This document shows, one piece after another, positions 1-64,000 of a stretch of DNA of 64,000 nucleotides. Under the pieces are notes generated by a model. That model was not told the origin of the DNA. It searched no databases and was given only the letters and a program-made list of their open reading frames with translations. The translations under genes and the position numbers were made by a program. The stretch lies in the IMG/VR virus record IMGVR_UViG_3300029319_007985, positions 1 to 64,000 of that record; one strand, written 5' to 3'. Origin of the DNA: a virus. Each line of letters begins with the position of its first letter. The stretch's first letter is position 1.

Positions 1-104
1 CTAAGGCACAGTTCAATTGCATGGGTGCAACTATCAGTGGCCACGGCAAATGGTGCGCTATAGAAGTCTGCCAACTCAATTTCAAATTTTCGAACCAGTT
101 CCAT
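1..104 (-). CDS. DegT/DnrJ/EryC1/StrS-family PLP aminotransferase, N-terminal part (runs off the window)
   Basis: Not in the ORF track. Translates MELVRKFEIELADFYSAPFAVATDSCTHAIELCL, the typical DegT N-terminus (FE..LA...A.AV.SCT.A). Its ATG overlaps the stop of the amidinotransferase (TAATG). Confidence 0.8.
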   Translation of the reverse strand, partial: MELVRKFEIELADFYSAPFAVATDSCTHAIELCL

Positions 105-1075
105 TATTCTCTTTCCACGTCTACTGTTATACAATGAAAACAGCCACCCAATGTCCTTGCATGTCTCATTGGTAGCATTGCACATTCTATCTTATAGGAT
201 TCTAGAAGTTTTCTTAGATTGTCTTGTTTCTGTTCTAACACAACTAAATTTTCATTCACAGATAAAAGGTTCATGCTAACCCACGGACTTGAATTACAAT
301 GACCAGGATAGTGCCCAATGTCTATAGGCTGTGGTGCAGATATTATGTCCCAGTTCTGCAACACTTTGGGTAGTTGCATTTTATCTTTGATCCTGTCTGG
401 ATTAACGAGTAGTAGGCCGTCTCGGAGTATGGCCATAGTGCTATCTAAATGCATGTATGAGTAAACATTTTCTATAACGTGGACCTTAGTTTCCCTACCC
501 AAGAAGTTTTGTAAAGAGTTTGCCCCGGACAAGTTACCGCTGTTACTGACTAGATAAAACACATCTTGGTTGTGTCTTAGAACGTTGGCGGCATCAAAAC
601 AAGGCTCAGTTTCATTTAAAGCCAATACTTCTTTGTTATCTATACAACTTTCGTTGTATAATGAATCCTCACGAGTTATTTTCATTGTTGTCTGTAAAGA
701 CTCTGGAAGAAGTTTTGTGTAGGCTGTGTATTCATTTTGTCTTGCCCTTATGCTCATTGGTGCAAATATTATTTTATCGCCATAGGTGAATAAAACATCT
801 CGTGGACAGTAATTGTAGTAGGCGGGTTTATTTTTCTCAGGTCTAAGAACTTTGATGTTTTGTTCTTTTAAAAATTCTATGAAGATATCGATATCTTCGT
901 TAGCCTCATCAATCACTTGTGGAGGATACAAGCCTGGTGCAGGTATGTCCTTAGTGTCTACTTTATCAGCATAGTTTACACAACGGAGGCTTTTGTCCAA
1001 AGCAGGTATCCTTGCATCTGTGGCGTCGCCAACTATCACGGATTTCAACTGACTATATTCGTTTTTTGCTAACAT
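104..1075 (-). CDS. Amidinotransferase (glycine/inosamine-phosphate amidinotransferase family)
   Basis: NEYSQLKSVIVG start, CPRD, DAAN, HLD and C-terminal GGCFHCIT motifs (Asp-His-Cys triad). Confidence 0.85.
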   Translation of the reverse strand: MLAKNEYSQLKSVIVGDATDARIPALDKSLRCVNYADKVDTKDIPAPGLYPPQVIDEANEDIDIFIEFLKEQNIKVLRPEKNKPAYYNYCPRDVLFTYGDKIIFAPMSIRARQNEYTAYTKLLPESLQTTMKITREDSLYNESCIDNKEVLALNETEPCFDAANVLRHNQDVFYLVSNSGNLSGANSLQNFLGRETKVHVIENVYSYMHLDSTMAILRDGLLLVNPDRIKDKMQLPKVLQNWDIISAPQPIDIGHYPGHCNSSPWVSMNLLSVNENLVVLEQKQDNLRKLLESYKIECAMLPMRHARTLGGCFHCITVDVERE

Positions 1076-1551
1076 TCTATACCGGTTATCTGTAAAATAT
1101 ACCTATCTTCTTGTCCAAGATTTGCCGCCATGTGTTCAGTGGCTTGATCCCAGCCGAAAAAACTGCCTGCCTTTCCAACACATATTTTGTCCTTGATCCA
1201 AAGTTGATGCCCTGCTTTTTGATCATGTAAGAATACAATTATCCTTTTGATCTGATCTTTGTTTGAAATATTGTTCTTCTTCCTGTAAGTCTCATATTTG
1301 TCGGTGTGATAAGGTAAAACCTGTCCGGGCACAAGTTTATTGACTGCCACAACAGTTTTGTCCAAACCAAAACCGTCACCTACCTGCCTGAAAACTTCTG
1401 GCACATTTTCATAACACATGAAAACTCCTACATTGTATCGGGCAGTGTCCACAGTGGCATTGAGTTTTTCTTCGGGCCTTTCATTTGTTACCCAAGACAA
1501 ATTTTGATAATCATGTTCATTCCAAGTCACTGGAATCTTGCCTTTTATCAT
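1069..1551 (-). CDS. 2OG-Fe(II) oxygenase/cupin-like protein
   Basis: PGQVLPYHTD (HxD) and distal H in HMAANLG..R. Confidence 0.7.
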   Translation of the reverse strand: MIKGKIPVTWNEHDYQNLSWVTNERPEEKLNATVDTARYNVGVFMCYENVPEVFRQVGDGFGLDKTVVAVNKLVPGQVLPYHTDKYETYRKKNNISNKDQIKRIIVFLHDQKAGHQLWIKDKICVGKAGSFFGWDQATEHMAANLGQEDRYILQITGIEC

Positions 1552-1641
1552 AGTATAGTAATATGCCCATATTTAACCGTCGTATGTGTTGCTGATTAAA
1601 GAAAGGTGTGTCTTATGGTAAATAGTTTTAGGAAAAAAATA

Positions 1642-2025
1642 ATGGCAAATTCAGATACAGCATACGGCGTCTACAATAAAATAACCAAAGAATATAAAAT
1701 TGTAAACGTCAATGACAGTTCAGTTAAGTCTCAAAGTTTTAGCGGAAACGTTGAAACTGCTAAGAGTCATTTCTTCACAGACGATGCATTAGCCTGCTTC
1801 AATACAAACGCCACACAACTACAATGGGCAATTACAGATGATGGCAATGGAGTGAAGTTCACAATTGCTTTTGGTGTTCCTGCTGATGCTTCAGCAACAG
1901 CGTGGGCCGATGCTTGGAAAAACACAAAGACCAATTTACAGAACGCTAACAATTGGGTTAAAGACTCTGCAGTCGGAACAAACGAAAAGTGGCAATCAAC
2001 AGATAGCGACTCGCACTTATTCTAA
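1642..2025 (+). CDS. Hypothetical protein, possibly virion-associated
   Basis: ORF; start moved to MANSDT downstream of TAAATA at 1619-1624; S/T/A/D-rich. Confidence 0.6.
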   Translation: MANSDTAYGVYNKITKEYKIVNVNDSSVKSQSFSGNVETAKSHFFTDDALACFNTNATQLQWAITDDGNGVKFTIAFGVPADASATAWADAWKNTKTNLQNANNWVKDSAVGTNEKWQSTDSDSHLF

Positions 2026-2906
2026 GACGAACAGTTCATTGCACAGATCCAGTTACAATTTTTTGTAGTCCAAGTCTTTTTGATCGATTCGAAAGTTTCT
2101 AATTTTTGAAATGGCATGTCGGGCAGACCAAATCCCTGATAGCAACAAGGACCAATGTTACCCAAGGCATCTATATAAACTGATTGTCTTGTCTCGTGTT
2201 CGCAACTTAGATTGTAAACTTTGTCTTCAGTAAAAAAGTTTTTTCTTGTTTCTCTATATCTTTGCACACCTGCTTTCACGTCATAGACTCCAGGATGGCG
2301 ACTGTTATCGGCAGGTAATATCCAGTGAGTTATGTTGCCTTTTGTATCGAGGGCAGGGCCATAGTTTCTTCCATGATCCTCCACGTGGAACATCTTGAAA
2401 CCAAGTGTTCGCGATAGTGATCTTGCTTCTTCAACTTGGTGTGCATTGTGTTTGAAAATAATAAATTTCCACACTGCTTCTCCACCTGCTTCTATGAACC
2501 AAGACACTCTCTCCATTATCTTGCTCCAGGATACATCCTGTCTATAAAGATGATTGGTATCCTGCAGTCCATCTATGCTGAATGTTACCTCTACTCCTTT
2601 TTTTGCCAATTGTTCCCAGGTGTTCCTCTTTCCTACACTACCATTTGTGGTTATGCCTGTGCGACATGAGGTCACGTCTGCTAACTCCAAAATCCTAGGG
2701 TTCATCATAGGATCTCCAAGGTTACCATTAAAATAAACATAATCTCTTTCTGGAAAGTTTGACAAACAATTTTTAAACTTATCAACTGATAAATGAACTT
2801 CTGGGTAGACTCCTTCAACTTTTAATCCGTAGAGATTCCTTGGACATAAAGGACATCTTGCATTACAATATGTTGATGCTTCAACATGGATCTCTCTGAC
2901 TTGCAT
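2022..2906 (-). CDS. Radical SAM protein with a C-terminal Cys (twitch/SPASM-like) region
   Basis: CNARCPLC (CxxxCxxC), GDP, TNG, FSIDG, PCC motifs. Confidence 0.85.
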   Translation of the reverse strand: MQVREIHVEASTYCNARCPLCPRNLYGLKVEGVYPEVHLSVDKFKNCLSNFPERDYVYFNGNLGDPMMNPRILELADVTSCRTGITTNGSVGKRNTWEQLAKKGVEVTFSIDGLQDTNHLYRQDVSWSKIMERVSWFIEAGGEAVWKFIIFKHNAHQVEEARSLSRTLGFKMFHVEDHGRNYGPALDTKGNITHWILPADNSRHPGVYDVKAGVQRYRETRKNFFTEDKVYNLSCEHETRQSVYIDALGNIGPCCYQGFGLPDMPFQKLETFESIKKTWTTKNCNWICAMNCSS

Positions 2907-2920
2907 AATCCATATTTAAT

Positions 2921-2952
2921 AAAAAAAAGGGCGATAGTTGCCTACCGCCCTT
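2921..2952 (-). terminator. Rho-independent terminator
   Basis: GGGCGGTAG-GCAA-CTATCGCCC hairpin followed by T8 on the minus strand, just after ORF 2975-3358. Confidence 0.8.
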
Positions 2953-2974
2953 CTAATAGTGATTAGTATGTTAA

Positions 2975-3358
2975 TTACGCAGAGTAATTAATTACTTTTC
3001 TGCCTGACTTTTTAAGTAATGAAATTAAATTTGCTTTCATTCCTAAAGCAGATGATTTAGGTGCAGTACCTAAAACATTTACAGTAAAGTCAATACCTTT
3101 TGATAACAACTTGTTAGTCGCTGTTTTTCTTGCAGTATTTTTCACAGCCAAGTTTTTAAACTTGATTTTACCACCGTGAACTTCACCGTTTACTGTGTAT
3201 CCAGATACAGGTTCAGCAAATACACCAATTTGTTTTGCTCTTGTTCTGAACTCTCTTGTGTAGATTACGTATTGTTGTGATCTAGCCATTTTTCTTCCTT
3301 TTGTAGTTAAAGAAGAAGATGTTCTTGTATTCGAACCGAAGTCAAATAATCCAAACAT
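2975..3358 (-). CDS. Basic hypothetical protein
   Basis: GGAGG SD before ATG at 3358; sigma70-like promoter TTGACT-N17-TAAAAT at 3443-3415; own terminator; alternative start at MARSQQ. Confidence 0.7.
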   Translation of the reverse strand: MFGLFDFGSNTRTSSSLTTKGRKMARSQQYVIYTREFRTRAKQIGVFAEPVSGYTVNGEVHGGKIKFKNLAVKNTARKTATNKLLSKGIDFTVNVLGTAPKSSALGMKANLISLLKKSGRKVINYSA

Positions 3359-3464
3359 GCTTTCCTCCATTAGTTAAAAATAAACCAGGACTATCCTGGC
3401 CTATATAAAAATATATTTTACACGAAAATAAAAATAAGTCAACCGCTAATTGCAGTTTTGGTAA

Positions 3465-3911
3465 TTAATTGTCTTTGACCTTTGGCACATGGAACAGATC
3501 AACGCCTTCATCAAGTAATTTACTAACTTCTTCGTCGGATGGTGTGCCGTAAAACTTTTCATCTCTTTTGCCTGCTTGGCTTTTCTTTACCTCTTTATAG
3601 AACTTTTTACCAACATTTTCAAAGTTCTTCTCAACATATTTGTTTATCCTACGTAAAACAGCCTTGGCCTGCCCGGCCATCATGATGTCTTTGCTAGAAT
3701 AATCTACACTGTTTGTCGAGGAAACAGTTTTCTTTTGTGTTTGTTTCTTCTGGATGTTAGGTGCCATGATCGCTTTGTCAACATTACCACTGTCGCAGAA
3801 CGGACACAACAGTTGGCCAGTTTTTTTCTGCTTGGAAAAATCTTTGCTGTCTGGAAACCAACCCTCGAAAGTATTTGTGCAATCGCCACAATTTAAACTG
3901 TACTTGATCAT
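3465..3911 (-). CDS. DUF1178 family zinc-ribbon protein
   Basis: MIKYSLNC..FEGWF..CPFC..KAIMAP..FENVG..FYG pattern typical of DUF1178; start set by TAAATA-N5-ATG. Confidence 0.8.
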   Translation of the reverse strand: MIKYSLNCGDCTNTFEGWFPDSKDFSKQKKTGQLLCPFCDSGNVDKAIMAPNIQKKQTQKKTVSSTNSVDYSSKDIMMAGQAKAVLRRINKYVEKNFENVGKKFYKEVKKSQAGKRDEKFYGTPSDEEVSKLLDEGVDLFHVPKVKDN

Positions 3912-3967
3912 ACTATTATTTACTATTATACACTTGACTTGCATTTCTGTCTATTGTATTATTAGTC

Positions 3968-4111
3968 ATGGCAGTTAAATTTGGCGCAGTTGATAGACCC
4001 AGAAACATGAAAAGAACTTCTCAGGCTAGTAAAAAGAGAAGAGTCAAGTTTGCATCAATGAACAAACACAAAAGATTAAGTTGGAAGCCGGGCAGAGGTC
4101 AAGGTCGATAA
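3968..4111 (+). CDS. 47-aa highly basic protein
   Basis: Not in the ORF track: MAVKFGAVDRPRNMKRTSQASKKRRVKFASMNKHKRLSWKPGRGQGR; promoter TTGACT(3934)-N17-TATTAT(3957) directly upstream. Confidence 0.7.
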   Translation: MAVKFGAVDRPRNMKRTSQASKKRRVKFASMNKHKRLSWKPGRGQGR

Positions 4112-4524
4112 TCAAACATAGTGTATTTGAAGGCGTCTTTCTGCCGTCTAAATTTTATTGTGTCTGTGCTTATCTGGTAAACATTGTAAGGGCCACCTAG
4201 TTTTTTTATCTGTTTGTGATCTAATATTTCATTTTCTTTACATTCCACGCTGTAACCAAACCACATAGGCCACCACTTCAAAGGGTTAGTTCCGTATTCT
4301 TCAGCCGCTAGAAAATATGCAACCACAGGAATAAAACTTGCTATTTCAAAATACCAAGCAATCATACCAAAGGTAAAATGATCAAACCAATGCAGTATCA
4401 ACCAGTAGGAAAACCAAACTCCGGCCGCCAAGCCGAATACTATCCAACCATCCTCTTCGATTTCGAAACGCTCATGATGTGAATATCTGCCGCCAGAATC
4501 TGGTGGTGCCCAAAAGTTCATCAT
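4099..4524 (-). CDS. Hypothetical membrane protein
   Basis: Two hydrophobic segments; start set by TAAGTA-N5-ATG. Confidence 0.6.
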   Translation of the reverse strand: MMNFWAPPDSGGRYSHHERFEIEEDGWIVFGLAAGVWFSYWLILHWFDHFTFGMIAWYFEIASFIPVVAYFLAAEEYGTNPLKWWPMWFGYSVECKENEILDHKQIKKLGGPYNVYQISTDTIKFRRQKDAFKYTMFDYRP

Positions 4525-4592
4525 ATAATTACTTAACATATTTGTTGTAACGCTCACAAGAAGTTCACAACATCAATCCAAAAATAATCGTT

Positions 4593-6029
4593 ATGGAATT
4601 TGCTATATTAATGGCAGGTATTGTTTACGGCTTAATCATTGGCCTAATACCAGCCGCGGGTGCTACGACAGGATTGATAACACTGTTTGGACTTATGCCT
4701 TACTTTGTTGGAGATCCATACTTAGGTGTAATCTTTTGTGTGGCTGTTGTCGCATCATCTACAACCGGTGATTCATTCAGTGGTGTGCTTCTAGGCATAC
4801 CCGGGGCCAACAGTGCGGCCGCAACAATGGTTGATGGTTTTCCAATGGCCAAAGATGGGCAGGCCAGCAGGGCCTTGTCTGCCGCTATAACTTCATCCAC
4901 GGTGAACGGACTGCTGTTTGGATCTTTGACCTTTTTATTTTTACCTTACTACACTAAGATTGTGATGTACATGGGCATACCGGAACTGTGGGCATTGGTG
5001 CTACTAGCATTTGTCACAGTTGGATTTGTCAGCACAAAGAAATATGTGCGGAGTGTGTGTGCCATTGTGCTAGGAGTTACACTAGGACTGGTTGGTGTAG
5101 ATGTCAACAATGTGCCTAGGTTTACTATGGGTTGGAGATATCTAGAAGATGGAATACAGATACTACCTTTCGTGGCAGGACTATTTGCTGTACCAGAGAT
5201 GTGGGAAGGCTGGCGTAAAAGAAAGCAGACTGCACAACACAAAGATTTAAAAGGCAGTTGGTCACAGATCAAACAAGGCATGTTGGACACAAAACAAAGT
5301 TGGCGAGACAGTTTCCGAGGAGGAGCCATAGGATCATTTATAGGATTATTGCCCGGCCTGGGAGGAGCAATGGCAGATTGGTTAGCCTATGGATCAACTG
5401 TGGCACGTAATCCAAAAGAAAAATTTGGTGTGGGTAATGTGCGTGGAGTAATAGGAGCGGAAGGAGCCAATAATGCCCAGAAGGCATCAAGTTTTATTCC
5501 CACGGTGTTGTTTGGAATACCCGGTGCGCCATTCGCCGCAATCCTTATGGGACTATTTTTATACATAGGAATAGATCTTGGATCACCTGATACATTTTAC
5601 GACGACAAACTATTTGACAGTATGGCATTTGCCTTCTTAGTTGGAACCATTATTACTGCTGTAATCTGTTATGGACTGGCCTACTTCGCAGGTTGGGTAA
5701 CCAAGGTGCCTTATGTTTATTATTTTCCTTTCATCATAGCCACAATATTATGGGCAACTTTACAGTACACAGGAGGCTGGGAGGACGTGGCTGTTCTTTT
5801 AATTTTCAGTGTGCTAGGATTATTATGCAAGAAATTTCAAGTTAGCAGACCCGCTCTGCTTATTGGATTCCTGTTAAGTGACAGGATATACAGTTTAAGT
5901 TATCAGATGACAACCCTACATAAGATAACTGACCTGGCAACCAGGCCAATATTTTTAACAATAATGGCGTGTGTTGTTTTTTTAATATATTGGGGTGTAA
6001 CAAAAAGGAGTAGAATAGATTATGCTTAA
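4593..6029 (+). CDS. tctA: Tripartite tricarboxylate transporter large permease TctA
   Basis: GLIPAAG, GIPG..AA.T..DGFPMA..G, GLLPGLGG, EGANNA, GIPG motifs; many TM helices. Confidence 0.9.
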   Translation: MEFAILMAGIVYGLIIGLIPAAGATTGLITLFGLMPYFVGDPYLGVIFCVAVVASSTTGDSFSGVLLGIPGANSAAATMVDGFPMAKDGQASRALSAAITSSTVNGLLFGSLTFLFLPYYTKIVMYMGIPELWALVLLAFVTVGFVSTKKYVRSVCAIVLGVTLGLVGVDVNNVPRFTMGWRYLEDGIQILPFVAGLFAVPEMWEGWRKRKQTAQHKDLKGSWSQIKQGMLDTKQSWRDSFRGGAIGSFIGLLPGLGGAMADWLAYGSTVARNPKEKFGVGNVRGVIGAEGANNAQKASSFIPTVLFGIPGAPFAAILMGLFLYIGIDLGSPDTFYDDKLFDSMAFAFLVGTIITAVICYGLAYFAGWVTKVPYVYYFPFIIATILWATLQYTGGWEDVAVLLIFSVLGLLCKKFQVSRPALLIGFLLSDRIYSLSYQMTTLHKITDLATRPIFLTIMACVVFLIYWGVTKRSRIDYA

Positions 6030-7068
6030 GAAAATAATCATTGCAATGATGTTAATGACAACAACAGCATTGGCAGAATACAACTTGATAGTGCCACAAA
6101 AACCATCAGGTGGAACATCTGTATGGGCACAGATAGTTGTAAAGGAATGGGAGAAGCATTTGGGAGAAAAGATCAATTTGATCTATAAGCCAGGTGCCAG
6201 AGACCAGTTGGGACCTAACGAGTTCCAAAATAAACTTAGGTTCGATGATAAAACAATACTTGTGTCACATGGTGGGAACGGTATCAGTTATCTAGTTGAA
6301 CCCGTGGACTACAACTATCTGGATTGGCAGTCAATAGGACAGATGAACTTGAACATCATAGTTGGTGCCAAAAAGGAAACAGATGTGTTGAATGGACCTA
6401 TACAGTTCTCAGCAGGATCAGGAATGACGCCTGAGATAATGGCAATAGTGCAACTGCTGACAGGACCAAAGAAAAACTATCTAGACACTTGGGAGACCAA
6501 GATAACTTGGGTAAAAGGCATGAGTGGCTCAGAAAGAAGACTGGCCTTCAGAAGAGGTGATCTCAACGCAACAAGAGAAAATCCAGCGGCATACAAGAAA
6601 CACGTGATGCCTGTGATTGAACAAGGTGACGCATTCACATGGTTCCATCATGGACTTTTAAATGTTGAAACAGGAAAGCACGACAATGATCCAAACTTTC
6701 AAGAGCCAACATTTGAAGCACTATATCAAGAGATGTGGGGTGTTGCACCGGAAGGTGATTTCTATGATGCATATAGACTTGTGAAAAGTTGGAGAGATGC
6801 GTTACAGAAAGCATTTTGGGTAAACAAAGGAAATCCCAACAAAGATAAACTTGTTGCGGCATTGAACAAAATGATCAATGATCCTGAGTCGGTTGCCGCC
6901 ATAGAGGCGAAGGTTGGCAAATACGAATGGAGGACAGGTTCAGATGGTGACAAGGCAGTGCAAACGTTGAAAACGTTCATTACGCCTGGAGCACTCAAAA
7001 CCTTATCTGACTTTGGAAAAAACCAATTAGGATATAATACAGTGTATAAAGAACAACTGTTGAAATAA
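6022..7068 (+). CDS. TctC/Bug-like periplasmic substrate-binding protein
   Basis: Signal peptide; LIVPQKPSGGT, YKPGA, ALRRGDL-like motif; overlaps tctA. Confidence 0.7.
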   Translation: MLKKIIIAMMLMTTTALAEYNLIVPQKPSGGTSVWAQIVVKEWEKHLGEKINLIYKPGARDQLGPNEFQNKLRFDDKTILVSHGGNGISYLVEPVDYNYLDWQSIGQMNLNIIVGAKKETDVLNGPIQFSAGSGMTPEIMAIVQLLTGPKKNYLDTWETKITWVKGMSGSERRLAFRRGDLNATRENPAAYKKHVMPVIEQGDAFTWFHHGLLNVETGKHDNDPNFQEPTFEALYQEMWGVAPEGDFYDAYRLVKSWRDALQKAFWVNKGNPNKDKLVAALNKMINDPESVAAIEAKVGKYEWRTGSDGDKAVQTLKTFITPGALKTLSDFGKNQLGYNTVYKEQLLK

Positions 7069-7700
7069 TGAAATATATCTTTGTAGTAGGTGCTCCTGGT
7101 TCACGTTGGAGCGGTGTGGCCAAGAGCATCTATTACTCGGATCAAATTGATCAGTCAGACGACACACCCGAAAGAACATATTACAATCCTAAGAGTCCTG
7201 CCAAAGCCAAACAGTTGATGCACAGAGGTGCCTACTTTGATCCAGGAATGGAGTTTGGCAACGAACTCGAGGACTTTGATTCACTTTCGAAAGAAGATCT
7301 AGAAAAAATATTTGACGCTCCTTTTCAAGGTTCCGATCGTATCAGAATAATTAAGAGTCATGTGCTAAGCCTACATCTAGAAAAATTATCTAAGATGTTT
7401 ACCGATCCAATTGTGCTAGTCTATAGGCATGATGAAGACTGCTATGATTGGTGGAAAGAGGCAGGAGGTTGGGATATCACTTATCCTAACTACAAGTGGT
7501 ATAAAGACGACGACACAATCAAGAGTCAGATTGCTTTACAGAACCATGCCATTAAAAAATTCGTACACACACAAAAATTGTATAGTTTGAATAATAGTTT
7601 GCAACTGCAGAAATATCTTGGAATAAAGGCAATGGGACATTTGGACTTTACAGATGTAGAAGTTTATTGTAAAATGTATCATGAACAAAAAAATTCTTAA
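7068..7700 (+). CDS. Sulfotransferase-like P-loop protein
   Basis: IFVVGAPGSRWS, IIKSH, IVLVYR pattern. Confidence 0.55.
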   Translation: MKYIFVVGAPGSRWSGVAKSIYYSDQIDQSDDTPERTYYNPKSPAKAKQLMHRGAYFDPGMEFGNELEDFDSLSKEDLEKIFDAPFQGSDRIRIIKSHVLSLHLEKLSKMFTDPIVLVYRHDEDCYDWWKEAGGWDITYPNYKWYKDDDTIKSQIALQNHAIKKFVHTQKLYSLNNSLQLQKYLGIKAMGHLDFTDVEVYCKMYHEQKNS

Positions 7701-8334
7701 CCAATTAATATTGGATCTTGGTAAAGGTGAGATCAATGCAGAATACGTTAAAGATACTTTTGATATTGATATCACAAAAAGTTATAATAACATTAATGAA
7801 TGGGCAGATGCAATTGACGATGCGATATTACACAGATACTTCTCCAAAGTCTGGCAACCGGACATGAAGAAATGGAAACACAGCGGACTCCAACTAATAG
7901 ACGAAGTCAATAACCTAAGGCCAAGAAATGTTCTTGATGTTGGGTGTGGCTACAATGAATTCAAGGGCAAAATTAATTTCCTCACTGGGATAGATCCTTA
8001 TAATGATAAAGCGGACATATTGATAAAAACTATAGATTATACTCCAAAGCAAAAGTTTGATGTTATTTTGTGTCTTGGATCTATAAACTTTGGATCGCAA
8101 AGCAAAATAGAAACAGAAGTTGCTCACTGTGCCAGCCTACTTGAAAAGGGTGGAACCATGTTTTTTCGGGTCAACCCAGGTGTTAAGCATGACAAACCAG
8201 AATCCAAGTGGATTGACTTCTATGCTTGGAACGTGCCTTTTATTATCGAACTTGCAGAAAAGTTAAACTTAAAAGTTTTAGATATAAGAGACGACACTAA
8301 CAAGAGAAAATACTTTGTTTATAGGAAAATATAA
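7681..8334 (+). CDS. Class I SAM-dependent methyltransferase
   Basis: VLDVGCG, GID, FDVILC, LEKGG motifs. Confidence 0.8.
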   Translation: MNKKILNQLILDLGKGEINAEYVKDTFDIDITKSYNNINEWADAIDDAILHRYFSKVWQPDMKKWKHSGLQLIDEVNNLRPRNVLDVGCGYNEFKGKINFLTGIDPYNDKADILIKTIDYTPKQKFDVILCLGSINFGSQSKIETEVAHCASLLEKGGTMFFRVNPGVKHDKPESKWIDFYAWNVPFIIELAEKLNLKVLDIRDDTNKRKYFVYRKI

Positions 8335-8400
8335 GAAAAACACCCATAATAGCAATAGACAAATGCTTTTTCTGTGTTACAATAAATGTAAATACAACAA

Positions 8401-8703
8401 ATGCAGAAAAAAACCAATAGTATCCTAGAAGAACTAGCAAACGTTAGGTTAAACAAAGACCCAGAAAACTTTGTGGAACATCGTGCAAGTCACATCATTG
8501 ATAGTGCAATTAACCTTGTACATTACATTAGAGAAAACTTTGACCAACAAACTGCATACACATTAGAAAAAAAATTCAACTCGGCAATAAAGAATCTTGA
8601 CAGTAATAAATTTCATAAAGGCGTTTCACGTATCAAAGAACTAAAGGACGTAAAGAAGTCGTTCACCATTAAACAAGGCGAATTCAAAGACGAGGACGCA
8701 TAA
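8401..8703 (+). CDS. Hypothetical phage protein
   Basis: ORF preceded by TAAATA-N6-ATG. Confidence 0.65.
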   Translation: MQKKTNSILEELANVRLNKDPENFVEHRASHIIDSAINLVHYIRENFDQQTAYTLEKKFNSAIKNLDSNKFHKGVSRIKELKDVKKSFTIKQGEFKDEDA

Positions 8704-8706
8704 TAA

Positions 8707-9444
8707 ATGCCTAATATTTTAGTTAATGGTGACTCTTTCAGTCATGAAAGACATTTTGCTATAGACGAATCTTATGTTGAAAAGACTTGGGCCTATAGTA
8801 TAGGAGCAAATAATATAGCATTGGGCGGATGTTCAAATGACAGAATTTTTTATTCTACAATAGAATATTTGAACAAAAATTTTGTTGATGTTTTGATTAT
8901 TGGCTGGACTAGTTTTGAACGTTACAGTTTACCTTTAAGTAAAGGACGTAATCTTCATTTGACACCTGGTGGAGCCGCTGACGATAATTTATTTGGATTT
9001 CTTGAACAGGATAAAGATGCGTATATACATTATCATGATTTTTATTACAAAAACTGCCACAACACTTTTTTAAACTTTCAACGCTTTTTAAATTTTTACC
9101 TACATCTACAAGACTATTGTGACATCAAAAAAATTAAATTCATTAATTTTTTATCAATGGATTCTTTCCCCAATACTAAACAAATAAAAAATATTGCCAA
9201 ATTGGCATATATGAATCGTTCGTCAAAAGATTTAGAACAAGCAGGCACAATTTACAACACTAATATATTAAACAATTTAATAGAAAAAATAGATCCAAAA
9301 AATTGGGTGCAAAACACCGTTGGATTCGCATATGAAAAGTTAGTAAAAGATAAAAACTTTCCTTTATTGAAGGATGGCCACCCAGGACTAGAAGCATCAA
9401 AGTATTGGGGCGAATTAATTCAACAACATATAGTTAAATATTGA
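8707..9444 (+). CDS. SGNH/GDSL hydrolase-like protein
   Basis: NGDSFS, NIALGGCSN, DGHP motifs. Confidence 0.65.
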   Translation: MPNILVNGDSFSHERHFAIDESYVEKTWAYSIGANNIALGGCSNDRIFYSTIEYLNKNFVDVLIIGWTSFERYSLPLSKGRNLHLTPGGAADDNLFGFLEQDKDAYIHYHDFYYKNCHNTFLNFQRFLNFYLHLQDYCDIKKIKFINFLSMDSFPNTKQIKNIAKLAYMNRSSKDLEQAGTIYNTNILNNLIEKIDPKNWVQNTVGFAYEKLVKDKNFPLLKDGHPGLEASKYWGELIQQHIVKY

Positions 9445-9445
9445 T

Positions 9446-10663
9446 ATGCTAATAGAAGATGTATTAAACGAATTTAAAAGAACACACCTTGAGCACATTG
9501 AAGATATCATTCTCACTCAAGGGTACGAGGGAGGACAGGCTGTTATAGATTATTACAGAGGACTCTTAGTTACACTGCAAGGCACATCTGTTGAACCTTT
9601 AAAAGTCAGTGTAAAGTGGGACGGTGCTCCTGCTGTAGTTTGTGGCACCAATCCTGACAATGGAAGATTTTTCGTAGGGACCAAGTCTGTGTTTTCTCAG
9701 TCACCTAAAATAAATTACACTAAGAGCGATATTGCCAAAAATCACGGCACAGAAGATCTTGGACAAAAACTTTTGAAGTGTTTAGTGCATTTGAAAAAAC
9801 TAAACATACAAGGCGTCGTGCAAGGAGATCTTTTGTTCACTGACGAAGACTTATCCAGAAAACCAATTGGAGGCAAACAGCATATTACATTTACACCCAA
9901 CACGATCACCTACGCTGTAGAGGAAGGCACCGATATTGCCAAGCAGATAGATGCCGCAAAGGTTGGAATTATTTTTCACACTTCATATGAAGGAGATGGA
10001 CTTGCAGACATGAATGCATCAGCAGGCGTAGATGTAGCAAGTTTCTCCAAGTCACCGGACGTGTTTTTCGACAACGCAACATATAAAGATGTATCTGGCA
10101 GTGCAAAGTTTACTAAGGATGAGACAGCGAACTTCATGCAACAGATTGATAACCTTGAAAAACTGTTACAATCTGTGCCTCGTAATCTTAGCGACATGTT
10201 TCGAGGCAACCAAGACTTTGTCCCATTCTTCCAAATGTTTATAAACGATCAAGTCAAGCAAGGCAAACTGCCAACAAATGCAAATCAATTTATAAATGAT
10301 TTTAGGAAATTCTATACAGATAGAATGCAACAGCAGATAGCAGGACTCAAAGCACAGAAGGCCCTGGCATTAAGGCAGGAAAAAATTAAAAACATGCCGC
10401 AGTTTCTAAACAGGATCAAGAGACCACTACAAGCGATGTTGAGTTTTTACAAGATGACACAGGCCATGAAGATATTTGTTCTAAGGAAAATGAACCAGGC
10501 GATGGCCATAGGATCATTTAGTCAAACCGAAAATGGACTTGAAGTGACTGAGCCAGAAGGATTTGTTGCAGTCGATAAGCAAGGCGGCGCTGTGAAACTG
10601 GTAGATAGATTAGGATTTAGCAGAAGAAATCTTACCGCTATCAAAAAATTCAAACCACGATAG
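9446..10663 (+). CDS. Phage protein with covalent nucleotidyltransferase (ligase-like) motifs, DUF6267-like
   Basis: KWDG, QGDL, EGFV, VKLV resemble ligase motifs I, III, IV, V. Confidence 0.55.
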   Translation: MLIEDVLNEFKRTHLEHIEDIILTQGYEGGQAVIDYYRGLLVTLQGTSVEPLKVSVKWDGAPAVVCGTNPDNGRFFVGTKSVFSQSPKINYTKSDIAKNHGTEDLGQKLLKCLVHLKKLNIQGVVQGDLLFTDEDLSRKPIGGKQHITFTPNTITYAVEEGTDIAKQIDAAKVGIIFHTSYEGDGLADMNASAGVDVASFSKSPDVFFDNATYKDVSGSAKFTKDETANFMQQIDNLEKLLQSVPRNLSDMFRGNQDFVPFFQMFINDQVKQGKLPTNANQFINDFRKFYTDRMQQQIAGLKAQKALALRQEKIKNMPQFLNRIKRPLQAMLSFYKMTQAMKIFVLRKMNQAMAIGSFSQTENGLEVTEPEGFVAVDKQGGAVKLVDRLGFSRRNLTAIKKFKPR

Positions 10664-11680
10664 TATTTCTTGATTTACAACTGACGCAAGACTTTTTGTG
10701 TTGAAAAATTGTTTGTAGTTGTGCGTCCTGGCTTCTTTGGTCAACTCGTAAATGTCTAACATAGATTTCTTGATGTCCCGGCAAGTGCCTACAAGTTTGT
10801 TTATCCTTTCATTTGGATCTTGTTCGTTATCATATGACTCATCAAAAACATTGTCAAAAGTTTTAAATCCTAGTTCTTTAATTTTTTTCAAATAGTGCAG
10901 GTTACCATGAACAACAAAAGGATGATGCATCAACACAGGCTTCCATAATTTTTCAGTTATGAAAACTTCAAAATTATTATCATTGGTCTCTGAAATAATG
11001 CTGACTTTGGTTTTCTCATAAGGTAGTGCATAGATGTCCTGGTCCATTCCGTTATGAGGATAATGTTTTGTGTTGTCAAGCCATGGCAGTTCATATCTTT
11101 TATCAAGGTCATATGGTTTGGTTGGATGACTGACAAAACTGGTCAATGAATTGGATAAAACATCTTCGTTCTGTAGTTTGTCATACAACTTCAACCTATG
11201 CGGTCTTGGTTGTTTGTTTAGATACAAGAAATCAAAATGTTTGTCTGTATGTTTTGTCTTGTAGTTTTTATTGTGTTTCATCAGCATGTAAACCCAAAAC
11301 CAACTTACCCCGCCATACCAAATGTAATCATCATTGCTGGGTAAAGGAAAATATGATTGCCTTGTGTTTGTAAAGTTATCTTTAGATTCCCATGGGGTAG
11401 CATATATGATTCCAAAGCCTAATGATTTCAATTTCTTTATTCTGTTGCTAAAATCTGCTTTGAAGTCTTCGCAGTCAAATCGCCATTTGTTTATCTGACG
11501 CATATCTACCATTGCAAACTTGCGATCGAAATGTGTGAGATCATGTGTGTGTAAAGCATAGTATTCATTTTCCATTACGAAACTTTGCTCAGTAAGACTA
11601 TTATAGTCAATATAACTTTCAAACCTGACATGATCACCTGTTTTCATGACATCTGATAGAATAAAATTGCTCTGTTTCAT
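10610..11680 (-). CDS. Glycosyltransferase-like hypothetical protein
   Basis: FLYLNK..R.HR, ISET, FITEKLWKP, GFKTF...DESYD motifs; GT10-like C-terminus. Confidence 0.5.
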   Translation of the reverse strand: MKQSNFILSDVMKTGDHVRFESYIDYNSLTEQSFVMENEYYALHTHDLTHFDRKFAMVDMRQINKWRFDCEDFKADFSNRIKKLKSLGFGIIYATPWESKDNFTNTRQSYFPLPSNDDYIWYGGVSWFWVYMLMKHNKNYKTKHTDKHFDFLYLNKQPRPHRLKLYDKLQNEDVLSNSLTSFVSHPTKPYDLDKRYELPWLDNTKHYPHNGMDQDIYALPYEKTKVSIISETNDNNFEVFITEKLWKPVLMHHPFVVHGNLHYLKKIKELGFKTFDNVFDESYDNEQDPNERINKLVGTCRDIKKSMLDIYELTKEARTHNYKQFFNTKSLASVVNQEILSWFEFFDSGKISSAKS

Positions 11681-11695
11681 ACGGTAAATATGTGT

Positions 11696-12547
11696 ATGTT
11701 AACACCCTTTTTACAGTATGTATCTGAAGCAAGAATAGTAAGACGGCAAGATGACTTGTCAAGGTACACTTACCAAGAGATCGAAGAAAGAGTGTTCCTA
11801 TCTTTTCTGGCTCTTGCCTTTTTAAAGATGTTCAACAGTTCAAAATCATTTGCTAAACAGTACGCCAACGCAACAATGACCTATGGTGGATTTGAAAGAG
11901 TAAGAACAACTGCCAATGACCTTCACAACATGCTGGCTGTCCTTGATGGAGACAAAAATTTGTTAGACAAACTGTCGAACAAACAACAAGCCAAGGCCCT
12001 GAGGCAAAGGCACATACTTCCTACGATGGCGATCAAGAGATATCTTAGGACCTTCGATGATGATTATAAATTTTTGACAACAATAGAAAGATCATTAGCA
12101 ATTAATAATCTAGACTATAAAAATTTACGCACCGCTGTGTCCGACTTCAACAATCTAGACTCAAGGAGGAAAAAAGTCACAGTGACAAGACTGTTACAGG
12201 CCTTGAGAGCAAAACTTGGTGGCACTGATATATTAAGGCAAGTTGACATCCTATCAAAGCAACAGGACTTCGAACTAGATAATGTTGTTGACGCTGAAAG
12301 GACCACGGCGCCCACTGAGATGACAGCAGATGAATTGAATGCATATAGAATACTAGTTGGTCCAACCAATGTGAGACGAGCCAAGATAGCAGTGGACCAA
12401 GCAAGACAGGGAAAAGGACTTGCAGGCCCGTTGGCGGCATCTTACTATCCAATAATGAAAATGATGGACGACATCGCAAAAGGTGGTTACACTTTTGTTA
12501 AGTTGTTTCAAACAATAGCAGACCGAGCCAAAAGAAGCAAAAAGTAG
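11696..12547 (+). CDS. Hypothetical phage protein (late)
   Basis: ORF; TAAATA(11685)-N5-ATG. Confidence 0.7.
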   Translation: MLTPFLQYVSEARIVRRQDDLSRYTYQEIEERVFLSFLALAFLKMFNSSKSFAKQYANATMTYGGFERVRTTANDLHNMLAVLDGDKNLLDKLSNKQQAKALRQRHILPTMAIKRYLRTFDDDYKFLTTIERSLAINNLDYKNLRTAVSDFNNLDSRRKKVTVTRLLQALRAKLGGTDILRQVDILSKQQDFELDNVVDAERTTAPTEMTADELNAYRILVGPTNVRRAKIAVDQARQGKGLAGPLAASYYPIMKMMDDIAKGGYTFVKLFQTIADRAKRSKK

Positions 12548-12602
12548 CATTTTTTATATATTATAGTAAAATTTACCAACCTTTACCATAAATAAAAACA
12601 AC

Positions 12603-12621
12603 TGTCACCTGAGCGGTGACA
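12603..12621 (+). promoter_or_regulatory. 5' leader hairpin of a late structural operon
   Basis: TGTCACC-TGAGC-GGTGACA between a TAAATA motif (~12588) and a strong AGGAGG SD. Confidence 0.55.
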
Positions 12622-12656
12622 TAGCATTGTAAATCAGAGAAAAAGGAGGATTAATA

Positions 12657-13082
12657 ATGCCAATAGCAACAAACAACAACAATCTAGGTACAACAATTGG
12701 GAACTTGTACACAGGACATGGAGTAGAATCCAAGTTCTTTACAGTAGTCGTAAAAGACAGTTCAGCAACTGCAATGGACCTAAGAGCACATGATGACTCA
12801 GATGGAAAATTCCATAAGGACGGTCTTGTAGACAGAGTTTTACAAATCGCCCAAACAAGAGGCACCATTGTGTACTTTAACGTAAAAAACGATAACAGTG
12901 GAACTATCACAATCGGAATGGAAGGTGAGTTTGGAACAGCAACTAACCTAGCATCTGCTTTTGATAACTCAGACGGTTCTAGCAACTTATCTGTTAAATT
13001 CAGAGCAACTGCTTCTTCTACAACAGAAGACGGTGTGGCTGACATTGCAGGTACGACTGTAACCGCTGATACACTTGTATAA
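12657..13082 (+). CDS. Putative virion structural protein, MPIA paralog 1
   Basis: Strong SD; A/T/S/D/G-rich; N-terminus MPIATNN shared with its neighbours. Confidence 0.65.
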   Translation: MPIATNNNNLGTTIGNLYTGHGVESKFFTVVVKDSSATAMDLRAHDDSDGKFHKDGLVDRVLQIAQTRGTIVYFNVKNDNSGTITIGMEGEFGTATNLASAFDNSDGSSNLSVKFRATASSTTEDGVADIAGTTVTADTLV

Positions 13083-13101
13083 TAACTGGGAGGAATAACA
13101 A

Positions 13102-13527
13102 ATGCCAATAGCAAGAAATAATTTCGCTTCGTTAGCCACAGCGGCTGAATTCGAAGGCGTGGACGTAAGTTTCCTAACAGTTGATTTCATTAACTCAATG
13201 GCGGCAGAAACAGGAGATCCACAAGCGGACTCCACTGTTGCAGGCTTGGCGTTAGTGAGACAGGCTCTAGAAAACTTAGGGTTTAACATAATCGGAAATG
13301 GTGCTTTAGCAGTATCAAGCACTGAGATGACTTACATGGTAAGAACAGACTCAGTAGATGCTACTCTATTAGCAACAGCATCCGACAACACAATAAGAGA
13401 CGCCATAAGAGCAGTTGACACAGCAGGTAGAGCCGCTTCGGCAACACCAAGAAACACTGCAAACTTTAGTGCGGCAACAGTAACAATCCAATCAGCAGGA
13501 ATGTCTGATACGGGTGTTAACGCTTAA
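13102..13527 (+). CDS. Putative virion structural protein, MPIA paralog 2
   Basis: GGAGG SD; MPIARNN. Confidence 0.65.
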   Translation: MPIARNNFASLATAAEFEGVDVSFLTVDFINSMAAETGDPQADSTVAGLALVRQALENLGFNIIGNGALAVSSTEMTYMVRTDSVDATLLATASDNTIRDAIRAVDTAGRAASATPRNTANFSAATVTIQSAGMSDTGVNA

Positions 13528-13548
13528 TAAGGTATAGGAGGATAACAA

Positions 13549-14112
13549 ATGCCAATAGCAAGTAACAATACAGGTATTATGTCAAGAAGACAATCTTTCA
13601 ACGGTAAAGGTTTAACTTTTATCGAAGTGATTTTTGACAATGCCATTACAGCGACAGCAACTACTCCTGATACAAAAGACTCAACTTTCCAAAAAGTTAG
13701 AGATGCAGTATTAGGCGGCGTTGTGTCAGGAACAACTTTGTTAGCACAATCTTACAGATTAGCGGCAAAGGCAACTGACGATGATGCATCTGAGGCGGCG
13801 GCGATCGACGCTGACGACTCAATCGATTCATATCAGTTTATCGTAGAAGGTTCGCCTGATGCGATTCAAACTGCTGACTCGACCGGCTCACCAAACGCTG
13901 GTGTGGCCGTTGCAACTCAAACTGCAGACGACACAGCAACTTTAATTTCAAGTGCTGAAGCAGATCTAGAAGCAGATATTCTATCAAGAATTGATGTATC
14001 TGACTCTGCTGGTAACGTGCATGTTAAAATCAGATTTTTACCATCTGATGGAGTTGGTTCTTCAGGCGGAAGTGCCGTTTACGGTATGTTCGACCAAAGA
14101 GGCGATGCATAA
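13549..14112 (+). CDS. Putative virion structural protein, MPIA paralog 3
   Basis: AGGAGG SD; MPIASNN. Confidence 0.65.
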   Translation: MPIASNNTGIMSRRQSFNGKGLTFIEVIFDNAITATATTPDTKDSTFQKVRDAVLGGVVSGTTLLAQSYRLAAKATDDDASEAAAIDADDSIDSYQFIVEGSPDAIQTADSTGSPNAGVAVATQTADDTATLISSAEADLEADILSRIDVSDSAGNVHVKIRFLPSDGVGSSGGSAVYGMFDQRGDA

Positions 14113-14133
14113 TCTTTAATTAGGTTAATTACC

Positions 14134-14169
14134 AAAAAGGGCGGATCTTTAATTAGGTTCGCCCTTTTT
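14134..14169 (+). terminator. Rho-independent (potentially bidirectional) terminator
   Basis: AAAAAGGGCGGATCT-TTAATT-AGGTTCGCCCTTTTT. Confidence 0.8.
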
Positions 14170-14188
14170 CTATTATGTAAATATCAAC

Positions 14189-14614
14189 ATGAAGCATCTT
14201 AAAGCACAAAATAAATTCGAAGATTACAAGACAGTGACCATGGAGATGAAATATCTAGTGCCTGCCAGTGTTTACAAAAAAGTACCGGACAGAGAAAAAC
14301 TTTTTGACAGCATACAAAAAGGAGAATTACTGTATCCTTTACTGGTGTACCAAGCAGAACAAGAATACTGGACCAAGAACCATTTGCCACTTTACGAATC
14401 TAACAGTCCAGAACTTCCAAAGAAGGCTCCAGTACTAGAAACAGAAATAATACGTGCCGGGCACCAATACTTTGAACCTAAGATTCATGTGATCTGGAGC
14501 GGCAGACAGAGATTCCAATTGGCCAAAGAACTGGGTTACACACACGTTGACTGTGTCATCGAATCGAATTTTTTTAGGATGGTGGACAAGGCCGGAAAGT
14601 ATAGAAAATTATAA
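14189..14614 (+). CDS. ParB/Srx-like domain protein
   Basis: LLYPLLV ... SGRQRFQLAKELGYTHVDCV resembles the ParB GxxR core. Confidence 0.5.
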   Translation: MKHLKAQNKFEDYKTVTMEMKYLVPASVYKKVPDREKLFDSIQKGELLYPLLVYQAEQEYWTKNHLPLYESNSPELPKKAPVLETEIIRAGHQYFEPKIHVIWSGRQRFQLAKELGYTHVDCVIESNFFRMVDKAGKYRKL

Positions 14615-15084
14615 TGCATACTTTTTGCATACACACCCTGGTAGATATAACAGAAAACGGAATGTTGAAAAAAGAATTTCCTTTCAAGACGAAGAGTGGT
14701 GAAATAGTACATGATAAACCAACGTTAGACATCGCTAAAAATCAGCAGTCCAATTTTATTACACTGATACAAACTTTACAACTACGGGGTAACATTGTTT
14801 GGGAACACACACCAGTGAAGATCCATGAAAATATTGCTAACATGCGTTTTGGTGAAGCATATGAAGGTAAGCATTTCATATGGAACTTCATGTGGCAAGT
14901 TGAACAACCTGACATATACAGCCAAGGAGTGGACAGATATGCTCAACTGCGTGAGGATTTTAACATGATCCCGGTGTTAAGTTTTTGTAAAGAGACTGCC
15001 ACTTTTCCGGCAAGTGCATTCATTACTGATGACCCAAAAACCATAAACACATACTTTACGTTTGTTCCTGATGAAAATAAATAA
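14614..15084 (+). CDS. Hypothetical phage protein
   Basis: ORF translationally coupled (TAATG). Confidence 0.65.
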   Translation: MHTFCIHTLVDITENGMLKKEFPFKTKSGEIVHDKPTLDIAKNQQSNFITLIQTLQLRGNIVWEHTPVKIHENIANMRFGEAYEGKHFIWNFMWQVEQPDIYSQGVDRYAQLREDFNMIPVLSFCKETATFPASAFITDDPKTINTYFTFVPDENK

Positions 15085-15116
15085 CTGCAATTACGGCACA
15101 CTAGGCTTACACAGGC

Positions 15117-15419
15117 ATGACTACTCAGGCACAGTTCCAGGCTTTATACCAACATCTGAGCGATGTAAAAAAGGAATTAAAAATTATGAGTAATACAACA
15201 GAACTAGAAAAACAGAATTTAGAAGCACACGTTGACCTTTGTAGTGAACGTTATACTCGTCTGCACGATCGTTTATCAGCAATAGAACTAAGACTAGCCA
15301 AGATGAATGAAGACATGACTGCTGGACACAAATCACAATCAAAAACAATTATAGCCACAGCAGGCACAGTGATAGCAGGTCTACTATCCACAATGGTTGT
15401 TGTGTTAATGAAATTTTAA
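15117..15419 (+). CDS. Coiled-coil protein with C-terminal TM helix (holin-like?)
   Basis: LEAHVDLCSERY coiled coil plus hydrophobic C-terminus; start may be 15186. Confidence 0.55.
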   Translation: MTTQAQFQALYQHLSDVKKELKIMSNTTELEKQNLEAHVDLCSERYTRLHDRLSAIELRLAKMNEDMTAGHKSQSKTIIATAGTVIAGLLSTMVVVLMKF

Positions 15420-15434
15420 TATAACCTTATCCAA

Positions 15435-15659
15435 ATGAAATGCCAAATCGCTCGAGGAGTTCGAGTCTTTATTACCAAAGAAGAATACGACTTTGTCTTG
15501 TCAATGCAAGGCAAAACTCCATTTATTATTTCTAATTTACCAATCGAGCAACAACCTATCGCACAAAGACTAGGAGACAAAACTATTTTTGTGAGGAAAA
15601 AACTTGTCAACACTACCCAATATAATTTAAATAAGAATGTAAAATTTTTGTATGAATAA
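15435..15659 (+). CDS. Hypothetical protein
   Basis: ORF in operon. Confidence 0.55.
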   Translation: MKCQIARGVRVFITKEEYDFVLSMQGKTPFIISNLPIEQQPIAQRLGDKTIFVRKKLVNTTQYNLNKNVKFLYE

Positions 15660-16143
15660 AAACGAACTATTAAAGCAGATACATCATTATAATCTTTCCA
15701 GCAAACTTAAGACACTTGCTGAAAATGATCAAAAGAAAAGGCCGTTTCGACACTTACCCAAGCAGTTTTCAAAAGGCATATTGATTGGCAACATAGCGAT
15801 AGTTCCAAAGAAGTCTACCGACACCCGATACGTTTACGTCATAGCAGACATGATCGAAGCAAAAGTGTTACATGACAATATTAGTCTAAAACAGACAGCC
15901 ATTATGATTGCTCATTACTTGGCGGAAGGACAGCCTGCTCCGGATCATCTGATCGAGCAAGATACTGCATTTGCATCAAAAATATTTGACATATCAAACT
16001 TCAAAAGAATGCAAAAAGACGCCCATAAGCAAGGAGACGAGGAACTTGAATTTGTGTATGAAAACAAGTTTGTTGAAGCCAACAGGGCGGCCGATGAACT
16101 TAAACACACAATCCAAACAAATTTTAACAGCCTGTTCAGTTAA
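15652..16143 (+). CDS. Hypothetical protein
   Basis: ORF in operon. Confidence 0.65.
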   Translation: MNKNELLKQIHHYNLSSKLKTLAENDQKKRPFRHLPKQFSKGILIGNIAIVPKKSTDTRYVYVIADMIEAKVLHDNISLKQTAIMIAHYLAEGQPAPDHLIEQDTAFASKIFDISNFKRMQKDAHKQGDEELEFVYENKFVEANRAADELKHTIQTNFNSLFS

Positions 16144-16163
16144 GGAGACGCTAAATATAACAT

Positions 16164-16994
16164 ATGCAATCATTTGAACTTACACAACCAGTATCTAGTG
16201 CCATATTATTGAAGCAGTTTGAATCGAGATTCGGCCAAACTATGAATCTACAAGGACTAGACAAAACACAATTAGAAGATTTAGCAAACAGTGTAAGAAC
16301 TAAAATACACACAATAACAGACAACTTGCACTTTGGCAAGGAACTTAAAGATAATGAATATCAAAAAAGTCAAATGATGTTAGATATCTTAAATCAAGCA
16401 ATAAATGAATATGGTGGTGGCATGGCAAGTTCAATAATTGGCAAAGCAACAGGTGAGATTAAAGATAAACTTTCAAAAGGACAAGCAGTAAGTCCAGCAG
16501 ATAGAAAAGCGGCGGCCCAGGCAATGAAGACAGAGGGCGTTGAAGAACAATCAGAATTAATTTTAGCGGCCAAAGACATGATGGACAAAGTCACAGGTTA
16601 CCTAGAAGATCTAGCATCAATGAAGACAGAAGGCATGTTAGAACTAGCAGACAGAATAAGAGATGAAATGGGTGCTGACAAGGCAGATGCATTCCTACAA
16701 AAAATCCAACCAGCAATAGAACAAGCAGAATCAACACTTACTCAAACTAGACAGGATCTAGACCAAGGCGTGAGAATATTAACAGGTGAAGAGACAGCAA
16801 CTGACACCATCGGCGCTGACACCATGAACACTGACGCTGACCTAGACAGTTTAGAAAGTCCTGAGGAAGATGATGAGTTCGGAGCCACTGACGCTGAAGC
16901 AGGCGGAACCGAGCCAGAAGGCAGAGAACAGAGAGAATCCAAAGAAGTTTTCGAACAGTCAAATAGGATCTACGCCAAACTAGCAGGGAAGTAA
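16164..16994 (+). CDS. Hypothetical helical protein with an acidic tail (possible head assembly/scaffold-like)
   Basis: TAAATA-N6-ATG; helical, acidic C-terminus; function inferred only. Confidence 0.6.
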   Translation: MQSFELTQPVSSAILLKQFESRFGQTMNLQGLDKTQLEDLANSVRTKIHTITDNLHFGKELKDNEYQKSQMMLDILNQAINEYGGGMASSIIGKATGEIKDKLSKGQAVSPADRKAAAQAMKTEGVEEQSELILAAKDMMDKVTGYLEDLASMKTEGMLELADRIRDEMGADKADAFLQKIQPAIEQAESTLTQTRQDLDQGVRILTGEETATDTIGADTMNTDADLDSLESPEEDDEFGATDAEAGGTEPEGREQRESKEVFEQSNRIYAKLAGK

Positions 16995-16998
16995 TTCC

Positions 16999-17355
16999 AT
17001 GCGTTTCACAGAATTCAAATCACCAGACACTGAAATAGAGTCAGCATTGGTTAACACCTTGACAAATATGAGAGGTGATGCCGATGACGATAAAGACACT
17101 GCTGAAATAAGTTTTCCTGCGTTAGATCAAATAATGAAGAACACAGGTTACCCAACATTCAATTACCAACTTTTTAAAACAATTTACGACAGAAGCGAAA
17201 CACTTAAAAATGTAGTGGACGATTTTGACCAAGAAAAGATAATAGTTAAGACAGATAAACAGGCAGAAAAAGATCCTGCCATGGACTTTGACAAGCAAGG
17301 CTCTACCGACGTAGTAAAAAAAATGGCTAAGTCTGCCATGAATAAACGTAAGTAA
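16999..17355 (+). CDS. Hypothetical phage protein
   Basis: ORF in operon. Confidence 0.65.
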   Translation: MRFTEFKSPDTEIESALVNTLTNMRGDADDDKDTAEISFPALDQIMKNTGYPTFNYQLFKTIYDRSETLKNVVDDFDQEKIIVKTDKQAEKDPAMDFDKQGSTDVVKKMAKSAMNKRK

Positions 17356-17390
17356 TTGACACCACCAACAAAGGCTTATATAATAACATG

Positions 17391-18095
17391 ATGAAGATAT
17401 CTGAAGATGTTCTAAAGGACAAAGGCATTTCCTATATAAAAAAATATCCTTACGAAGACATCTCTAAAACTTCCAAAGGAGGAAAAAGGCACTATGAGAC
17501 TCCTGACGGGAGAGCAGTGCCAAGTGTGACCACAGTGTTATCAGCAACCAAGGACATGACCCATCTAAATGCTTGGAAGAAAAGGGTAGGTGAGCAAAAG
17601 GCACAACAAATTGCAACTGAATCTGCAAACATAGGCACAGTGATGCATCGCAGTCTTGAGAAACATGTTAAGGGACAAGACAGAACACCAGGCTCTAATT
17701 TGATTCAGCAAAAAGGATTTGCGATGGCAAACATTATTATAGATCAAGGTCTCAATGACGTGTCCGAAGTTTGGGGATCAGAAATATCTTTATACTATCC
17801 AGAACTATACGCAGGTACCACCGACTTAATTGGCATCTACAAAGATGCTCCTGCAATAATGGATTTCAAACAGGCCCGTAAATTAAAGAAAAAAGAATGG
17901 GTAGAGGACTATTTTTTACAGTTAGTAGCCTACGCAGAAGCACATAACAAACAATACGGCACAGACATAAAAACAGGGCGTATTTTTATATGTACGCAAA
18001 AAAATGAATTCCAAACGTTTGAACTAGAAAACTATGACCAGTGGGCAGGCAAATGGTATAGTAAATTAGAACAATATTACAAGTCTGTCCTTTAA
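17391..18095 (+). CDS. PD-(D/E)XK exonuclease (phage exonuclease/Cas4-like fold)
   Basis: PSVTTVL, GTVMH, YAGTTDL, IMDFK, QLVAYA motifs; promoter TTGACA(17356)-N17-TATAAT(17379). Confidence 0.85.
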   Translation: MKISEDVLKDKGISYIKKYPYEDISKTSKGGKRHYETPDGRAVPSVTTVLSATKDMTHLNAWKKRVGEQKAQQIATESANIGTVMHRSLEKHVKGQDRTPGSNLIQQKGFAMANIIIDQGLNDVSEVWGSEISLYYPELYAGTTDLIGIYKDAPAIMDFKQARKLKKKEWVEDYFLQLVAYAEAHNKQYGTDIKTGRIFICTQKNEFQTFELENYDQWAGKWYSKLEQYYKSVL

Positions 18096-18120
18096 TAAAT
18101 AACACTAAATTTATAAATTT

Positions 18121-19725
18121 ATGGCAGTAGTTCAAATATCAAGAATACAACACAGACGTGGTCTAGCAACAGATCTCCCGCAATTAGCGGCAGGAGAATT
18201 AGGTTGGTCTATAGACGATCAAAAATTGTACATAGGAAACGGAACAGTTGCTGATGGGGCCCCTGCAGTTGGCAACACAGAAATTATCACTTCTGGATCA
18301 TCTAGTTTTACGACAGCGTTAAGTTATGTCTACAAAGGCTATCTTGGATCAAGCACAGTCATCACAACTGGTGCCAGTGGAGACTTCACAAGAACTGCAC
18401 AAGCAAAATTAGATGACTTTGTATCTGTGAAAGACTTTGGTGCACTTGGAGATGGATCCACTGCAGATGTATCTGCTATCCAAAGAGCACTAGATGAACT
18501 TTATTGCGACACCGATAAGGACGACGAGAGAGCAAGAAGAGTTTTATATTTTCCGGCAGGTGATTACCGAATTAATGCAAGTTTAAAAATACCACCATTC
18601 GCAAATTTAAGAGGAGAAGGACCAGGTAAGACTGTTATTGTACAATCTGCCAGTGCTCCTGTGGCTGTATTTCAAGATGACGAAAAACAAACTTATGGAT
18701 CAATAGGAGGAAGTGCCGCAACAACTCCTACCAACATTAACATAGAAGGTATAACTTTCAATAATGGATCAAGTTATGGCGGAGTCAGTATTGATAATGC
18801 AACCAATGTAAGATTTGAAAGATGTGAATTTAAAGGCGCATACGTGTCTGATGGTGCAGACAATTCAGTTTCAAAAGGTATAACAGTAAGATCAACAACC
18901 GCTTTACCATGTAGAGACATAATATTTGATGCTTGTATATTTCAAAAATTTGCCAGATTGGCTGATATAACAGATGATTCAACCAGTGTTAAATTTGTAA
19001 ACTGTGACTTCAAGATTGCATACTATGGTATAATAGTTGGTGAACAATTGGACGGTTCCACATCAGGAAAAACTATTGGACCGAAAGATGTTAAAGTGTC
19101 CAACAGTCAGTTTGCAACTATAGGACAAAATGCCATATTGGTAAAAGCACAGTCTTCTGCCGCTGACGGCTCTGTTGGTGAGGTTAGAAACTTTGTAAGT
19201 TTTGCAAATTATTTTGCACAAGACGTAGGTACAAATTTTGACACAGTTGATTCCACAGTAAACTTTTCACCAGCAATTCAATTTGATACTGATGAATGTC
19301 AGTCTATTGCTGATTATTTTGATGGAACACAAAGAAGACATCACGAAATAAATCCTATCCCAGAATTACAAGGGATCGGAGTAAACACAAGACCAATAAG
19401 ACAAATAACACTCGCGGATGATGCCTCGTCGGCCACCAGACTTTTACAGTTGCCAGCGTTGGCAGGTAAAAGCATTGAGATAAAATATAAAATGGAACGT
19501 AGCGGAAACTTAAGAACAGGAACATTTTGTATTAGTGCATCAACAAGTGGTGTTGCTTTCCATGATGACTTTATAGAATCAGATGGAGATGTAGGTGTAA
19601 CTTTATCCGCTGTCCTTTCAAATCTTGATTCTACCGCTGGTAACGAAACTGTTGAGGTCCAATACACATCTACCAATGACAGTTCTGCCGTTACAATGGA
19701 CTATGTTGTTACCGAAATGGTATAA
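18121..19725 (+). CDS. Tail fibre/spike-like protein with a pectate-lyase-3 beta-helix
   Basis: QLAAGELGW..D..KLYIGNG N-terminal phage fibre motif; VSVKDFGALGDG..D..AIQRA, LYFPAGDY. Confidence 0.75.
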   Translation: MAVVQISRIQHRRGLATDLPQLAAGELGWSIDDQKLYIGNGTVADGAPAVGNTEIITSGSSSFTTALSYVYKGYLGSSTVITTGASGDFTRTAQAKLDDFVSVKDFGALGDGSTADVSAIQRALDELYCDTDKDDERARRVLYFPAGDYRINASLKIPPFANLRGEGPGKTVIVQSASAPVAVFQDDEKQTYGSIGGSAATTPTNINIEGITFNNGSSYGGVSIDNATNVRFERCEFKGAYVSDGADNSVSKGITVRSTTALPCRDIIFDACIFQKFARLADITDDSTSVKFVNCDFKIAYYGIIVGEQLDGSTSGKTIGPKDVKVSNSQFATIGQNAILVKAQSSAADGSVGEVRNFVSFANYFAQDVGTNFDTVDSTVNFSPAIQFDTDECQSIADYFDGTQRRHHEINPIPELQGIGVNTRPIRQITLADDASSATRLLQLPALAGKSIEIKYKMERSGNLRTGTFCISASTSGVAFHDDFIESDGDVGVTLSAVLSNLDSTAGNETVEVQYTSTNDSSAVTMDYVVTEMV

Positions 19726-19768
19726 CCATTAGTTGTATAAAAATATAAACTACTCATATTATCTTTAC

Positions 19769-19797
19769 TAGACATCGTTTTGTATTTGTTTTATAAT
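19769..19797 (+). promoter_or_regulatory. sigma70-type promoter of nrdAB
   Basis: TAGACA-N17-TATAAT. Confidence 0.6.
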
Positions 19798-19928
19798 AGC
19801 ACTTTATAAAAGATTAATACGAATAGGATTAGAAAAAATTTATGAAGACCGAAATCGCCCTTAATAAAAAAAATACGATAAATACCCATATTCAAAAAAA
19901 GAAAATCAACGGAACAAATAAAATTATT

Positions 19929-22304
19929 ATGCCATCGACCAATACTGCAACTATTCAAGTCAAAAAAAGGGATGGCAGAAAAGAACTTTTAGATATTAAT
20001 AAAATTCATTTCGTGGTGGAAGAAGCCTGTGAAGGTTTGTCAGGTGTGTCTGCATCATTGATTGAAATGAATGCCAACATACAATTCTATGATGGCATGA
20101 CAACTAAAGACATTCAAAATGTTTTGGTAAGGTCAGCAAATGATCTTATCAGTTTGGAGTCTCCAAATTATCAATATGCCGCGGCCAGATTGTTATTGTA
20201 TGATGTAAGGAAAGAAGCACACGGACAATATGAATATGAGCCTTTGGTAAAAGTTATTCTAAGAAATATTAGACTAGGTGTTTATGACAAAGGCATCGTT
20301 GAAAAATATACAAAGACAGAATTAAAGAAATTCAATACATGGATAAAAAGAGACAGAGATCTTAAATTTACATATGCAGGTTTAAGACAAGTTGTGGACA
20401 AATATCTTGTGCAGGACAGAAGTTCTGGACAACTTTATGAAACTCCACAAGACATGTATATGATGATCGCGGCAACATTGTTTGCCGATTACCCAACAAA
20501 AACAAGGATGAGTTATGTTAAAAAATATTATGACGCAATTTCATTACATAAGATCAACATTCCAACTCCGGTTATGGCGGGGGTTAGAACGCCTATCAGA
20601 CAATTTGCAAGTTGCGTACTCGTTGACAGCGACGACACTTTGCCTAGCATTTTTTCTAGCGATATGGCCATTGGTCTTTATGTGGCTCGTAGGGCAGGGA
20701 TTGGTATCAACGCTGGTAGGATCAGAGGCATCAATTCGAAAATAAGAGGTGGTGAGGTCCAACACACAGGAGTGGTTCCGTTCCTTAAGAAGTTCGAATC
20801 AACTGTGAGATGTTGCACACAGAATGGTGTGCGTGGCGGTAATGCAACCGTACACTTTCCAATATGGCACCAAGAGATAGAAGACATATTAGTTTTAAAA
20901 AACAACAAAGGCACAGAAGACAACAGAGTAAGACGTATGGACTACTCTATACAAATTAGTAAATTGTTCTACGAGAGATTTATCAATGACGAAGAAATCA
21001 CTTTGTTCTCTCCACACCAAGTGCCTGGACTATATGATGCGTTTGGTATGCCAGAATTTGATGAACTTTATATAAAATATGAGAAAGATAAAACTATTCC
21101 TAAGAAAAAAATAAAAGCACAAGATTTATTTTTTGATCTGTTGAAAGAAAGAGCAGAGACTGGACGAATCTATATAATGAACATCGACCACGCAAACTCA
21201 CATTCAAGTTTCAAAGACAGGGTATCAATGAGTAATTTGTGTCAGGAGATAACATTGCCTACAACTCCAATACAACATGTTGATGATGACAAGGGAGAAA
21301 TTGCTCTCTGTATATTGTCTGCAATCAATGTTGGGGCAATCAACAATCCGGATGAACTTGAAAACTTGTGTGATCTAAGCGTGAGAGCATTAGATGAAAT
21401 AATCGACTACCAAGACTATCCTGTGAAGGCCGCAGAAGTATCAACCAAAGCAAGACGATCATTAGGCATTGGTTATATTGGGTTGGCGCACTATCTAGCA
21501 AAACAAGGCTTCAAGTATTCAGACAAAGGCGCATGGGACTCTGTAGACAGATTGACAGAAGCATTTCAATATTATCTATTATCAGCCTCGAATGACCTTG
21601 CAAAGGAAAAAGGCAAATGCACAGGTTTTGACAGAACAAAATATGCTGATGGACAATTACCTATAGATCACTACAAGAAAGAAGTTGATGAAATAGTTCC
21701 ACACAAACAAAGATACGCATGGGAGGCCCTAAGAAGAGATATTGCAAAACATGGTTTGAGACATTCAACACTGTCAGCACAAATGCCGTCCGAATCAAGT
21801 TCAGTTGTGTCAAATGCAACGAATGGTATTGAGCCACCAAGAGCCTTGCTATCAATTAAGAAAAGTAAAAAAGGTCCACTAAAACAAATTGTACCTGGGT
21901 TTCCAAAATTAAAAAATGATTACACTTTGCTTTGGGAAATGAAGGGCAATGAAGGTTACATTAATGTTGTATCAGTAATGCAAAAATACTTCGACCAAGC
22001 CATATCGGGCAACTGGAGTTACAATCCTCTACAGTACACGAATAATGAAGTGCCTTTAAGTGCTATGGCTACTGACTTACTAACAACTTACAAATACGGG
22101 TGGAAGACAAGTTATTATCAGAACACGTATGACTTCAAAGGTGAAGAAGAAGAGGTGCAACCTGCAGGCATAGGAGCAGTAAGCACAGAAGACGAAGGAG
22201 AGGACGTTGAACTGCCACATGACTTAGACCAAGTAAATGGCAGTACAAAAATAAATAGCACCACTGGTGATGACGCTGGAGAGTGTGAGGCCTGTACCAT
22301 ATAA
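19929..22304 (+). CDS. nrdA: Ribonucleotide reductase class Ia alpha subunit
   Basis: ATP cone (VKKRDG), FASCVL, SNLCQEI, C-terminal CEAC; start could be 19842. Confidence 0.97.
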   Translation: MPSTNTATIQVKKRDGRKELLDINKIHFVVEEACEGLSGVSASLIEMNANIQFYDGMTTKDIQNVLVRSANDLISLESPNYQYAAARLLLYDVRKEAHGQYEYEPLVKVILRNIRLGVYDKGIVEKYTKTELKKFNTWIKRDRDLKFTYAGLRQVVDKYLVQDRSSGQLYETPQDMYMMIAATLFADYPTKTRMSYVKKYYDAISLHKINIPTPVMAGVRTPIRQFASCVLVDSDDTLPSIFSSDMAIGLYVARRAGIGINAGRIRGINSKIRGGEVQHTGVVPFLKKFESTVRCCTQNGVRGGNATVHFPIWHQEIEDILVLKNNKGTEDNRVRRMDYSIQISKLFYERFINDEEITLFSPHQVPGLYDAFGMPEFDELYIKYEKDKTIPKKKIKAQDLFFDLLKERAETGRIYIMNIDHANSHSSFKDRVSMSNLCQEITLPTTPIQHVDDDKGEIALCILSAINVGAINNPDELENLCDLSVRALDEIIDYQDYPVKAAEVSTKARRSLGIGYIGLAHYLAKQGFKYSDKGAWDSVDRLTEAFQYYLLSASNDLAKEKGKCTGFDRTKYADGQLPIDHYKKEVDEIVPHKQRYAWEALRRDIAKHGLRHSTLSAQMPSESSSVVSNATNGIEPPRALLSIKKSKKGPLKQIVPGFPKLKNDYTLLWEMKGNEGYINVVSVMQKYFDQAISGNWSYNPLQYTNNEVPLSAMATDLLTTYKYGWKTSYYQNTYDFKGEEEEVQPAGIGAVSTEDEGEDVELPHDLDQVNGSTKINSTTGDDAGECEACTI

Positions 22305-22309
22305 CAACT

Positions 22310-23410
22310 ATGACAAAAACAGTTTTTAACAGAGAAGATATTGATTTTACAAAAGAGCCGATGTTCTTTGGTGAAGGACAGAACGTTCAGAGATATGATG
22401 TGTTCAAGTATCCACAGTTTGATAAATTGAATCAAACAATGATAGGATACTTTTGGCGTCCAGAAGAGGTATCTCTACAGAAAGACAGAGCAGACTTCCA
22501 AAACTTCAGACCAGAACAAAAACACATATTCACTTCCAACTTAAAATATCAAACACTATTGGACAGTGTGCAAGGCAGAGGACCAAGTCTTATGTTTTTA
22601 CCATACGTTTCTAGTCCAGAACTTGAAGGTTGTATTGTGACTTGGGACTTTTTTGAAACTATTCACAGCAGATCATACACACACATTATCAAAAATGTTT
22701 ACCCAGATCCAGCAGAAGTGTTTGATACCATATTGAACGATGAAGAAATATTAAAGAGAGCAAAGTCTGTAACCAAAAACTATGACGTGTTTGGCACAGC
22801 CGCAGAAGATTACTTTATTAAAGGCAAAGGTGATATACTAGATGTAAAAAGAAAACTATATCTGGCAATGATAAATGTTAACCTGCTAGAAGGTTTACGA
22901 TTTTATGTTTCATTTGCATGTACTTTTGCTTTTGGTGAACTAAAACTTATGGAAGGTTCAGCAAAAATACTTTCATTGATCGCAAGAGACGAAGCCACAC
23001 ACTTGAACCTATCGACACACGTGATCAAGGCATGGCAAAAAGGTGACGATAAAGAAATGACAAAAGCCATGAAAGGACAAGACAAATTGGTATTACAGAT
23101 GTTCAAAGACTGTGTTGAAGAAGAAAAGGCATGGGCAAGACACTTGTTCAAAGATGGCTCAATCATTGGACTAAATGAAAAATTACTAGGTCAATACGTT
23201 GAATTTATTGCTAACAAAAGACTGAAGGCACTTGGATATGATCCTATCTACGACATACCAGCAAGTGCAAATCCTCTACCATGGACACAACACTGGTTAA
23301 GTTCTAAAGGTATGCAGGTGGCCCCACAAGAAACAGAAGTAGAATCTTACATTGTTGGTGGTATAAAACAAGACGTGAAGCAAGGACAGTTTAGTAAATT
23401 TAAACTGTAA
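22310..23410 (+). CDS. nrdB: Ribonucleotide reductase class Ia beta subunit
   Basis: FWRPEEV, ETIHSRSY, EGLRFYVSF, RDEATH, QETEVESY. Confidence 0.97.
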   Translation: MTKTVFNREDIDFTKEPMFFGEGQNVQRYDVFKYPQFDKLNQTMIGYFWRPEEVSLQKDRADFQNFRPEQKHIFTSNLKYQTLLDSVQGRGPSLMFLPYVSSPELEGCIVTWDFFETIHSRSYTHIIKNVYPDPAEVFDTILNDEEILKRAKSVTKNYDVFGTAAEDYFIKGKGDILDVKRKLYLAMINVNLLEGLRFYVSFACTFAFGELKLMEGSAKILSLIARDEATHLNLSTHVIKAWQKGDDKEMTKAMKGQDKLVLQMFKDCVEEEKAWARHLFKDGSIIGLNEKLLGQYVEFIANKRLKALGYDPIYDIPASANPLPWTQHWLSSKGMQVAPQETEVESYIVGGIKQDVKQGQFSKFKL

Positions 23411-23463
23411 CGTTAGACCAACTTCATTATAGTAGCACATTATTATTATCCATAAATATTGGT

Positions 23464-23763
23464 ATGACCAGACCCATTGCAAGAAAAGGCGACAGAGAAG
23501 CAACACACTGTTCAACTCCTTTTAGGAAAGGACATTTCAAAACAGTATTTGCAAACAACATTCCTATTTCTGGAGACAGGCATAGAAACACTCCACACTT
23601 ATTACCTAATCCAAGTCCTCCACCGCCGTGTGTTGGACATTCGGCAAGATTGAAAGCAACAACAAGTTCAGTTTTTGCTGAAGGACGTAGAGTAGGAAGA
23701 GTAGGAGACCCAACCTGCACAGTGGTTGTGCAAGGATCACCTAATGTGTTTGTAGGAGGTTAG
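23464..23763 (+). CDS. PAAR-domain tail spike tip protein
   Basis: PIARKGD, VGRVGD, GSPNVFVG; T4 gp5.4-like. Confidence 0.85.
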   Translation: MTRPIARKGDREATHCSTPFRKGHFKTVFANNIPISGDRHRNTPHLLPNPSPPPPCVGHSARLKATTSSVFAEGRRVGRVGDPTCTVVVQGSPNVFVGG

Positions 23764-24996
23764 ATGCCAATCAATCAAGGCTTAAAAGCATTTGCAGAAT
23801 CAACACCGGACTTTGACAATCAATCAGTTCAAAATATGATCAACCTGGTCAACACAGGATGGGTAGAAAAAACAAGGACACTGGCTCAAAAAGTTGATGC
23901 CAGCACAGTGTTAACAGTGAGTCAAAAAAATGACCTCAATGACACATTAGACACACAACCTTATCTCAACCTAGGAAGAACTTTGGAAGATCTAGATCTA
24001 CACACAGCCAAAATTTTTACTGGAGCACTTGGAGAAGCAAGGGAAGATGGTAGCACTGGAACATTTTTGGAACATGTACAATCAGTGCAAAGTTTTGTTA
24101 CAACCGTTCCTTCTCTATTTGGCCACACTGCTGACTTTATTAGAAAAGGCGTAGAAGGACATTTCGGCACAGTGAGTGGATCAATAGATGCGGCAATGGC
24201 CACACTTAAAGAAGCAGTTGTTCACATAACCGAAAGGTCGGATCTACTCTCAGATCAACAATCACTAAAGAATGGTTTATTCCAAACAGCAACGCAAAAC
24301 ATTATTAATTTTTTAGATGCATTAGGAGACAGCACATCATTTGACGAAAGCACATTTAACAGTTTACAGTCCGCTTTCCAAACTGCCGCTAACGAATTTG
24401 ATACTACTCTACAAACTGGAGAATATGCAACCTTTAGAACAAACTTAATTAATTCAAGAAAAACTATTGTTGATCAAATAGCATTAGAAGTTTTGAATCT
24501 TGGTGCATTAGACACTTACAGCACCACTTTAGATAATGTGAATTCGTATCTAACATTGACTGATGATCAAGATGTGCGTAACCTAATAGTTCGTAATAGT
24601 GCAAATACTAATTTTAAAAGTTACTTCCAGCAGTATGCAACGAGAAACTCCAACAGGAATCCTCTCTATGAAGGCGTACTTGATGATAGTTCTGAGGAAA
24701 CCGCAATAAATGAAATATTGCAACTTAGAGGCCTACCTGACGTTACAGATTTTTTAGACCTCGATGCTGTGGCGGCCAAGGCAACAAGAGATGATAGACT
24801 TAAAACAACGGTAAGTTTTACAGGAAAAAACACAGAAGAAATTATTATTTTGGCGTGTGATACTTTACAAATTAATAAGGAAACAAAAAACATCAATGCC
24901 TTGAGTAAAACACTTCTTGAGAACATGAATAGGCATGATAGAGAAACTATCAAGACTCAACTAAATCTTAATCAGCAAATAGATACACTTAGTTAA
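23764..24996 (+). CDS. Hypothetical protein, possibly baseplate/virion
   Basis: Directly follows the PAAR gene. Confidence 0.6.
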   Translation: MPINQGLKAFAESTPDFDNQSVQNMINLVNTGWVEKTRTLAQKVDASTVLTVSQKNDLNDTLDTQPYLNLGRTLEDLDLHTAKIFTGALGEAREDGSTGTFLEHVQSVQSFVTTVPSLFGHTADFIRKGVEGHFGTVSGSIDAAMATLKEAVVHITERSDLLSDQQSLKNGLFQTATQNIINFLDALGDSTSFDESTFNSLQSAFQTAANEFDTTLQTGEYATFRTNLINSRKTIVDQIALEVLNLGALDTYSTTLDNVNSYLTLTDDQDVRNLIVRNSANTNFKSYFQQYATRNSNRNPLYEGVLDDSSEETAINEILQLRGLPDVTDFLDLDAVAAKATRDDRLKTTVSFTGKNTEEIIILACDTLQINKETKNINALSKTLLENMNRHDRETIKTQLNLNQQIDTLS

Positions 24997-25362
24997 TTAT
25001 TTTATTTGGACGGTTGCACCTTGTTCTATAAGTGCTTTCTTGATTTCTTCTGCTTCGCTTTTATCGATATCTTCTTTGACTGCTTTAGGTAGACCTTCGA
25101 CAAAGTTTTTGGCTTCTAATAGGCCAAGTCCAAGTATTTCTTTTACTTTCTTTAGAACAGAGATTTTTTTACCATCCTCAAATCCTGTTAGCACAACAGA
25201 GGCAGTAGATTTTGCTTCTGCTGGTGCCTCGGCTGTTGGAGCCGCAACCATGCCTGCTGTTGCTGTTACACCCCACTCTTTCTCTAATTTGTTTGCTAAA
25301 TCCGCCGCTTCTTGCAGAGTCAATTTGCCTAACTGTTCAACTAAAGCATTAATATCGGCCAT
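24997..25362 (-). CDS. rplL: 50S ribosomal protein bL12 (L7/L12)
   Basis: MADINALVEQLGKLTLQEAADL..EWGV, KKISVLKKV..LGLLEAK..VE..P, GATVQIK; start 25362 overlaps the upstream stop. Confidence 0.93.
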   Translation of the reverse strand: MADINALVEQLGKLTLQEAADLANKLEKEWGVTATAGMVAAPTAEAPAEAKSTASVVLTGFEDGKKISVLKKVKEILGLGLLEAKNFVEGLPKAVKEDIDKSEAEEIKKALIEQGATVQIK

Positions 25363-25487
25363 TATTTTCCTTTTCTGTGTCTGCCCATGTACCAATCTCC
25401 TGGCTCATAGTTCCATTTTTTACCATGATGCCCTCTGATATCAGCATACCACATTCTTAGTCTTACAATTAATCTTTTTAATAGCAT
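25362..25487 (-). CDS. 41-aa basic protein
   Basis: Not in the ORF track: MLLKRLIVRLRMWYADIRGHHGKKWNYEPGDWYMGRHRKGK; coupled to rplL (TAATG). Confidence 0.65.
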   Translation of the reverse strand: MLLKRLIVRLRMWYADIRGHHGKKWNYEPGDWYMGRHRKGK

Positions 25488-25496
25488 ATAACTAAT

Positions 25497-25760
25497 TTAT
25501 CTCGAAAGTTTCTTTTTACGTCCTAAAGGCACCTTGACCATTCTTGCAATCTTGTTACCTTTTCTGTTCGTGTATTCAACACTGACTTCAGTTGTTCCTT
25601 TTGGTAAGTTGCTCTGAACCGACTTTATGATCTTTTTAAAAGATAGGCCTTCCTTGGTCTCATCAAATTCCTTAAGATCAGTTATCCTTATTGATAATTT
25701 TCTTTTGCTTTTGGCGTCTATTAGTGGTTGAAATGCCTTGTTAATTAATTCTTGACTCAT
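25497..25760 (-). CDS. Basic hypothetical protein
   Basis: TTGACA-N17-TATAAT-N6-ATG (25795-25760). Confidence 0.7.
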   Translation of the reverse strand: MSQELINKAFQPLIDAKSKRKLSIRITDLKEFDETKEGLSFKKIIKSVQSNLPKGTTEVSVEYTNRKGNKIARMVKVPLGRKKKLSR

Positions 25761-25800
25761 GCTATCATTATATAGCAACCTATATTTTTTGTCAACTATG

Positions 25801-26004
25801 TTAGAAAGTCTTTTTGTAACGCCAAATGTCTATTTCGTTATTGTGGATATCTTCCAAGGCTTTCAATTTGTCCTCACAGTTGTTCCAATGTATCTTGTGT
25901 TCTAGCAGGTACGTGAGGCACTTCTTGTTAAAATTATCATAGGTAGGAGAACTGTGCTGTCCAGCACATGAAACTAATACTAAAAATAGTATTACCCAAC
26001 GCAT
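25801..26004 (-). CDS. Small putative lipoprotein
   Basis: Hydrophobic N-terminus with lipobox-like LVSC. Confidence 0.5.
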   Translation of the reverse strand: MRWVILFLVLVSCAGQHSSPTYDNFNKKCLTYLLEHKIHWNNCEDKLKALEDIHNNEIDIWRYKKTF

Positions 26005-26045
26005 AATACTAGTTTAATGATTGTGCCAATATAGTCAAGTTGTAT

Positions 26046-26074
26046 TTGACACTAAATTGGTAACAGTATATAAT
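26046..26074 (+). promoter_or_regulatory. Consensus sigma70 promoter of the tmRNA
   Basis: TTGACA-N17-TATAAT. Confidence 0.85.
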
Positions 26075-26080
26075 TAAAAC

Positions 26081-26382
26081 GTAGATGTTGAAGTTGGAAA
26101 ATAGTTTCGACGGACGTGGGTTCAATTCCCACCACCTCCACCATACTAGGATTGGTGGCTTATGTAATCCCTTTCGGGGGTGACCTGGAATCGACGTGTT
26201 ATGAAAGTCCAATGGAGTTTACGCAGTAGACACGAGCATACGTTCATGTTTTAAATGCAAACAGAAAAGCATTAAGATTTGCTGACTTGGTAGCAATGCC
26301 AACAAGCGGATCTGCATTGAGACTAGCGGCCTAGTCCACTAGACTCTGGGGTTGGCAACTTACCTAGCAACAGAAAAGTTGC
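26081..26382 (+). ncRNA. ssrA: Circularly permuted two-piece tmRNA
   Basis: The acceptor piece ends GTGGGTTCAATTCCCACCACCTCCACCA (CCA ends at 26143). Intervening segment 26144-26175. The coding piece starts GGGGGTG (26176), giving an acceptor stem with a G3-U pair. Tag frame 26257-26334 reads ANRKALRFADLVAMPTSGSALRLAA*. A 3' CCTAGCAACAGAA motif is present. Ends approximate. Confidence 0.93.
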
Positions 26383-26434
26383 GTCATCATAGTAGCACTT
26401 TTCTTTTTTTAATTAATATCTAAATAAACTTACT

Positions 26435-26707
26435 GTGTGGAAATATCAAAGACAAAACAGTCGTTCAAAATGGAACGAAGTAAGAAAAAAGGCACCAAAG
26501 GTTCCTGACATAACTTGTCCAGACATAGACGAGGTTATTAAAGTCATTGAGGCTCATTGGCACGACAAAAAAATCATGAGCAAAAGGACATATAATAAAC
26601 TCGAAAGAATAATGGAGAGGCTAAGAAACTCCAACGAAAAACTCAGAGATAGTGGCATTTTTTGGCATGATACTGCCAAAGAACTATGTAAGAAATACAT
26701 AGATTGA
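26435..26707 (+). CDS. Hypothetical phage protein
   Basis: KAPKVPDITCPDID; TAAATA upstream; GTG start uncertain. Confidence 0.6.
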   Translation: MWKYQRQNSRSKWNEVRKKAPKVPDITCPDIDEVIKVIEAHWHDKKIMSKRTYNKLERIMERLRNSNEKLRDSGIFWHDTAKELCKKYID

Positions 26708-26806
26708 CAAATATCCAAAAAGTGTTATAATAGTAAGTAATTTGAGAACATACTCTTTGAGTATAATATTCTCAACTTTAGGAAACAATAACACTAATGG
26801 ATATAC

Positions 26807-27907
26807 ATGACCGATAACAAAGTTAAAACTCTCAATCAAGTTGTTGAAGAATTCTACAAAGACGGAGAGGAAGAAGTCGCAAACTTCAAAACAAGAATAC
26901 AAACAGCCAAAGATAGACTCAAAGATTTACAACAAGATCAACAAATGCTACTGCCACAAGGCATTACGCAGGTAGAGATAAATGATGATCTGTGTTTCAA
27001 TTACAGTGTGCAGAGAGACTTAAGGCCATCCCATGTTGTAAGGATTTGTGAAAAATTTGATCCAAGAGTAGTAAGGCCAGCGTCTGCAGTGAAAAGAGAT
27101 GGCAAATACTATCTCTTTGACGGGCAACACACTTCTGTTGCTTTGGCAGTGCTAGGATATAAAGCGGTGCCAATGACCTGGGTTGAAACAGAGGCAAAGG
27201 CATTTGACGCCATAGCATTTGAAATACTCAACGATACAGGAATCTTACGGGCAGGCACAGAAGAAATACACAGAGGCCTCTTACATAGATGGCACACTGA
27301 CGAGAACGATCGTATGCAACCTAGGGTAAAAACTGCTTACACGGTGGACACACTTTTCAAAAAGTGCCAAATAGACCTAGAGCCAAAACGTGTCAGGAAG
27401 TCGCCAGGAAAATGTGGCCCTAATAAACATTACTTCTCACATTTTGATTATGCATATAAAGGAATTGACATGACTGGAAATGTAGAAGTTTTAGAAAACA
27501 TACTGAATGGAATCAAAACATTTTATGGCGATGAGGACGGTGGAGAAATCAATCAAGGTATCTATATAGGTTTGGTCAAAATGTACACTCTCGCAAAAGA
27601 AGATGGGTCAACCAAGTTCTTGCCAAAGGATTGGATTGAAAGAATACTATCCGCACTTATCAAAGTGTGTGGAAGAAATGCGCAGGGTATCCATTCCGCC
27701 AGCAAGAAACAATGGCAACACACACGAGGTACTAGTTGGGACGCACCAGTGGCCATGAGCACACTGATGCGTGAAGCATACCTACTACAGGCACCTGAAG
27801 AAGATCAGTTCAACCCACCACACGAACCAAAGGTTAATATGGGATTGATGCAAAATGACGTGTGTGCAGAATTCAAACCTTTTTATAAGAATGTTGCAAA
27901 GATATAA
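26807..27907 (+). CDS. ParB/DUF262-like N-terminal (DGQH) domain protein
   Basis: VQR.L...V..I...FD ... YLFDGQHT; promoter TTGACA(26704)-N16-TATAAT. Confidence 0.65.
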   Translation: MTDNKVKTLNQVVEEFYKDGEEEVANFKTRIQTAKDRLKDLQQDQQMLLPQGITQVEINDDLCFNYSVQRDLRPSHVVRICEKFDPRVVRPASAVKRDGKYYLFDGQHTSVALAVLGYKAVPMTWVETEAKAFDAIAFEILNDTGILRAGTEEIHRGLLHRWHTDENDRMQPRVKTAYTVDTLFKKCQIDLEPKRVRKSPGKCGPNKHYFSHFDYAYKGIDMTGNVEVLENILNGIKTFYGDEDGGEINQGIYIGLVKMYTLAKEDGSTKFLPKDWIERILSALIKVCGRNAQGIHSASKKQWQHTRGTSWDAPVAMSTLMREAYLLQAPEEDQFNPPHEPKVNMGLMQNDVCAEFKPFYKNVAKI

Positions 27908-28430
27908 AATACTTGACACAAAGGTCAAAGGCAAACTTACTATAAAATCAACCAAGACAAGTATTGAATCAGATTGTGCTATCCTTGACAAATTTAAAAG
28001 TGAACTGTTAAGTGAAAACACAGAAAGAGATGTCAAGGGCAAATACTTTTATTTCTTACAAAGATATCTTAGAGACACTCAGAAAGAAAAATGTAAGCCT
28101 CACCAGGCACATTACTACGCAGTGGATTTGCCAGATAAAAAACATTTAGAACATCCGATACCTCAGAACAGGATACTACAGGCCTACTTAGATGGAAATA
28201 TAAGTGCCTTAGAAGCAATCCATATGCCGTTATGTCTTTTAAGTGACTTTGACAAACACTATCTACAAGGAGAGTGGGAACAAAACGCGACCTGGGAACT
28301 GCCTTTCATGAGATATAAATTAGCCGGACTACGTGTGCCCATAAAAAATCTTAGAGGTGATTTAATAGATTTTACAAAATGGACTATCAAAGATCATTTT
28401 GAAATGTTAGGAATAGAAATAAAGGAGTAG
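27891..28430 (+). CDS. Possible HNH-like nuclease domain protein
   Basis: HLEHPIP ... PFMRYKLAGL; overlaps the upstream gene. Confidence 0.45.
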   Translation: MLQRYKILDTKVKGKLTIKSTKTSIESDCAILDKFKSELLSENTERDVKGKYFYFLQRYLRDTQKEKCKPHQAHYYAVDLPDKKHLEHPIPQNRILQAYLDGNISALEAIHMPLCLLSDFDKHYLQGEWEQNATWELPFMRYKLAGLRVPIKNLRGDLIDFTKWTIKDHFEMLGIEIKE

Positions 28431-28431
28431 T

Positions 28432-28590
28432 ATGGAACTGATATATGGTTTAGGTATGTTGTTGTTAGGTACAATTGCCACAATTGTGTTCTTTTGTGTA
28501 TGGATAAAAATACAAGAGCCAAAAAAAAAGCCAGATCCTGAAGACAATGAGGTGCTTAAAAGGAGTGGTTTACTTGATGATTCGGAATAG
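28432..28590 (+). CDS. 52-aa single-TM membrane protein
   Basis: Not in the ORF track; AAGGAG SD; MELIYGLGMLLLGTIATIVFFCVWIK... Confidence 0.65.
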   Translation: MELIYGLGMLLLGTIATIVFFCVWIKIQEPKKKPDPEDNEVLKRSGLLDDSE

Positions 28591-28625
28591 GTTGACTATT
28601 TCCAAGTTTATGCTATAATATGGTA

Positions 28626-28725
28626 AAGTGTTGTGTCCACATACCTCTTGTGTCAACGCAACTTACACCCCATCTAGGGTACGCATTTTGGTCCGGGTAA
28701 CCGGCGAGATTGGTGCACAACACTT
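28626..28725 (+). ncRNA. Candidate 100-nt structured RNA of unknown family (ncRNA or leader)
   Basis: Promoter TTGACT(28592)..TATAAT(28614) puts +1 at 28626; perfect 10-bp closing stem AAGTGTTGTG/CACAACACTT; internal CCGG-GTAA-CCGG and ACCC/GGGT hairpins. Confidence 0.6.
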
Positions 28726-28732
28726 ATAAATT

Positions 28733-29170
28733 ATGGAAAGCAAAACACAAAAACTTTTAGACAATCTTAAGCAAATTACAAAACCTAAAAAACGTGAGCC
28801 GAAGGTGGACGTGATATCAAATAGGTATGGTGAAGACAGTAAAGGCAGACCAATATACATAGATAGAATATATGGCGGCATTTATGGACAGGTGAATTTA
28901 ATAAACAAAAACTGCACACAATATAAAGGAAAAATTTTTAAAAGATCAATAACTGTGAAAGGAATGGACGGAAACAATTTTAGGTCATACGCATATGAAA
29001 CACAAGACGGCCGTTGGTTCGATAGGGCAGGAATGCCTATAGATAAGCCTAAACAAAAATCCATTTTGAAGGATGTGCCACAAGAAACAACCATAGAGGT
29101 GCAAAAGACCGAATTGACCGCTGACGAAAAGATTCAGATTGAAAAGGATTTTTTGAGTAAACTGAAATGA
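28733..29170 (+). CDS. Hypothetical protein
   Basis: ORF. Confidence 0.65.
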   Translation: MESKTQKLLDNLKQITKPKKREPKVDVISNRYGEDSKGRPIYIDRIYGGIYGQVNLINKNCTQYKGKIFKRSITVKGMDGNNFRSYAYETQDGRWFDRAGMPIDKPKQKSILKDVPQETTIEVQKTELTADEKIQIEKDFLSKLK

Positions 29171-29310
29171 TCAAAGTAAACAGAGACCAACAACCTAGAC
29201 TATTGAGCAACGCACGAATGGCAATGCTGAATGCTAGAGATCCATGGTTCAAGGAATATTGGGAAAACGTTTATCGATATCTCCTTAAAAAATTCAACAA
29301 ACTTAACTAG
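29167..29310 (+). CDS. 47-aa hypothetical protein
   Basis: Not in the ORF track; ATGA overlap; MIKVNRDQQPRLLSNARMAMLNARDPWFKEYWENVY... Confidence 0.6.
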   Translation: MIKVNRDQQPRLLSNARMAMLNARDPWFKEYWENVYRYLLKKFNKLN

Positions 29311-29324
29311 AAATAAATATACTT

Positions 29325-29437
29325 GTAACAACGCCACACAGTGACGTCGGAACAAAAAGGACCTCCAAGTAGCCTGAAAAGGCCAAAGGCTAGTTTACTA
29401 GAGTTAAGGGCCCCTCCGTGTGATACAGATCTGTATC
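29325..29437 (+). ncRNA. Candidate late-expressed structured RNA
   Basis: TAAATA at 29314-29319 with no following ATG; GC-elevated; several hairpins; ends in the 16-bp palindrome GATACAGATCTGTATC. Confidence 0.4.
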
Positions 29438-29510
29438 TAGTTCAATTTAAATGATAGTGAGATTACCAAGTCATGTTGCTTGTAACCTTACTTTAGTGTA
29501 TAATTTAGAT

Positions 29511-30200
29511 ATGAAAACATTGTTTGATGAATTGTTGCAAAGATCCTCATACCGAGATGATTTTTTAAACAATAAAGTATTACCCAAAAATTTTTATAAA
29601 TTTCCAATCACTAACGTTTCTGAAAATTTATACAGTGTTGGTGATGACATAAAGGTTGATAACTCAACCTACAAGCGTGATGGTATTGCCAGCACACAGG
29701 CCACAGAACTAGGATATCCTGTGAGTGAAACTTTTGATTTTTCTCTGGTGACCCCGGATCAAAATACAAGGATATGGAATTGGTTACAAGGATGGCATCT
29801 TAAGAACACTGTATCTATTTTGCATAATCAAAAGCCTGGGCAGTCACATCCTTTCCATATGGACATGATAAGCAGTTATGTGAAATATGTTTCTAAGTAT
29901 TATGGGGTTACACTTCCAAATACACAAACCAATAATGAAGTTGTTGCCTACCTTAAAAACAAAGTGAAAAGGGTGTTTGTTTTTCTAGAAGATTGGTTAC
30001 CCGGGCAAATTATCATGCTTGGAAACCAACTAATCGTAGAATGGAACAAAGGAGACGTGTTATGGTTTGATTGGTATAATGTACCACATGGAACCGCTAA
30101 CTTCAGTCGCAGTGACCGGATGTTATTACAGGTTACAGGGGAAACCACACCTGAGTTTGAAAATTTAATTAAGGAGGAAAGTAATGCAGAAAACATTTGA
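29511..30200 (+). CDS. 2OG-Fe(II) oxygenase/cupin-like protein, paralog A
   Basis: PGQSHPFHMD, PHGTANFS..R; TTGCTT-N17-TATAAT-N6-ATG. Confidence 0.7.
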   Translation: MKTLFDELLQRSSYRDDFLNNKVLPKNFYKFPITNVSENLYSVGDDIKVDNSTYKRDGIASTQATELGYPVSETFDFSLVTPDQNTRIWNWLQGWHLKNTVSILHNQKPGQSHPFHMDMISSYVKYVSKYYGVTLPNTQTNNEVVAYLKNKVKRVFVFLEDWLPGQIIMLGNQLIVEWNKGDVLWFDWYNVPHGTANFSRSDRMLLQVTGETTPEFENLIKEESNAENI

Positions 30201-30801
30201 AAAATTAATTGAAAGGTCTGATTTCAAAGATGGATTTTATAATAAACAACCTTTGCCGCAAAAGTATTTTAAATTTCCTCTCTGTAATATTAAAGATGAT
30301 CTTTATCCAAAAGAAAAAATAGAGTTGGATAATAATAAACACAAGCACAGCGGACCATCGTTTGATCAACAGAATGAATTAGGCCTGGACATACACAAAA
30401 GTTATGACCTGTCAGTCATTACAAAAGAGAGATACAAAACTCTATACGATTGGATGCATTCTTGGCATCTTAAAAATCCTATAGGACAGATCCATAATCA
30501 GCAACCAGGTCAAGCACACACATTTCATATGGATGTAATCAATAGTTATAACAATTATATTGCCGATCCCAAAGATAAAAAAACAAAAGTCAAACGTGTG
30601 TTTGTTTTCCTTAACGATTGGACAGCAGGCCAAGTGATAATGGCTGGCACAAAAATTATCACAGGCTGGAAAAAAGGTGACGTATTTTGGTTCGATTGGT
30701 ACCATGTGCCACATGGCACCGCCAATTTTAGCAGAACCAATAGAATGATGTTACAAATTACAGGAGAAACAACACCAGCCTTCGAAAAATTAATACTGTG
30801 A
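30184..30801 (+). CDS. 2OG-Fe(II) oxygenase/cupin-like protein, paralog B
   Basis: PGQAHTFHMD, PHGTANFS..R; strongly similar to the preceding gene. Confidence 0.7.
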   Translation: MQKTFEKLIERSDFKDGFYNKQPLPQKYFKFPLCNIKDDLYPKEKIELDNNKHKHSGPSFDQQNELGLDIHKSYDLSVITKERYKTLYDWMHSWHLKNPIGQIHNQQPGQAHTFHMDVINSYNNYIADPKDKKTKVKRVFVFLNDWTAGQVIMAGTKIITGWKKGDVFWFDWYHVPHGTANFSRTNRMMLQITGETTPAFEKLIL

Positions 30802-32138
30802 TTATGTTAGAACACTTACTGATTGTTATGGGTGGAATCCTTATTGGCACAGCCAGTGGCGTGTTGCCTGGAATAGGTACTACTATCGCGTTGATAGTAG
30901 CAACACCTGTGTTATTGCAGTTGGACATTATTCAATTATTTTTATTCTATATGGCAATACTAAGCACTGCGCAATTTACAGGCACCATCCCAAGTGTGTT
31001 TTTACAGGTGCCAGGTGAGGCAAATAGTTTACCCACAGTTGTAGAAGGATCAAAATTTAGAAAGAAAAATCTTAATAGCCTTGCCATAGGTCTATGTGCT
31101 GTAGGTAGTTTATTCGGAAGTTTAATTGCAGTTGTCATTACTTTCTTTGGTTTGCCATACGTTATAGATTTTTTCACAGTGTTTCTAAAAGACAGTTTTA
31201 AAATTGTTTTATATGCAGTGGTGCTATTGGCAAGCATTTTTGCTTTCAATAATAAAAGATATATTTTAAATTTTGCGTTACTTTCTATTGGCTACTTCTT
31301 ATCTATGATAGGTCCTGACCTACAAGGAGGCACATTCAGATACACATTTGGTATTGAAGCAATGGAGGAAGGCATTCCTTTTTATCCATTGATACTAGGA
31401 CTCATTGTTGCACCTGCGTTGTTCACGTCTGTGCATCGTGATATAAGATTAAGTTTTATTAAAGAAAAACTATCCTCATTTACACGGGTTTTCTTTTTAT
31501 TTCTAAGAAACATAGGTGCCAGCATAAGAGGGGCAGTGATAGGATTCTTTGCGGCGATGTCACCTGGCTTTGGCACACTCCTTAGCACCAATCTTTCATA
31601 TGCGGTTGAGTCAAAGTTAAACAAAAATTATCCTAGTAAAAAATTAGTGGCCGCCGAGACTGCTAACAACAGCGGTGGATTTGGAATGTTGTTACCTCTT
31701 GTGTTATTAGGCATACCTTTGACTTCAAGTGAATTTATTCTTTTCAACTATCTCATAGAAGCAGGATGGTCTCCGTATCAGTTTGAGAACCTGGAACAAA
31801 ATGGCCTTATGCTGATGCAAACTCTAGTGCCTTGGTTCGTTTTTATTAATTTTATAGCACTACTAATTGCATGGCCTCTTGCAAAGTTTATCATAGTCCT
31901 CATGCAAAAATTGAAAAAAGTTTTGAATATTTTTATTGCATTAGTGTGCTTTACCACTTGCGTGTACTTGGGTATTGACAACTATCAGTTAGTGTTTTAT
32001 ATTACATGTTTAGTTGTAGTTTCTTTAATTGCAATAAAATTTAAAGAGATCAATCTCATGCCGATTTTGTTCTCTTTTATATTAGGAAATGAATTAGAGT
32101 TCGTCATTTCCCGATACATCACATTATGGACTCATTAA
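30798..32138 (+). CDS. tctA: Second, divergent TctA permease
   Basis: GVLPGIG, QVPGEANS..T..EG, AAETANN, GIP. Confidence 0.8.
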   Translation: MIMLEHLLIVMGGILIGTASGVLPGIGTTIALIVATPVLLQLDIIQLFLFYMAILSTAQFTGTIPSVFLQVPGEANSLPTVVEGSKFRKKNLNSLAIGLCAVGSLFGSLIAVVITFFGLPYVIDFFTVFLKDSFKIVLYAVVLLASIFAFNNKRYILNFALLSIGYFLSMIGPDLQGGTFRYTFGIEAMEEGIPFYPLILGLIVAPALFTSVHRDIRLSFIKEKLSSFTRVFFLFLRNIGASIRGAVIGFFAAMSPGFGTLLSTNLSYAVESKLNKNYPSKKLVAAETANNSGGFGMLLPLVLLGIPLTSSEFILFNYLIEAGWSPYQFENLEQNGLMLMQTLVPWFVFINFIALLIAWPLAKFIIVLMQKLKKVLNIFIALVCFTTCVYLGIDNYQLVFYITCLVVVSLIAIKFKEINLMPILFSFILGNELEFVISRYITLWTH

Positions 32139-32156
32139 ACAAGGAGAAAGACTGAT

Positions 32157-32981
32157 ATGAAAAAAATATATCTTTTTTTATTATCTACAATTTTGTTAAT
32201 GACAAGTGCATTGGCAGAATCGATTACTGTTGTTCCAGGTGGTAAGCCGGGCGGGTCTAGTTTCGCCAGAGCAACAATGTATAAGGAAGTGCTAACAAAG
32301 ATGGGACACGATGTAAAGTTTGAAAACATAAGTTCCACCAAGGAGGGTGCAAAATATTTAGAAAAAACAAGGGGCAAGGAAACAGTAATAATGATGTACC
32401 CAACCAATCAACCTTCTCAGATTGGCTACGACATCACTGAAAACAACTTTGTGTTGAAAGAATATTTCGCTCCATACTTCTGGTGCCAATCAAATGAGGC
32501 CGTCAACAAAGACGTGTTTAAGGTTGGATTGGATAAAAACATGAACCAAAAGTTTTCTGATAAACTTTTTGGTACCTTGGGTAAAGAAGTAATCTATCTA
32601 AGATATAAAAACAGTGGTGCACTCTACAATGCCATTACGGCAGGAGACATAGATGCCATGTTTACTAACCAAGGTAAGTCACTTAAACTTGTGAAAAATA
32701 ACCAAGGGTCTTGCATTGCCAATACAAGCAGTGAAGTAATACATGACATACCATCTGTTTACACCATAGTTAAGGATGGAACAAAATTTCCTGTGATGGA
32801 ATACCCTGTTATTTCAAACAACACATCCGAAAAACTTAGAAGTATTCTTATTGAGGCAAACAAAGACGAATTATTTGTGCAATGGAGAGCAAGTAAAGGC
32901 CTGCCGGAGATAGTTGGTCAGGACACTCGACAAGAAGAACTTAGACTTGCCATGGAAGGGCAAGAACTTTGGAAACAGTAG
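32157..32981 (+). CDS. Second TctC-like substrate-binding protein
   Basis: Signal peptide; VVPGGKPGGS, YKNSG....AITAGDID. Confidence 0.6.
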   Translation: MKKIYLFLLSTILLMTSALAESITVVPGGKPGGSSFARATMYKEVLTKMGHDVKFENISSTKEGAKYLEKTRGKETVIMMYPTNQPSQIGYDITENNFVLKEYFAPYFWCQSNEAVNKDVFKVGLDKNMNQKFSDKLFGTLGKEVIYLRYKNSGALYNAITAGDIDAMFTNQGKSLKLVKNNQGSCIANTSSEVIHDIPSVYTIVKDGTKFPVMEYPVISNNTSEKLRSILIEANKDELFVQWRASKGLPEIVGQDTRQEELRLAMEGQELWKQ

Positions 32982-34096
32982 TATATGATTCTTATTATGA
33001 CGTTGGTGGAAATCAATTCGCCAACGTCTTCCAAGCACTAGATCACGCGAATCAGACTCAAAAATTTTGTTACTTCAATATTCACAAAGACTGGATCAAT
33101 GCATTGGAGCGGACATATTCATTACCAAAACCAAACAGGCAATCACTTCAAGTCCTATACTTAAAAAAATTAAAACATCTAAGACAAAACCATAATAAAC
33201 TTGTGCTCGCTTACAGTGGTGGCTCTGACAGTCATACCATACTAAAAATTGCAATCGATAATGACATTTATTTTGATGAAGTTATCATTGAATATCCTGG
33301 AGTAATGGAAGCGGCAAATGACCAAATCATCAACGCAGAACAAATCATGGCGCTTGAATTTGTAAACAGGCATATTGGAAAAAGTATAGGCAAGGTCACT
33401 GTTATCAAATGGACCGAGAAGGATTATGAATACTTAAACCATGCAGGTTGGTATAAAAATCCTAAATTTTATCAGCATAACAAAATTAAGGTTCGTCCTT
33501 GTGTTAAAGTGTATATGGCAAAACATTACAATGACCTAGATGGAGTAATAATTACCGGACACGAAAAACCAGGAGTACGATTTAAAAACAATAAATTTTA
33601 TTGGTTTGTGACTGACACAGGAACAACAGAACACAAAATTATAAGAAACTCATTTCCATTTTTTCTTGATCCGGAAATTGTTGTCTCATATGCATATGTG
33701 TTAAGAGATCAACTGAAAGGTAAACTAAATTATTTCACCCAAATAGGAGACAGATATGATTTCTTTTGGAAGATTCCTTTGGCGGAAACTAAAAAATTTT
33801 ATGAGTCATTAGGCTTGGAATTTATTAATCAAGAATCAGTTAAGTTTACTCAAAAGCCAAATTGGGGTACTCATCACAACTACAAGAATAAAGGCATAAT
33901 TGATTCATTAGAAAAATATGGACACAGGCAAATACTAGATAAAATTTTTAATTTACACGAACATATTAATAATGAATACAAAAACACTAATCATGCTGTG
34001 CAGTCAGATGGAACATTTGTTAAAACAGTCGAACGTTATTCTCAGATGTTTGAATATGTAGAAAATACATTGATTTGTAGAGGGCATGACGTATAA
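32969..34096 (+). CDS. PP-loop (adenine nucleotide alpha hydrolase) ATPase-like protein
   Basis: LAYSGGSDSH; ITGHEKP. Confidence 0.65.
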   Translation: METVVYDSYYDVGGNQFANVFQALDHANQTQKFCYFNIHKDWINALERTYSLPKPNRQSLQVLYLKKLKHLRQNHNKLVLAYSGGSDSHTILKIAIDNDIYFDEVIIEYPGVMEAANDQIINAEQIMALEFVNRHIGKSIGKVTVIKWTEKDYEYLNHAGWYKNPKFYQHNKIKVRPCVKVYMAKHYNDLDGVIITGHEKPGVRFKNNKFYWFVTDTGTTEHKIIRNSFPFFLDPEIVVSYAYVLRDQLKGKLNYFTQIGDRYDFFWKIPLAETKKFYESLGLEFINQESVKFTQKPNWGTHHNYKNKGIIDSLEKYGHRQILDKIFNLHEHINNEYKNTNHAVQSDGTFVKTVERYSQMFEYVENTLICRGHDV

Positions 34097-34172
34097 CCGT
34101 TGGAAATTGGAAATTATTACCACTTGACACAATACCAAATCGTGTTATAATAATGGTAACTTAGGAGAATAT

Positions 34173-34523
34173 ATGTATAAATGTTCAGCACAAGCACAGT
34201 TGGTTTTGGATCAAGTGACTGCAAGATGTCAAAAAGATACTGAAACTAAAAATACTTGGACAGGTAAAAGTGGGAAATACATGTTTATCATGGGCAGAGA
34301 AAATGCTGATGGTAAGGCAACTGGTGTGGTACACAAATATCAACCAGATGGCTCACACAAATTAGCCGGTTCATTTAAAATACTTGCTGATGGTATCATC
34401 ACAAGATTTACTGGTTTATCAAAAGCAGATTGGAACAACTACATGAATTCTGCAGAAGCAGAATACAAAAAGTCGTTGACTAATGCTGGAGAAGACAATA
34501 AACTAGAAACTAAAGTAGCATAA
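34173..34523 (+). CDS. Hypothetical early protein
   Basis: TTGACA(34124)-N16-TATAAT promoter; AGGAG SD; GRENADGKATG motif. Confidence 0.7.
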   Translation: MYKCSAQAQLVLDQVTARCQKDTETKNTWTGKSGKYMFIMGRENADGKATGVVHKYQPDGSHKLAGSFKILADGIITRFTGLSKADWNNYMNSAEAEYKKSLTNAGEDNKLETKVA

Positions 34524-34530
34524 ACAAAAC

Positions 34531-34548
34531 GGTGCCCTTCGGGGCACC
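34531..34548 (+). other. C(UUCG)G tetraloop hairpin (terminator or stabiliser)
   Basis: GGTGCCC-TTCG-GGGCACC; common in T4-like phage intergenic regions. Confidence 0.7.
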
Positions 34549-34558
34549 AAATAACAAT

Positions 34559-35215
34559 ATGGAAAATTGGGAGAGGCATCTAAATAGAATTTGGAACGGT
34601 GGTAAACTGTTCATCATTGGTGCAGTGGTTTTATTCATTACATTTACTTTGGGCACATTTAAACCGAACAAACATGTAGTAAACAACATAAAACTTGATC
34701 AAGAACAAAAAACAATTAATAACCTTAAAAAATTTGGTTTACATGCACCTTTGTTTAAATTTAAAAATACAAAACAGTTTGTTGAAAACGTTCAAAACTG
34801 TGTAAACTACTTGAACCTTACAACTGAAGTCCATAAAAGAATACCTGACAAAATAATAATTGCAATGGCCGATGTGGAAAGTGCAAGTGGCACTAGTCGT
34901 TTTGCAACTGAAGGAAACGCCTTGTTTGGTGTTAGAACTTGGGACCTAGTAAACGTTCCACACATGAAACCTGGTGCAATACCAAATGCAAGTTTTGGTG
35001 TGAAGAAGTATAAGAATAAATGTGCCAGTGTTGCAGATGTAATAGACATATTAAACAGGCATCCTGCTTACAAAGATTTTAGGGCAGAAAGAAACAAACA
35101 ACTTAAAGACGCATATTGGGACTATAAGAAACTGGTTCCTTTACTTGCACCATGGAGCACCAACCCTGAGTACGGTAATATCATTCTGAGAAGAATGAAA
35201 GAGTTGAAATTGTAG
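34559..35215 (+). CDS. Membrane-anchored glucosaminidase (GH73/Bax-like)
   Basis: N-terminal TM; [36 protein letters not shown]. Confidence 0.8.
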
Positions 35216-35231
35216 TAAAATAAGTACTACG

Positions 35232-36665
35232 ATGCAGGACGTACTTCAAAAAACACTAGATAAAAAATACCAAGCAGGGTTTACCACCAATGTGGAGTCG
35301 GAAACTTTACCACCAGGTCTAGATGAAAATACAGTAAGAAAGATTAGCAAGATCAAAAATGAACCGGAGTGGTTGCTAAAGTTTAGATTGAAAGCATTTG
35401 ACAGGTGGAAAATTTTAAAAAAGCCTGATTGGGCAAATTTAGAAATAGAACCAATAGACTATCAAGCAATTAGTTACTATTCAGCACCAAAAAAAGGACC
35501 AGCATCATACGATGAAGTTGATCCAGAGATCAAAAAGGACTTTGAAAAATTAGGAATACCTCTCCATGAAAGAGAAAAACTAGCAGGGGTGGCGGTAGAT
35601 GCAGTTTTTGATTCTGTGTCTGTGGCTACAACGTTTTCAGAAGAATTGAAAAAATTAGGTATAATCTTCTGCAGTTTTAGTGAAGCGGTACAGAACCATC
35701 CTGAACTTGTGAAAAAGTATTTGGGTTCGGTTATTCCAATCAGTGACCATAGTTTTGCGGCCTTGAACAGTGCAGTATTTACAGATGGATCATTTGTGTA
35801 TATTCCACCAGGTGTGAGATGTCCTATGGAACTGTCAACGTATTTTAGAATAAATGCGGCCAACACTGGACAATTTGAACGAACACTTATAATAGCAGAT
35901 CGAGACAGTTATGTAAGTTATCTAGAAGGATGTACAGCACCTATGAGAGATGAGAACCAATTACATGCGGCCAATGTGGAACTGGTTGCTTTGGACAACG
36001 CAGAAATAAAGTATTCAACCATACAGAATTGGTATCCAGGAGATCCTGAAACAGGCAAGGGTGGTATCTATAACTTTGTTACAAAAAGGGGAAAATGTAT
36101 TGGAAAGCATTCAAAGATTACATGGACCCAATTTGAAACAGGTTCGAGATTAACTTGGAAATATCCAAGTTGTATTTTGATGGGTGACAACAGCATTGGT
36201 GAATTTTACAGTGTGGCTCTTACTAATGGCCGACAACAGGCCGACACAGGAACCAAAATGATACACATAGGTAAAAACACTAAAAGCACAATCATATCAA
36301 AAGGCATTAGTGCAGGTAAAAGTTCCAACACATATCGAGGACAGGTCAGCATAATGAAGAGGGCAATTAACAGTAGAAACTTCACTCAGTGTGATAGTTT
36401 GATGATGGGATCCGGATGTAGTGCTTCAACTGTGCCTGTGATACAAAATAGGAATAGCAGTTCAACCTGCGAACACGAAGCCACCACTAGCAAATTAAGT
36501 GATGAACAGATGTTTTACTGTATGCAGAGAGGCATACCAACCGAAGACACAATCAATATGTTGGTCAGTGGATTTTGTAAAGAAGTTTTCCAGAAACTAC
36601 CAATGGAGTTTGCCGCGGAGGCAAATAAACTACTAGAAATTAGTATGGAAGGTTCCGTAGGCTAA
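35232..36665 (+). CDS. sufB: Fe-S cluster assembly protein SufB
   Basis: [54 protein letters not shown]. Confidence 0.97.
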
Positions 36666-36668
36666 AAC

Positions 36669-37487
36669 ATGAATAGTAAAGGCTTGATGTTGCGTTGGTT
36701 CGGTGGATCAGGAGGTGACACCATATGCACACTAATAGACATGGCCGAAAAGGATCTGTACACTAACTTCACTTGCAAATATAACAGCAGGGCCAATGGA
36801 AAAACAAACACACATCAGTTCAAAGATCCTGAATATCCAACACTTTATAGATTTGGTATAAGTTGGAATGCAGGAATTGAATTGAAAAAGGCAGAAAAAG
36901 ATCTCAGTAAGTTAAAGAATTCAAATAAAAAGTTTTTAATAAAGTCTATGAATTTTACAAAATCATTAGATAATGTTGTTTCAGACTATATGGAGATTGT
37001 TAGCATAGGTTATGATTATTCTTTTTTACCATTTTTGGTGCAGACTAATTTAACCAAAACAAAGACAATAAAATACTATTTTACCAAGAACAACTTATCC
37101 AAATATAAAAAAGACCTAGTTCTGCTTGATATTACCAAAAAATTAAACCAAGACCAAAAAACCAAACTAGTAATTTGGAATGTTATCAAGTCAGCAATAG
37201 ATTATATGAACGATTTTAATTTGGATAAGAGTAGTATTCAAATCAGCGATATGTTCTATAACCAACAAAGTATTAAAGATTTTTTCGCAGATAGAAATAT
37301 TGAAATAGACTTTAATAACAAATTGTATAAAAACTGGTTAAAACTAAACCAGAAATATATTCCTAGTGATATTTTCAATAAATGCCTAAAAACTAGATCC
37401 TACAATTATCAAAATAGCGATATGAATTTGTTTGAAAGATATGTGCTTTTAGCAATTTCTGGAAAAAAGTTCAAGTTTCTCTCATAA
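36669..37487 (+). CDS. Hypothetical protein (possible P-loop/sulfotransferase-like)
   Basis: WFGGSGGD near the N-terminus; very AT-rich. Confidence 0.5.
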   Translation: MNSKGLMLRWFGGSGGDTICTLIDMAEKDLYTNFTCKYNSRANGKTNTHQFKDPEYPTLYRFGISWNAGIELKKAEKDLSKLKNSNKKFLIKSMNFTKSLDNVVSDYMEIVSIGYDYSFLPFLVQTNLTKTKTIKYYFTKNNLSKYKKDLVLLDITKKLNQDQKTKLVIWNVIKSAIDYMNDFNLDKSSIQISDMFYNQQSIKDFFADRNIEIDFNNKLYKNWLKLNQKYIPSDIFNKCLKTRSYNYQNSDMNLFERYVLLAISGKKFKFLS

Positions 37488-37562
37488 AAAGCCAGTAAAA
37501 TCAACACTTTTTAACCAGATCAACTTGGTTGACGTATTTGGAAAATATGCTATAATTTACAC

Positions 37563-37727
37563 ATGATTAGATTGATAATATTGATTGCGATATTTTTTGC
37601 AGTTTATCCGATGATAGGTGAAGGCTATGATCAATTTTTGTCTGATTTTAATTTAGATGGAATTGGTAATATCTTTTCAAATCTTATTGCTTGGATGAGT
37701 GAAACTGTAGATAGGTTGCAATCTTAA
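37563..37727 (+). CDS. 54-aa membrane protein
   Basis: Not in the ORF track; TTGACG-N16-TATAAT-N6-ATG; MIRLIILIAIFFAVYP... Confidence 0.65.
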   Translation: MIRLIILIAIFFAVYPMIGEGYDQFLSDFNLDGIGNIFSNLIAWMSETVDRLQS

Positions 37728-37738
37728 CTATAAGGAAA

Positions 37739-38290
37739 ATGAGTATGAAAAAACTAGCATTGGTTTTATTTGCAGGTTTGTTGTTGGCGCAATGTTCAAC
37801 CTACAAAATTAAGCCGGACATGACAAAGGATGGAGTTGTTAACAAGACTCCTAAATGGTATGTCAAATACGATCACGAAACAATGTTTAAGTATCAAGAG
37901 GCGGCAACTGCTGTATCTCCTGACTTAGAACTTGCTGTGAAGAAAAGTATTTTATTAGCAAAGGCTAAACTTGTTGATAGAATAAATGGTCTAATGAACA
38001 ATCAGACTACTATCAAGAAGGATGAAGTTGGTACTAATGAAACACTTACGGTACAGTCAGGTTCGCAGGACATTATCGTAAACGTGATTGAAGATACTTT
38101 AGCCAGAGGATATGAGGTAACAAAACAGGTTGTTTTTATGACAAACAACAAATCTTATAGATCTTATGTGATGGTTGAACTTTCTAAGAAAGAAGTAAAA
38201 GCCATTATCGAAGAAGTTAATAAGAAAAAAGTTGCATTCATTGATACTAGCAAACTTGAAAAAAGTGCTAAAAGCATCTTAAACAAGTAG
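37739..38290 (+). CDS. Lipoprotein (LPP20-like)
   Basis: Lipobox LAQC; P.WY, A.S.D...A..K....AK..L. Confidence 0.65.
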   Translation: MSMKKLALVLFAGLLLAQCSTYKIKPDMTKDGVVNKTPKWYVKYDHETMFKYQEAATAVSPDLELAVKKSILLAKAKLVDRINGLMNNQTTIKKDEVGTNETLTVQSGSQDIIVNVIEDTLARGYEVTKQVVFMTNNKSYRSYVMVELSKKEVKAIIEEVNKKKVAFIDTSKLEKSAKSILNK

Positions 38291-38296
38291 GGCAAT

Positions 38297-38647
38297 ATGA
38301 ACTACATTTACAAACTTATTGCCCTAGTTGTAGCACTTCTAATCTTTGGATTAGTTGGTGTGGCAAAGGCCGGAGGTCCATGGTCGGATCAATACTGTGA
38401 CATTAGCCATGAGACTGTGATCACAAAAAATGAAAAGGGAGAGATCATCGATAAAGTAACCAAAGAAAAAGTCAAGTGCGAAGACGGTGTAATGGACTTC
38501 CTACACGGAATGAAAATTGCGGAAAGTTGTAAGTTCTTTACTTGGCAGATGCCGATGGGAGAAAAGTTAGTAGAGCAGAGAGGTATTGCTTGTAAGAGAT
38601 TGGATGGAGGATATGAAATTGTTCAAGGTTATCACAGTATTAATTAG
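38297..38647 (+). CDS. Secreted Cys-containing protein
   Basis: Signal peptide ending AKA; C-terminal AC...DG.YE. Confidence 0.6.
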   Translation: MNYIYKLIALVVALLIFGLVGVAKAGGPWSDQYCDISHETVITKNEKGEIIDKVTKEKVKCEDGVMDFLHGMKIAESCKFFTWQMPMGEKLVEQRGIACKRLDGGYEIVQGYHSIN

Positions 38648-39074
38648 TCTGGTGCTTCTAACTAATTGCACGTCATCCAATGTGCAGAAAGTATCAGTTG
38701 TGCCTAAAGAAACCGATGGCGCATTGGCACAGATGCCATATCCGGTTATGCTTGGAGAAGGTGAGATATGGAGTGCGCCAGGAATGTTATGGAACGGTGC
38801 ACAATACATTAGATTTAATCTTAACAAGGCAGAGAAGCAACAACATCAACAAGCGGTATATCATAGTTTAAACAACGCACAAATTGGTGAAATAACTGCT
38901 TGGTATAGTAAAAAACGTCTAGCAAATGGCAAGATCAGGGTTATAAGTCACTTTCCTACGTCAGATGGCTACTGCCGTGTTTATCAGAGTTATATACAGT
39001 TAAATGGTGCACAAAGGCACATGACGAACAAGGCGTGTAAAAGATTAACACTACCTTGGGTATTCCTAAAATAA
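38613..39074 (+). CDS. Lipoprotein, 17-kDa surface antigen (RT0821/Lpp0805)-like
   Basis: GGAGG SD; lipobox LTNC; G....W......G, CR.Y....., ACK....W. Confidence 0.65.
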   Translation: MKLFKVITVLISLVLLTNCTSSNVQKVSVVPKETDGALAQMPYPVMLGEGEIWSAPGMLWNGAQYIRFNLNKAEKQQHQQAVYHSLNNAQIGEITAWYSKKRLANGKIRVISHFPTSDGYCRVYQSYIQLNGAQRHMTNKACKRLTLPWVFLK

Positions 39075-39110
39075 ATAGTTCTAGTATAAATAATAGCAAG
39101 GAATTTACAA

Positions 39111-39758
39111 ATGGCAACAGTCGAACCAAAATCTTTATATAACGTTAATATTAACGAACCACAAATAACGTATTTCACAGTGGCAATAAACACTTCAGGC
39201 TTTTTAGACACTGAGACAGTAAATGGTGGAAGAGTGTCTCCGTGCATAGCGAATGACTTTGCAACTAAGCCTACAACACTAGCACAATCATTATTGGTAT
39301 CAAGAGGGAACTTAAGATGGAAAATGATGATGGAGGCTCTAGCAGTAAGATCCAATTTTAGAGTGTGCAATATTGTTACAACTTATGCCGCTGACGAAGG
39401 TGACTCACCGATTACTAACTTGGCATTTGGACTTGTTTTTGATACGCCAAACTTTGTTCCAACAACAGGTACAACAATCGACGGATCAACAACTACTACA
39501 ACAAGAGCATTATATCTTCAAGACAAAATTGCTGAAGCATTGAACACTACAAGAACTGAGAACATGAGTATTTTTGATCCAACTGGTACTGGCAATCCAC
39601 AGCAATTAAGAACAATTGAAGTAACAGCCGGTCCGGTGTTGACAGCATCAATTGGTGAAATAGTAGAAGCAATCACAGTTACAGAAGTTACTGGTTTTGC
39701 ACCAAACACTAGCAACCAATTGCCAACTGACAACTCATTGACATACTCAGCAGAGTAA
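39111..39758 (+). CDS. Putative virion structural protein
   Basis: TATAAATA late promoter upstream; Thr-rich. Confidence 0.6.
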   Translation: MATVEPKSLYNVNINEPQITYFTVAINTSGFLDTETVNGGRVSPCIANDFATKPTTLAQSLLVSRGNLRWKMMMEALAVRSNFRVCNIVTTYAADEGDSPITNLAFGLVFDTPNFVPTTGTTIDGSTTTTTRALYLQDKIAEALNTTRTENMSIFDPTGTGNPQQLRTIEVTAGPVLTASIGEIVEAITVTEVTGFAPNTSNQLPTDNSLTYSAE

Positions 39759-39820
39759 TCACTTTACCAAATAATTCAGTAGCAGTAAAACGAAGTTTCT
39801 GTTATAGTAAATAATCTATA

Positions 39821-41590
39821 ATGTTTATAGCAATTCTTACACTTTTATCTGCATTATCCATCTCGGGTGTTGCAATTTTCTATTCTGTGATAGGACTCGC
39901 CACAATCTTCCCTGGAGCATTTTGGCCTGTGGTTATAATGGGGTCAGTTCTTGAGGTTGGAAAATTAATTACAGCCAGTTGGCTATATCGGCAATGGAAG
40001 TTTACACCATTCCTTCTCAAAACTTATCTTACTATTGCGGTCATAATACTGTCAATAATAACTTCAATGGGTATTTTTGGATTCTTATCTAAGGCACACC
40101 TTGAACAAAACTTAGCCAGTGATACCTTGGTGCAAAGGGTTGATATTATTAACGACAAGATAGAAAGCCAGACTATCTATATTGAAAGGCAAAAGGCAGT
40201 CATCACACGTTCTGAAAAAGCAATTGATCGAACAGGAAAAGATTTCACACAGGACATTGCGGTGCAGGAAAACATTATCAATTCTGCCTATCTAAGACTA
40301 CAAGTGCTTGACGCAGACGTAAAGGCATACACAGATCAAGGAAAAGGTTTTTGGAAGGGTGACAACATTGCCAAAGGTGTGGAACTAAGGAAACAACAAA
40401 AACCTGAACGTGATCAACTAAATGCAGAAATAAAAGAGGCCAAGGCAAAGATAGAGAAATATAGGAATGAAGGCAGGATCGCAGGAGATAATAACAAAAC
40501 TACAATTAAAGAAGCAGAAGAAAATATCATAGTTGCCCAAAATAAGATTGATGATCTTATTATCGAAAGACAGCCGTTAGAAAAAAAATTAATTAATTTA
40601 GAGGCAGAAGTAGGTCCAGTGAAATACATAGCCGCTCTTGCGGTTGACTGGGGGTTTGCCGAAGAAGTAAATTTATCCAAAGCAGTAAGATGGGTGATAT
40701 TGATTATAATTGTTGTTTTTGATCCACTTGCAGTTTTACTTTTAATTGCCGCGAACCAAAGTCTGGTTAGAAGATTTCCTGTTAAACCACCTAAGCCTCA
40801 AGAGATTATAGACTTGGAAAAACCAGATGATGAAAGTATTATTCTAAAATGGAGAGAAATGGCGGAGCAGGCTAGTAAAAAAAACGCCCAAGAAAAACAA
40901 ATCAAAATTAAACAGCAAGTAGATGAATGGCAACAAAAACTTAAAAAATTTAATGAAAAGGCTCCAAAACCAGAAGACAAGCCTGTAGAAGTTATAGTTG
41001 AGCAACCAAAGAAAGAACCGACTAAGGAACAAAAAATAGAGGCCTTTGATGAAAGATTGAGAGCAGAAGAGGCAGAACTTGAAAGAGTCGCGGCAGAAAC
41101 AAAAGCAGATATTGAGAGGATAGAAGAAACTAGCAAACCAGTTGAAGACTATAATTTTGAAGATGAAATAAAATATGATGTAGACACAGAAGTTAAAAAA
41201 ACAGACGAAGAGCCAGGCATAGCCAAGCAGATAGAAAAGGCAATGGAAGGTGTACAAGCAAGAATAAAGCCTGACTTTACAGAAGTGATAGAGCCTGAAA
41301 GCCAAATTAAAAAACCAAAAGTGGGTGCCCTAGGCACAGTGTTGGTTGATAAAGGCAAGGTGATTAAACAACAACCTGCTTACACACAAAACTCTGAGCA
41401 AAATGAATCTGGTAACTGGAGTAAGATTAACGAAAAGCGTCTTATTGACGAAGAGACATATAGACAAAAAATTGAATCAAGAATAAATGATTTAATCATC
41501 AAAGTAAAAACTGGAGAAATGAAATTGGAAGACCTTGCCGAGGAAGATCAAAAATTAGTCAAACAAGCGATGGATAATGGAAACGACTAG
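39821..41590 (+). CDS. Membrane protein with periplasmic coiled coil and charged tail
   Basis: 3 N-terminal TMs (LEVGK, TSMGIFGFLSKAH), EVGPVKY, VFDPLAVLL TM. Confidence 0.7.
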   Translation: MFIAILTLLSALSISGVAIFYSVIGLATIFPGAFWPVVIMGSVLEVGKLITASWLYRQWKFTPFLLKTYLTIAVIILSIITSMGIFGFLSKAHLEQNLASDTLVQRVDIINDKIESQTIYIERQKAVITRSEKAIDRTGKDFTQDIAVQENIINSAYLRLQVLDADVKAYTDQGKGFWKGDNIAKGVELRKQQKPERDQLNAEIKEAKAKIEKYRNEGRIAGDNNKTTIKEAEENIIVAQNKIDDLIIERQPLEKKLINLEAEVGPVKYIAALAVDWGFAEEVNLSKAVRWVILIIIVVFDPLAVLLLIAANQSLVRRFPVKPPKPQEIIDLEKPDDESIILKWREMAEQASKKNAQEKQIKIKQQVDEWQQKLKKFNEKAPKPEDKPVEVIVEQPKKEPTKEQKIEAFDERLRAEEAELERVAAETKADIERIEETSKPVEDYNFEDEIKYDVDTEVKKTDEEPGIAKQIEKAMEGVQARIKPDFTEVIEPESQIKKPKVGALGTVLVDKGKVIKQQPAYTQNSEQNESGNWSKINEKRLIDEETYRQKIESRINDLIIKVKTGEMKLEDLAEEDQKLVKQAMDNGND

Positions 41591-41891
41591 ACTAGGCAAA
41601 CTGACTTTGGTTACACCACCCAGTATCTTAGAAGATAACAAAAACAGTTTTTGTATAATAAACTTCAAAACAGAAGATCAAGACAAGTTTGCCAATTATC
41701 TAAACAGGCATCTAGCAAATGATGATGTTGTTGTTTACGTTGTAGACAGTGCCAAGGACACTGAATTAACTTTGCCATGGTTGACAAACATACTAGAAAA
41801 GTCTAAAACTGTTATAGTTAAATCACAAAATAATTTTAAAGTTTTGAAAAACGAAACAATAATTGACTTGGAGGCGATATTCAATGAGTGA
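41577..41891 (+). CDS. Hypothetical protein
   Basis: ORF overlapping both neighbours. Confidence 0.6.
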
Positions 41892-43146
41892 TACAGATCA
41901 AAATCTTAATTGTTCTTTCTGTGGTAAGGGCAGGAAAGATGTCTCAAAAATGATCGTTGGTGCTGATAAAGTTACAATTTGTAATGAGTGTATAAAATTA
42001 TGCACAGAGATCATTGTGGAGGATAACCAAAAGGTTAGCAGTGAGCAAATCAAAACTGGTGAGAAACAAAATTTAAATCCTGTGGACATAAAAGAATATC
42101 TTGATCAATATGTTGTTGGGCAAGACTCTGCAAAAACTGTTCTTAGTGTTGCTGTGTCTAATCACTATAAAAGAATTTTAAATCCACCAAAGGACTTTGA
42201 ATTAGAAAAATCAAACGTTCTTATACTTGGTGCAAGTGGTTCCGGAAAAACACTTATGGCACGAACCATTGCCAAATATTTGGATGTGCCTTTTGCTATG
42301 GCAGATGCTACAAGTTTGACCGAGGCTGGATATGTTGGTGATGACGTTGAAAATGTAATCACTAAACTTTATCAAAACGCCAAGGGAGACAAATACATGA
42401 CTGAAAGAGGCATTGTGTTCATAGACGAAATTGATAAAATTTGTAAGAAATCAGAAAGCACCAGTATAACCAGAGACGTATCCGGAGAAGGAGTTCAACA
42501 AGGTTTACTTAAAATAGTCGAGGGCACAATTTGTAGGGTTCCACCACACGGAGGAAGGAAACACCCTGAACATCAACACGTTGAGATCGACACCTCAAAC
42601 ATTTTGTTTGTCGTTGGTGGTGCTTTTACAGACCTGGAACGACAAATTAAATCTAGAAAAAGCACAGGAATGGGTTTTAACTCTGAATTGATATCAAGCG
42701 AACAAAAAAACTACTTGGCAGAATCTCAACCAGAGGACCTAATTAAATTTGGACTGATACCGGAGTTTGTTGGCAGATTTAGTATGCTTACTCACGTGGA
42801 TCCATTGACAGAACTTCAATTAGTAAAAGTTTTAAATGAACCAAAAAATAGTTTACTGAAACAATATTCCTACTTGTTTAGTCTTGATCATATTAATTTA
42901 GAGATAGACAAAAAGGCCCAGTTGGCTGTTGCTAAAAAGGCTAAAAAATTAGGCACAAATGCAAGAGGATTAAGAAACATCTTGGATACTCTTCTCCTGC
43001 CTTACCAGTTTGACTCTGCTGAGATGCATAAAAAAGGAGTCACAAAAGTATCAATCACAGAAGAGTGTGTTGACAAAAACCAAGATCCTGTGTTACATTT
43101 TAAAACACCGGTAAACGAAATGAAAAAACAAAAGGCGAAAAATTAA
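41884..43146 (+). CDS. clpX: ATP-dependent Clp protease ATPase ClpX
   Basis: CSFC/CNEC zinc finger, [40 protein letters not shown] loop. Confidence 0.97.
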
Positions 43147-43376
43147 TGGCATACTACGTGGATGTTACAAAATCTGGCGGAGATGCTGTTCGAGCCTATA
43201 GAAAAATCAAAAGAAAGATCAAACAAGACAGGTTCATTGAGGAACTACGTGATAGACAATATTACCGTAAACCTTCCGAATTAAAACGTGAGAAACAAAA
43301 GAGAGCACGTATCACAATAAAGAGAAACCAAGCCAAAAGTAATTGGGCAGATCCAAGTAAAGTAAGACAAAGATAA
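43146..43376 (+). CDS. rpsU: 30S ribosomal protein bS21
   Basis: A.RK.KRK......EL..RQYY.KPSE.KR; coupled to clpX. Confidence 0.85.
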   Translation: MAYYVDVTKSGGDAVRAYRKIKRKIKQDRFIEELRDRQYYRKPSELKREKQKRARITIKRNQAKSNWADPSKVRQR

Positions 43377-43443
43377 TTGGTAAAATAGGTCGTAATCCTA
43401 AAATTAATGACTATATGTATAGTGTAGGTGATAAATATCTACA

Positions 43444-43505
43444 TACGATGCTAATAGATAGGTCGTACAAAAACTTAACTCGCTTAACAATAGGAGGCAA
43501 AGCAC
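43444..43505 (+). promoter_or_regulatory. ROSE-like RNA thermometer leader of hsp20
   Basis: CTCGCT (43479-84) can pair with the SD AGGAG (43492-96) with a bulged G; upstream TACGAT/GTCGTA hairpin; TAAATA at 43432. Confidence 0.55.
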
Positions 43506-43961
43506 ATGACAAACAATAAAGCACTATCTATCTTTAATCAATTAAGACCCGTAACTGTTGGGTTTGATAACGTATTCGATCATTTCGAAAGAATGTTTGA
43601 AGACGATTTTTTCAGATTGCCAACAACTTCAAACTTCCCACCTTACAACATTGTAAAGACTGGGACAAACACTTATGACGTTGAACTTGCAGTAGCAGGT
43701 TTCGGTAAAGACGACATAGAAGTGCAGTATGAAGACAACATGTTGACTGTGAAGTCCAAAAAGTCTGATAAGTCAGAAGAAAAGGACGAGGACGGAAACG
43801 TTATCCACAGAGGAATTTCCAAAAGATTTTTCTCAAAATCATTCACGATAGCGGATGATGTGGAGATCAAGGGCGCCGAATTGAAAGATGGTTTATTGAA
43901 GGTTTCTATGGAAAGAATTGTTCCAGAAGCCAAAAAAGCAAGAACTATCGACATCAAATAA
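43506..43961 (+). CDS. Small heat-shock protein Hsp20 (IbpA-like)
   Basis: GFD, FPPYNI, ELAVAGF, HRGIS.R.F...F, A.LKDGLL, PE.KK.R.I.I. Confidence 0.95.
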   Translation: MTNNKALSIFNQLRPVTVGFDNVFDHFERMFEDDFFRLPTTSNFPPYNIVKTGTNTYDVELAVAGFGKDDIEVQYEDNMLTVKSKKSDKSEEKDEDGNVIHRGISKRFFSKSFTIADDVEIKGAELKDGLLKVSMERIVPEAKKARTIDIK

Positions 43962-43973
43962 GGCAACAATAGA

Positions 43974-44005
43974 TAGGGCGGTGGTCACATCGCCCTACTT
44001 AATTC
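43974..44005 (+). terminator. Terminator hairpin after hsp20
   Basis: TAGGGCGGTG-GTCA-CATCGCCCTA with a weak U tract. Confidence 0.6.
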
Positions 44006-44041
44006 AATAGACATATGTTTTAAATATGTTATAATTGGAGT

Positions 44042-44353
44042 ATGGCAATGGCAGATTTAGGTGTTAAAACACTAACAAAAGACAAACTAGAATTAAAAGA
44101 ACCAGACAAATACGATGTGGTATTCGTTAATGATGATGTGACCACTGTAGAATTTGTTATTAAAGTTCTAAAAAATATATTTCATAAAACAACAGAACAA
44201 GCAGTTGCATTAACAACACACATTCACGAAAAAGGCAAAGGTGTTGTTGGCACATACCTGTACGAAATTGCAGAACAAAAAGGTATAGAAACAACTGTCC
44301 TTGCCAGAGACGAAGGATATCCATTACAGGTAAAAGTTCAAAGGCACGGTTAA
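44042..44353 (+). CDS. clpS: ClpS N-degron adaptor
   Basis: Y.VVFVNDDVTTVEFVI.VL..IF, IHEKGKGVVG.Y.YEIAE.K, GYPL. Confidence 0.93.
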   Translation: MAMADLGVKTLTKDKLELKEPDKYDVVFVNDDVTTVEFVIKVLKNIFHKTTEQAVALTTHIHEKGKGVVGTYLYEIAEQKGIETTVLARDEGYPLQVKVQRHG

Positions 44354-44354
44354 A

Positions 44355-44741
44355 ATGAACTTTAATGATATTGTCAAAAACAATAGGCAAATTATAGACT
44401 TTGTAAATGCCTGGCCCGGCAGAACACAACCTTTCCATATAAAGAAAGATCTTTTACTAACGCCATACGTTGGCACACTGGACATAGCATCAGCAAGGTT
44501 AAATTCAATTTTATTAAGACTATCAGAACATCCTTTACTAAAAAGTGAATATGAACAGGACGTAAAAATTTGCAACGAAATATTGAATAAATTTTTCCGC
44601 ACTACTTTGAAGTTAAGAACTTGGCCAAAGATTTTTATTCCATTTTTTAAATGGCGACTCAAAAGAATTGGAGTAAAACATATTCCAAAAATTAAAGCGA
44701 CTTACAAGGCCATATGTAAAAAAACAGATGACAAAAGATAA
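44355..44741 (+). CDS. Hypothetical protein
   Basis: ORF in operon. Confidence 0.55.
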   Translation: MNFNDIVKNNRQIIDFVNAWPGRTQPFHIKKDLLLTPYVGTLDIASARLNSILLRLSEHPLLKSEYEQDVKICNEILNKFFRTTLKLRTWPKIFIPFFKWRLKRIGVKHIPKIKATYKAICKKTDDKR

Positions 44742-44970
44742 ATGGATCACATGGGCAGTGCCAGTAGAATATTGTCCCACATACATTATAACGTTGTTCT
44801 TGGCCATGTTCATAATGCCACTTTTTGTTTTTGGTATAACGTTTACTACTTTTGGCTGGCTGGTTAACTTCCTATGGTTCGACTTTGTTTTTTACATATG
44901 GTACAAAGTAAGAATAACTATACAAAAAACTAAAGGAAAGGACAAGGATGAAGGCGATCGTATGGAGTAA
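44728..44970 (+). CDS. Small membrane protein
   Basis: Two hydrophobic segments. Confidence 0.55.
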   Translation: MTKDKWITWAVPVEYCPTYIITLFLAMFIMPLFVFGITFTTFGWLVNFLWFDFVFYIWYKVRITIQKTKGKDKDEGDRME

Positions 44971-45175
44971 TGCTGGGTGTTCATATTGTGAACAGGCAAA
45001 AAATCTATTGAAATCAAAAAATATAGAAGTCGAGGAGAGAAATATTGCTCTTGGAACTTGGACTGTTCAGCAGTTGCAAGAAGCAGTGCCAGGTGCTAGA
45101 ACAGTGCCACAAATATTTGTTGACGACAAATATGTGGGTGGTTTCAGCGAATTAAAAGAAATGTTGGATGGCTAA
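44948..45175 (+). CDS. Glutaredoxin
   Basis: CSYC, RTVPQIF, VGGF. Confidence 0.92.
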   Translation: MKAIVWSNAGCSYCEQAKNLLKSKNIEVEERNIALGTWTVQQLQEAVPGARTVPQIFVDDKYVGGFSELKEMLDG

Positions 45176-46298
45176 TAATAAATGTATTTTACCGTGGATA
45201 GCAGTAGACCGTAATCCTAAGACCCAAAAAGGAAAAATCACATTTTCTCCTTGTTGCTTTTTTGACACCTCTAAGAAATATAGGTCTGTTGCAGAATATT
45301 GGAACAGTGATGAAATCAAAGAACTGCGCCAATATTTTATCGAAGATAAAAGACATCCCGGTTGTAATCAGTGTTGGAATGCTGAGGACAAAGGAATAAA
45401 AAGTCTAAGGCAGTCAGTAAACGAGAGCAGGTTAGAAGAGTTTATAACAAGAACAGATACTACCACATGTGAAGATATGCCGGCACAGGTCAAATACACT
45501 GTTGGGAATCAGTGTAATCTGGCGTGTAGAATGTGTGTGCCAAATTCAAGTAGCAAAGTTAAAAAAGTATGGGACACACTCCAAATAGAAGATAAACTTG
45601 CTATCGATGATTTTGACTGGTATTCCTACGTAATTGAAAATTTTGACTCAATAAAGTATTTGGATATCACTGGCGGTGAACCTTTTTATCATAAAAATAC
45701 AAAGCAGATGTTAAATTTTCTTATTAGCAAAAATACTGCTAAAAACATAACACTATACATCCAAACAAATTTAACAATAATAAATGATGAGATAATAAAA
45801 TTACTAAATCAATTTAAGAAAGTTGTACTGAGAATCAGCATCGATGGTATAGGCAAAAGGCAGGAGTACATACGTCCCGGACTCAATTGGAAGTTGTTTG
45901 AAAAAAATATTAAGTTGTTAAAGAAAGAAAAATTTGACATGATGATTTCTCCGAGTCTAAGTGTGCTCAATATATGTACCTTTGAAGATTTAGAAAACTG
46001 GTGTAAAGAGAACAAGATAGGAATCTCACAACCGAGCATTGTTGAGTTTCCTGTGGAGATGGCGCCACACAACTTGCCTACTGCCTTACACAGTCTGGTA
46101 CCAAAAAAATTCAAAAAGTTTTTGGATAATCCAATAAATGCTGATAGTCTTAATTTTATAAGGAAGTTAGACAATTTTTGGAACACCGATATAAAAGAAA
46201 TCATGCCAGAATGGAAACTTGTCTATGATAGGTTGCATTGGTCCAACGTTGATCAACTTAAACAGATAGATAAAGAAACACAGAAGTATGTTGGATAA
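45168..46298 (+). CDS. Radical SAM protein with an N-terminal twitch-like Cys domain
   Basis: CILPW, PCC, C..CW..E..G..SLR, CNLACRMC, GGEP, ISIDG. Confidence 0.85.
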   Translation: MANNKCILPWIAVDRNPKTQKGKITFSPCCFFDTSKKYRSVAEYWNSDEIKELRQYFIEDKRHPGCNQCWNAEDKGIKSLRQSVNESRLEEFITRTDTTTCEDMPAQVKYTVGNQCNLACRMCVPNSSSKVKKVWDTLQIEDKLAIDDFDWYSYVIENFDSIKYLDITGGEPFYHKNTKQMLNFLISKNTAKNITLYIQTNLTIINDEIIKLLNQFKKVVLRISIDGIGKRQEYIRPGLNWKLFEKNIKLLKKEKFDMMISPSLSVLNICTFEDLENWCKENKIGISQPSIVEFPVEMAPHNLPTALHSLVPKKFKKFLDNPINADSLNFIRKLDNFWNTDIKEIMPEWKLVYDRLHWSNVDQLKQIDKETQKYVG

Positions 46299-47280
46299 GG
46301 AACTTTTTTTTAAATTAAAATGGTTAGTTGCAAAAAACGAACTGGTTAAACCAGACACTACAGGATCTTTTAGTTTTCAAAGACCAAAATCTGATTCAAT
46401 AATAGATATTCACACCAGAGTATCAGGCCTCCACCTTGGATTTTCTCCTCCGCGGACCGAATCAATACTAACTTGGATCAGTTCTGTTCCAGTAGACATA
46501 TTAAACATAGATAGATGGATTGTAAAAACACAGATAGACAACATGCCTGATATTGGTATCAGATGGTCAGAATACGAAATGACCGCCATGTCAGACACGG
46601 TTCATTGCGTGTACGAGTTCCTGCAAAAACATAGAGAACGTAAGCCTGTAATATTCAAAGGAGAATTTTGGTACTTTGATAAAATCATAGAAAATAAAAT
46701 TACTCGACTGGACGAACTCACAAAAGATTCAGTTCTCATAATAAGTTGTCCATTCATGGAACGCCTGCAAGTTAAAACAGATATGAATGATATATTACAA
46801 AGATGTTGTGAACTTGGTATTCCTGTGCTTATGGACTGTATATGGTTGCCGCTAACACATGAAAAGATATCTTTGAGAAACACCGATTGTATTGAACTGA
46901 TCACTCACAGTGTAACTAAGATGTTACCATTGGCTGGTATAAAAGGGGGATTTGCTTTTTACAAAAAACCCTTACCAATAGAAATGAGGCATAACGAAAT
47001 ACATGGAAAAATTGGTGCCTATTATCTGGATGAATTGATAAAACAAAAAGGTTATTGGCATGTTAGAGACTCACATGTCCAACTACAAGAAAAGTGGTGC
47101 AAGATCTTTGGTTTGGAAAAACACGAAGTCGTAATTGCTGGATGTCTTGGAAATGATAACACATTAAAGGACTACGGAGCAAAACACATAAACCCACTTA
47201 ATTTATTTTCGTTGGTTCCATATTTTAATCATGATAAGTCATGCACAAAATTTTTAGCAGACAACGGTGTTGAAACATAA
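46288..47280 (+). CDS. PLP-dependent aminotransferase-like protein
   Basis: IPVLMDCIW and HSVTKMLPLAGIKGG resemble fold-I PLP Asp and Lys motifs. Confidence 0.5.
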   Translation: MLDKELFFKLKWLVAKNELVKPDTTGSFSFQRPKSDSIIDIHTRVSGLHLGFSPPRTESILTWISSVPVDILNIDRWIVKTQIDNMPDIGIRWSEYEMTAMSDTVHCVYEFLQKHRERKPVIFKGEFWYFDKIIENKITRLDELTKDSVLIISCPFMERLQVKTDMNDILQRCCELGIPVLMDCIWLPLTHEKISLRNTDCIELITHSVTKMLPLAGIKGGFAFYKKPLPIEMRHNEIHGKIGAYYLDELIKQKGYWHVRDSHVQLQEKWCKIFGLEKHEVVIAGCLGNDNTLKDYGAKHINPLNLFSLVPYFNHDKSCTKFLADNGVET

Positions 47281-47287
47281 TACTTAA

Positions 47288-47316
47288 TTGACACTATCCA
47301 ACTTATGTCATATAAT
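47288..47316 (+). promoter_or_regulatory. Consensus sigma70 promoter of riboswitch-btuB
   Basis: TTGACA-N17-TATAAT. Confidence 0.85.
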
Positions 47317-47327
47317 ACATAGTAAGA

Positions 47328-47430
47328 CTGTGCTAAAAGCATAGTGGGAAAGTGACGTGAAATTCGTCCACATTACTTGATACGGTCATAGTCCGAATGC
47401 CACCTAGCACAGGACAGAGCAAGGAGACTC
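47328..47430 (+). promoter_or_regulatory. Class-II (AdoCbl-variant, env8HyCbl-like) cobalamin riboswitch
   Basis: CTAAAAGC.TAGTGGGAAAGTGACGTGAAATTCGTCCA.ATTACTTGATACGG...CCGAATGCCACCTAG...GAGCAAGGAGACTC; closing stem CTGTGCTA/TAGCACAG; SD in the terminal hairpin loop. Confidence 0.92.
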
Positions 47431-47432
47431 GA

Positions 47433-49262
47433 ATGATGAGATTAGTTCTTATGTTAATCTTGGTGTGGACATCTATCGCACACGCCAAAACGGAAAGTTG
47501 CAGTTGGGACAACGACGTTCCATGTGTCGTAATATCCAAACCAAATACAAATTTAATAAATGAAAAGGTGTCACCCAGCACGGTGATCACACAAGAACAA
47601 ATCAAAAAACATAATCTTTTGGACCTTAAAAGTGTTTTCAAGTTCCTCAACAACACAATTGCCGTGCAGTCAGGACCTACTGGACAACAGGCATCAGTTT
47701 TCATGCGAGGTACAAACAGCAACCACACACTAGTGTTATTGAACGGAATACCTATCAACGATCAAAGCACCACCAATGGTGCCTTTGATTTTGGACAAGA
47801 CTTCCTTTTCAACGTGCAAAGAATAGAAGTATACAAAGGTGCCGCTGGCGCACACTTTGGCGCTGACGCTATAGGAGGTGCAATAAATTTAATAACTGAC
47901 ATCGACTATCAAAATAACTTTTCAATAACAGGACATAACAATAGTAAGACCATAGAAGGAAACTATGCCTCTGAATACAATGGTTGGCAGTTTAACGTCA
48001 AAGGTGGATTGCATCAGTCTGAAACACAGTCGGCTCTAAAGGGAGGAACTGATCTTGACGGGACAAAAAATAAATCATGGACCGCAAGTGTAGTTAAATG
48101 GTTCAACGAAAAATTAAAATTTAGATCGAACCTCTTTACAAGAAATACTTTTAGTGATCTGGATGGCCATTCATTGGCCCTGCAAAATGGATATGACAGC
48201 GACAACAATCTTTATGCCTTCCAAACTGGGTTTGACTACTACACTAAAGACAGTCTCAGTTATGTCACACTGCACACCCATGGATATGACAGAGAGTACA
48301 ATAGTCCAGGCAACGAGTTCGACAACTATGAATCTGACGCCTACGTATTAAGAGCAGAACATAAAAAATACAAAGATGGGCCTTTCAAGTATGGACTAGG
48401 ATTTGAATACAAATACGATGTGGCCACGTTCACCAACAACGGATCATACAACAGCACATTGGATGGGGACTATGATAACATAGGACTATTTGTTAATTTT
48501 GGATATGAGTTCGACAACTGGGCAACCACGTTGAATCTAAGAACAGATGACAACAACCTCATAGGTAACAACGACAGTTACAAATTTGGGATATTAAGAC
48601 AGGACATATTGCCAAATCTCGATGTAAGTTTCAGTCGTGCAGAAGGGTTTAAAAATCCTAGTCTGTATGAAATGTTTGGTGCTGACAACTACGGATACAA
48701 AGGCAACATGGATTTGACAGCAGAAAACAGTATCCTCAACGAAGTCACGTTCGACTATGGTATTGACAAAAGCAAATACTCTTTGACATTGTTTAGAAAT
48801 CAAATAACAAACATGATCGAATACAGTTATCCAACATACAAAAACAATAGCACTGACTCTCTGGACCAAAGCGGAATCGAATTGTCCTACTCCTACAACG
48901 GAGATAAAAATAATTTCACCATTTGGGCAAACAGTCTCAGTAGTGAGAAAGGCAACAATTCAGCGCAGTTGAGGAGACCTGAGCATAGCATTGGTTTCAA
49001 TTATGAAAGGGTAGTCACCAACACATGGAGTTACTATGCAAACTACAACTTTACAGGCGAACACCATGACATACACAACAGTAATTGGAGCACAATTACC
49101 ATGCCCGACACCCACTTGCTTGATATAGGTATAACAAAAAATTACTATGGAATCGATTTAGGTTTAAGTATTAGCAATGTTTTCGACCAAGACTATGAAC
49201 AACCACATGGATTTAGTCAGGATGGAAGAAAAATTAATTTTATACTTAAACGTAGGTTTTGA
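47433..49262 (+). CDS. btuB: TonB-dependent cobalamin receptor (BtuB-like)
   Basis: Signal peptide; plug RGTNSNHTLVLLNG, RIEVYKG, GAIN; C-terminal F; riboswitch upstream. Confidence 0.88.
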   Translation: MMRLVLMLILVWTSIAHAKTESCSWDNDVPCVVISKPNTNLINEKVSPSTVITQEQIKKHNLLDLKSVFKFLNNTIAVQSGPTGQQASVFMRGTNSNHTLVLLNGIPINDQSTTNGAFDFGQDFLFNVQRIEVYKGAAGAHFGADAIGGAINLITDIDYQNNFSITGHNNSKTIEGNYASEYNGWQFNVKGGLHQSETQSALKGGTDLDGTKNKSWTASVVKWFNEKLKFRSNLFTRNTFSDLDGHSLALQNGYDSDNNLYAFQTGFDYYTKDSLSYVTLHTHGYDREYNSPGNEFDNYESDAYVLRAEHKKYKDGPFKYGLGFEYKYDVATFTNNGSYNSTLDGDYDNIGLFVNFGYEFDNWATTLNLRTDDNNLIGNNDSYKFGILRQDILPNLDVSFSRAEGFKNPSLYEMFGADNYGYKGNMDLTAENSILNEVTFDYGIDKSKYSLTLFRNQITNMIEYSYPTYKNNSTDSLDQSGIELSYSYNGDKNNFTIWANSLSSEKGNNSAQLRRPEHSIGFNYERVVTNTWSYYANYNFTGEHHDIHNSNWSTITMPDTHLLDIGITKNYYGIDLGLSISNVFDQDYEQPHGFSQDGRKINFILKRRF

Positions 49263-49888
49263 TGCAAGTTGATTACATAGACAAAATGGGCAGTGATCTC
49301 ACCGTGGTGAACGCCGCCAGAGTCAGTTACGCAAAAACAAAAGAACTAATGGACGCCAAGGATGAGAAACTTATCAAGTTTCTGGCAGAACACAACCATT
49401 GGTCACCTTTTGGACATGCATCTATACAGTTTCGTATCAAGGCACCAATTTTTGTTGCAAGACAACTTGTTAAACACCAAGTGGGATTGGTTTGGAACGA
49501 AGTTTCAAGAAGATACGTTGATTATCAACCTGAACTGTATGAACCAAAGCAATGGAGAGGTAGGCCCAAAAATAGTAAACAAGGATCGGACGGTGAAATT
49601 GAACTTGATAAAAACGAACAGTTTAGATTGAAAAACACCATGGAGCAGTGTTTGATCATATACAATTCACTTATAGAAATGAACGTGGCACCAGAGCAGG
49701 CAAGGATGGTTCTCCCTCAAAGTATGATGACCGAATGGTATTGGTCCGGCACTCTGTATGCATTTGCTAGAGTTTGTCAACTTAGATGTGCCAAAGATAC
49801 ACAGGAAGAAACAAGAGAGATTGCTGACCAAATCAGTGAACTCTGCGCCGAACACTTTCCTATTAGTTGGAAATATTTAAAAAAATGA
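49262..49888 (+). CDS. thyX: FAD-dependent thymidylate synthase
   Basis: VNAARVS, HWSPFGH, ARQLVKH, NEVSRRY, EQARMVLP. Confidence 0.96.
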   Translation: MQVDYIDKMGSDLTVVNAARVSYAKTKELMDAKDEKLIKFLAEHNHWSPFGHASIQFRIKAPIFVARQLVKHQVGLVWNEVSRRYVDYQPELYEPKQWRGRPKNSKQGSDGEIELDKNEQFRLKNTMEQCLIIYNSLIEMNVAPEQARMVLPQSMMTEWYWSGTLYAFARVCQLRCAKDTQEETREIADQISELCAEHFPISWKYLKK

Positions 49889-51438
49889 AAAAGAGAATAG
49901 CCTTACTGATCGCTCCTCGTATTCAAGACGATTTTGGTTACACGCCTGCAGGTGCATCATTGGTCAAGGCCGCCATAGTTAAAGCCGGTCATGAATGTAA
50001 AATTTTTGATTTTAATGCAGAACTAGAAAAAAGTTTTATGAACAAAAGGGAAGAACTGGTCCCAATAGACAACTGGTTCCTTAATCACAATTTTTATTCT
50101 GAAAAAGTTTATACTAAAATTATTGGCTTGGCACAAAAATGGATAGATGAAGTTTTTGAATATGACCCAACAGACGTTGGCATATCAGTCTTTTCATACA
50201 ATTCACAAAGGGCAACTATTCTGTTGTCGACTATGATCAAATCGAGAAAACCAGATATACCATTGTTTATGGGAGGCGCTGGCCTAAACACTGATAATAA
50301 TTTTGGGCCATATTGTTTGGAGCAAGGCATAATGGACTGTTGGATTCGGGGTGAAGGAGAACTATCTGTGCCTGCTTACCTTAATGGGGATATGTCCCAT
50401 CCTGGCCTTAATGGCATCCCACCAAAACAGATAGATAACATTGATGACCTTGAATTTCCTGACTACAGTGACTATGAACTAGCATCTTATACAAATAAAA
50501 AAGGACTTGTCGCTTTACCTATAACAGGATCCAGAGGGTGTGTAAGGGCCTGTACTTTTTGTGATATTGCCAGCATGTGGCCGAAATATAAATTTAGGTC
50601 GGGACATAGTATTGCTGAGGAGATAAAAACGCAAGTATCAAGATATGGAGCAAAAGCATTTAGATTTACAGATAGTTTGATAAACGGATCAATGAAAGCA
50701 TTCCGAGACATGACATATGAATTATCGGAGTATCGTATGAAACTTAAACCTGAGGATAGGTTCATTTGGGATAGTCATTTTATCGTTAGATCTAAAAAAC
50801 AGATGCCTCCAGAAGATTTTGAAAAAATGGCGCAGAGTGGTGCAGGCACTATGCTTATTGGAGTCGAGTCCGGATCACCAAAAGTGCGTGACCACATGAA
50901 AAAAGGATACAGTGATGAGGACCTACACTATAGTCTCAGCCAACTTTTCAAGAACAAGATCAAAGTTAGATTCTTAATGATCATTGGATATCCAGTAGAG
51001 ACCGAAGAAGATTTCAAATTGACTCTTGATTTTTTTGACCGATACGCACACTATGGAAAAAAAGGTTTAGTGGAAGAAATAAATTTAGGCCTTACTTTAA
51101 ATTTACTGCCAAACACTCCGTTGTATGACAATGCCGAGACACATGGCCTAGAGACAACTAAGAACCATATCAATGACTGGATATGTTTACAAAATCCTAC
51201 CCTTGATTTCAAAGAAAGATTAAAAAGAAGAATAATTGCCCAACATCATGTAGAAAAGTTAGGATACAAAGTTTTTGAGTCAAAAAATTATTTGCGGGCA
51301 CTTGCGATAGCATGGAATGAAGTAAGCAATATAAAAAACAAAAATATAACAAAGTTTGATGCCAGTAAGGTCAAGTTTGACAGAGAAAAAGGCATACTGG
51401 AAGAACAAAAGGATTTTGATCCATTGAGGACTTACTAA
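49885..51438 (+). CDS. B12-binding-domain radical SAM protein
   Basis: N-terminal B12-binding region (GISVFS, MGG, GEGE), SRGCVRACTFC, GVESGS, IIGYPVET. Confidence 0.88.
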   Translation: MKKRIALLIAPRIQDDFGYTPAGASLVKAAIVKAGHECKIFDFNAELEKSFMNKREELVPIDNWFLNHNFYSEKVYTKIIGLAQKWIDEVFEYDPTDVGISVFSYNSQRATILLSTMIKSRKPDIPLFMGGAGLNTDNNFGPYCLEQGIMDCWIRGEGELSVPAYLNGDMSHPGLNGIPPKQIDNIDDLEFPDYSDYELASYTNKKGLVALPITGSRGCVRACTFCDIASMWPKYKFRSGHSIAEEIKTQVSRYGAKAFRFTDSLINGSMKAFRDMTYELSEYRMKLKPEDRFIWDSHFIVRSKKQMPPEDFEKMAQSGAGTMLIGVESGSPKVRDHMKKGYSDEDLHYSLSQLFKNKIKVRFLMIIGYPVETEEDFKLTLDFFDRYAHYGKKGLVEEINLGLTLNLLPNTPLYDNAETHGLETTKNHINDWICLQNPTLDFKERLKRRIIAQHHVEKLGYKVFESKNYLRALAIAWNEVSNIKNKNITKFDASKVKFDREKGILEEQKDFDPLRTY

Positions 51439-52022
51439 TGCAAATAAAGATTATAATAGAACCTAAGTTCAGTAAAAAGTGGCCTAACCTTAAGATAAAA
51501 GTAAACAGCAAAACAATGTTCGATGATGTTTGTATGCCAAACAAAGAAAAGTATTTTGTCTATGACACTTCGCTGGAGAATATGAATGAGTTAAATCATT
51601 TGGAAATTATTCATCATGGCAAAAGCGGAGATGATACTGTTGTTGACAAAGAAGGAAACGTTATTGATGACAGAGCAATAATTTTGAAATCTATCGAGTT
51701 CGACAACTATGCTGTTCCTGAAGTGCTGTTGTATGAAAATAAATTTTTTCCGGATTGGCCTGACCAGCCTGAATACATTAAAAACAATTTGTATTTTGGT
51801 TTCAATGGCACTTATAGACTAGAGTTTATAAACGATGCAAAGAAGATGTATTTTAACAACCTCTTGGAGAAAGAGAGTCTGGCAAACATTAACAACAAAA
51901 AAATAGTGCAACTTCCATCCGGTAAGGAAATAGAGAGTTTTGAGTTCAATGGTGAACTTGTTGACAGTGAAAAGAAAGACAACGTGACAATCGATGACCT
52001 TTATAAGGCGGTGACAAAATGA
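51438..52022 (+). CDS. Hypothetical protein (paralog of the next gene)
   Basis: LKSIEFD..LY...FFP..GFNGTY.L. Confidence 0.6.
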   Translation: MQIKIIIEPKFSKKWPNLKIKVNSKTMFDDVCMPNKEKYFVYDTSLENMNELNHLEIIHHGKSGDDTVVDKEGNVIDDRAIILKSIEFDNYAVPEVLLYENKFFPDWPDQPEYIKNNLYFGFNGTYRLEFINDAKKMYFNNLLEKESLANINNKKIVQLPSGKEIESFEFNGELVDSEKKDNVTIDDLYKAVTK

Positions 52023-52435
52023 AGGTTAAAATAAATTTCCATTCCAAATACAATAAAACCAAACCCAAAATACGTGTATCAACAACAAATACTTCTGTTG
52101 ATACGCACATACCAGGCACAATGGATTTTGAAAATGAATTTGATATACTAAAGGATGACAATCTCATGATCGAGTTCCTTAACAAAGATGGAGTCGACGA
52201 CAACATAGTTTTCATAAAAAGCATAGAAATAGACGGGATAAATTTACAACACTACATATATGACGGAACATTTTTTCCTGAGTATGACAAGGACTGGCTT
52301 GAGAAACAGACTGTGACTCCCCCTAATTTTTATAGGCCTTGCACGGAACTAAGACTAAAAGGAAAATGGGAACTAAAAATAACTACGCCAATATGGAAGA
52401 TGATAATGGAGAAATGGTTGCATGACAATAGATAA
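52019..52435 (+). CDS. Hypothetical protein (paralog of the previous gene)
   Basis: IKSIEID..IY...FFP..KGKW.L. Confidence 0.6.
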   Translation: MKVKINFHSKYNKTKPKIRVSTTNTSVDTHIPGTMDFENEFDILKDDNLMIEFLNKDGVDDNIVFIKSIEIDGINLQHYIYDGTFFPEYDKDWLEKQTVTPPNFYRPCTELRLKGKWELKITTPIWKMIMEKWLHDNR

Positions 52436-53141
52436 TTTACCACGATTGTTACAAGACGCAATCAAGTCCAATGAATACGACATCAATGTGATCACAAAAC
52501 ATCTAAAACTTCCATGGCTAAAATTAGATCTTGATTTTGGTCTGGACGAAAATGATCACGATCAACTGATGAGCCAAGAGGATTGGAGAACAAAATGGAA
52601 CTTTCCTAGTTTAGAAGACAACTCTTATCAGGTCAAAAACTGGAACGGAAAAATATTTTTTGGGCCAAGAGACTTCTCTAAATTTCTAGACCTGTCTAAA
52701 AGCCACCAACACGACCACGACGAGGATAGTAAGTGCAGACTTTTTAGGAAAAAAATGGAGTATGGTTGGGCAACTGAAAGTGTCATTAAACAAAAAATAC
52801 AAAAGTTGATACCTGACGAAGATCTTAATTTGGTGAATTCTTACGTGCTTCCTCCTGGCGGCTATATCTTTCCACATAGAGATTACGCAATAGATGGGTT
52901 TGGATTGGCAAAAATATATGTTGCTGTACAATGGAAAAAAGGAAATATTTTTGGAATGTATGGCTGTGGCGATATACCAATCAAACAGGGTGATGTCCTA
53001 TTGGTAAACAATTACACTTTGCCTCATTGGGTCTACAATGGAAGCGATGAAAACAGGATAGTCCTCGATGTGTCTGCAAATTTGCAATCACCTAATATAA
53101 AAGACAGCATCATAGATGCCTTCAAAAAACATTTTCGGTAG
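52422..53141 (+). CDS. Aspartyl/asparaginyl beta-hydroxylase-like 2OG-Fe(II) oxygenase
   Basis: LPPGGYIFPHRD, PHWVYNGSDENRI. Confidence 0.75.
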   Translation: MTIDNLPRLLQDAIKSNEYDINVITKHLKLPWLKLDLDFGLDENDHDQLMSQEDWRTKWNFPSLEDNSYQVKNWNGKIFFGPRDFSKFLDLSKSHQHDHDEDSKCRLFRKKMEYGWATESVIKQKIQKLIPDEDLNLVNSYVLPPGGYIFPHRDYAIDGFGLAKIYVAVQWKKGNIFGMYGCGDIPIKQGDVLLVNNYTLPHWVYNGSDENRIVLDVSANLQSPNIKDSIIDAFKKHFR

Positions 53142-53182
53142 TCACAAAAAAATAATATTTCTGTAACATTGTTGTAACATTT
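53139..53182 (+). promoter_or_regulatory. Pho box (PhoB-binding 11-bp repeats)
   Basis: TAGTCAC(53139), CTGTAAC(53161), TTGTAAC(53172) in 11-bp register upstream of pstS. Confidence 0.7.
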
Positions 53183-53241
53183 GTGTGTTTAAATATTACT
53201 GTTTTATAACCAATGAAAACATTAAAACAAAAGGACAATAA

Positions 53242-54195
53242 ATGAAACACATAACACAAATCCTTTGTGCAGTGTTTTTATTCTCAACCACAGTATCGGC
53301 AAAAACTCCAGCAATCAAAATTGTAGGTAGTTCAACTGTCTATCCTTTCACCACAGTAGTGGCAGAAAGATTTGGACAGGAGACAAAATATCCTACACCG
53401 GTTGTTGAGTCTACAGGTACAGGTGGCGGAATGAAACTATTCTGTGCAGGGGTAAACACAAACACTCCTTCTGTGACCAATGCCTCCAGAGCAATTAAAA
53501 GCAAAGAGAAAGCATTGTGTGAAAAGAACGGAGTATCATGGATTGAGATCGCAGTGGGCAATGACGGTATTGCTTTTGCCAATTCAAACGACGGACCAAA
53601 GATAAACATCACAAAGAAGCAGTTATGGGAAGCCATGGGTGCTCTTGGATCACATCCTAAGAAATGGTCAGACATAGACGCAAGTCTACCAGACCAAGAA
53701 ATCAAAGTGATGGTACCACCTCCAACATCAGGAACCAGAGATGCATGGAACAGTCTTGTAATGAAAAAAGGATGTCCTAAAGACATACTTGAAGCACAAG
53801 GCAAAAAGAAATGCTATCTTTTGAGAGAAGATGGAGCAATGGTTGAAGCAGGAGAAAATGACACTTTGTTAATACAAAAACTTGTGGCAGATCCTAAATA
53901 TTTTGCAATATTTGGATTCAGTTATCTAGACAATGCAAGAGACAAAGTAAAAGCGGCAACAATTGAAGATGCAGAAATAAGTCTTGATTCTATTCAGGAC
54001 TATTCTTATCCGGTGGCTAGACCTTTATTCATATACATCAAAAAAGAACACATAGGTACTGTTCCAGGACTGAACAAGTTCGTTAAGATGTATGTCAGTA
54101 AAAAGACCATGGGTCCAAAAGGTTACTTGATTGACAGAGGACTAGTGCCTTTGGACAAAGCAACCTACAAGGAAATGGTAAGCAGAACCAAATAG
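53242..54195 (+). CDS. pstS: Phosphate ABC transporter substrate-binding protein
   Basis: GSSTVYPF, ESTGTGGGMKLFC, NASR, PPPTSGTRD, YPVARPLF.Y. Confidence 0.95.
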   Translation: MKHITQILCAVFLFSTTVSAKTPAIKIVGSSTVYPFTTVVAERFGQETKYPTPVVESTGTGGGMKLFCAGVNTNTPSVTNASRAIKSKEKALCEKNGVSWIEIAVGNDGIAFANSNDGPKINITKKQLWEAMGALGSHPKKWSDIDASLPDQEIKVMVPPPTSGTRDAWNSLVMKKGCPKDILEAQGKKKCYLLREDGAMVEAGENDTLLIQKLVADPKYFAIFGFSYLDNARDKVKAATIEDAEISLDSIQDYSYPVARPLFIYIKKEHIGTVPGLNKFVKMYVSKKTMGPKGYLIDRGLVPLDKATYKEMVSRTK

Positions 54196-54231
54196 ATAGA
54201 CATTGTTCGCAATACCCAATAAAATACTTTT

Positions 54232-55041
54232 ATGAAAAGATTGGGTATTGTTGGACATGGCTTTGTGGGATCTGCTATCAATCAAGGCTTTACCAAAAAC
54301 ATACAGAAATACATTGTTGATCCAAACAAGTTCAGTGGCAACACAATTCAACAACTTATAAAATTCAAACCCGACGCAGTGTTTGTTGCGGTTCCAACTC
54401 CACAACTTGAAACAGGAGAGTGTAACACAGAAATATTGGATTCAGTGTTGCAAGAACTGAATCAGGCAAAGGCCCTTTTAGTCATCATCAAGTCCACAGT
54501 GCCCGCATATAAACTACAAGCGATCAAAGAACAGTGTATAAATTTGAGAATAGTGTACAATCCAGAATTCCTAACTGAAAAGAATTATCTCCAGGATTTT
54601 AAAAGTCCTCCCATGCATGTTTTTGGAGGAGCAATCACAGACACAGAACAAGTTGAGGCGCTGTACAAGGAGTACAGCAGTTGTAAAAAGTGTCCTGTTT
54701 TCCATACAGACATCGTGTCAGCGTCTATGGTCAAGTACTGCATTAACAGTTTCCTTGCCACGAAGGTCACGTTCATGAACGAGATGTATGACGTGCTGAA
54801 AGCGGCCAAAGGAACTGATTGGAGTGAGTTTGTCAAAATAATCAACAGCGACCCAAGGATAGGCAAGACACATATGAGGGTTCCAGGCAATGACGGAGTC
54901 AGAGGTTACGCCGGGTCATGCTTTCCCAAGGACACTGCCGCACTGGCCTATTTTGCCAGAGAGATACTGAACACGCCATTTACACAACTAGAAACTAGTA
55001 TTGAAATCAACGACAAGTTAAGGAAAAAGAACCAGTCCTAA
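54232..55041 (+). CDS. UDP-glucose/GDP-mannose 6-dehydrogenase family protein (short phage form)
   Basis: GHGFVG, VPTP, IKSTVP, NPEFL, KY..N.FLA.K, GYAGSCFPKD. Confidence 0.88.
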   Translation: MKRLGIVGHGFVGSAINQGFTKNIQKYIVDPNKFSGNTIQQLIKFKPDAVFVAVPTPQLETGECNTEILDSVLQELNQAKALLVIIKSTVPAYKLQAIKEQCINLRIVYNPEFLTEKNYLQDFKSPPMHVFGGAITDTEQVEALYKEYSSCKKCPVFHTDIVSASMVKYCINSFLATKVTFMNEMYDVLKAAKGTDWSEFVKIINSDPRIGKTHMRVPGNDGVRGYAGSCFPKDTAALAYFAREILNTPFTQLETSIEINDKLRKKNQS

Positions 55042-55057
55042 ACGATTAAATAGTGTT

Positions 55058-56239
55058 ATGAAACCGTGGTTTATAGACGAAGCAGAAATAATCAAATTTC
55101 CTACGAAAAAAAGCAATGTGGTCACAATGCCCAATGTTAACAGTTATCCAGACTTTATCACAGGTGTGCGTGATCTACAGGCCAAACTCAAAGACAAAAC
55201 CATATCAACAGACAGTTACAACAAACTATACACTGACCTAATAAACAGATTTAGACTGCAAAGGGAGTCTGCGGACAAACCATGGTTCTTAAAAGAATTA
55301 GACGACCGTGGCATTATGAGTGTTATCAAAGCAAGACTAAAAGATCCAAATATCGACACTGAAACTTTACAAAAAGTGTTATTTGCTCTTGAAGGTGGTG
55401 GCCTAACAAAAAGATTACAAAATGTTTTAGAAAACGACCCAGATGCAAAAAGGATACTAGAAAAAGTTACAGAAACAATTTTACAGGCCAAAGGAACCAC
55501 AGAAGAAATTGATCAATTTATAAAACAATATCCACAAGGAATGGTTAAAATTGATGCATTAACATCACCAGGTGCTAAAAGTTGGGGAGACATATTTGTT
55601 GGATATGATGGCCAAAATTTTATGAGTAGAGTGGTAGAAAGATTGTATGGACTAAAAAATCAAGGAATAGGTCCAGGTGAAGTATGCCTTTCTGTATTGA
55701 GTCCACAAATATTCCATAGTGGATCAAAACCAGGAGCGGGAGATATCTTTGTTGAGGGCCAAGGTCATTTTGAAATAAAAGCCAGTGTGGCTAAACCAGG
55801 TAGACTATTTGATGGAAGAAAAGCAAAGGTTGACATGAACACAATACAGAATGTAAGAGATCAACTGAAGATTGATAAGCCTAGAGTCAACTTGAAAGAC
55901 CTTATAGCGGCCAATCCAAATCAACAACAAGTGGCTTCATTGACAAAAGCAATATTTAGACATGTTGATAACATCACACCATTTGTAAATGCAATTATGA
56001 AAAAGGACGAGGGTGCCGCAAAACTAGAACACACAAAACTGGCATACCAAAATTATCAAAATATGACAGCGCAAGGTGATGACACCTTTGTTGGAATAAT
56101 TTTCATGAGTGGTGCTAAAAAATGGTCAAATGTCGTGACAAATATTGACCAGTTGATACAGAACGTTGCAGTTGGCACGGTGTACGTTGCATCACCAGAC
56201 CAAGCAGATTTATTTCCACAGACCACCTACAAGTTTTAA
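55058..56239 (+). CDS. Hypothetical late protein with a possible PD-(D/E)XK motif
   Basis: GIGPGE, GDI...FEIKA; TAAATA-N5-ATG. Confidence 0.55.
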   Translation: MKPWFIDEAEIIKFPTKKSNVVTMPNVNSYPDFITGVRDLQAKLKDKTISTDSYNKLYTDLINRFRLQRESADKPWFLKELDDRGIMSVIKARLKDPNIDTETLQKVLFALEGGGLTKRLQNVLENDPDAKRILEKVTETILQAKGTTEEIDQFIKQYPQGMVKIDALTSPGAKSWGDIFVGYDGQNFMSRVVERLYGLKNQGIGPGEVCLSVLSPQIFHSGSKPGAGDIFVEGQGHFEIKASVAKPGRLFDGRKAKVDMNTIQNVRDQLKIDKPRVNLKDLIAANPNQQQVASLTKAIFRHVDNITPFVNAIMKKDEGAAKLEHTKLAYQNYQNMTAQGDDTFVGIIFMSGAKKWSNVVTNIDQLIQNVAVGTVYVASPDQADLFPQTTYKF

Positions 56240-56267
56240 ACACCTATGACACCATAAGTAAAAGTGT

Positions 56268-56846
56268 ATGAGCACTTATCTAGATGGAAAACTTTTGGTT
56301 GCTCCTCCAAAAATGAAAGATTGGAGATTTGCCAGAAGTGTGGTTTATATCTTCAAACATGACGTCAGTGGTGCGGGCGGGATCATAGTAAATAAAAAAG
56401 TTAGTGTGCCCACCTTTGACACTGTTTGCAAAACAGGCCATATCAAAAAAGATCCAAGTGTAAACCCCACAATTTTTTATGGCGGCCCAGTTATGACCAA
56501 TCTGATTGGTTGCTTACACACCTTGGATTATAGAATAGGAACCACCAATGTCTCTACAAGCAATGTTGGATTTACTCTAGACAAGAGCATAATAGAAGAT
56601 ATCGCAGTCGGCAAAGGCCCCAAAAAGTTTTTGCTTACCATGGGAATCTCTAGTTGGGAAGCAGGACAACTGGAGTCTGAAATCGATGCGCTACCACCGA
56701 GACAAAAAACAGGTTCTTGGCTCTCAATCAATTACGACAAAGAAATAGTTTTTGGACCCAAACTACAGTCCCTTTGGTCAGATTGTGTTTTTAGGTGTGT
56801 TGAAAACACAACCAAAGACTTCACAGACAAAGTTTTTAAAAATTAA
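56268..56846 (+). CDS. YqgE/AlgH (DUF179) family protein
   Basis: GKLLVA.P...D..F.RSV, G.IVN, YGGPV, G.SSW.AGQLE.E. Confidence 0.88.
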   Translation: MSTYLDGKLLVAPPKMKDWRFARSVVYIFKHDVSGAGGIIVNKKVSVPTFDTVCKTGHIKKDPSVNPTIFYGGPVMTNLIGCLHTLDYRIGTTNVSTSNVGFTLDKSIIEDIAVGKGPKKFLLTMGISSWEAGQLESEIDALPPRQKTGSWLSINYDKEIVFGPKLQSLWSDCVFRCVENTTKDFTDKVFKN

Positions 56847-57250
56847 TTTACTGGACAGGTACTAATAAGTTTGTACCAAAGTTCATCATATTCCCAATTC
56901 AGTCCGTGAACTTCCAACATGTATTTTTTCTGTAGAGGATACACATCTTTTTCCCACTCTTGTACGCATTCACCTTTGAATCCGTTCTGGTCCTGCACAT
57001 AATGAAACAGTTCGTGGAACAACACACTTTTCTTCCATGGGTCATGGATATCAAAATCGTCCCTGATATAGATGATATCTTTTTTTGTGCTGTAAAAACC
57101 TTTTAGATTTCCACCACCGGTCGTGGTTTCTCCGTATATTTCTTCCAACTGTGCCTGCGGTAACATGATCACTTGAGGGTGTGGAAGGTCAACGTTGTAG
57201 TTTGTATTTGCTCCAATCCAAAGGAGCATGAACGCAATCACTGACTTCAT
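56843..57250 (-). CDS. Secreted HExxH metallopeptidase-like protein
   Basis: SVLFHELFHYVQ ... E; hydrophobic N-terminus. Confidence 0.6.
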   Translation of the reverse strand: MKSVIAFMLLWIGANTNYNVDLPHPQVIMLPQAQLEEIYGETTTGGGNLKGFYSTKKDIIYIRDDFDIHDPWKKSVLFHELFHYVQDQNGFKGECVQEWEKDVYPLQKKYMLEVHGLNWEYDELWYKLISTCPVN

Positions 57251-57365
57251 AATATACGCATATTTAATCCGATAAGAACTTAGAATAAACACCTATATAA
57301 TAATAGTATATTATTAATTTAGTAAACTGCTCTGTAAATAATCATGAGCGAGGTTAACGTACTAA

Positions 57366-64000: not shown

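Follow-up and report, generated by a model that had tools for sequence, protein, structure and literature searches.

Promoters set against start codons point to probably leaderless early and late mRNAs in an uncultured marine T4-like phage

We found that an uncultured marine T4-like phage (record of 172,389 bp, ~37% G+C, CheckV completeness 47%) sets two kinds of predicted promoter against its start codons, an arrangement that would most probably give leaderless mRNAs, or mRNAs with leaders of at most 3 nt, for the first genes of many transcription units. At the level of sequence, the layout is confirmed as real and conserved. It covers 56-60 of 220 genes, about a quarter, in the whole 172-kb record, and ~40% of the genes without upstream coupling. 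For this quarter, the sequence supports a canonical +1 at the A of the ATG or 1-3 nt away from it, with no Shine-Dalgarno sequence (SD) transcribable. Direct observations are the motifs, their geometry and conservation, the split by gene function and one positive control from an RNA gene. Individual sites are given for the window, a stretch of 64,000 nucleotides (positions 1 to 64,000 of the record).

Motif-to-ATG distances showed peaks far beyond chance, as predicted. Counted over all 172,389 bp of the record with no gene calls involved, TAAATA occurs 92 times, and 29 of these copies had an ORF-opening ATG 4-7 nt downstream, against about one at each other distance; of the 187 TATAAT copies, 12 had such an ATG at a distance of exactly 6 nt. 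When all hexamers were scanned without bias at all offsets, with starts set by the longest-ORF rule, the top three pairs were those of TAAATA with gaps 5 and 6 and of TATAAT with gap 6; the SD motif ranked fourth among position-specific signals before gene starts. TAAATA at gap 5 was seen 9 times versus 0.06 expected (p 2e-17), and p was ~1e-17 for TAAATA at 5 and 6 nt. The two spacings had been described as fixed. The preferred values stood (5-6 nt for late, 6 nt for early boxes), but the boxes fill narrow bands rather than strict positions: 4-8 nt with a mode of 5-6 for late boxes, and 5-7 nt with a mode of 6 for early ones.

Such peaks could be an artefact of chance in AT-rich DNA (the genome is 37% G+C), of motif-internal stops, as both TAAATA and TATAAT contain TAA, or of starts chosen to fit, as 6 of the 18 ATGs originally listed (3911, 4524, 11696, 17391, 25760 and 29511) have another start codon before them in the ORF. 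We tested this explanation and rejected it, leaving it virtually no probability. Significance remained at p ~1e-17 even with longest-ORF starts, the main spacings (TAAATA-N5, TATAAT-N6) leave TAA out of frame, control genomes of similar G+C lacked such a peak, and for one gene all 52 orthologue upstream sequences keep the box (below). Among 31 late boxes, 21 are intergenic and in only 6 does the TAA end the upstream gene. An in-frame start with an SD further downstream was present for only 4 of 56 leaderless candidates. The start choice at 3911, 11696 and 17391 is backed by homologues or Pfam; 4524, 25760 and 29511 are only putative starts.

All 18 box/ATG sites of the original prediction were as described when every coordinate was read back. 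The seven early ones have a -10 box (TATAAT, TAAAAT or TATTAT) 6 nt before the ATG, or 5 nt at 3968, and all have a TTGACA-like -35 box 16-17 nt above it:

3934-3970, plus strand: TTGACT-N17-TATTAT, 5-nt spacer, ATG 3968 (47-aa ORF)
17356-17393, plus strand: perfect TTGACA-N17-TATAAT, 6-nt spacer, ATG 17391, PD-(D/E)XK nuclease gene
25758-25795, minus strand: perfect TTGACA-N17-TATAAT, 6-nt spacer, putative start ATG 25760 (87-aa ORF)
29476-29513, plus strand: TTGCTT-N17-TATAAT, 6-nt spacer, putative start ATG 29511 (internal; longest ORF from 29451)
37529-37565, plus strand: TTGACG-N16-TATAAT, 6-nt spacer, ATG 37563 (54-aa ORF)
44008-44044, plus strand: TAGACA-N16-TATAAT, 6-nt spacer, ATG 44042, clpS
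54197-54234, plus strand: TAGACA-N17-TAAAAT, 6-nt spacer, ATG 54232, UDP-glucose dehydrogenase-like gene

In the relative L023, the site of ATG 3968 reads TTGACG-N17-TATAAT-N6-ATG, and at the ATG 17391 site relatives keep the -35 and -10 boxes, with ATG or GTG as the start codon at a distance of 6-7 nt. Sigma70-type sites precede endo- and exonuclease, QueE, GroES-like and ClpS genes, a nuclease/host-takeover class. The ATG 3968 unit stands back to back with the unit of ATG 3911.

Perfect -35/-10 consensus promoters number 11, versus ~0.3 expected by our own base-composition estimate. Six of them adjoin an ATG at 6-7 nt, one precedes a tmRNA match and one a riboswitch; the last two provide a positive control and a contrast with a leader:

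26046-26425, plus strand: perfect TTGACA-N17-TATAAT (26046-26074) and tmRNA gene
47288-47410, plus strand: perfect TTGACA-N17-TATAAT (47288-47316), then AdoCbl-II riboswitch (47330-47410), which overlaps ATG 47397

The first promoter predicts +1 at 26081, exactly where the Rfam tmRNA_permuted match (26081-26289) begins; the tmRNA gene is of the alphaproteobacterial, two-piece type.

The late boxes originally listed, TAAATA or TAAGTA, lie 5 nt before the ATG at eight sites and 6 nt at three, as claimed. Further window sites absent from that list are those at 39821, 56268, 63462 and 7681, the first three of which are included here:

2904-2918, minus strand: TAAATA (2918-2913), 6-nt spacer, ATG 2906, radical-SAM gene (2022-2906); terminator-like hairpin with T-run directly upstream
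3909-3953, minus strand: tandem TAGACA-N17-TATAAT (from 3953), then TAAATA (3922-3917), 5-nt spacer, ATG 3911, DUF1178 gene
4522-4535, minus strand: TAAGTA (4535-4530), 5-nt spacer, putative start ATG 4524, internal to ORF 4099-4557
8356-8403, plus strand: tandem TAGACA-N16-TACAAT (8356-8383), then TAAATA (8389-8394), 6-nt spacer, ATG 8401
9435-9448, plus strand: TAAATA (9435-9440) within the upstream ORF's 3' end, 5-nt spacer, ATG 9446, DUF6267 gene
11685-11698, plus strand: TAAATA (11685-11690), 5-nt spacer, ATG 11696
14178-14191, plus strand: after a terminator-like hairpin, TAAATA (14178-14183), 5-nt spacer, ATG 14189
16152-16166, plus strand: TAAATA (16152-16157), 6-nt spacer, ATG 16164, virion structural scaffold-like gene
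23453-23466, plus strand: TAAATA (23453-23458), 5-nt spacer, ATG 23464, PAAR-motif gene
35221-35234, plus strand: TAAGTA (35221-35226), 5-nt spacer, ATG 35232, sufB
39808-39823, plus strand: TAAATA (39808-39813), 7-nt spacer, ATG 39821, opening an overlapping gene block (39821-43376) with bS21 last
55047-55060, plus strand: TAAATA (55047-55052), 5-nt spacer, ATG 55058
56255-56270, plus strand: TAAGTA (56255-56260), 7-nt spacer, ATG 56268
63448-63464, plus strand: TAAATA (63448-63453), 8-nt spacer, ATG 63462

Several of these boxes are conserved in relatives. The Pfam DUF1178 profile (positions 1-146) aligns from residue 1 of the ATG 3911 product, whose box relatives keep at 5 nt. At the 8401 gene, nine relatives keep TAAATA 5-8 nt from the ATG, and at the 11696 gene 12 of 12 relatives keep it at exactly 5 nt, with varied spacer sequences. 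For the 16164 gene, an exact TAAATA lies at 5-8 nt in all 52 distinct metagenomic orthologue upstream sequences, which have 27 different spacers and always start with ATG. The DUF6267 gene is translationally coupled in relatives without the inserted upstream gene; L014 has TAAATA-N5. TAAATA precedes tail-fibre/baseplate, virion structural, spanin and PAAR genes, a virion/lysis class.

The geometry alone is compatible with a translational role for TAAATA, as 4-8 nt is also the usual distance of ribosome-binding motifs. The box could then be an AU-rich, SD-independent ribosome-binding or enhancer element on longer transcripts: such elements are known in SD-poor bacteria, which the probable host lineage is (16-19% of starts with an SD 4-mer), some boxes are internal to operons and would be part of read-through transcripts, and the search of the phage fragment gave no late sigma factor. 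However, TAAATA is purged from the remaining genome on both strands, which a ribosome-binding site would not need. It is the rarest of 15 same-composition hexamers in the record (92 copies versus a median of 247), as it also is in T4, HTVC008M and P-SSM4; in a bacterial genome it is not. It is also limited to virion, lysis and some auxiliary genes rather than spread genome-wide; T4 is known to use this box as its late promoter, with an SD and a more upstream position in T4 and cyanophages; its modal spacing, 5 nt, is also the distance from box to +1 in T4; and in the sigma70 class this geometry goes with -35 and -10 boxes that are unmistakable. We consider the ribosome-binding role quite unlikely, and favour TAAATA as a promoter.

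Some phage genes do carry strong SDs, which had been noted for the MPI-start genes (12657, 13102, 13549, 23764) and hsp20 (43506) and were seen there. AGGAGG-type SDs are also present at a tail protein gene (134336) and at an 850-aa gene (87299), the latter downstream of a TAAATA box. The window includes:

12640-14112, plus strand: MPI-start paralogues, three in tandem (ATG 12657, 13102, 13549) and all with an AGGAGG-type SD; no family match
43146-43376, plus strand: bS21 gene, its ATG overlapping the upstream gene's stop (TAATG)
24997-25362, minus strand: bL12 gene, true start ATG 25362 (MADINALV...), preceded by an AAGGA SD, and therefore with a leader

The leaderless layout had been proposed to explain phage bS21 and bL12, one or both of which would remodel ribosomes for leaderless phage mRNAs and let these escape a shut-off of SD-led host translation. 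Both proteins are truly encoded by the phage. L12 is encoded by some group PMP-A pelagimyophage genomes, and S21 belongs to the core genes of pelagimyophages and is lacking in cyanomyophages (PMC7029224). The late leaderless class occurs together with bS21 in this phage and HTVC008M, and both are missing from Syn9, P-SSM4 and T4. This co-occurrence, the one point in favour of the proposed explanation, is a single contrast that host and phylogeny fully confound. Moreover, translation of early leaderless mRNAs has to precede the first phage protein and would therefore fall to unmodified host ribosomes; in E. coli, the lambda cI leaderless mRNA is translated better by ribosomes that lack uS2 and bS21 (PMC10491246). 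The phage also retains strong SDs on several of its own genes, and the probable host lineage is itself SD-poor and has a -10 peak at 6 nt. Remodelling by bS21 or bL12, with escape from a shut-off of SD-led translation, is thus unsupported and very unlikely.

The host lineage is probably SAR11 or another alphaproteobacterium. In a SAR11-like genome, only 16-19% of starts have an SD 4-mer, and TANNNT peaks sharply at exactly 6 nt before starts (35 of 202 genes versus 11.7 +/- 3.6). With this -10 peak in the host lineage, the expectation that the leaderless fraction would set the phage apart from its host held only in part. The phage layout fits a host lineage with few SDs and leaderless genes of its own.

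We propose that promoters set against start codons would work as follows. In the early class, host sigma70-RNA polymerase would read TTGACA-N16-18-TATAAT, the canonical +1, 7 nt past the -10 box, being the A of the ATG. For the late class, a T4-type box with a TAAATA core and no -35, the reader would presumably be a gp55-like phage sigma acting together with gp33 and the sliding clamp. The T4 late promoter, TATAAATA, lies at -13 to -6 and is recognised by gp55, together with gp33 and the gp45 clamp (PMC2988020); by this measure a 5-nt spacer would set +1 on the A of the ATG. Spacings of 7-8 nt imply 2-3-nt leaders, not strictly leaderless RNAs, and 4-nt spacings need a shifted transcription start. 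The ribosome would bind the 5'-terminal AUG without an SD, and downstream genes would be translated via ATGA/TAATG coupling or from SDs. Leaders may be retained for RNA-level control or very high output, as with the riboswitch and the SD-led genes. We infer the actual 5' ends, the ribosome-binding mode and the identity of the late sigma factor, the last because no gp55, gp33 or gp45 homologue was found in the 172-kb fragment (47% complete) or in 20 short relatives.

The late class resembles T4 late promoters in its AT-rich -10-type box with a TAAATA core, the lack of a -35, its use for virion and lysis genes and its avoidance elsewhere. Unlike in TATAAATA, the two bases preceding TAAATA are not conserved, and whereas the box peaks 19-29 nt before the ATG in T4, Syn9 and P-SSM4, with a leader and SD, it lies here at 4-8 nt with no SD. 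Late-promoter prediction was reported as failed in pelagimyophage genomes (PMC7029224). The cultured SAR11 phage HTVC008M, which encodes bS21, gp55, gp33 and gp45, likewise has TAAATA-N5-ATG at annotated CDS starts; 7 of 7 inspected matches were RefSeq CDS starts, among them those of the tape measure, head closure and tail tube cap genes. In contrast to our phage, it is without the early TATAAT-N6-ATG class and has SDs at 48% of starts, versus 24% here. Only 27 of its proteins match the phage fragment (mean identity 38%).

At lambda PRM, TAGATT is followed by a 6-nt spacer and the ATG, the same geometry as in the early class. PRM-cI is likewise a sigma70 promoter with +1 at the A of AUG and a leaderless mRNA (PMC10491246). 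It serves one regulatory gene of a temperate phage, in contrast to dozens of genes in two temporal classes here. Leaderless middle and late genes of the Thermus phage phiYS40 were reportedly described by Sevostyanova in 2007 (cited in PMC4842269 and PMC12340547). phiYS40 and the Deinococcus-Thermus '-10 adjacent to the ORF' are reported to resemble our case in large-scale ORF-abutting promoters and a host that itself uses leaderless mRNAs; the family of the phage, the motif (extended -10 TGnTA) and the phylum of the host are different. The PeSL cassettes of the T4-type phages RB49 and phi1 also place a sigma70 early promoter before many small early ORFs, but with a stem-loop and SD between promoter and ATG, whereas the early units described here have neither (PMC2839356).

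We counted the distance from promoter motifs to start codons on both strands of the 172-kb phage record, independently of gene calls and accepting only those ATGs that begin an ORF of 60 aa or longer. TAAATA had such an ATG 4-7 nt downstream in 29 of its 92 copies (4, 11, 9 and 5 copies at 4, 5, 6 and 7 nt, respectively), and about one copy at each other distance; TATAAT had one at exactly 6 nt in 12 of 187 copies. The peak in this genome-wide count stands far above all other distances, and every one of the 18 promoter-ATG sites listed in the original prediction reads as claimed. The same motifs emerged when every hexamer was tried at every offset from the longest-ORF starts of 220 genes called with a crude gene caller. 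The three strongest signals were TAAATA at a gap of 5 nt (9 seen versus 0.06 expected, p=2e-17), TAAATA at 6 nt and TATAAT at 6 nt, with a Shine-Dalgarno (SD) hexamer first appearing at rank four. No other of the 15 A4T2 hexamers is as rare in the phage genome as TAAATA (92 copies; the next-lowest has 193 and the median is 247), and it is likewise the rarest in T4, HTVC008M and P-SSM4, while ranking 5 of 15 in a bacterial genome. The two spacings had been described as fixed; they proved to be narrow bands, not strictly constant, of 4-8 nt for the late boxes (mode 5-6) and 5-7 nt for the early promoters (mode 6). Spacings of 7-8 nt would imply leaders of 2-3 nt. Mis-called starts were ruled out as the origin of the pattern at most sites; those at 4524, 25760 and 29511 are candidate starts.

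T4 late promoters consist of a TATAAATA-like box without a -35 element, and the TAAATA class has the same form. Upstream of gene 16164, which encodes a scaffold-like virion protein, the exact TAAATA core was invariant in 52 of 52 distinct orthologue sequences, and no conserved -35 element accompanied the box in these upstream sequences; the first two positions of the T4 box (TA), in contrast, are not conserved in the phage. The T4 box is 8 bp long with its first base at -13 (PMC2988020), and therefore ends at -6, so that a 5-nt spacer would set +1 on the A of the ATG. We considered whether the motif arises from stop codons or translational coupling, since TAA opens the box. Its TAA is the stop codon of the upstream gene in only 6 of 31 cases, lies between genes in 21 and falls inside the upstream ORF in 5, which rules out such a by-product.

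The genes headed by TAAATA, as annotated with PHROGs and Pfam, include those for a tail-fibre/baseplate protein, three virion structural proteins, an Rz-like spanin and a PAAR protein, so that by annotation the class would comprise late (virion and lysis) genes; auxiliary genes for SOD, peptide deformylase, a radical SAM protein, SufB and DUF1178 are headed by it as well. Sigma70-type promoters precede genes for an endonuclease, an exonuclease, a PD-(D/E)XK nuclease, QueE, a GroES-like co-chaperonin, ClpS and small unknown proteins, with no virion protein among them in the PHROGs/Pfam annotation. Judged from these annotations, the split is the early/late division expected for a T4-type phage, and it counters the alternative that TAAATA is a general ribosome-binding motif. 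With gp55 and gp45 from T4 and HTVC008M and gp33 from Syn9 and HTVC008M as tblastn queries, we found no match to these three proteins in the 172-kb fragment, estimated by CheckV at about 47% of the genome, or in the relatives' loci L004-L023. Late promoters here are not all fused to the start codon, because an 850-aa gene (ATG at 87299; 87260-87301 of the full record) is preceded by ATAAATA, followed by 24 nt that contain AAAGGAG and then the ATG.

The layout is conserved among orthologues taken from 20 IMG/VR relatives and 80 metagenomic loci. For gene 16164, whose orthologues share 61-89% protein identity, the box was 5, 6, 7 or 8 nt from the start codon in 18, 15, 13 and 6 sequences, respectively, with 27 different spacers; the start was ATG in 52 of 52, and conservation in the protein alignment begins at M1. 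Gene 11696 has TAAATA at exactly 5 nt in 12 of 12 relatives, with many different spacer sequences, and for genes 8401, 3911 and 16164 the box remains 5-8 nt from the ATG. Most relatives have the DUF6267 gene translationally coupled, whereas it carries TAAATA-N5 in the phage and in one relative (L014), where a different gene lies upstream; as read from these loci, the promoter module moves with the gene where gene order differs. One of the 80 metagenomic contigs, Ga0181585_10025226 (L175), begins with the A of the ATG of its 16164 orthologue, which may be chance or may mark a transcript-derived contig.

Early promoters of the host sigma70 type, defined as a TTGACA-like -35 and a TATAAT-like -10 element 16-18 nt apart with at most 2 mismatches in 12, were found at 18 gene starts. 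Perfect TTGACA-N16-18-TATAAT matches numbered 11 genome-wide, where our base-composition estimate predicts about 0.3, and 6 of the 11 abut an ATG at 6-7 nt. Two further perfect matches precede RNA features:

26046-26074, + strand: perfect sigma70 promoter, predicted +1 at 26081, of the tmRNA gene (region 26042-26425)
47288-47316, + strand: perfect sigma70 promoter, followed by an AdoCbl-II (B12) riboswitch (region 47288-47410; 84 bits)

The predicted +1 at 26081, set by the usual distance of about 7 nt from the -10 hexamer, coincides with base 1 of the tmRNA_permuted match (Rfam) in this alphaproteobacterial-type tmRNA gene. From their sequences, the tmRNA and riboswitch genes appear to serve as built-in positive controls, both for the promoter model and for the distance from -10 to +1. 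The tmRNA itself is of the two-piece, permuted type (87 bits for tmRNA_permuted, 61 bits for alpha_tmRNA), and ARAGORN gives its tag peptide as ANRKALRFADLVAMPTSGSALRLAA; the riboswitch overlaps the ATG at 47397 of a 621-aa gene (47397-49262). The early gene 17391 keeps both promoter elements (-35 and -10) in relatives, with 6-7 nt to a start codon that is GTG in two cases. The early units do not belong to the mobile PeSL cassettes of the RB49 type (early promoter, stem-loop and SD in front of every ORF), as they have neither an SD nor room for one. Terminator-like hairpins were found before only 2 late units. The UDP-glucose dehydrogenase-like protein encoded at 54232-55041 (+) may be a truncated or split form: its Pfam N-domain match does not start until profile position 62, and it lacks a C-terminal domain. 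The flanking genes, 53242-54195 and 55058-56239, had no family match.

Promoters also occur in compact pairs. Divergent promoter-ATG units lie back to back with 56 nt between the ATGs at 3911(-) and 3968(+), and with 41 nt between 99978(-) and 100020(+) of the full record. At two start codons (8356-8403, +, and 3909-3953, -) the promoters are in tandem, with the sigma70 promoter 13-17 nt and the late box 5-6 nt upstream of one ATG. From such a unit the early transcript would begin with a leader of about 7-10 nt that lacks an SD, whereas the late one would have no leader; relatives keep the arrangement at 8401.

Census of the signals at the starts of the 220 called genes
Overlapping or abutting the upstream gene: 82 (ATGA overlaps, 21; TAATG-type overlaps of 1 nt, 19)
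TAAATA at 4-8 nt: 31
Variant late box, for example TAAGTA: 7
Complete sigma70 promoter, 5-7 nt away: 18
-10 box alone: 4
SD-led, uncoupled: 26
Short gap without an SD: 14
No recognised signal: 38

By this census the leaderless layout accounts for about one-quarter of all genes and about 40% of uncoupled genes. None of the 56 leaderless candidates has a transcribable SD 4-mer within the spacer, and only 4 of the 56 have a downstream in-frame start with an SD. With an AUG start and no SD between promoter and start codon, these genes look leaderless, and promoter geometry would place the 5' end of their transcripts at, or 1-3 nt from, the start codon. The predicted heavy reliance on leaderless initiation, with promoters setting +1 on the AUG, thus holds in terms of sequence. 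The strongest SDs in the window belong to four genes whose proteins start with MPI (12657-14112 and 23764-24996, +), three of them tandem paralogues and none with a PHROG or Pfam match.

The IMG/VR record (172,389 bp, 37% G+C, 47% complete by CheckV), whose first 64 kb form the window, is about 70% identical in nrdA/nrdB DNA to Pelagibacter phage HTVC008M and 66-68% to cyanomyophages. Only 27 HTVC008M proteins match the fragment, with a mean identity of 38%, which marks it as a distant T4-like marine phage. It fits the published description of pelagimyophages, which reports S21 as a core protein of the group, L12 from a subset of PMP-A genomes, and genes for radical-SAM and curli proteins (PMC7029224). 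SufB is about 70% identical to proteins of bacteria from many phyla; its best matches (72%) are in marine alphaproteobacterial single-cell genomes of 30% G+C and 1.3-1.4 Mb, a weak pointer to a marine alphaproteobacterial host. The tmRNA of the phage is likewise of alphaproteobacterial type, while bL12 was uninformative as a host marker (40-60% identity over 182 genomes of the phylum). In bases 1-400000 of contig C1 of G002, one of these marine alphaproteobacterial genomes, streamlined and SAR11-like, an SD 4-mer precedes only 16-19% of starts. There, TANNNT peaks sharply at exactly 6 nt before start codons, in 47 of 409 genes versus a baseline of about 19, and, among the 202 genes preceded by a gap of 20 nt or more, in 35 versus 11.7±3.6. 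This pattern suggests that G002 has a sizeable class of leaderless genes. Its lineage is probably the host of the phage and, if so, roughly one-tenth of the host's unit-leading genes would already be leaderless. Leaderless mRNAs are common in another alphaproteobacterium, Bradyrhizobium, where 192 transcription start sites coincide with the start codon (PMC4842269).

Leaderless initiation had also been linked to ribosomal proteins encoded by the phage, and to escape from a shut-off of SD-led host translation:

43146-43376: bS21 gene
25362: ATG, true start of the bL12 gene, preceded by an AAGGA SD

Neither link was supported. Early leaderless mRNAs have only unmodified host ribosomes to translate them, and several phage genes themselves retain a strong SD. 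In E. coli it is the loss of uS2 and bS21, rather than their presence, that favours the leaderless lambda cI mRNA (PMC10491246). The joint occurrence of bS21 and the late class comes from one contrast, in which host and phylogeny are confounders. The probable host lineage is itself SD-poor and shows a leaderless signature, which also counts against the proposed links. The bS21 gene is the fourth of a block headed by a late box at 39821 and may thus be a late gene, but a weaker sigma70-like match (10 of 12) lies at 43070-43099, inside the gene upstream of it. We regard as very improbable a scheme in which both leaderless classes act with bS21, bL12, the alpha-type tmRNA, peptide deformylase and ClpS in a single coordinated translation take-over, with bS21 or bL12 tuning host ribosomes to 5'-AUG mRNAs late in infection. 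Such a take-over, if real, would let phage messages come first in a SAR11-type host that is SD-poor and grows slowly.

The argument for fused promoters is built throughout on DNA sequence, and it predicts that SAR11-type ribosomes translate leaderless mRNAs efficiently. A large share of the genes of a highly abundant group of marine phages would then need no ribosome-binding site for their expression, and TAAATA-N5-ATG would offer a simple rule for calling start codons and assigning genes to temporal classes in uncultured T4-like phages of marine and fresh waters. Late-promoter prediction in pelagimyophages was reported to have failed (PMC7029224), for which a box fused to the start codon would account.

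We analysed HTVC008M, Syn9, P-SSM4 and T4 with the same scripts. As in the phage, the T4-type box of cultured HTVC008M is fused to the start codon: TAAATA peaks sharply at exactly 5 nt (12 sites), and 7 of 7 checked sites are RefSeq-annotated CDS starts, including those for the tape measure, DNA end protector, head closure and tail tube cap proteins. HTVC008M encodes gp55, gp33 and gp45, and lacks the TATAAT peak at 6 nt. In contrast, the TAAATA box of Syn9, P-SSM4 and T4 is most frequent 19-29 nt upstream of the ATG. SD motifs predominate in T4, on which textbook accounts of late transcription are modelled and whose late mRNAs have SD-bearing leaders. Judged from these genomes, the fused late layout is common to the phage, its uncultured relatives and a cultured SAR11 phage, but not to T4 or the cyanomyophages, and the fused early layout was seen in the phage and its close relatives. 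Leaderless phage mRNAs as such are already known, for example lambda cI and those of Thermus phage phiYS40. We found no description of the fused layout in T4-type phages in the literature searched. What is new relative to that literature is the combination, T4-type late and sigma70 promoters fused to start codons over about one-quarter of a genome, in a clade whose fused promoters, as read from sequence, extend to a cultured SAR11 phage, HTVC008M.

Follow-up and report, generated by a model that had tools for sequence, protein, structure and literature searches.

Translation-rescue, Clp and chaperone genes in a marine jumbo phage related to the Rak2/Atu_ph07-like group

Gene content of the window and the rplL/tmRNA region

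The DNA analyzed here (the window) comprises the initial 64 kb of IMGVR_UViG_3300029319_007985, an IMG/VR phage record of 172 kb and ∼47% completeness. Two blocks were of interest, one with rplL (bL12) and a tmRNA gene, and the other with clpX, rpsU (bS21), hsp20, and clpS. All six elements, which a preliminary description of the sequence had located here, were confirmed by profile scores and ARAGORN and are intact and under purifying selection. Where synonymous change is unsaturated, dN/dS of the block genes is 0.04–0.22, resembling DNA polymerase and RNR, and by this measure the genes look functional. In four marine metatranscriptome studies there are contigs that match rplL, the tmRNA, and clpX-rpsU-hsp20-clpS with 0–8 differences, although these may include DNA carry-over. 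The preliminary description had treated positions 24997–44353 as one kit, a view that does not hold because ∼15 kb of unrelated genes (a TctA transporter, SufB, a glucosaminidase, and ORFans) split the two blocks.

The blocks are flanked by phage genes, specifically a T4-type family B DNA polymerase, 42–49% identical to its nearest homologs, which are from jumbo phages, and an Mtd_N-domain protein that resembles a tail fibre. This marine phage is akin to the Rak2/Atu_ph07-like jumbo phages; its closest cultured relatives are the Rak2-like Agrobacterium phage Atu_ph07 and Sinorhizobium phage Phosso (DNA polymerase 44.5% and 49% identical; ClpX ∼49%). All the block genes are typical of cells, as would be expected if cellular DNA had been mis-assembled or mis-binned into the viral record; however, the flanking phage genes, the recurrence of the gene order in cultured phages as well as across numerous independent viral contigs, and a ClpX just ∼50% identical to that of any of the very diverse bacteria sampled make such an artefact extremely improbable.

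The rplL gene (24997..25362, minus strand) encodes a full-length bL12 with a dimerisation domain, hinge, and C-terminal domain; the ORF is listed as 24997–25395(−), but translation probably begins at the ATG at 25362, which has AAGGA upstream. The protein matched PF16320 and PF00542 (84.1 bits for the L12 C-terminal domain, 49.9 bits for the N-terminal domain) and TIGR00855 (112 bits; cut-off 84). Its position is conserved, with identities of 78–86% in the related contigs L085–L087 and 53–56% in the related record G005 and dN/dS of 0.05–0.19, and the gene is sporadic in the family (5/24 related records). The first gene of its transcription unit is a small basic ORF (25497..25760, minus strand) with no match in Pfam, PHROG, or NCBIfam, conserved in L085 and L086 (87% identity) and G005 (78%). 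A sigma-70 promoter for the unit (TTGACA-17-TATAAT; 25767..25795, minus strand; 12/12 match) is predicted from the consensus alone; the ATG of the small ORF follows 6 nt after the −10 hexamer, and this ORF is probably leaderless.

The tmRNA gene (26081..26425, plus strand) is of the two-piece, circularly permuted type, as identified by ARAGORN and the Rfam models tmRNA_permuted (RF04321; 87.1 bits, gathering threshold 47, at 26081–26289) and alpha_tmRNA (RF01849; 60.7 bits). The 3′ acceptor/T-arm piece ends with CCA at 26143, the 5′ acceptor strand begins at 26176, and the tag frame spans 26257–26334, encoding, according to ARAGORN, a long, basic tag of 25 residues that ends in LAA. The acceptor stem has seven pairs, of which the third, counted from the 5′ end, is G-U, and it is unchanged across five phage copies; compensatory changes were found at 29/62 predicted pairs. 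A second predicted sigma-70 consensus promoter (26046..26074, plus strand; 12/12 match) would start the precursor at ∼26081, which fits the start of the tmRNA_permuted match. Contrary to what had been described, rplL and ssrA are not immediate neighbors; they are divergent, ∼720 bp apart, with the small basic ORF between them.

The consensus early promoters of the tmRNA gene and of the rplL unit would suit a role in counter-defence, in which the tmRNA and ribosomal proteins mend translation after host abortive-infection nucleases or toxins cut tRNAs, mRNAs, or ribosomes, and the Clp parts destroy defence proteins; what else speaks for it is the general expectation for jumbo phages. However, neither block was found to adjoin a defence or anti-defence gene, and the clpX island described below is conserved in phages with probably very different hosts, which argues for a general housekeeping role, so we regard counter-defence as improbable.

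The clpX-rpsU-hsp20-clpS island

The second block is headed, here and in all lineages, by a gene for a conserved membrane and coiled-coil protein (39821..41590, plus strand), in which hydrophobic sequence at the N-terminal end and around residue 290 is in each case followed by charged sequence rich in K/E. This protein has no family match in Pfam, PHROG, or NCBIfam, and its nearest ESM Atlas clusters are hypothetical proteins from viruses only; the gene lies upstream of clpX or rpsU in 41/80 viral ClpS loci and in the related records G001, G004, and G005. A small, weakly conserved ORF (41577..41891, plus strand; 37% identity over 51 residues and dN/dS of 0.66 in G005) overlaps both of its neighbors, the clpX start by 8 nt.

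The clpX gene (41884..43146, plus strand; listed as 41863–43146, with the true start at the ATG at 41884) encodes an AAA+ unfoldase with a zinc finger and AAA_2 domain, which scored above the cut-off of two NCBIfam ClpX equivalogs (531 bits, cut-off 359; and 500 bits) and 420 bits against a solved ClpX, and is 65% identical in G005. The four zinc-finger cysteines, Walker A and B motifs, GYVG pore loop, RKH loop, and sensor-2 arginine are kept, and MGF occupies the position of the IGF ClpP-docking loop. Its stop overlaps the start of rpsU (43146..43376, plus strand) as TAATG. The divergent bS21 passes its models narrowly (PF01165, 31.7 bits, cut-off 27; TIGR00030, 32.7 bits, cut-off 28.95). Next, hsp20 (43506..43961, plus strand) encodes a small heat-shock protein with an alpha-crystallin domain (PF00011, 71.2 bits) that scored 99 bits against an IbpA-like NCBIfam model, short of the equivalog cut-off, and has dN/dS of 0.11–0.12; a G+C-rich hairpin lies 3′ of it at 43976–43995.

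The last gene, clpS (44042..44353, plus strand), encodes a putative ClpA adaptor for N-degron substrates (PF02617, 95.3 bits; below the NCBIfam equivalog cut-off, at 81 bits against 149). The N-D-D and histidine pocket residues align with those of the solved Caulobacter crescentus ClpS, whereas the gatekeeper methionine is replaced by valine, found in only one other of the viral copies compared, nearly all of which have methionine. A candidate sigma-70-like promoter (11/12; 44008–44035) ends 6 nt upstream of the clpS ATG, and motifs of the TAAATA late type lie ahead of both hsp20 and the clpX operon. Since the two window blocks are 15 kb apart and differ in promoter type, sigma-70 consensus for rplL/tmRNA versus TAAATA late-type for the island, their co-regulation is unlikely.

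Most of the 80 related viral contigs show this island order, as do G001 and G004, with dnaK, clpP, or an exoribonuclease as variable members. At the 80 viral ClpS loci, the accompanying genes encode Hsp20 (75, in each case immediately upstream of clpS), S21 (49), DnaK (43), ClpX (18), and ClpP (13), and S21 follows clpX or precedes dnaK in 17/24 related records. Co-occurrence in relatives, which the preliminary description had put forward as a check, was found: G005, which is collinear with the window, retains rplL, tmRNA, clpX, rpsU, hsp20, and clpS in order at 51–73% identity, and the distant 239-kb G001 has the tmRNA, clpX, rpsU, hsp20, clpS, and clpA. The permuted tmRNA itself occurs in 8/24 related records; because rplL is sporadic and many clpX-bearing fragments are without a tmRNA, a link from tag to ClpX is not obligatory.

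ClpA, accessory chaperones, and the missing cores

Of the genes reported as missing, clpP, clpA, and smpB are all absent from the window, but clpA is encoded elsewhere in the same phage, at record positions 104554–106860. Its product is below the NCBIfam equivalog cut-off (882 bits against 993), keeps the ClpP-docking loop as LGF, and is 80% identical in G008. This gene ends a dnaJ…def-clpA run that, together with groES, lies outside the window; the identities of DnaJ, PDF, and GroES were confirmed. A model of ClpS with the N-domain of the phage ClpA passed, scoring 0.87 against 0.00 for the best of three controls; the mark concerned was reached by 58/80 solved complexes and 2/110 mismatched pairs. 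Contacts agreed between runs at ≥93%, the partner pLDDT was ≥85, and the modeled interface falls on an invariant ClpS stretch (residues 72–82); the model is a likeness to the solved Escherichia coli complex, not a sign of binding.

Contrary to the earlier claim, the set is not self-contained. ClpP, SmpB, and SspB were not found in the window or in the whole 172-kb record, nor were DnaK, GroEL, Lon, and FtsH found in the record. ClpP, SmpB, DnaK, GroEL, Lon, and FtsH were likewise not found in the close relatives G005–G008, of which G006 extends ∼84 kb past the end of the record, so that ∼256 kb of sequence from the lineage, with about half of the genome unseen, contains none of them. The lineage thus has DnaJ without DnaK and GroES without GroEL, an accessory part without its core, and other genes follow clpS where sister lineages have clpP. 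These absences are what would be expected if the phage supplied only the specificity parts (tag, unfoldases, adaptor, and swappable ribosomal proteins), parasitized the host ClpP, SmpB, ribosome, DnaK, and GroEL, and so redirected translation and degradation. However, the record is incomplete, clpA is encoded by the phage itself, and DnaK and GroEL occur in 6/24 and 1/24 related records, respectively. Moreover, because ClpP, often next to or near clpS, is encoded by 13/35 related records and also by two cultured relatives that share the block, Pseudomonas phage vB_PaeM_PA5oct and Vibrio phage 2.275.O, borrowing of the host core is not a design principle of the family. For SmpB, absent from 24/24 related records searched, the claim of borrowing is supported; for the other cores it is possible but unproven, and the reading as a whole is doubtful.

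Its second element, reprogrammed specificity, is hinted at solely by the ClpS valine gatekeeper and by the long, basic tag. The LAA end would be readable by ClpX, which retains its RKH and GYVG loops; an ordinary tag end and ordinary RKH and GYVG loops give no pointer to a private tag-reader pair.

The apparent lack of ClpP in the lineage would also be compatible with ClpX, ClpA, Hsp20, DnaJ, and GroES acting mainly to unfold, hold, and assemble virion and cargo proteins of very large size, without proteolysis, a role earlier suggested for jumbo-phage ClpA and ClpX (PMC7824862). The presence of GroES and DnaJ and the TAAATA late-type motifs fit such a role, as does bS21, which in other phages is late-expressed alongside structural genes (PMC9723584). 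However, ClpS is a degradation adaptor, clpP lies directly 3′ of clpS in relatives, and a tag ending in LAA is a degradation signal. ClpP-docking tripeptide loops, which have no known role other than ClpP binding, are retained in both ClpX and ClpA, and chaperoning without proteolysis is therefore unlikely.

Inherited modules and their relation to known systems

We consider it likely that these genes are inherited working modules of a large marine jumbo-phage family, kin of the Rak2, Atu_ph07, and PA5oct group, rather than one purpose-built kit, and that the modules are probably three: the clpX-rpsU-hsp20-clpS island, the divergent rplL/tmRNA pair, and the dnaJ…def-clpA run with groES. Annotated versions of this block exist already in cultured giant phages, which encode the ClpP core as well, and pieces of it have been treated before (PMC6102473; PMC7824862; PMC9723584; PMC9004378). 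In PA5oct (MK797984; complete, 287 kb, Arenbergviridae), EST35_0255 to 0260 are annotated ClpX, S21, heat-shock protein, and ClpS in that order; clpX and rpsU overlap there as well, and a ClpA-like gene is present. PA5oct differs in encoding ClpP 7.5 kb downstream, and FtsH, in two additional small ORFs between S21 and Hsp20, in having no tmRNA scoring above threshold, and in a ClpS ∼35% identical to that of the window over half the protein. Atu_ph07 is reported to encode ClpX, ClpA, ClpB, ClpP, and ClpS (PMC6102473) and Hsp20 (PMC7824862), but its Clp genes, ClpP and ClpB included, are scattered, and PMC6102473 describes no link of them to S21, L12, or tmRNA. In the marine Vibrio phage 2.275.O._10N.286.54.E11 (349 kb), genes for IF3, RpsU3 (S21), and a ClpS-like adaptor adjoin and ClpA is present, whereas it has at least two ClpP genes and IF3, and neither ClpX nor Hsp20 is annotated in the IF3-RpsU3-ClpS cluster.

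The analysis shows the identity of the genes, their intact motifs, and their conservation, synteny, and selection; under the inherited-module interpretation, each biochemical step, as well as when the genes are expressed and where ClpP comes from, is inferred. The tmRNA, charged with alanine, would act with host SmpB and EF-Tu to release ribosomes stalled on broken messages, appending the long tag with its LAA end, and phage ClpX would read this terminus by means of the RKH and pore loops. Phage ClpS would dock on the ClpA N-domain and deliver N-degron substrates. As both unfoldases keep ClpP-docking loops, ClpX and ClpA would pass substrates to a ClpP ring, either the host’s or one whose gene lies in the half of the genome not yet sequenced. 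Hsp20, DnaJ, and GroES may hold and fold proteins together with host partners, and bS21 and bL12 may swap into host ribosomes. Overall, translation capacity and amino-acid supply would thereby stay high in a long, protein-expensive infection. The parts and diagnostic motifs are those of bacterial ssrA-SmpB/ClpXP/ClpAPS (E. coli, Caulobacter), but in this phage no SmpB, no SspB, and (so far) no ClpP has been seen, and the genes lie in a phage-specific island with rpsU and hsp20.

Circularly permuted, alpha-type ssrA with an early promoter is also found in marine myophages, namely OM43 phage Melnitz and pelagimyophages, for which upkeep of hijacked machinery or tagging of host proteins for recycling was proposed (PMC9004378). 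The window tmRNA differs in being paired with rplL and in its tag of 25 residues; it has no detectable nucleotide similarity to any tmRNA of the GenBank phage set, and at Rfam gathering thresholds the window yielded no glutamine riboswitch. The two ribosomal proteins are the commonest in viruses, and when expressed in E. coli both were found in its ribosomes (PMC6375957; PMC9723584). In cultivated phages, bL12 was reported only from genomes <80 kb and often as a domain of a larger protein (Mizuno et al., 2019; PMC6375957), whereas the window bL12 is full-length, two-domain, and encoded by a jumbo phage; the window S21 is ∼37% identical to pelagiphage S21.

Order and content of the clpX-rpsU-hsp20-clpS island

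All of the elements named in the preliminary description were present in the window, namely rplL, a two-piece tmRNA, clpX, rpsU, hsp20, and clpS, with family profiles, Rfam, and motifs in agreement. The observation was confirmed, and its interpretation, in which the phage supplies the specificity-determining parts of a translation-rescue and proteolysis kit and borrows the cores from its host, was partly supported. To place the island among related viruses, its gene content was surveyed in the 80 best of at least 594 viral contigs containing a ClpS relative. Within these 80, hsp20 lay immediately upstream of clpS in 75, and S21 was found in 49, dnaK in 43, clpX in 18, and clpP in 13. A single arrangement held throughout: membrane protein, clpX (where present), rpsU, dnaK (where present), hsp20, clpS, and then, in some, an exoribonuclease or clpP. 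This island order, fixed across many ocean phages, is a contribution of this window. The constant first gene, also in distant phage lineages, is ORF39821 (39821-41590), encoding 589 residues with hydrophobic stretches at the N-terminus and around residue 290, which are separated and followed by charged, K/E-rich stretches; neither ORF39821 nor ORF41577 belonged to a family in Pfam, PHROG, or NCBIfam, and the ESM Atlas neighbors of the former were virus-only hypothetical proteins. A homolog of the Rv2179c-like 3′-5′ exoribonuclease was present within 53 of the 80 ClpS loci, mostly immediately 3′ of clpS, and that of this phage has been relocated about 24 kb from the clpS locus, to record positions 68096-68620 (L131:4096-4620), outside the window.

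Individual relatives preserved the island to different extents. The 46.7-kb contig G005, with a mean protein identity of 56%, was collinear with the window, its genes likewise running from rplL through the small ORF, tmRNA, SufB, the membrane protein, clpX, rpsU, hsp20, clpS, and glutaredoxin to thyX. On one strand of the distant record G001 (239 kb), positions 30461-36506 contained eight genes, among them the membrane protein, clpX, rpsU, hsp20, clpS, and two copies of clpP, and clpA and a permuted tmRNA were also encoded by G001. In record G004, clpX, rpsU, dnaK, hsp20, and clpS followed one another, and a pair of clpP genes lay 7-10 kb farther on. A lineage-specific insertion of rpsU, suggested by tblastn with the divergent S21 of the window, which had missed distant copies, was overturned by Pfam and added queries. 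From Pseudomonas phage PA5oct to uncultured ocean phages, rpsU sits within an island of chaperone and protease-adaptor genes (clpX, rpsU, sometimes dnaK, hsp20, clpS). That a gene for a ribosomal protein so stably occupies the place between those for an unfoldase and a chaperone is the single feature meriting experiment, for which PA5oct is tractable and cultured.

The same block is already annotated in the complete genome of PA5oct, where ClpX overlaps S21 and is followed by two small ORFs, a heat-shock protein, and ClpS; PA5oct also has FtsH, a ClpA-like gene, and its own ClpP 7.5 kb downstream of the block. The marine Vibrio phage 2.275.O has IF3, S21, and a ClpS-like gene in series, along with ClpA and two or more ClpP genes. 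ClpX, ClpA, ClpB, ClpP, and ClpS are reported to be encoded by Atu_ph07 (PMC6102473), as is Hsp20 (PMC7824862), and ClpS, ClpP, ClpA, ClpX, and Hsp20 have been described in jumbo phages (Iyer et al., PMC7824862). The commonest neighbors of phage bS21 include Hsp20 and Clp genes (Chen et al., PMC9723584). With the block annotated in cultured phages and its parts covered in several papers, the novelty is modest.

The ClpX protein contained an N-terminal C4 zinc-binding domain (PF06689, 52.1 bits) and a single AAA+ module (PF07724, 108.1 bits), and scored above both equivalog cut-offs (NF003745, 531 bits, cut-off 359; TIGR00382, 500 bits, cut-off 371). The Walker A and B motifs, GYVG pore-1 loop, RKH loop, and sensor-2 Arg were all present in alignment with the solved ClpX 9ndj_F, and the four zinc-finger cysteines were retained. 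In ClpX proteins generally, the RKH and pore loops are the elements by which the LAA end of ssrA tags is read. The gene begins at ATG 41884, preceded by GGAGG, and overlaps the stop of a preceding small ORF by 8 nt; it also overlaps rpsU, with the clpX stop and rpsU start having one base in common (TAATG). The bS21 assignment was marginal, just above both cut-offs (PF01165, 31.7 bits, cut-off 27; TIGR00030, 32.7 bits, cut-off 28.95), and the bS21 proteins of relatives scored 42-62 bits. Virus-encoded bS21 and bL12 have been shown to be taken up into the ribosomes of E. coli, with entry into the 30S subunit reported only for the bS21 of pelagiphage HTVC008M, in E. coli (Mizuno et al., PMC6375957).

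The Hsp20 protein had an alpha-crystallin domain (PF00011, 71.2 bits, cut-off 20.8) and scored too low for an equivalog of IbpA or IbpB (99 bits vs. a cut-off of 212). The spacers flanking its gene (43377-43505 and 43962-44041) contained repeated ATAGGTCGTA-like words and a TAAATA motif, and a G+C-rich hairpin lay 3′ of hsp20 at 43976-43995.

ClpS was recognized by PF02617 (95.3 bits, cut-off 23), with its best NCBIfam equivalog at 80.6 bits, below the cut-off of 149. The Asn-Asp-Asp and His of the N-degron pocket were kept, but the gatekeeper Met was replaced by Val, a substitution found only in this phage and one relative, nearly all other compared viral copies having Met. Replacement of the gatekeeper Met by Ala broadens ClpS specificity toward beta-branched N-termini. 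The Val gatekeeper is new from this window, and an altered N-degron preference is possible. A tblastn search of GenBank phages with ClpS gave no match at E 1e-5 and, at E 1, only weak similarity (30-35%) to ClpS proteins annotated in jumbo phages; therefore, ClpS of this type is well represented in metagenomic contigs only.

The rplL-tmRNA pair

The rplL gene is located on the minus strand at 24997-25395, with a probable start at ATG 25362 and AAGGA upstream. Its product contained both the N-terminal dimerization and uL10-binding domain (PF16320, 49.9 bits) and the C-terminal factor-binding domain (PF00542, 84.1 bits), joined by a hinge, and exceeded the NCBIfam equivalog cut-off (TIGR00855, 112 bits vs. 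84), with residues 12-132 aligned to profile positions 1-125. The nearby tmRNA is two-piece and circularly permuted: a 3′ acceptor and T-arm piece with an encoded CCA, ending at 26143, precedes the 5′ acceptor strand, which begins at 26176. It matched the whole of the RF04321 tmRNA_permuted model at 87.1 bits and RF01849 alpha_tmRNA at 60.7 bits. The tag frame (26257-26334) was free of internal stops and encoded 25 residues, beginning with Ala-Asn and ending with Leu-Ala-Ala; the G005 tag has 22 residues and likewise ends in LAA.

Comparison of five phage tmRNAs, a small sample, identified double compensatory changes at 29 of 62 predicted pairs, including changes of this kind in the T-stems. 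The seven pairs of the acceptor stem were invariant in all five, and the third of them, G-U, occupies what we take to be the site of the G3-U70 alanine identity pair; this U-G pair occupies alignment columns 92 and 147. In the G005 tmRNA (23802-24169; L242:3802-4169), GGCAGTA replaces the usual TTCAATT-type T-loop, and this T-loop also appeared in the loose ends of metatranscriptome contigs, so the variant occurs in ocean RNA libraries.

As for co-occurrence of the kit in relatives, G005 kept all six elements in order, but rplL was present in only 5 and the permuted tmRNA in only 8 of 24 related records. Pairing of rplL with tmRNA recurred in the related viral locus L085 as well as in L088 and L089, which are more distant, and a full-length bL12 paired with tmRNA is an addition of this window to prior knowledge. 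A blastn search of GenBank phages with the tmRNA returned just two short, chance-like matches, and RF00023 matches in PA5oct and Vibrio phage 2.275.O were sub-threshold (14-22 bits over 76-90 bases) and are probably tRNAs. In G001, ARAGORN missed the tmRNA that was detected by Rfam. Two-piece tmRNAs have been described in marine myophages, with proposed roles in the upkeep of hijacked machinery and in the tagging of host proteins for recycling (Buchholz et al., PMC9004378).

Phage ClpA and possible borrowing of host cores

The preliminary description found no clpA in the window; the gene lies outside it, at record positions 104554-106860, preceded by genes for peptide deformylase (def, 104054-104557) and DnaJ (dnaJ, 102577-103428). 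This run (102577-106860) and groES (93043-93489), also outside the window, are covered by the record parts L132 and L133. The 768-residue product contained a Clp_N domain, two AAA+ modules, and a D2-small domain in Pfam, without the middle domain of ClpB and ClpC, and aligned with E. coli ClpA end to end (669 bits, residues 7-750 on 5-745). It fell under the NCBIfam equivalog cut-off (TIGR02639, 882 bits vs. 993) and scored far lower with the ClpB model (671 bits), and is classed from its sequence as a divergent ClpA-type protein; clpA was 80% identical in the close relative G008.

Because the phage encodes ClpA, its ClpS has a predicted partner of phage origin. For jumbo phages, phage ClpS has been proposed to deliver targets to host ClpAP (Iyer et al., PMC7824862). 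ClpS modeled together with the N-domain of ClpA scored 0.87, whereas the highest-scoring of three controls gave 0.00; 58 of 80 solved complexes attained this mark, as did 2 of 110 mismatched pairs. A ClpS-ClpA complex from E. coli is already solved, so the score indicates likeness rather than binding and may derive from that known structure. The runs had at least 93% contact agreement and partner pLDDT of at least 85, and the modeled interface fell on a stretch of ClpS that was invariant in twelve viral copies.

The proteolytic core is less easily assigned. An MGF in the phage ClpX aligned with the IGF loop by which E. coli ClpX docks to ClpP, its G and F being invariant in four phage ClpX proteins, and an LGF in ClpA aligned with the IGL ClpP-docking loop of E. 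coli ClpA. These tripeptide loops are not known to have a role except ClpP docking, and since they are kept, both unfoldases look made to feed a ClpP ring. The search of the rest of the record, about 47% complete, identified no ClpP, SmpB, or SspB domain in its entire 172 kb, and ClpP, SmpB, DnaK, GroEL, Lon, and FtsH were likewise found neither there nor in the close relatives G005-G008. One of these, G006, reaches about 84 kb past the 3′ end of the record, which brings the sequence searched to about 256 kb, out of a genome estimated at 350 kb.

The idea that host cores are borrowed was best sustained for SmpB. Because SmpB was absent from all 24 related records (∼2.3 Mb in all), dependence of the tmRNA on host SmpB is well supported, and host SmpB would be required for its action. 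As for ClpP, its gene was present in 13 of 35 related fragments and in both cultured relatives with the island block. Either clpP (and dnaK) was lost from the island and that of the host is used, or clpP is located elsewhere, about 100 kb of the phage being unseen; use of host ClpP by this lineage is plausible, although we lean slightly against it. The ClpP, DnaK, and GroEL genes carried by sister lineages appear to have been lost from one lineage, and this lineage, which seems to lack the cores, is an addition of this window. More broadly, a fixed proteostasis island is inherited in a widespread family of ocean jumbo phages, some lineages of which have tmRNA and bL12 in addition, and lineages with and without phage ClpP offer a natural comparison of how much host quality control a phage must own.

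Expression, phage lineage, and neighboring genes

Purifying selection was assessed by dN/dS, which was 0.04-0.22 for rplL, hsp20, clpS, and clpA, with synonymous sites unsaturated, and 0.05-0.06 for DNA polymerase and RNR, used for comparison; clpX and rpsU gave pN/pS of 0.31-0.35 with saturated synonymous sites. Marine metatranscriptome contigs from four studies matched rplL, tmRNA, and clpX/rpsU/hsp20/clpS with 0-8 differences, and DNA carry-over is possible; as contigs rather than reads, they are silent on transcription, strand, ends, level, and processing, and uncovered stretches are uninformative.

Two perfect TTGACA-17-TATAAT promoters (12/12, by sequence match) were arranged back to back between rplL and the tmRNA, one on the minus strand (25767-25795), 6 nt upstream of the ATG of a small ORF ahead of rplL, and one on the plus strand (26046-26074), in a position that fits a tmRNA start at about 26081. 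A third perfect 12/12 sigma-70 consensus was located at 26704-26731, all three being inside 1 kb. Host-type promoters like those of the tmRNA/rplL pair also preceded groES and dnaJ, and clpS had its own sigma-70-like promoter (11/12), ending 6 nt ahead of its ATG. For the three perfect promoters, the ATG or RNA start, where checked, fell 6 nt past the -10 hexamer, a spacing that implies leaderless messages. A TAAATA late-type motif, by contrast in type, preceded hsp20 and the membrane-protein gene heading the clpX-rpsU operon. Given these different promoter types, the elements of the supposed kit probably differ in expression time.

The position of rpsU in the island may mean a coupling in which the phage Clp machinery strips host bS21, and perhaps bL12, from ribosomes, the selector being ClpS or ClpX; we consider this reading very improbable. 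Under such a coupling, phage bS21 and bL12 would replace the removed host copies, in this lineage by way of host ClpP, and the outcome would be phage-specialized ribosomes, possibly favoring the many leaderless phage messages.

The 64-kb window has 38% G+C and is the opening part of an IMG/VR record of 172,389 bases, classed as linear, with a CheckV completeness of about 47%. Its family B DNA polymerase was nearest to those of Sinorhizobium phage Phosso (49%) and Agrobacterium phage Atu_ph07 (44.5%), followed by Rak2-like jumbo phages (about 42%), and had relatives in >300 IMG/VR stretches, the best 80 with 81-96% identity. The CheckV completeness of related fragments, all in agreement, gave a full genome of ∼350 kb; thus, this is an abundant, uncultured marine jumbo phage with about half of its genome in hand. 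No host signal was obtained from ClpX, as the 80 best bacterial matches listed were all 47-53% identical and from unrelated phyla. Identity of ∼50% was shared alike with very diverse bacteria, Atu_ph07, and Phosso, and clpX is, as judged from such comparisons, an old phage gene rather than a recent capture. The tmRNA is of the alpha type, and the type of a phage tmRNA may differ from the class of its host, as described for Melnitz (PMC9004378). There were no tRNA genes in the 172-kb record; the distant G001 contained an array of 27 tRNAs (60.8-87.6 kb) near its tmRNA.

A full-length SufB for Fe-S cluster assembly (35232-36665) was 65% identical to the sufB product of Microcystis phage MaAM05 and 79% to that in G005; no SufC or SufD partner was recognized, because the ORF after sufB was without a Pfam match. 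Two membrane subunits of TctA-family tripartite tricarboxylate transporters were encoded at 4593-6029 and 30798-32138, the second followed by a weak solute-binding-like ORF. Finally, a cobalamin riboswitch of the AdoCbl-II type (84.3 bits in Rfam) was located directly before a phage TonB-dependent receptor gene with Plug and barrel domains (47330-49262), in a layout resembling the bacterial btuB leader, and ThyX and a B12-binding radical SAM gene come after them.

Follow-up and report, generated by a model that had tools for sequence, protein, structure and literature searches.

Why a giant marine phage should carry a vitamin B12-sensing RNA, a gene for a B12 receptor and a gene for a B12-binding enzyme side by side is the question raised by the locus described here. 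The window, which is the whole stretch of DNA analysed, comprises 64,000 nucleotides, positions 1-64,000 of IMG/VR record IMGVR_UViG_3300029319_007985 (contig G000). An earlier note on this DNA, made without database searches, had inferred that the phage senses B12, imports it and uses it for methylation-type chemistry of its own. The reading favoured below, with a probability of roughly 0.6, is that of a phage-borne module for vitamin B12 uptake and use under RNA feedback control, for which there are no experimental data on function.

Promoter and cobalamin riboswitch

The leader region of the operon contains the following elements, all on the plus strand.

47288-47316, plus: sigma-70 consensus promoter (TTGACA at 47288-47293, 17 nt, TATAAT at 47311-47316)
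47330-47410, plus: aptamer of a class-II cobalamin riboswitch (RF01689; Cbl-IIa, env8-type), comprising helices P1, P3, P4, P5, and P6
47376-47379, plus: L5 loop CUUG, kissing-loop partner of the complementary CAAG at 47420-47423
47411-47416, plus: 6-nt linker AGGACA from P1 to the regulatory hairpin, read from the sequence
47417-47430, plus: P13 regulatory hairpin GAG-CAAGGAGA-CUC, whose loop holds CAAG (47420-47423) and the Shine-Dalgarno (SD) sequence AAGGAG (47421-47426)

The promoter, already recognized in the earlier note as a consensus one, matches the sigma-70 consensus at 12 of 12 positions and is the only such match between 44.5 and 57.5 kb, a region in which the total count of promoter-like sites does not exceed chance. 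The same promoter layout is found on a GOS scaffold (row 2 of the seed alignment). The transcript probably starts at about 47323, which would suit early transcription by the host polymerase.

Comparison with the Rfam covariance models, which had been proposed as a check, gives a clear match of the RNA to RF01689 (AdoCbl-II), with a score of 84.3 bits (E 9.5e-20) against a gathering score of 36.5 bits and with the complete model covered (1-81 of 81). Across the viral copies, 93.8% of the cells in the helices of the aptamer, which form a four-way junction, are paired and compensatory changes are found in 14 of the 22 pairs. The observed value was never reached in 500 shuffles on four of five measures, including the count of compensatory pairs, and was reached by 77 of the 500 on the fifth (further pair types); sliding the partners lowers the pairing to 25-48%. 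These figures come from an alignment that had been fitted to the RF01689 model. The proposed kissing of CTTG with CAAG in the SD-bearing hairpin loop is also borne out at the level of complementarity, and the L5/L13 interaction covaries among the copies, in which the combinations CUUG/CAAG, CCUG/CAGG, CCAGG/CCUGG, and CUCG/CGAG compensate one another. The start ATG of the receptor gene, at 47433, lies just past the P13 hairpin. Cobalamin binding by this RNA and its ligand-dependent repression are inferred, without binding or reporter data, and have been demonstrated for env8 only (PMC5028336, PMC10907184).

Relationship to the env8 riboswitch

The env8 hydroxocobalamin riboswitch (env8HyCbl, or env8Cbl-IIa; PDB 4FRG and 4FRN) is known from structures of Johnson et al. 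2012, as cited in PMC6158498. The description of the phage RNA as very close to env8 proved accurate, since row 8 of the Weinberg 2010 seed alignment shares 73 of the 81 aptamer bases (90%) and the entire P13 hairpin with it. Six of the eight differences in the aptamer fall in three covarying pairs (2:80, 3:79, and 42:62). The equation of row 8 with env8 fits every published detail; it rests on A9, G12, U13, and A20, on a linker of 7 nt, and on the row number, and not on the deposited PDB sequence. Besides P13/L13, the L5 loop (CUUG) is the same in both RNAs, as are positions 69-70 of J6/3 and positions 9-13 of J1/3 except position 12, and it is these two groups of positions that constitute the selectivity elements (PMC6158498). 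Position 12 is A in the phage RNA and in the crystallised env8 variant, whereas it is G in wild-type env8. The linker also differs, with 6 nt in the phage RNA compared to 7 nt in wild-type env8 (PMC6158498). env8 is a translational OFF switch with the SD sequence in a hairpin loop (PMC10907184, PMC5028336), and the phage RNA appears from its layout to be one likewise. By analogy with env8, the ligand is probably a cobalamin whose upper ligand is small (methyl- or hydroxocobalamin, for instance), but both the response and this selectivity remain inferences.

Exact copies of the env8 row are present in two viral contigs, L008 and L020 (the latter also designated G004). The riboswitch is now seen in its native context, with a phage promoter and a phage-encoded BtuB-like gene. 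No statement of either was found in the env8 papers examined, which did not include Johnson 2012 and Polaski 2017. Sorting of the contigs into viral and cellular ones, as had been suggested, gave 31 pattern-matched stretches for the env8 subgroup, 30 on viral contigs and one on a 2.9-kb MAG contig, the latter from a set of 185,579 species genomes. The earlier conjecture that some environmental class-II cobalamin riboswitches are viral therefore holds for the env8 subgroup. Judging from the gene layout, only the receptor is under riboswitch control in the env8-type phages, the radical SAM gene being on the opposite strand, and the receptor copies are trimmed to 535 aa with segments deleted.

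Viral origin of the contig

It could be argued that the contig is not viral, and that a fragment of a small bacterial genome with an ordinary bacterial btuB operon has been mistaken for a phage. G000 carries many host-like genes (ClpX, ClpS, Hsp20, PstS, and tmRNA), and no match to Gp23, T4 portal, or Terminase_6N was obtained in the 172 kb examined. This explanation is nevertheless highly improbable. The contig is an IMG/VR record judged to be 47% complete, its PHROG matches include tail spike and minor head proteins, other viral contigs have a gene set in common with it, and relatives with direct terminal repeats reach 328 kb. Mosig is a cultured phage of SAR11. The Gp23 capsid proteins of contig G002 and Pelagibacter phage Mosig share 86.9% identity, and the 45.7-kb contig G004, which bears one of the exact env8 copies, is collinear with Mosig, as 33 of its 49 ORFs match, with identities of 65% for VrlC and 69-70% for baseplate proteins. 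The viral location of the module is an observation.

The receptor and the genes downstream

Six genes follow the riboswitch, and all five junctions between them overlap.

47433-49262, plus: BtuB-like TonB-dependent outer-membrane receptor, 609 aa, with signal peptide, plug, beta-barrel, and C-terminal Phe
49262-49888, plus: thyX, flavin-dependent thymidylate synthase, with ATG at 49262 (TGATG overlap with the receptor stop)
49885-51438, plus: B12-binding (class B type) radical SAM enzyme, 517 aa, whose ATG overlaps the thyX stop (ATGA)
51438-52022, plus: 194-aa protein of an almost virus-only family, as judged from viral clusters (TAATG overlap)
52019-52435, plus: 138-aa protein, weak paralogue of the 194-aa protein (ATGA overlap)
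52422-53141, plus: probable 239-aa Asp/Asn beta-hydroxylase-like (cupin, 2OG-Fe) oxygenase (14-nt overlap)

The receptor gene noted after the riboswitch is BtuB-like by HMM, sequence, and fold alike. Its product contains the Plug (76.7 bits) and barrel (67.8 bits) domains of Pfam, and its best-scoring families, both matched over the full length, are TIGR01779 (173 bits, below the cut-off of 599.7) and NF007926 (144.9 bits, below 836). It also matches E. coli BtuB over the full length (E 3e-22). The top 11 PDB fold matches of the structure model (pLDDT 84) are all E. coli BtuB, with TM scores of 0.78-0.86 by query and 0.86-0.90 by target, compared to 0.65-0.76 by target for siderophore receptors. 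Since the score is far below the BtuB equivalog cut-off, the substrate could only be inferred from the best match, the fold, and the riboswitch; cobalamin transport is likewise deduced from the riboswitch upstream and the B12-enzyme neighbours, in the absence of transport data. The plug domain is conserved among the copies, and so is a candidate TonB-box region, in which the N-terminal motif C-x-W-x-D-x-x-P-C-x-x-I occupies the expected place, with low model confidence there; TonB coupling is inferred. No TonB (TonB_C), ExbB, DUF6580, or SbmA/BacA-like inner-membrane carrier was found in the 172 kb of G000, a contig 47% complete, which implies that uptake, including passage through the inner membrane, must rely on host parts. 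Neither btuF nor btuCD is among the genes annotated around the operon, although this rests on annotation only and not on a family search.

The arrangement resembles that of E. coli btuB (BtuB structures 1NQE-1NQH and 2GSK), in which a cobalamin riboswitch represses translation of the outer-membrane B12 receptor. Both receptors have a plug and a barrel, and their folds agree with TM scores of 0.85 by query and 0.90 by target (rmsd 2.6 A), whereas sequence identity is only 19-24% and the phage protein stays under the TIGR01779 cut-off. In addition, the E. coli leader is of class I (RF00174), while the phage leader is of class II and has no peripheral extension; E. coli btuB is followed by murI, whereas thyX and the radical SAM enzyme come after the phage-encoded gene.

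The thyX gene reported to overlap the receptor gene is confirmed by TIGR02170 (149.1 bits, cut-off 87.9), by Pfam Thy1 (166.5 bits), and by the TGATG junction. An alternative start at TTG 49259 was rejected in favour of ATG 49262. The order of receptor and then thyX recurs in L067, L068, and L082, whereas thyX lies 4 kb upstream in L036/L037, and the gene is a lineage-specific passenger of the operon, outside the conserved module. Within the operon no internal 12/12 promoter or terminator was predicted, and the genes for the 194-aa, 138-aa, and oxygenase-like proteins have SD-like sequences of their own. Translational coupling might mean that high B12 also lowers the B12-requiring enzyme.

The assignment of the third gene to the B12 radical SAM enzymes stands on several features. 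It matches Radical_SAM PF04055 (71.4 bits), and none of the three cysteines of its CX3CX2C cluster motif (C219, C223, and C226) varies among 13 homologues. The N-terminal B12-binding domain (PF02310) scores 28.5 bits as a single stretch, below the cut-off of 32.1, but 33.1 bits when summed over the frame, and precomputed annotation places PF02310 on nearly all of at least 781 homologues. The enzyme profile also matches the cobalamin domains of TokK (E 4.7e-7) and CysS (E 3.7e-5). A second B12-binding radical SAM enzyme is encoded 94 kb away, at 145478-147376 of G000. With the class B radical SAM methyltransferases, such as TokK (7KDX), CysS (9N1B), PhpK, and the RiPP C-methyltransferases (TIGR03975), the phage enzyme shares both the N-terminal B12-binding Rossmann-type domain and the CX3CX2C radical SAM core. 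Unlike these named enzymes, it belongs to a large unnamed family, mostly metagenomic and viral, whose substrate and reaction type are unassigned. No named NCBIfam subfamily with a known substrate scored above its cut-off; the best were TIGR03975 (87.7 against 281.85 bits), PhpK (85.9 against 600), and TIGR04072 (80.9 against 360).

The two genes that follow had been called paralogous unknowns. Both are present, but the paralogy is weak, with 24% identity in an alignment that begins at the N-terminus (E 5e-5). The 194-aa protein has no family match; it is a conserved partner that follows the radical SAM gene in L036/L037, L082, and L113, and the 138-aa protein is conserved in L036/L037. For the last gene, described as an oxygenase, the support is partial, as the match to Asp_Arg_Hydrox PF05118 (16.4 bits) is below the cut-off of 22.6, while the nearest Atlas clusters found as language-model neighbours are viral and contain PF05118 in 15-45% of their members. 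An Asp_Arg_Hydrox gene is paired with the radical SAM enzyme in the env8-type phages too, and thus in both lineages.

Distribution across viral loci

The receptor is encoded in at least 116 viral contigs, with identities of 28-59% among the copies and conserved motifs. For the neighbourhood counts 80 receptor loci were kept, many of the negative ones ending early. In at least 45 of the 80, the receptor has a B12-type radical SAM gene no more than about 6 kb away, in at least four gene arrangements that vary in order and orientation, suggesting that import and use are linked. The riboswitch precedes the receptor gene in every one of the 31 pattern-matched stretches except one, in which the contig ends before the gene. 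Among the 80 loci, it is present in only 36; the 44 that lack it, with the nearest relative (L036/L037) and two complete genomes among them, indicate that regulation by B12 is dispensable. The subtype also differs among syntenic relatives, being env8-like here and of the majority type in L068 and L082, with no riboswitch in L036 and L067. The cassette is located within the hypervariable host-recognition/glycan cluster of Mosig-like phages. In other phages, the riboswitch and a small membrane protein (DUF6580) are found in front of the receptor. Gene linkage thus supports the part of the original inference in which the phage senses, imports, and uses B12, while the methylation-type chemistry remains no more than a guess at the family level.

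Proposed mechanism and alternative explanations

In the proposed mechanism, a leader RNA transcribed from the early, host-type promoter would fold as a class-II cobalamin aptamer of the env8 type. On cobalamin binding, CUUG of L5 would pair with CAAG of the SD hairpin, so that the ribosome would be blocked on the first gene; at low intracellular B12, the receptor would be made. Host machinery would then export and insert the receptor, the host TonB system would energise it, and entry of B12 into the infected cell would rise. The B12 could serve the two B12-binding radical SAM enzymes of the phage, of which the operon copy, together with its hydroxylase-like partner and the two small proteins, would most likely modify a surface glycan or a structural protein.

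The same genes might instead represent a recently captured host cassette, derived for example from a SAR11-type surface-glycan island, in which the riboswitch is an inherited leftover and not a needed sensor. The position in a hypervariable cluster, the presence of the riboswitch in fewer than half of the loci, and the changing subtype among syntenic relatives are in line with such a capture. The spread of the receptor, its divergence, and its conserved motifs, however, point to long residence under selection; in addition, compensatory changes keep the aptamer helices paired among the viral copies and the env8 subgroup was found in essentially none of the 185,579 species genomes, which leaves recent capture unlikely. 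BtuB-type receptors are entry points for phages and colicins, and a role of the receptor mainly at the cell surface, in phage exclusion, as a decoy, or in altering the envelope, with B12 control incidental, could accordingly be considered, the more so as host-recognition clusters hold the gene or lie close to it and the env8-type copies have been trimmed. Such a role would explain neither why B12-type radical SAM enzymes recur near the receptor nor why a riboswitch and DUF6580 precede it in other phages, and it does not fit the conserved plug and candidate TonB-box region; it is regarded as quite doubtful.

Another possibility concerns the extent of regulation, namely that B12 jointly sets thymidylate synthesis (thyX) and the radical SAM pathway by control of the whole six-gene operon through translational coupling and mRNA stability. 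The overlapping junctions without a predicted internal promoter or terminator, the recurrent order of receptor and thyX, and the finding that env8 repression also lowered mRNA abundance in reporter assays (PMC5028336) are consistent with this. On the other hand, the env8-type phages have the riboswitch before the receptor alone and the enzyme on the other strand, thyX is upstream in L036/L037, and the last three genes have their own SD-like sequences; there would also be little sense in silencing a B12-dependent enzyme while B12 is abundant. Control of the whole operon is therefore given only a small share of the likelihood, and the module for B12 uptake and use, with feedback on the receptor, is retained as the preferred reading.

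Implications

No paper was found that describes either cobalamin riboswitches or BtuB-like genes from pelagimyophages, and a survey of these phages with Riboswitch Scanner reported no riboswitches (PMC7029224), a record that the present finding corrects. Glutamine riboswitches are known in Melnitz-like pelagimyophages (PMC9004378); as here, a host-type metabolite-sensing RNA precedes an auxiliary gene in pelagimyophage-like genomes, but the ligand class differs. On a wider and still tentative view, for which the odds are somewhat short of even, large marine phages, among them pelagimyophages with cultured SAR11 phages as relatives, would run their own B12 economy, with riboswitches to sense the vitamin and a receptor to bring it in, supplemented in some lineages by the small inner-membrane protein DUF6580 or by an SbmA/BacA-like carrier together with an ExbB-like protein. 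The B12 would feed phage radical SAM enzymes and so serve to remodel glycans of the surface or proteins of the virion, and env8 would be viral.

In work on the structure and folding of riboswitches and on ligand design, env8 serves as a standard model, yet it has been described only as an environmental sequence. Its placement in a phage before a phage receptor gene provides a biological context and a testable native function. If the wider view is true, env8 is a regulatory element of viruses, and phages may have contributed a large part of the 'marine' seed of RF01689. In the ocean, B12 is scarce and limits growth, and phages that make infected cells import it would represent a new form of auxiliary metabolism, and both a new sink and a new route in B12 cycling. 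That the receptor so steadily occurs alongside B12-type radical SAM enzymes points to an unknown B12-dependent chemistry in the host-recognition clusters of phages.

Riboswitch Leader and Operon

The window makes up the initial 64 kb of a single IMG/VR contig of 172,389 bases (CheckV completeness 47%), which carries phage-type genes, namely a tail-spike-like gene, a minor head protein gene and a class Ia ribonucleotide reductase, together with host-like auxiliary genes for ClpX, ClpS, Hsp20, glutaredoxin, PstS and tmRNA. Neither the Gp23 nor the Terminase_6N family has a match in this record or in several of the fragments, and the T4 portal model, which matched none of the sequences searched, is uninformative on this point. 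A permuted tmRNA was also seen in a second receptor-bearing viral contig (L038 1975-2330).

Features of the window and, where stated, of its whole record (G000)
26042-26385, + strand: permuted tmRNA of the two-piece alphaproteobacterial type (87.1 bits)
45168-47280: N-terminal-twitch radical SAM protein (NF033640, 288 bits) and a 330-aa unknown, directly upstream of the promoter
47288-47316: promoter, TTGACA-17 nt-TATAAT, the sole 12/12 match in 44.5-57.5 kb
47330-47410: complete AdoCbl-II riboswitch (RF01689), Rfam 84.3 bits against a gathering score of 36.5, E 9.5e-20
47417-47430: regulatory hairpin GAG-CAAGGAGA-CUC, six bases past the aptamer, with the Shine-Dalgarno sequence within its loop
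47433-49262: BtuB-like receptor, 609 aa, with signal peptide, Plug domain and TonB-dependent receptor barrel
ATG at 49262, inside TGATG: thyX, above the equivalog cut-off
ATG at 49885, ATGA overlap: B12-binding radical SAM gene, 517 aa, equal in length to its homologues, with a CX3CX2C motif
Downstream of the radical SAM gene, TAATG and ATGA overlaps: 194-aa and 138-aa proteins
14-nt overlap with the 138-aa gene: 239-aa protein with a sub-threshold Pfam hit
145478-147376 of G000: second B12-binding radical SAM enzyme, 632 aa

An earlier note had read a cobalamin riboswitch behind a consensus promoter, and this is borne out by the complete RF01689 match, which is the only copy across the 172 kb, and by the perfect promoter; the total count of promoter-like sites in 44.5-57.5 kb is at chance level. 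The kissing contact proposed between CTTG and the CAAG of the Shine-Dalgarno hairpin loop has its complementarity in place, as CUUG in the aptamer loop L5 (47376-47379) faces CAAG in the hairpin loop (47420-47423), just past which the receptor ATG is found at 47433. Among the viral copies, 93.8% of the cells of the aptamer pairing are paired, and both-sided changes are found in 14 of 22 pairs. The NF033640 protein and the 330-aa unknown are found together close to the receptor again in L004/L102, L068, and L082.

The two families that best match the receptor are both BtuB equivalogs, matched over the full length at a score far under the cut-offs (173 vs 599.7 bits). Its best PDB sequence matches are E. 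coli BtuB (E 3e-22, residues 46-601), and the eleven best fold matches of its AlphaFold model (pLDDT 84, pTM 0.84) are again all E. coli BtuB, the top one with a TM of 0.85 by query and 0.90 by target and an rmsd of 2.6 A; siderophore receptors fall clearly behind. Taken as one Pfam hit, the N-terminal B12-binding domain of the radical SAM enzyme is marginal (28.5 vs 32.1 bits); with the hits summed it passes the cut-off (33.1), and a profile made from 13 homologues hits TokK and CysS, class B methylases of solved structure, in their cobalamin domains. No named subfamily cut-off was reached by this enzyme among the NCBIfam families. The claimed order of receptor, overlap-coupled thyX and B12 radical SAM gene holds, on the TGATG and ATGA junctions and the family matches. 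The two unknowns that had been called paralogous, whose family is almost exclusively viral, are indeed paralogues, but only weak ones (24% identity, E 5e-5), and the supposed oxygenase is, judging from its sequence, probably an Asp/Asn beta-hydroxylase-like protein, although its Pfam match stays below threshold. The separate 632-aa enzyme lies directly upstream of a MoxR-type AAA ATPase and a DUF2201/VWA protein (G000 145478-149800; L032 7479-11801).

Relation to env8

The seed alignment of Weinberg et al. 2010 (PMC2864571, supplement) served as the comparison set for env8, and eight of its rows have the CUUG / CAAGGAGACUC arrangement. Row 8 (JCVI_SCAF_1096627830159) has A9, U13, wild-type G12, A20, and a 7-nt linker, which is every published env8 detail (PMC6158498, PMC13584995), 'env' standing for a metagenome sequence (PMC10907184). 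The case that row 8 is env8 is strong but indirect, because the row was matched to published details and not compared with the deposited sequence. Between the window aptamer and row 8, 8 of the 81 positions differ. Six of them make up three covarying pairs, of which 2:80 and 3:79 belong to P1 and the third is 42:62; the leader is very close to env8, as had been claimed. Row 2 is near-identical to the window, promoter layout included.

Positions 42 and 62 (window 47371 and 47391) covary perfectly in ten distinct copies, being C:G in the window, L004, L024, and L031 and G:C in the env8 clade. Since the Rfam secondary structure does not pair them, the perfect covariation implies that they probably form a tertiary contact.

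Viral or Cellular Origin

It had been suggested that some environmental class-II riboswitches are viral. A sequence pattern specific to the env8 subgroup was searched in IMG/VR and in one genome per species for 185,579 species, and matched 30 IMG/VR contigs as against one contig of 2.9 kb among the species genomes. This single match among the species genomes (L031, JAIXHM010000262.1, 2915 bp) is filed as part of a Flavobacterium MAG. Its G+C content is 28%, its ORFs resemble those of the window phage, and its riboswitch flank is identical to the GOS scaffold of row 3 (JCVI_SCAF_1101668518363), from which it can be deduced that it is probably phage DNA mis-binned into a bacterial MAG. In 151 genomes of Flavobacteriales, RF01689 exceeded the cut-off in five, at 87.8 bits for the probable mis-binned contig and at 37-43 bits for the others. 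Cells thus do contain weak class-II-like matches, and these four hits do not settle the provenance of the majority-type sequences in the seed. For the env8 subgroup, the suggested viral origin is upheld by the 30 viral contigs as against the single one from the species genomes.

The exact env8 row is present in two viral stretches, L008 and L020. The flank of the exact env8 contig gave nothing by nucleotide search, whereas protein-level comparison found the L020 contig (G004, 45.7 kb) collinear with about 54-90 kb of the cultured Pelagibacter phage Mosig EXVC030M; 33 of 49 ORFs match, including VrlC (65% over 2052 residues) and baseplate proteins (69-70%). In a second env8-type contig (G002), the Gp23 capsid gene is 86.9% identical to that of Mosig. 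The cassette of riboswitch, receptor and enzyme sits in the env8-type phages within a host-recognition/glycan cluster, next to genes for a collagen-repeat fibre, glycosyltransferases, a DegT aminotransferase, additional radical SAM proteins and an Asp_Arg_Hydrox protein. It is absent from the cultured Mosig, HTVC008M and Melnitz, and a survey of pelagimyophages reported no riboswitches (PMC7029224). A tblastn search of 50,697 phage records with the receptor and enzyme found no true phage homologue, the hits being bacterial contaminants and one B12-radical SAM protein of a Streptomyces phage; no paper reporting a phage riboswitch-receptor-radical SAM module was found among those searched.

The receptors of the env8-type pelagimyophages are only 535 aa long (L014 6288-7892, L012 3013-4617, and other loci). 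Compared with the 609-aa window copy and E. coli BtuB, they lack several segments and are unusually small TonB-dependent receptors.

Proposed Linkage of Sensing, Import and Use

The proposed linkage of B12 sensing, import and use was supported by comparative data only, with function inferred. The receptor lies downstream of the riboswitch in all 31 pattern-matched stretches, save one contig that ends first. A receptor profile search found at least 116 viral contigs, the longest of 328 kb, and in the 80 that were kept for the locus counts, a B12-type radical SAM gene of the operon or 632-aa type is within the locus in at least 45, placed upstream, downstream or convergent to the receptor; many enzyme-negative loci end just past the receptor. 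Relatives of the 632-aa type adjoin the receptor in many other viral contigs.

In the closest relatives (L036/L037), the receptor and enzyme remain grouped with the 194-aa and 138-aa proteins and the oxygenase, and thyX stands 4 kb apart, so that it is a passenger in the window operon. Another giant phage has the enzyme and its 194-aa partner but no receptor. A role of thyX and the radical SAM enzyme in DNA hypermodification was considered and dropped, on the grounds that thyX is a neighbour in particular lineages only and that its product is a typical ThyX equivalog.

A subgroup-derived model detected a riboswitch in 36 of the 80 receptor loci. Rfam found none in eleven of the loci without a model match, and the riboswitch is absent from two complete genomes that encode the receptor. 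The window gene order (ClpX, Hsp20, ClpS, glutaredoxin ... receptor, thyX, UDP-glucose dehydrogenase, AlgH) recurs in relatives whose leaders vary, being env8-like in the window, of the majority type in L068 (5829-5907) and L082 (5828-5906), and missing from L067 and L036/L037. This variation among relatives of like gene order suggests that recombination swaps or removes the leader.

Ten of the 36 riboswitches are of the seed-alignment majority type, with a long linker and with CCAGG/CCUGG or CCUG/CAGG as the kissing loops, and in eight of the ten the first gene thereafter encodes a small membrane protein, DUF6580, followed by the receptor.

DUF6580 (PF20221) loci following majority-type riboswitches
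L087 5333-6016
L092 5315-6007
L101 5342-6022
L085, L091, L093, L094, and L096

These proteins (169-174 aa, E 1e-40 to 1e-47), which belong to viral lineages other than that of the window, could be inner-membrane B12 carriers, which is a guess from context. The AlphaFold model is poor (pLDDT 56.6) and unfit for a fold search, and a profile search of the PDB gave only the chance-level 6fnp_A (E 3.3). The majority-type leaders have a start codon with a stop at once or within three codons (AUG UAA; AUG AAA AGU UAA), located downstream of the regulatory hairpin and some 40-60 nt short of where DUF6580 begins (L092 about 5440-5450; L087 about 5455-5470).

Mechanistic Considerations

Measurements on env8 have shown that the kissing loop forms when ligand is present, that the ribosome-binding site becomes occluded and that mRNA is lost (PMC5028336, PMC10907184). 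If the action of env8 is taken over, a ligand-dependent kissing loop would occlude the ribosome-binding site of the window leader. The radical SAM class of the window enzyme cycles through methylcobalamin. The selectivity elements of the leader are the same as those of env8 (PMC6158498), by analogy with which it would likely prefer methyl- or hydroxocobalamin, a preference that would fit this enzyme class. Ligand response, transport and enzyme chemistry are all inferred here.

The receptor would need TonB-ExbBD, none of which is encoded in the 172 kb of the window phage, nor does this fragment have a DUF6580 or SbmA/BacA gene. In related giant phages, either DUF6580 or the combination of an ExbB-like and an SbmA/BacA-like gene is present. 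Two receptor-bearing giant phages (G006 and G007) have genes for an ExbB/TolQ-like protein and for an SbmA/BacA-like protein of the inner membrane (E 1.5e-135), neighbouring those for DnaK and ClpS, and neither phage gave a match to the TonB C-terminal domain.

ExbB/TolQ-like and SbmA/BacA-like loci
L121 2754-3314 and 4948-5940 (G007, 328 kb, terminal repeats)
G006 193017-195745

That the radical SAM enzyme is steadily paired with a hydroxylase-like gene and located among glycan genes raises, with low confidence, the possibility that it acts on a surface sugar or structural protein, the substrate being inferred from context only. Published views on B12 in SAR11 differ (PMC9296465, PMC4771312), and the idea that B12 goes unused in the host was dropped on account of these mixed reports.

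Conclusions

What the earlier note observed is confirmed, and its interpretation is supported. The leader RNA belongs to a known family, and a phage-borne, riboswitch-controlled B12 receptor with a B12-type radical SAM enzyme is a new turn on the btuB-riboswitch theme. A viral provenance of env8 would be of interest to specialists in both riboswitches and marine viruses.
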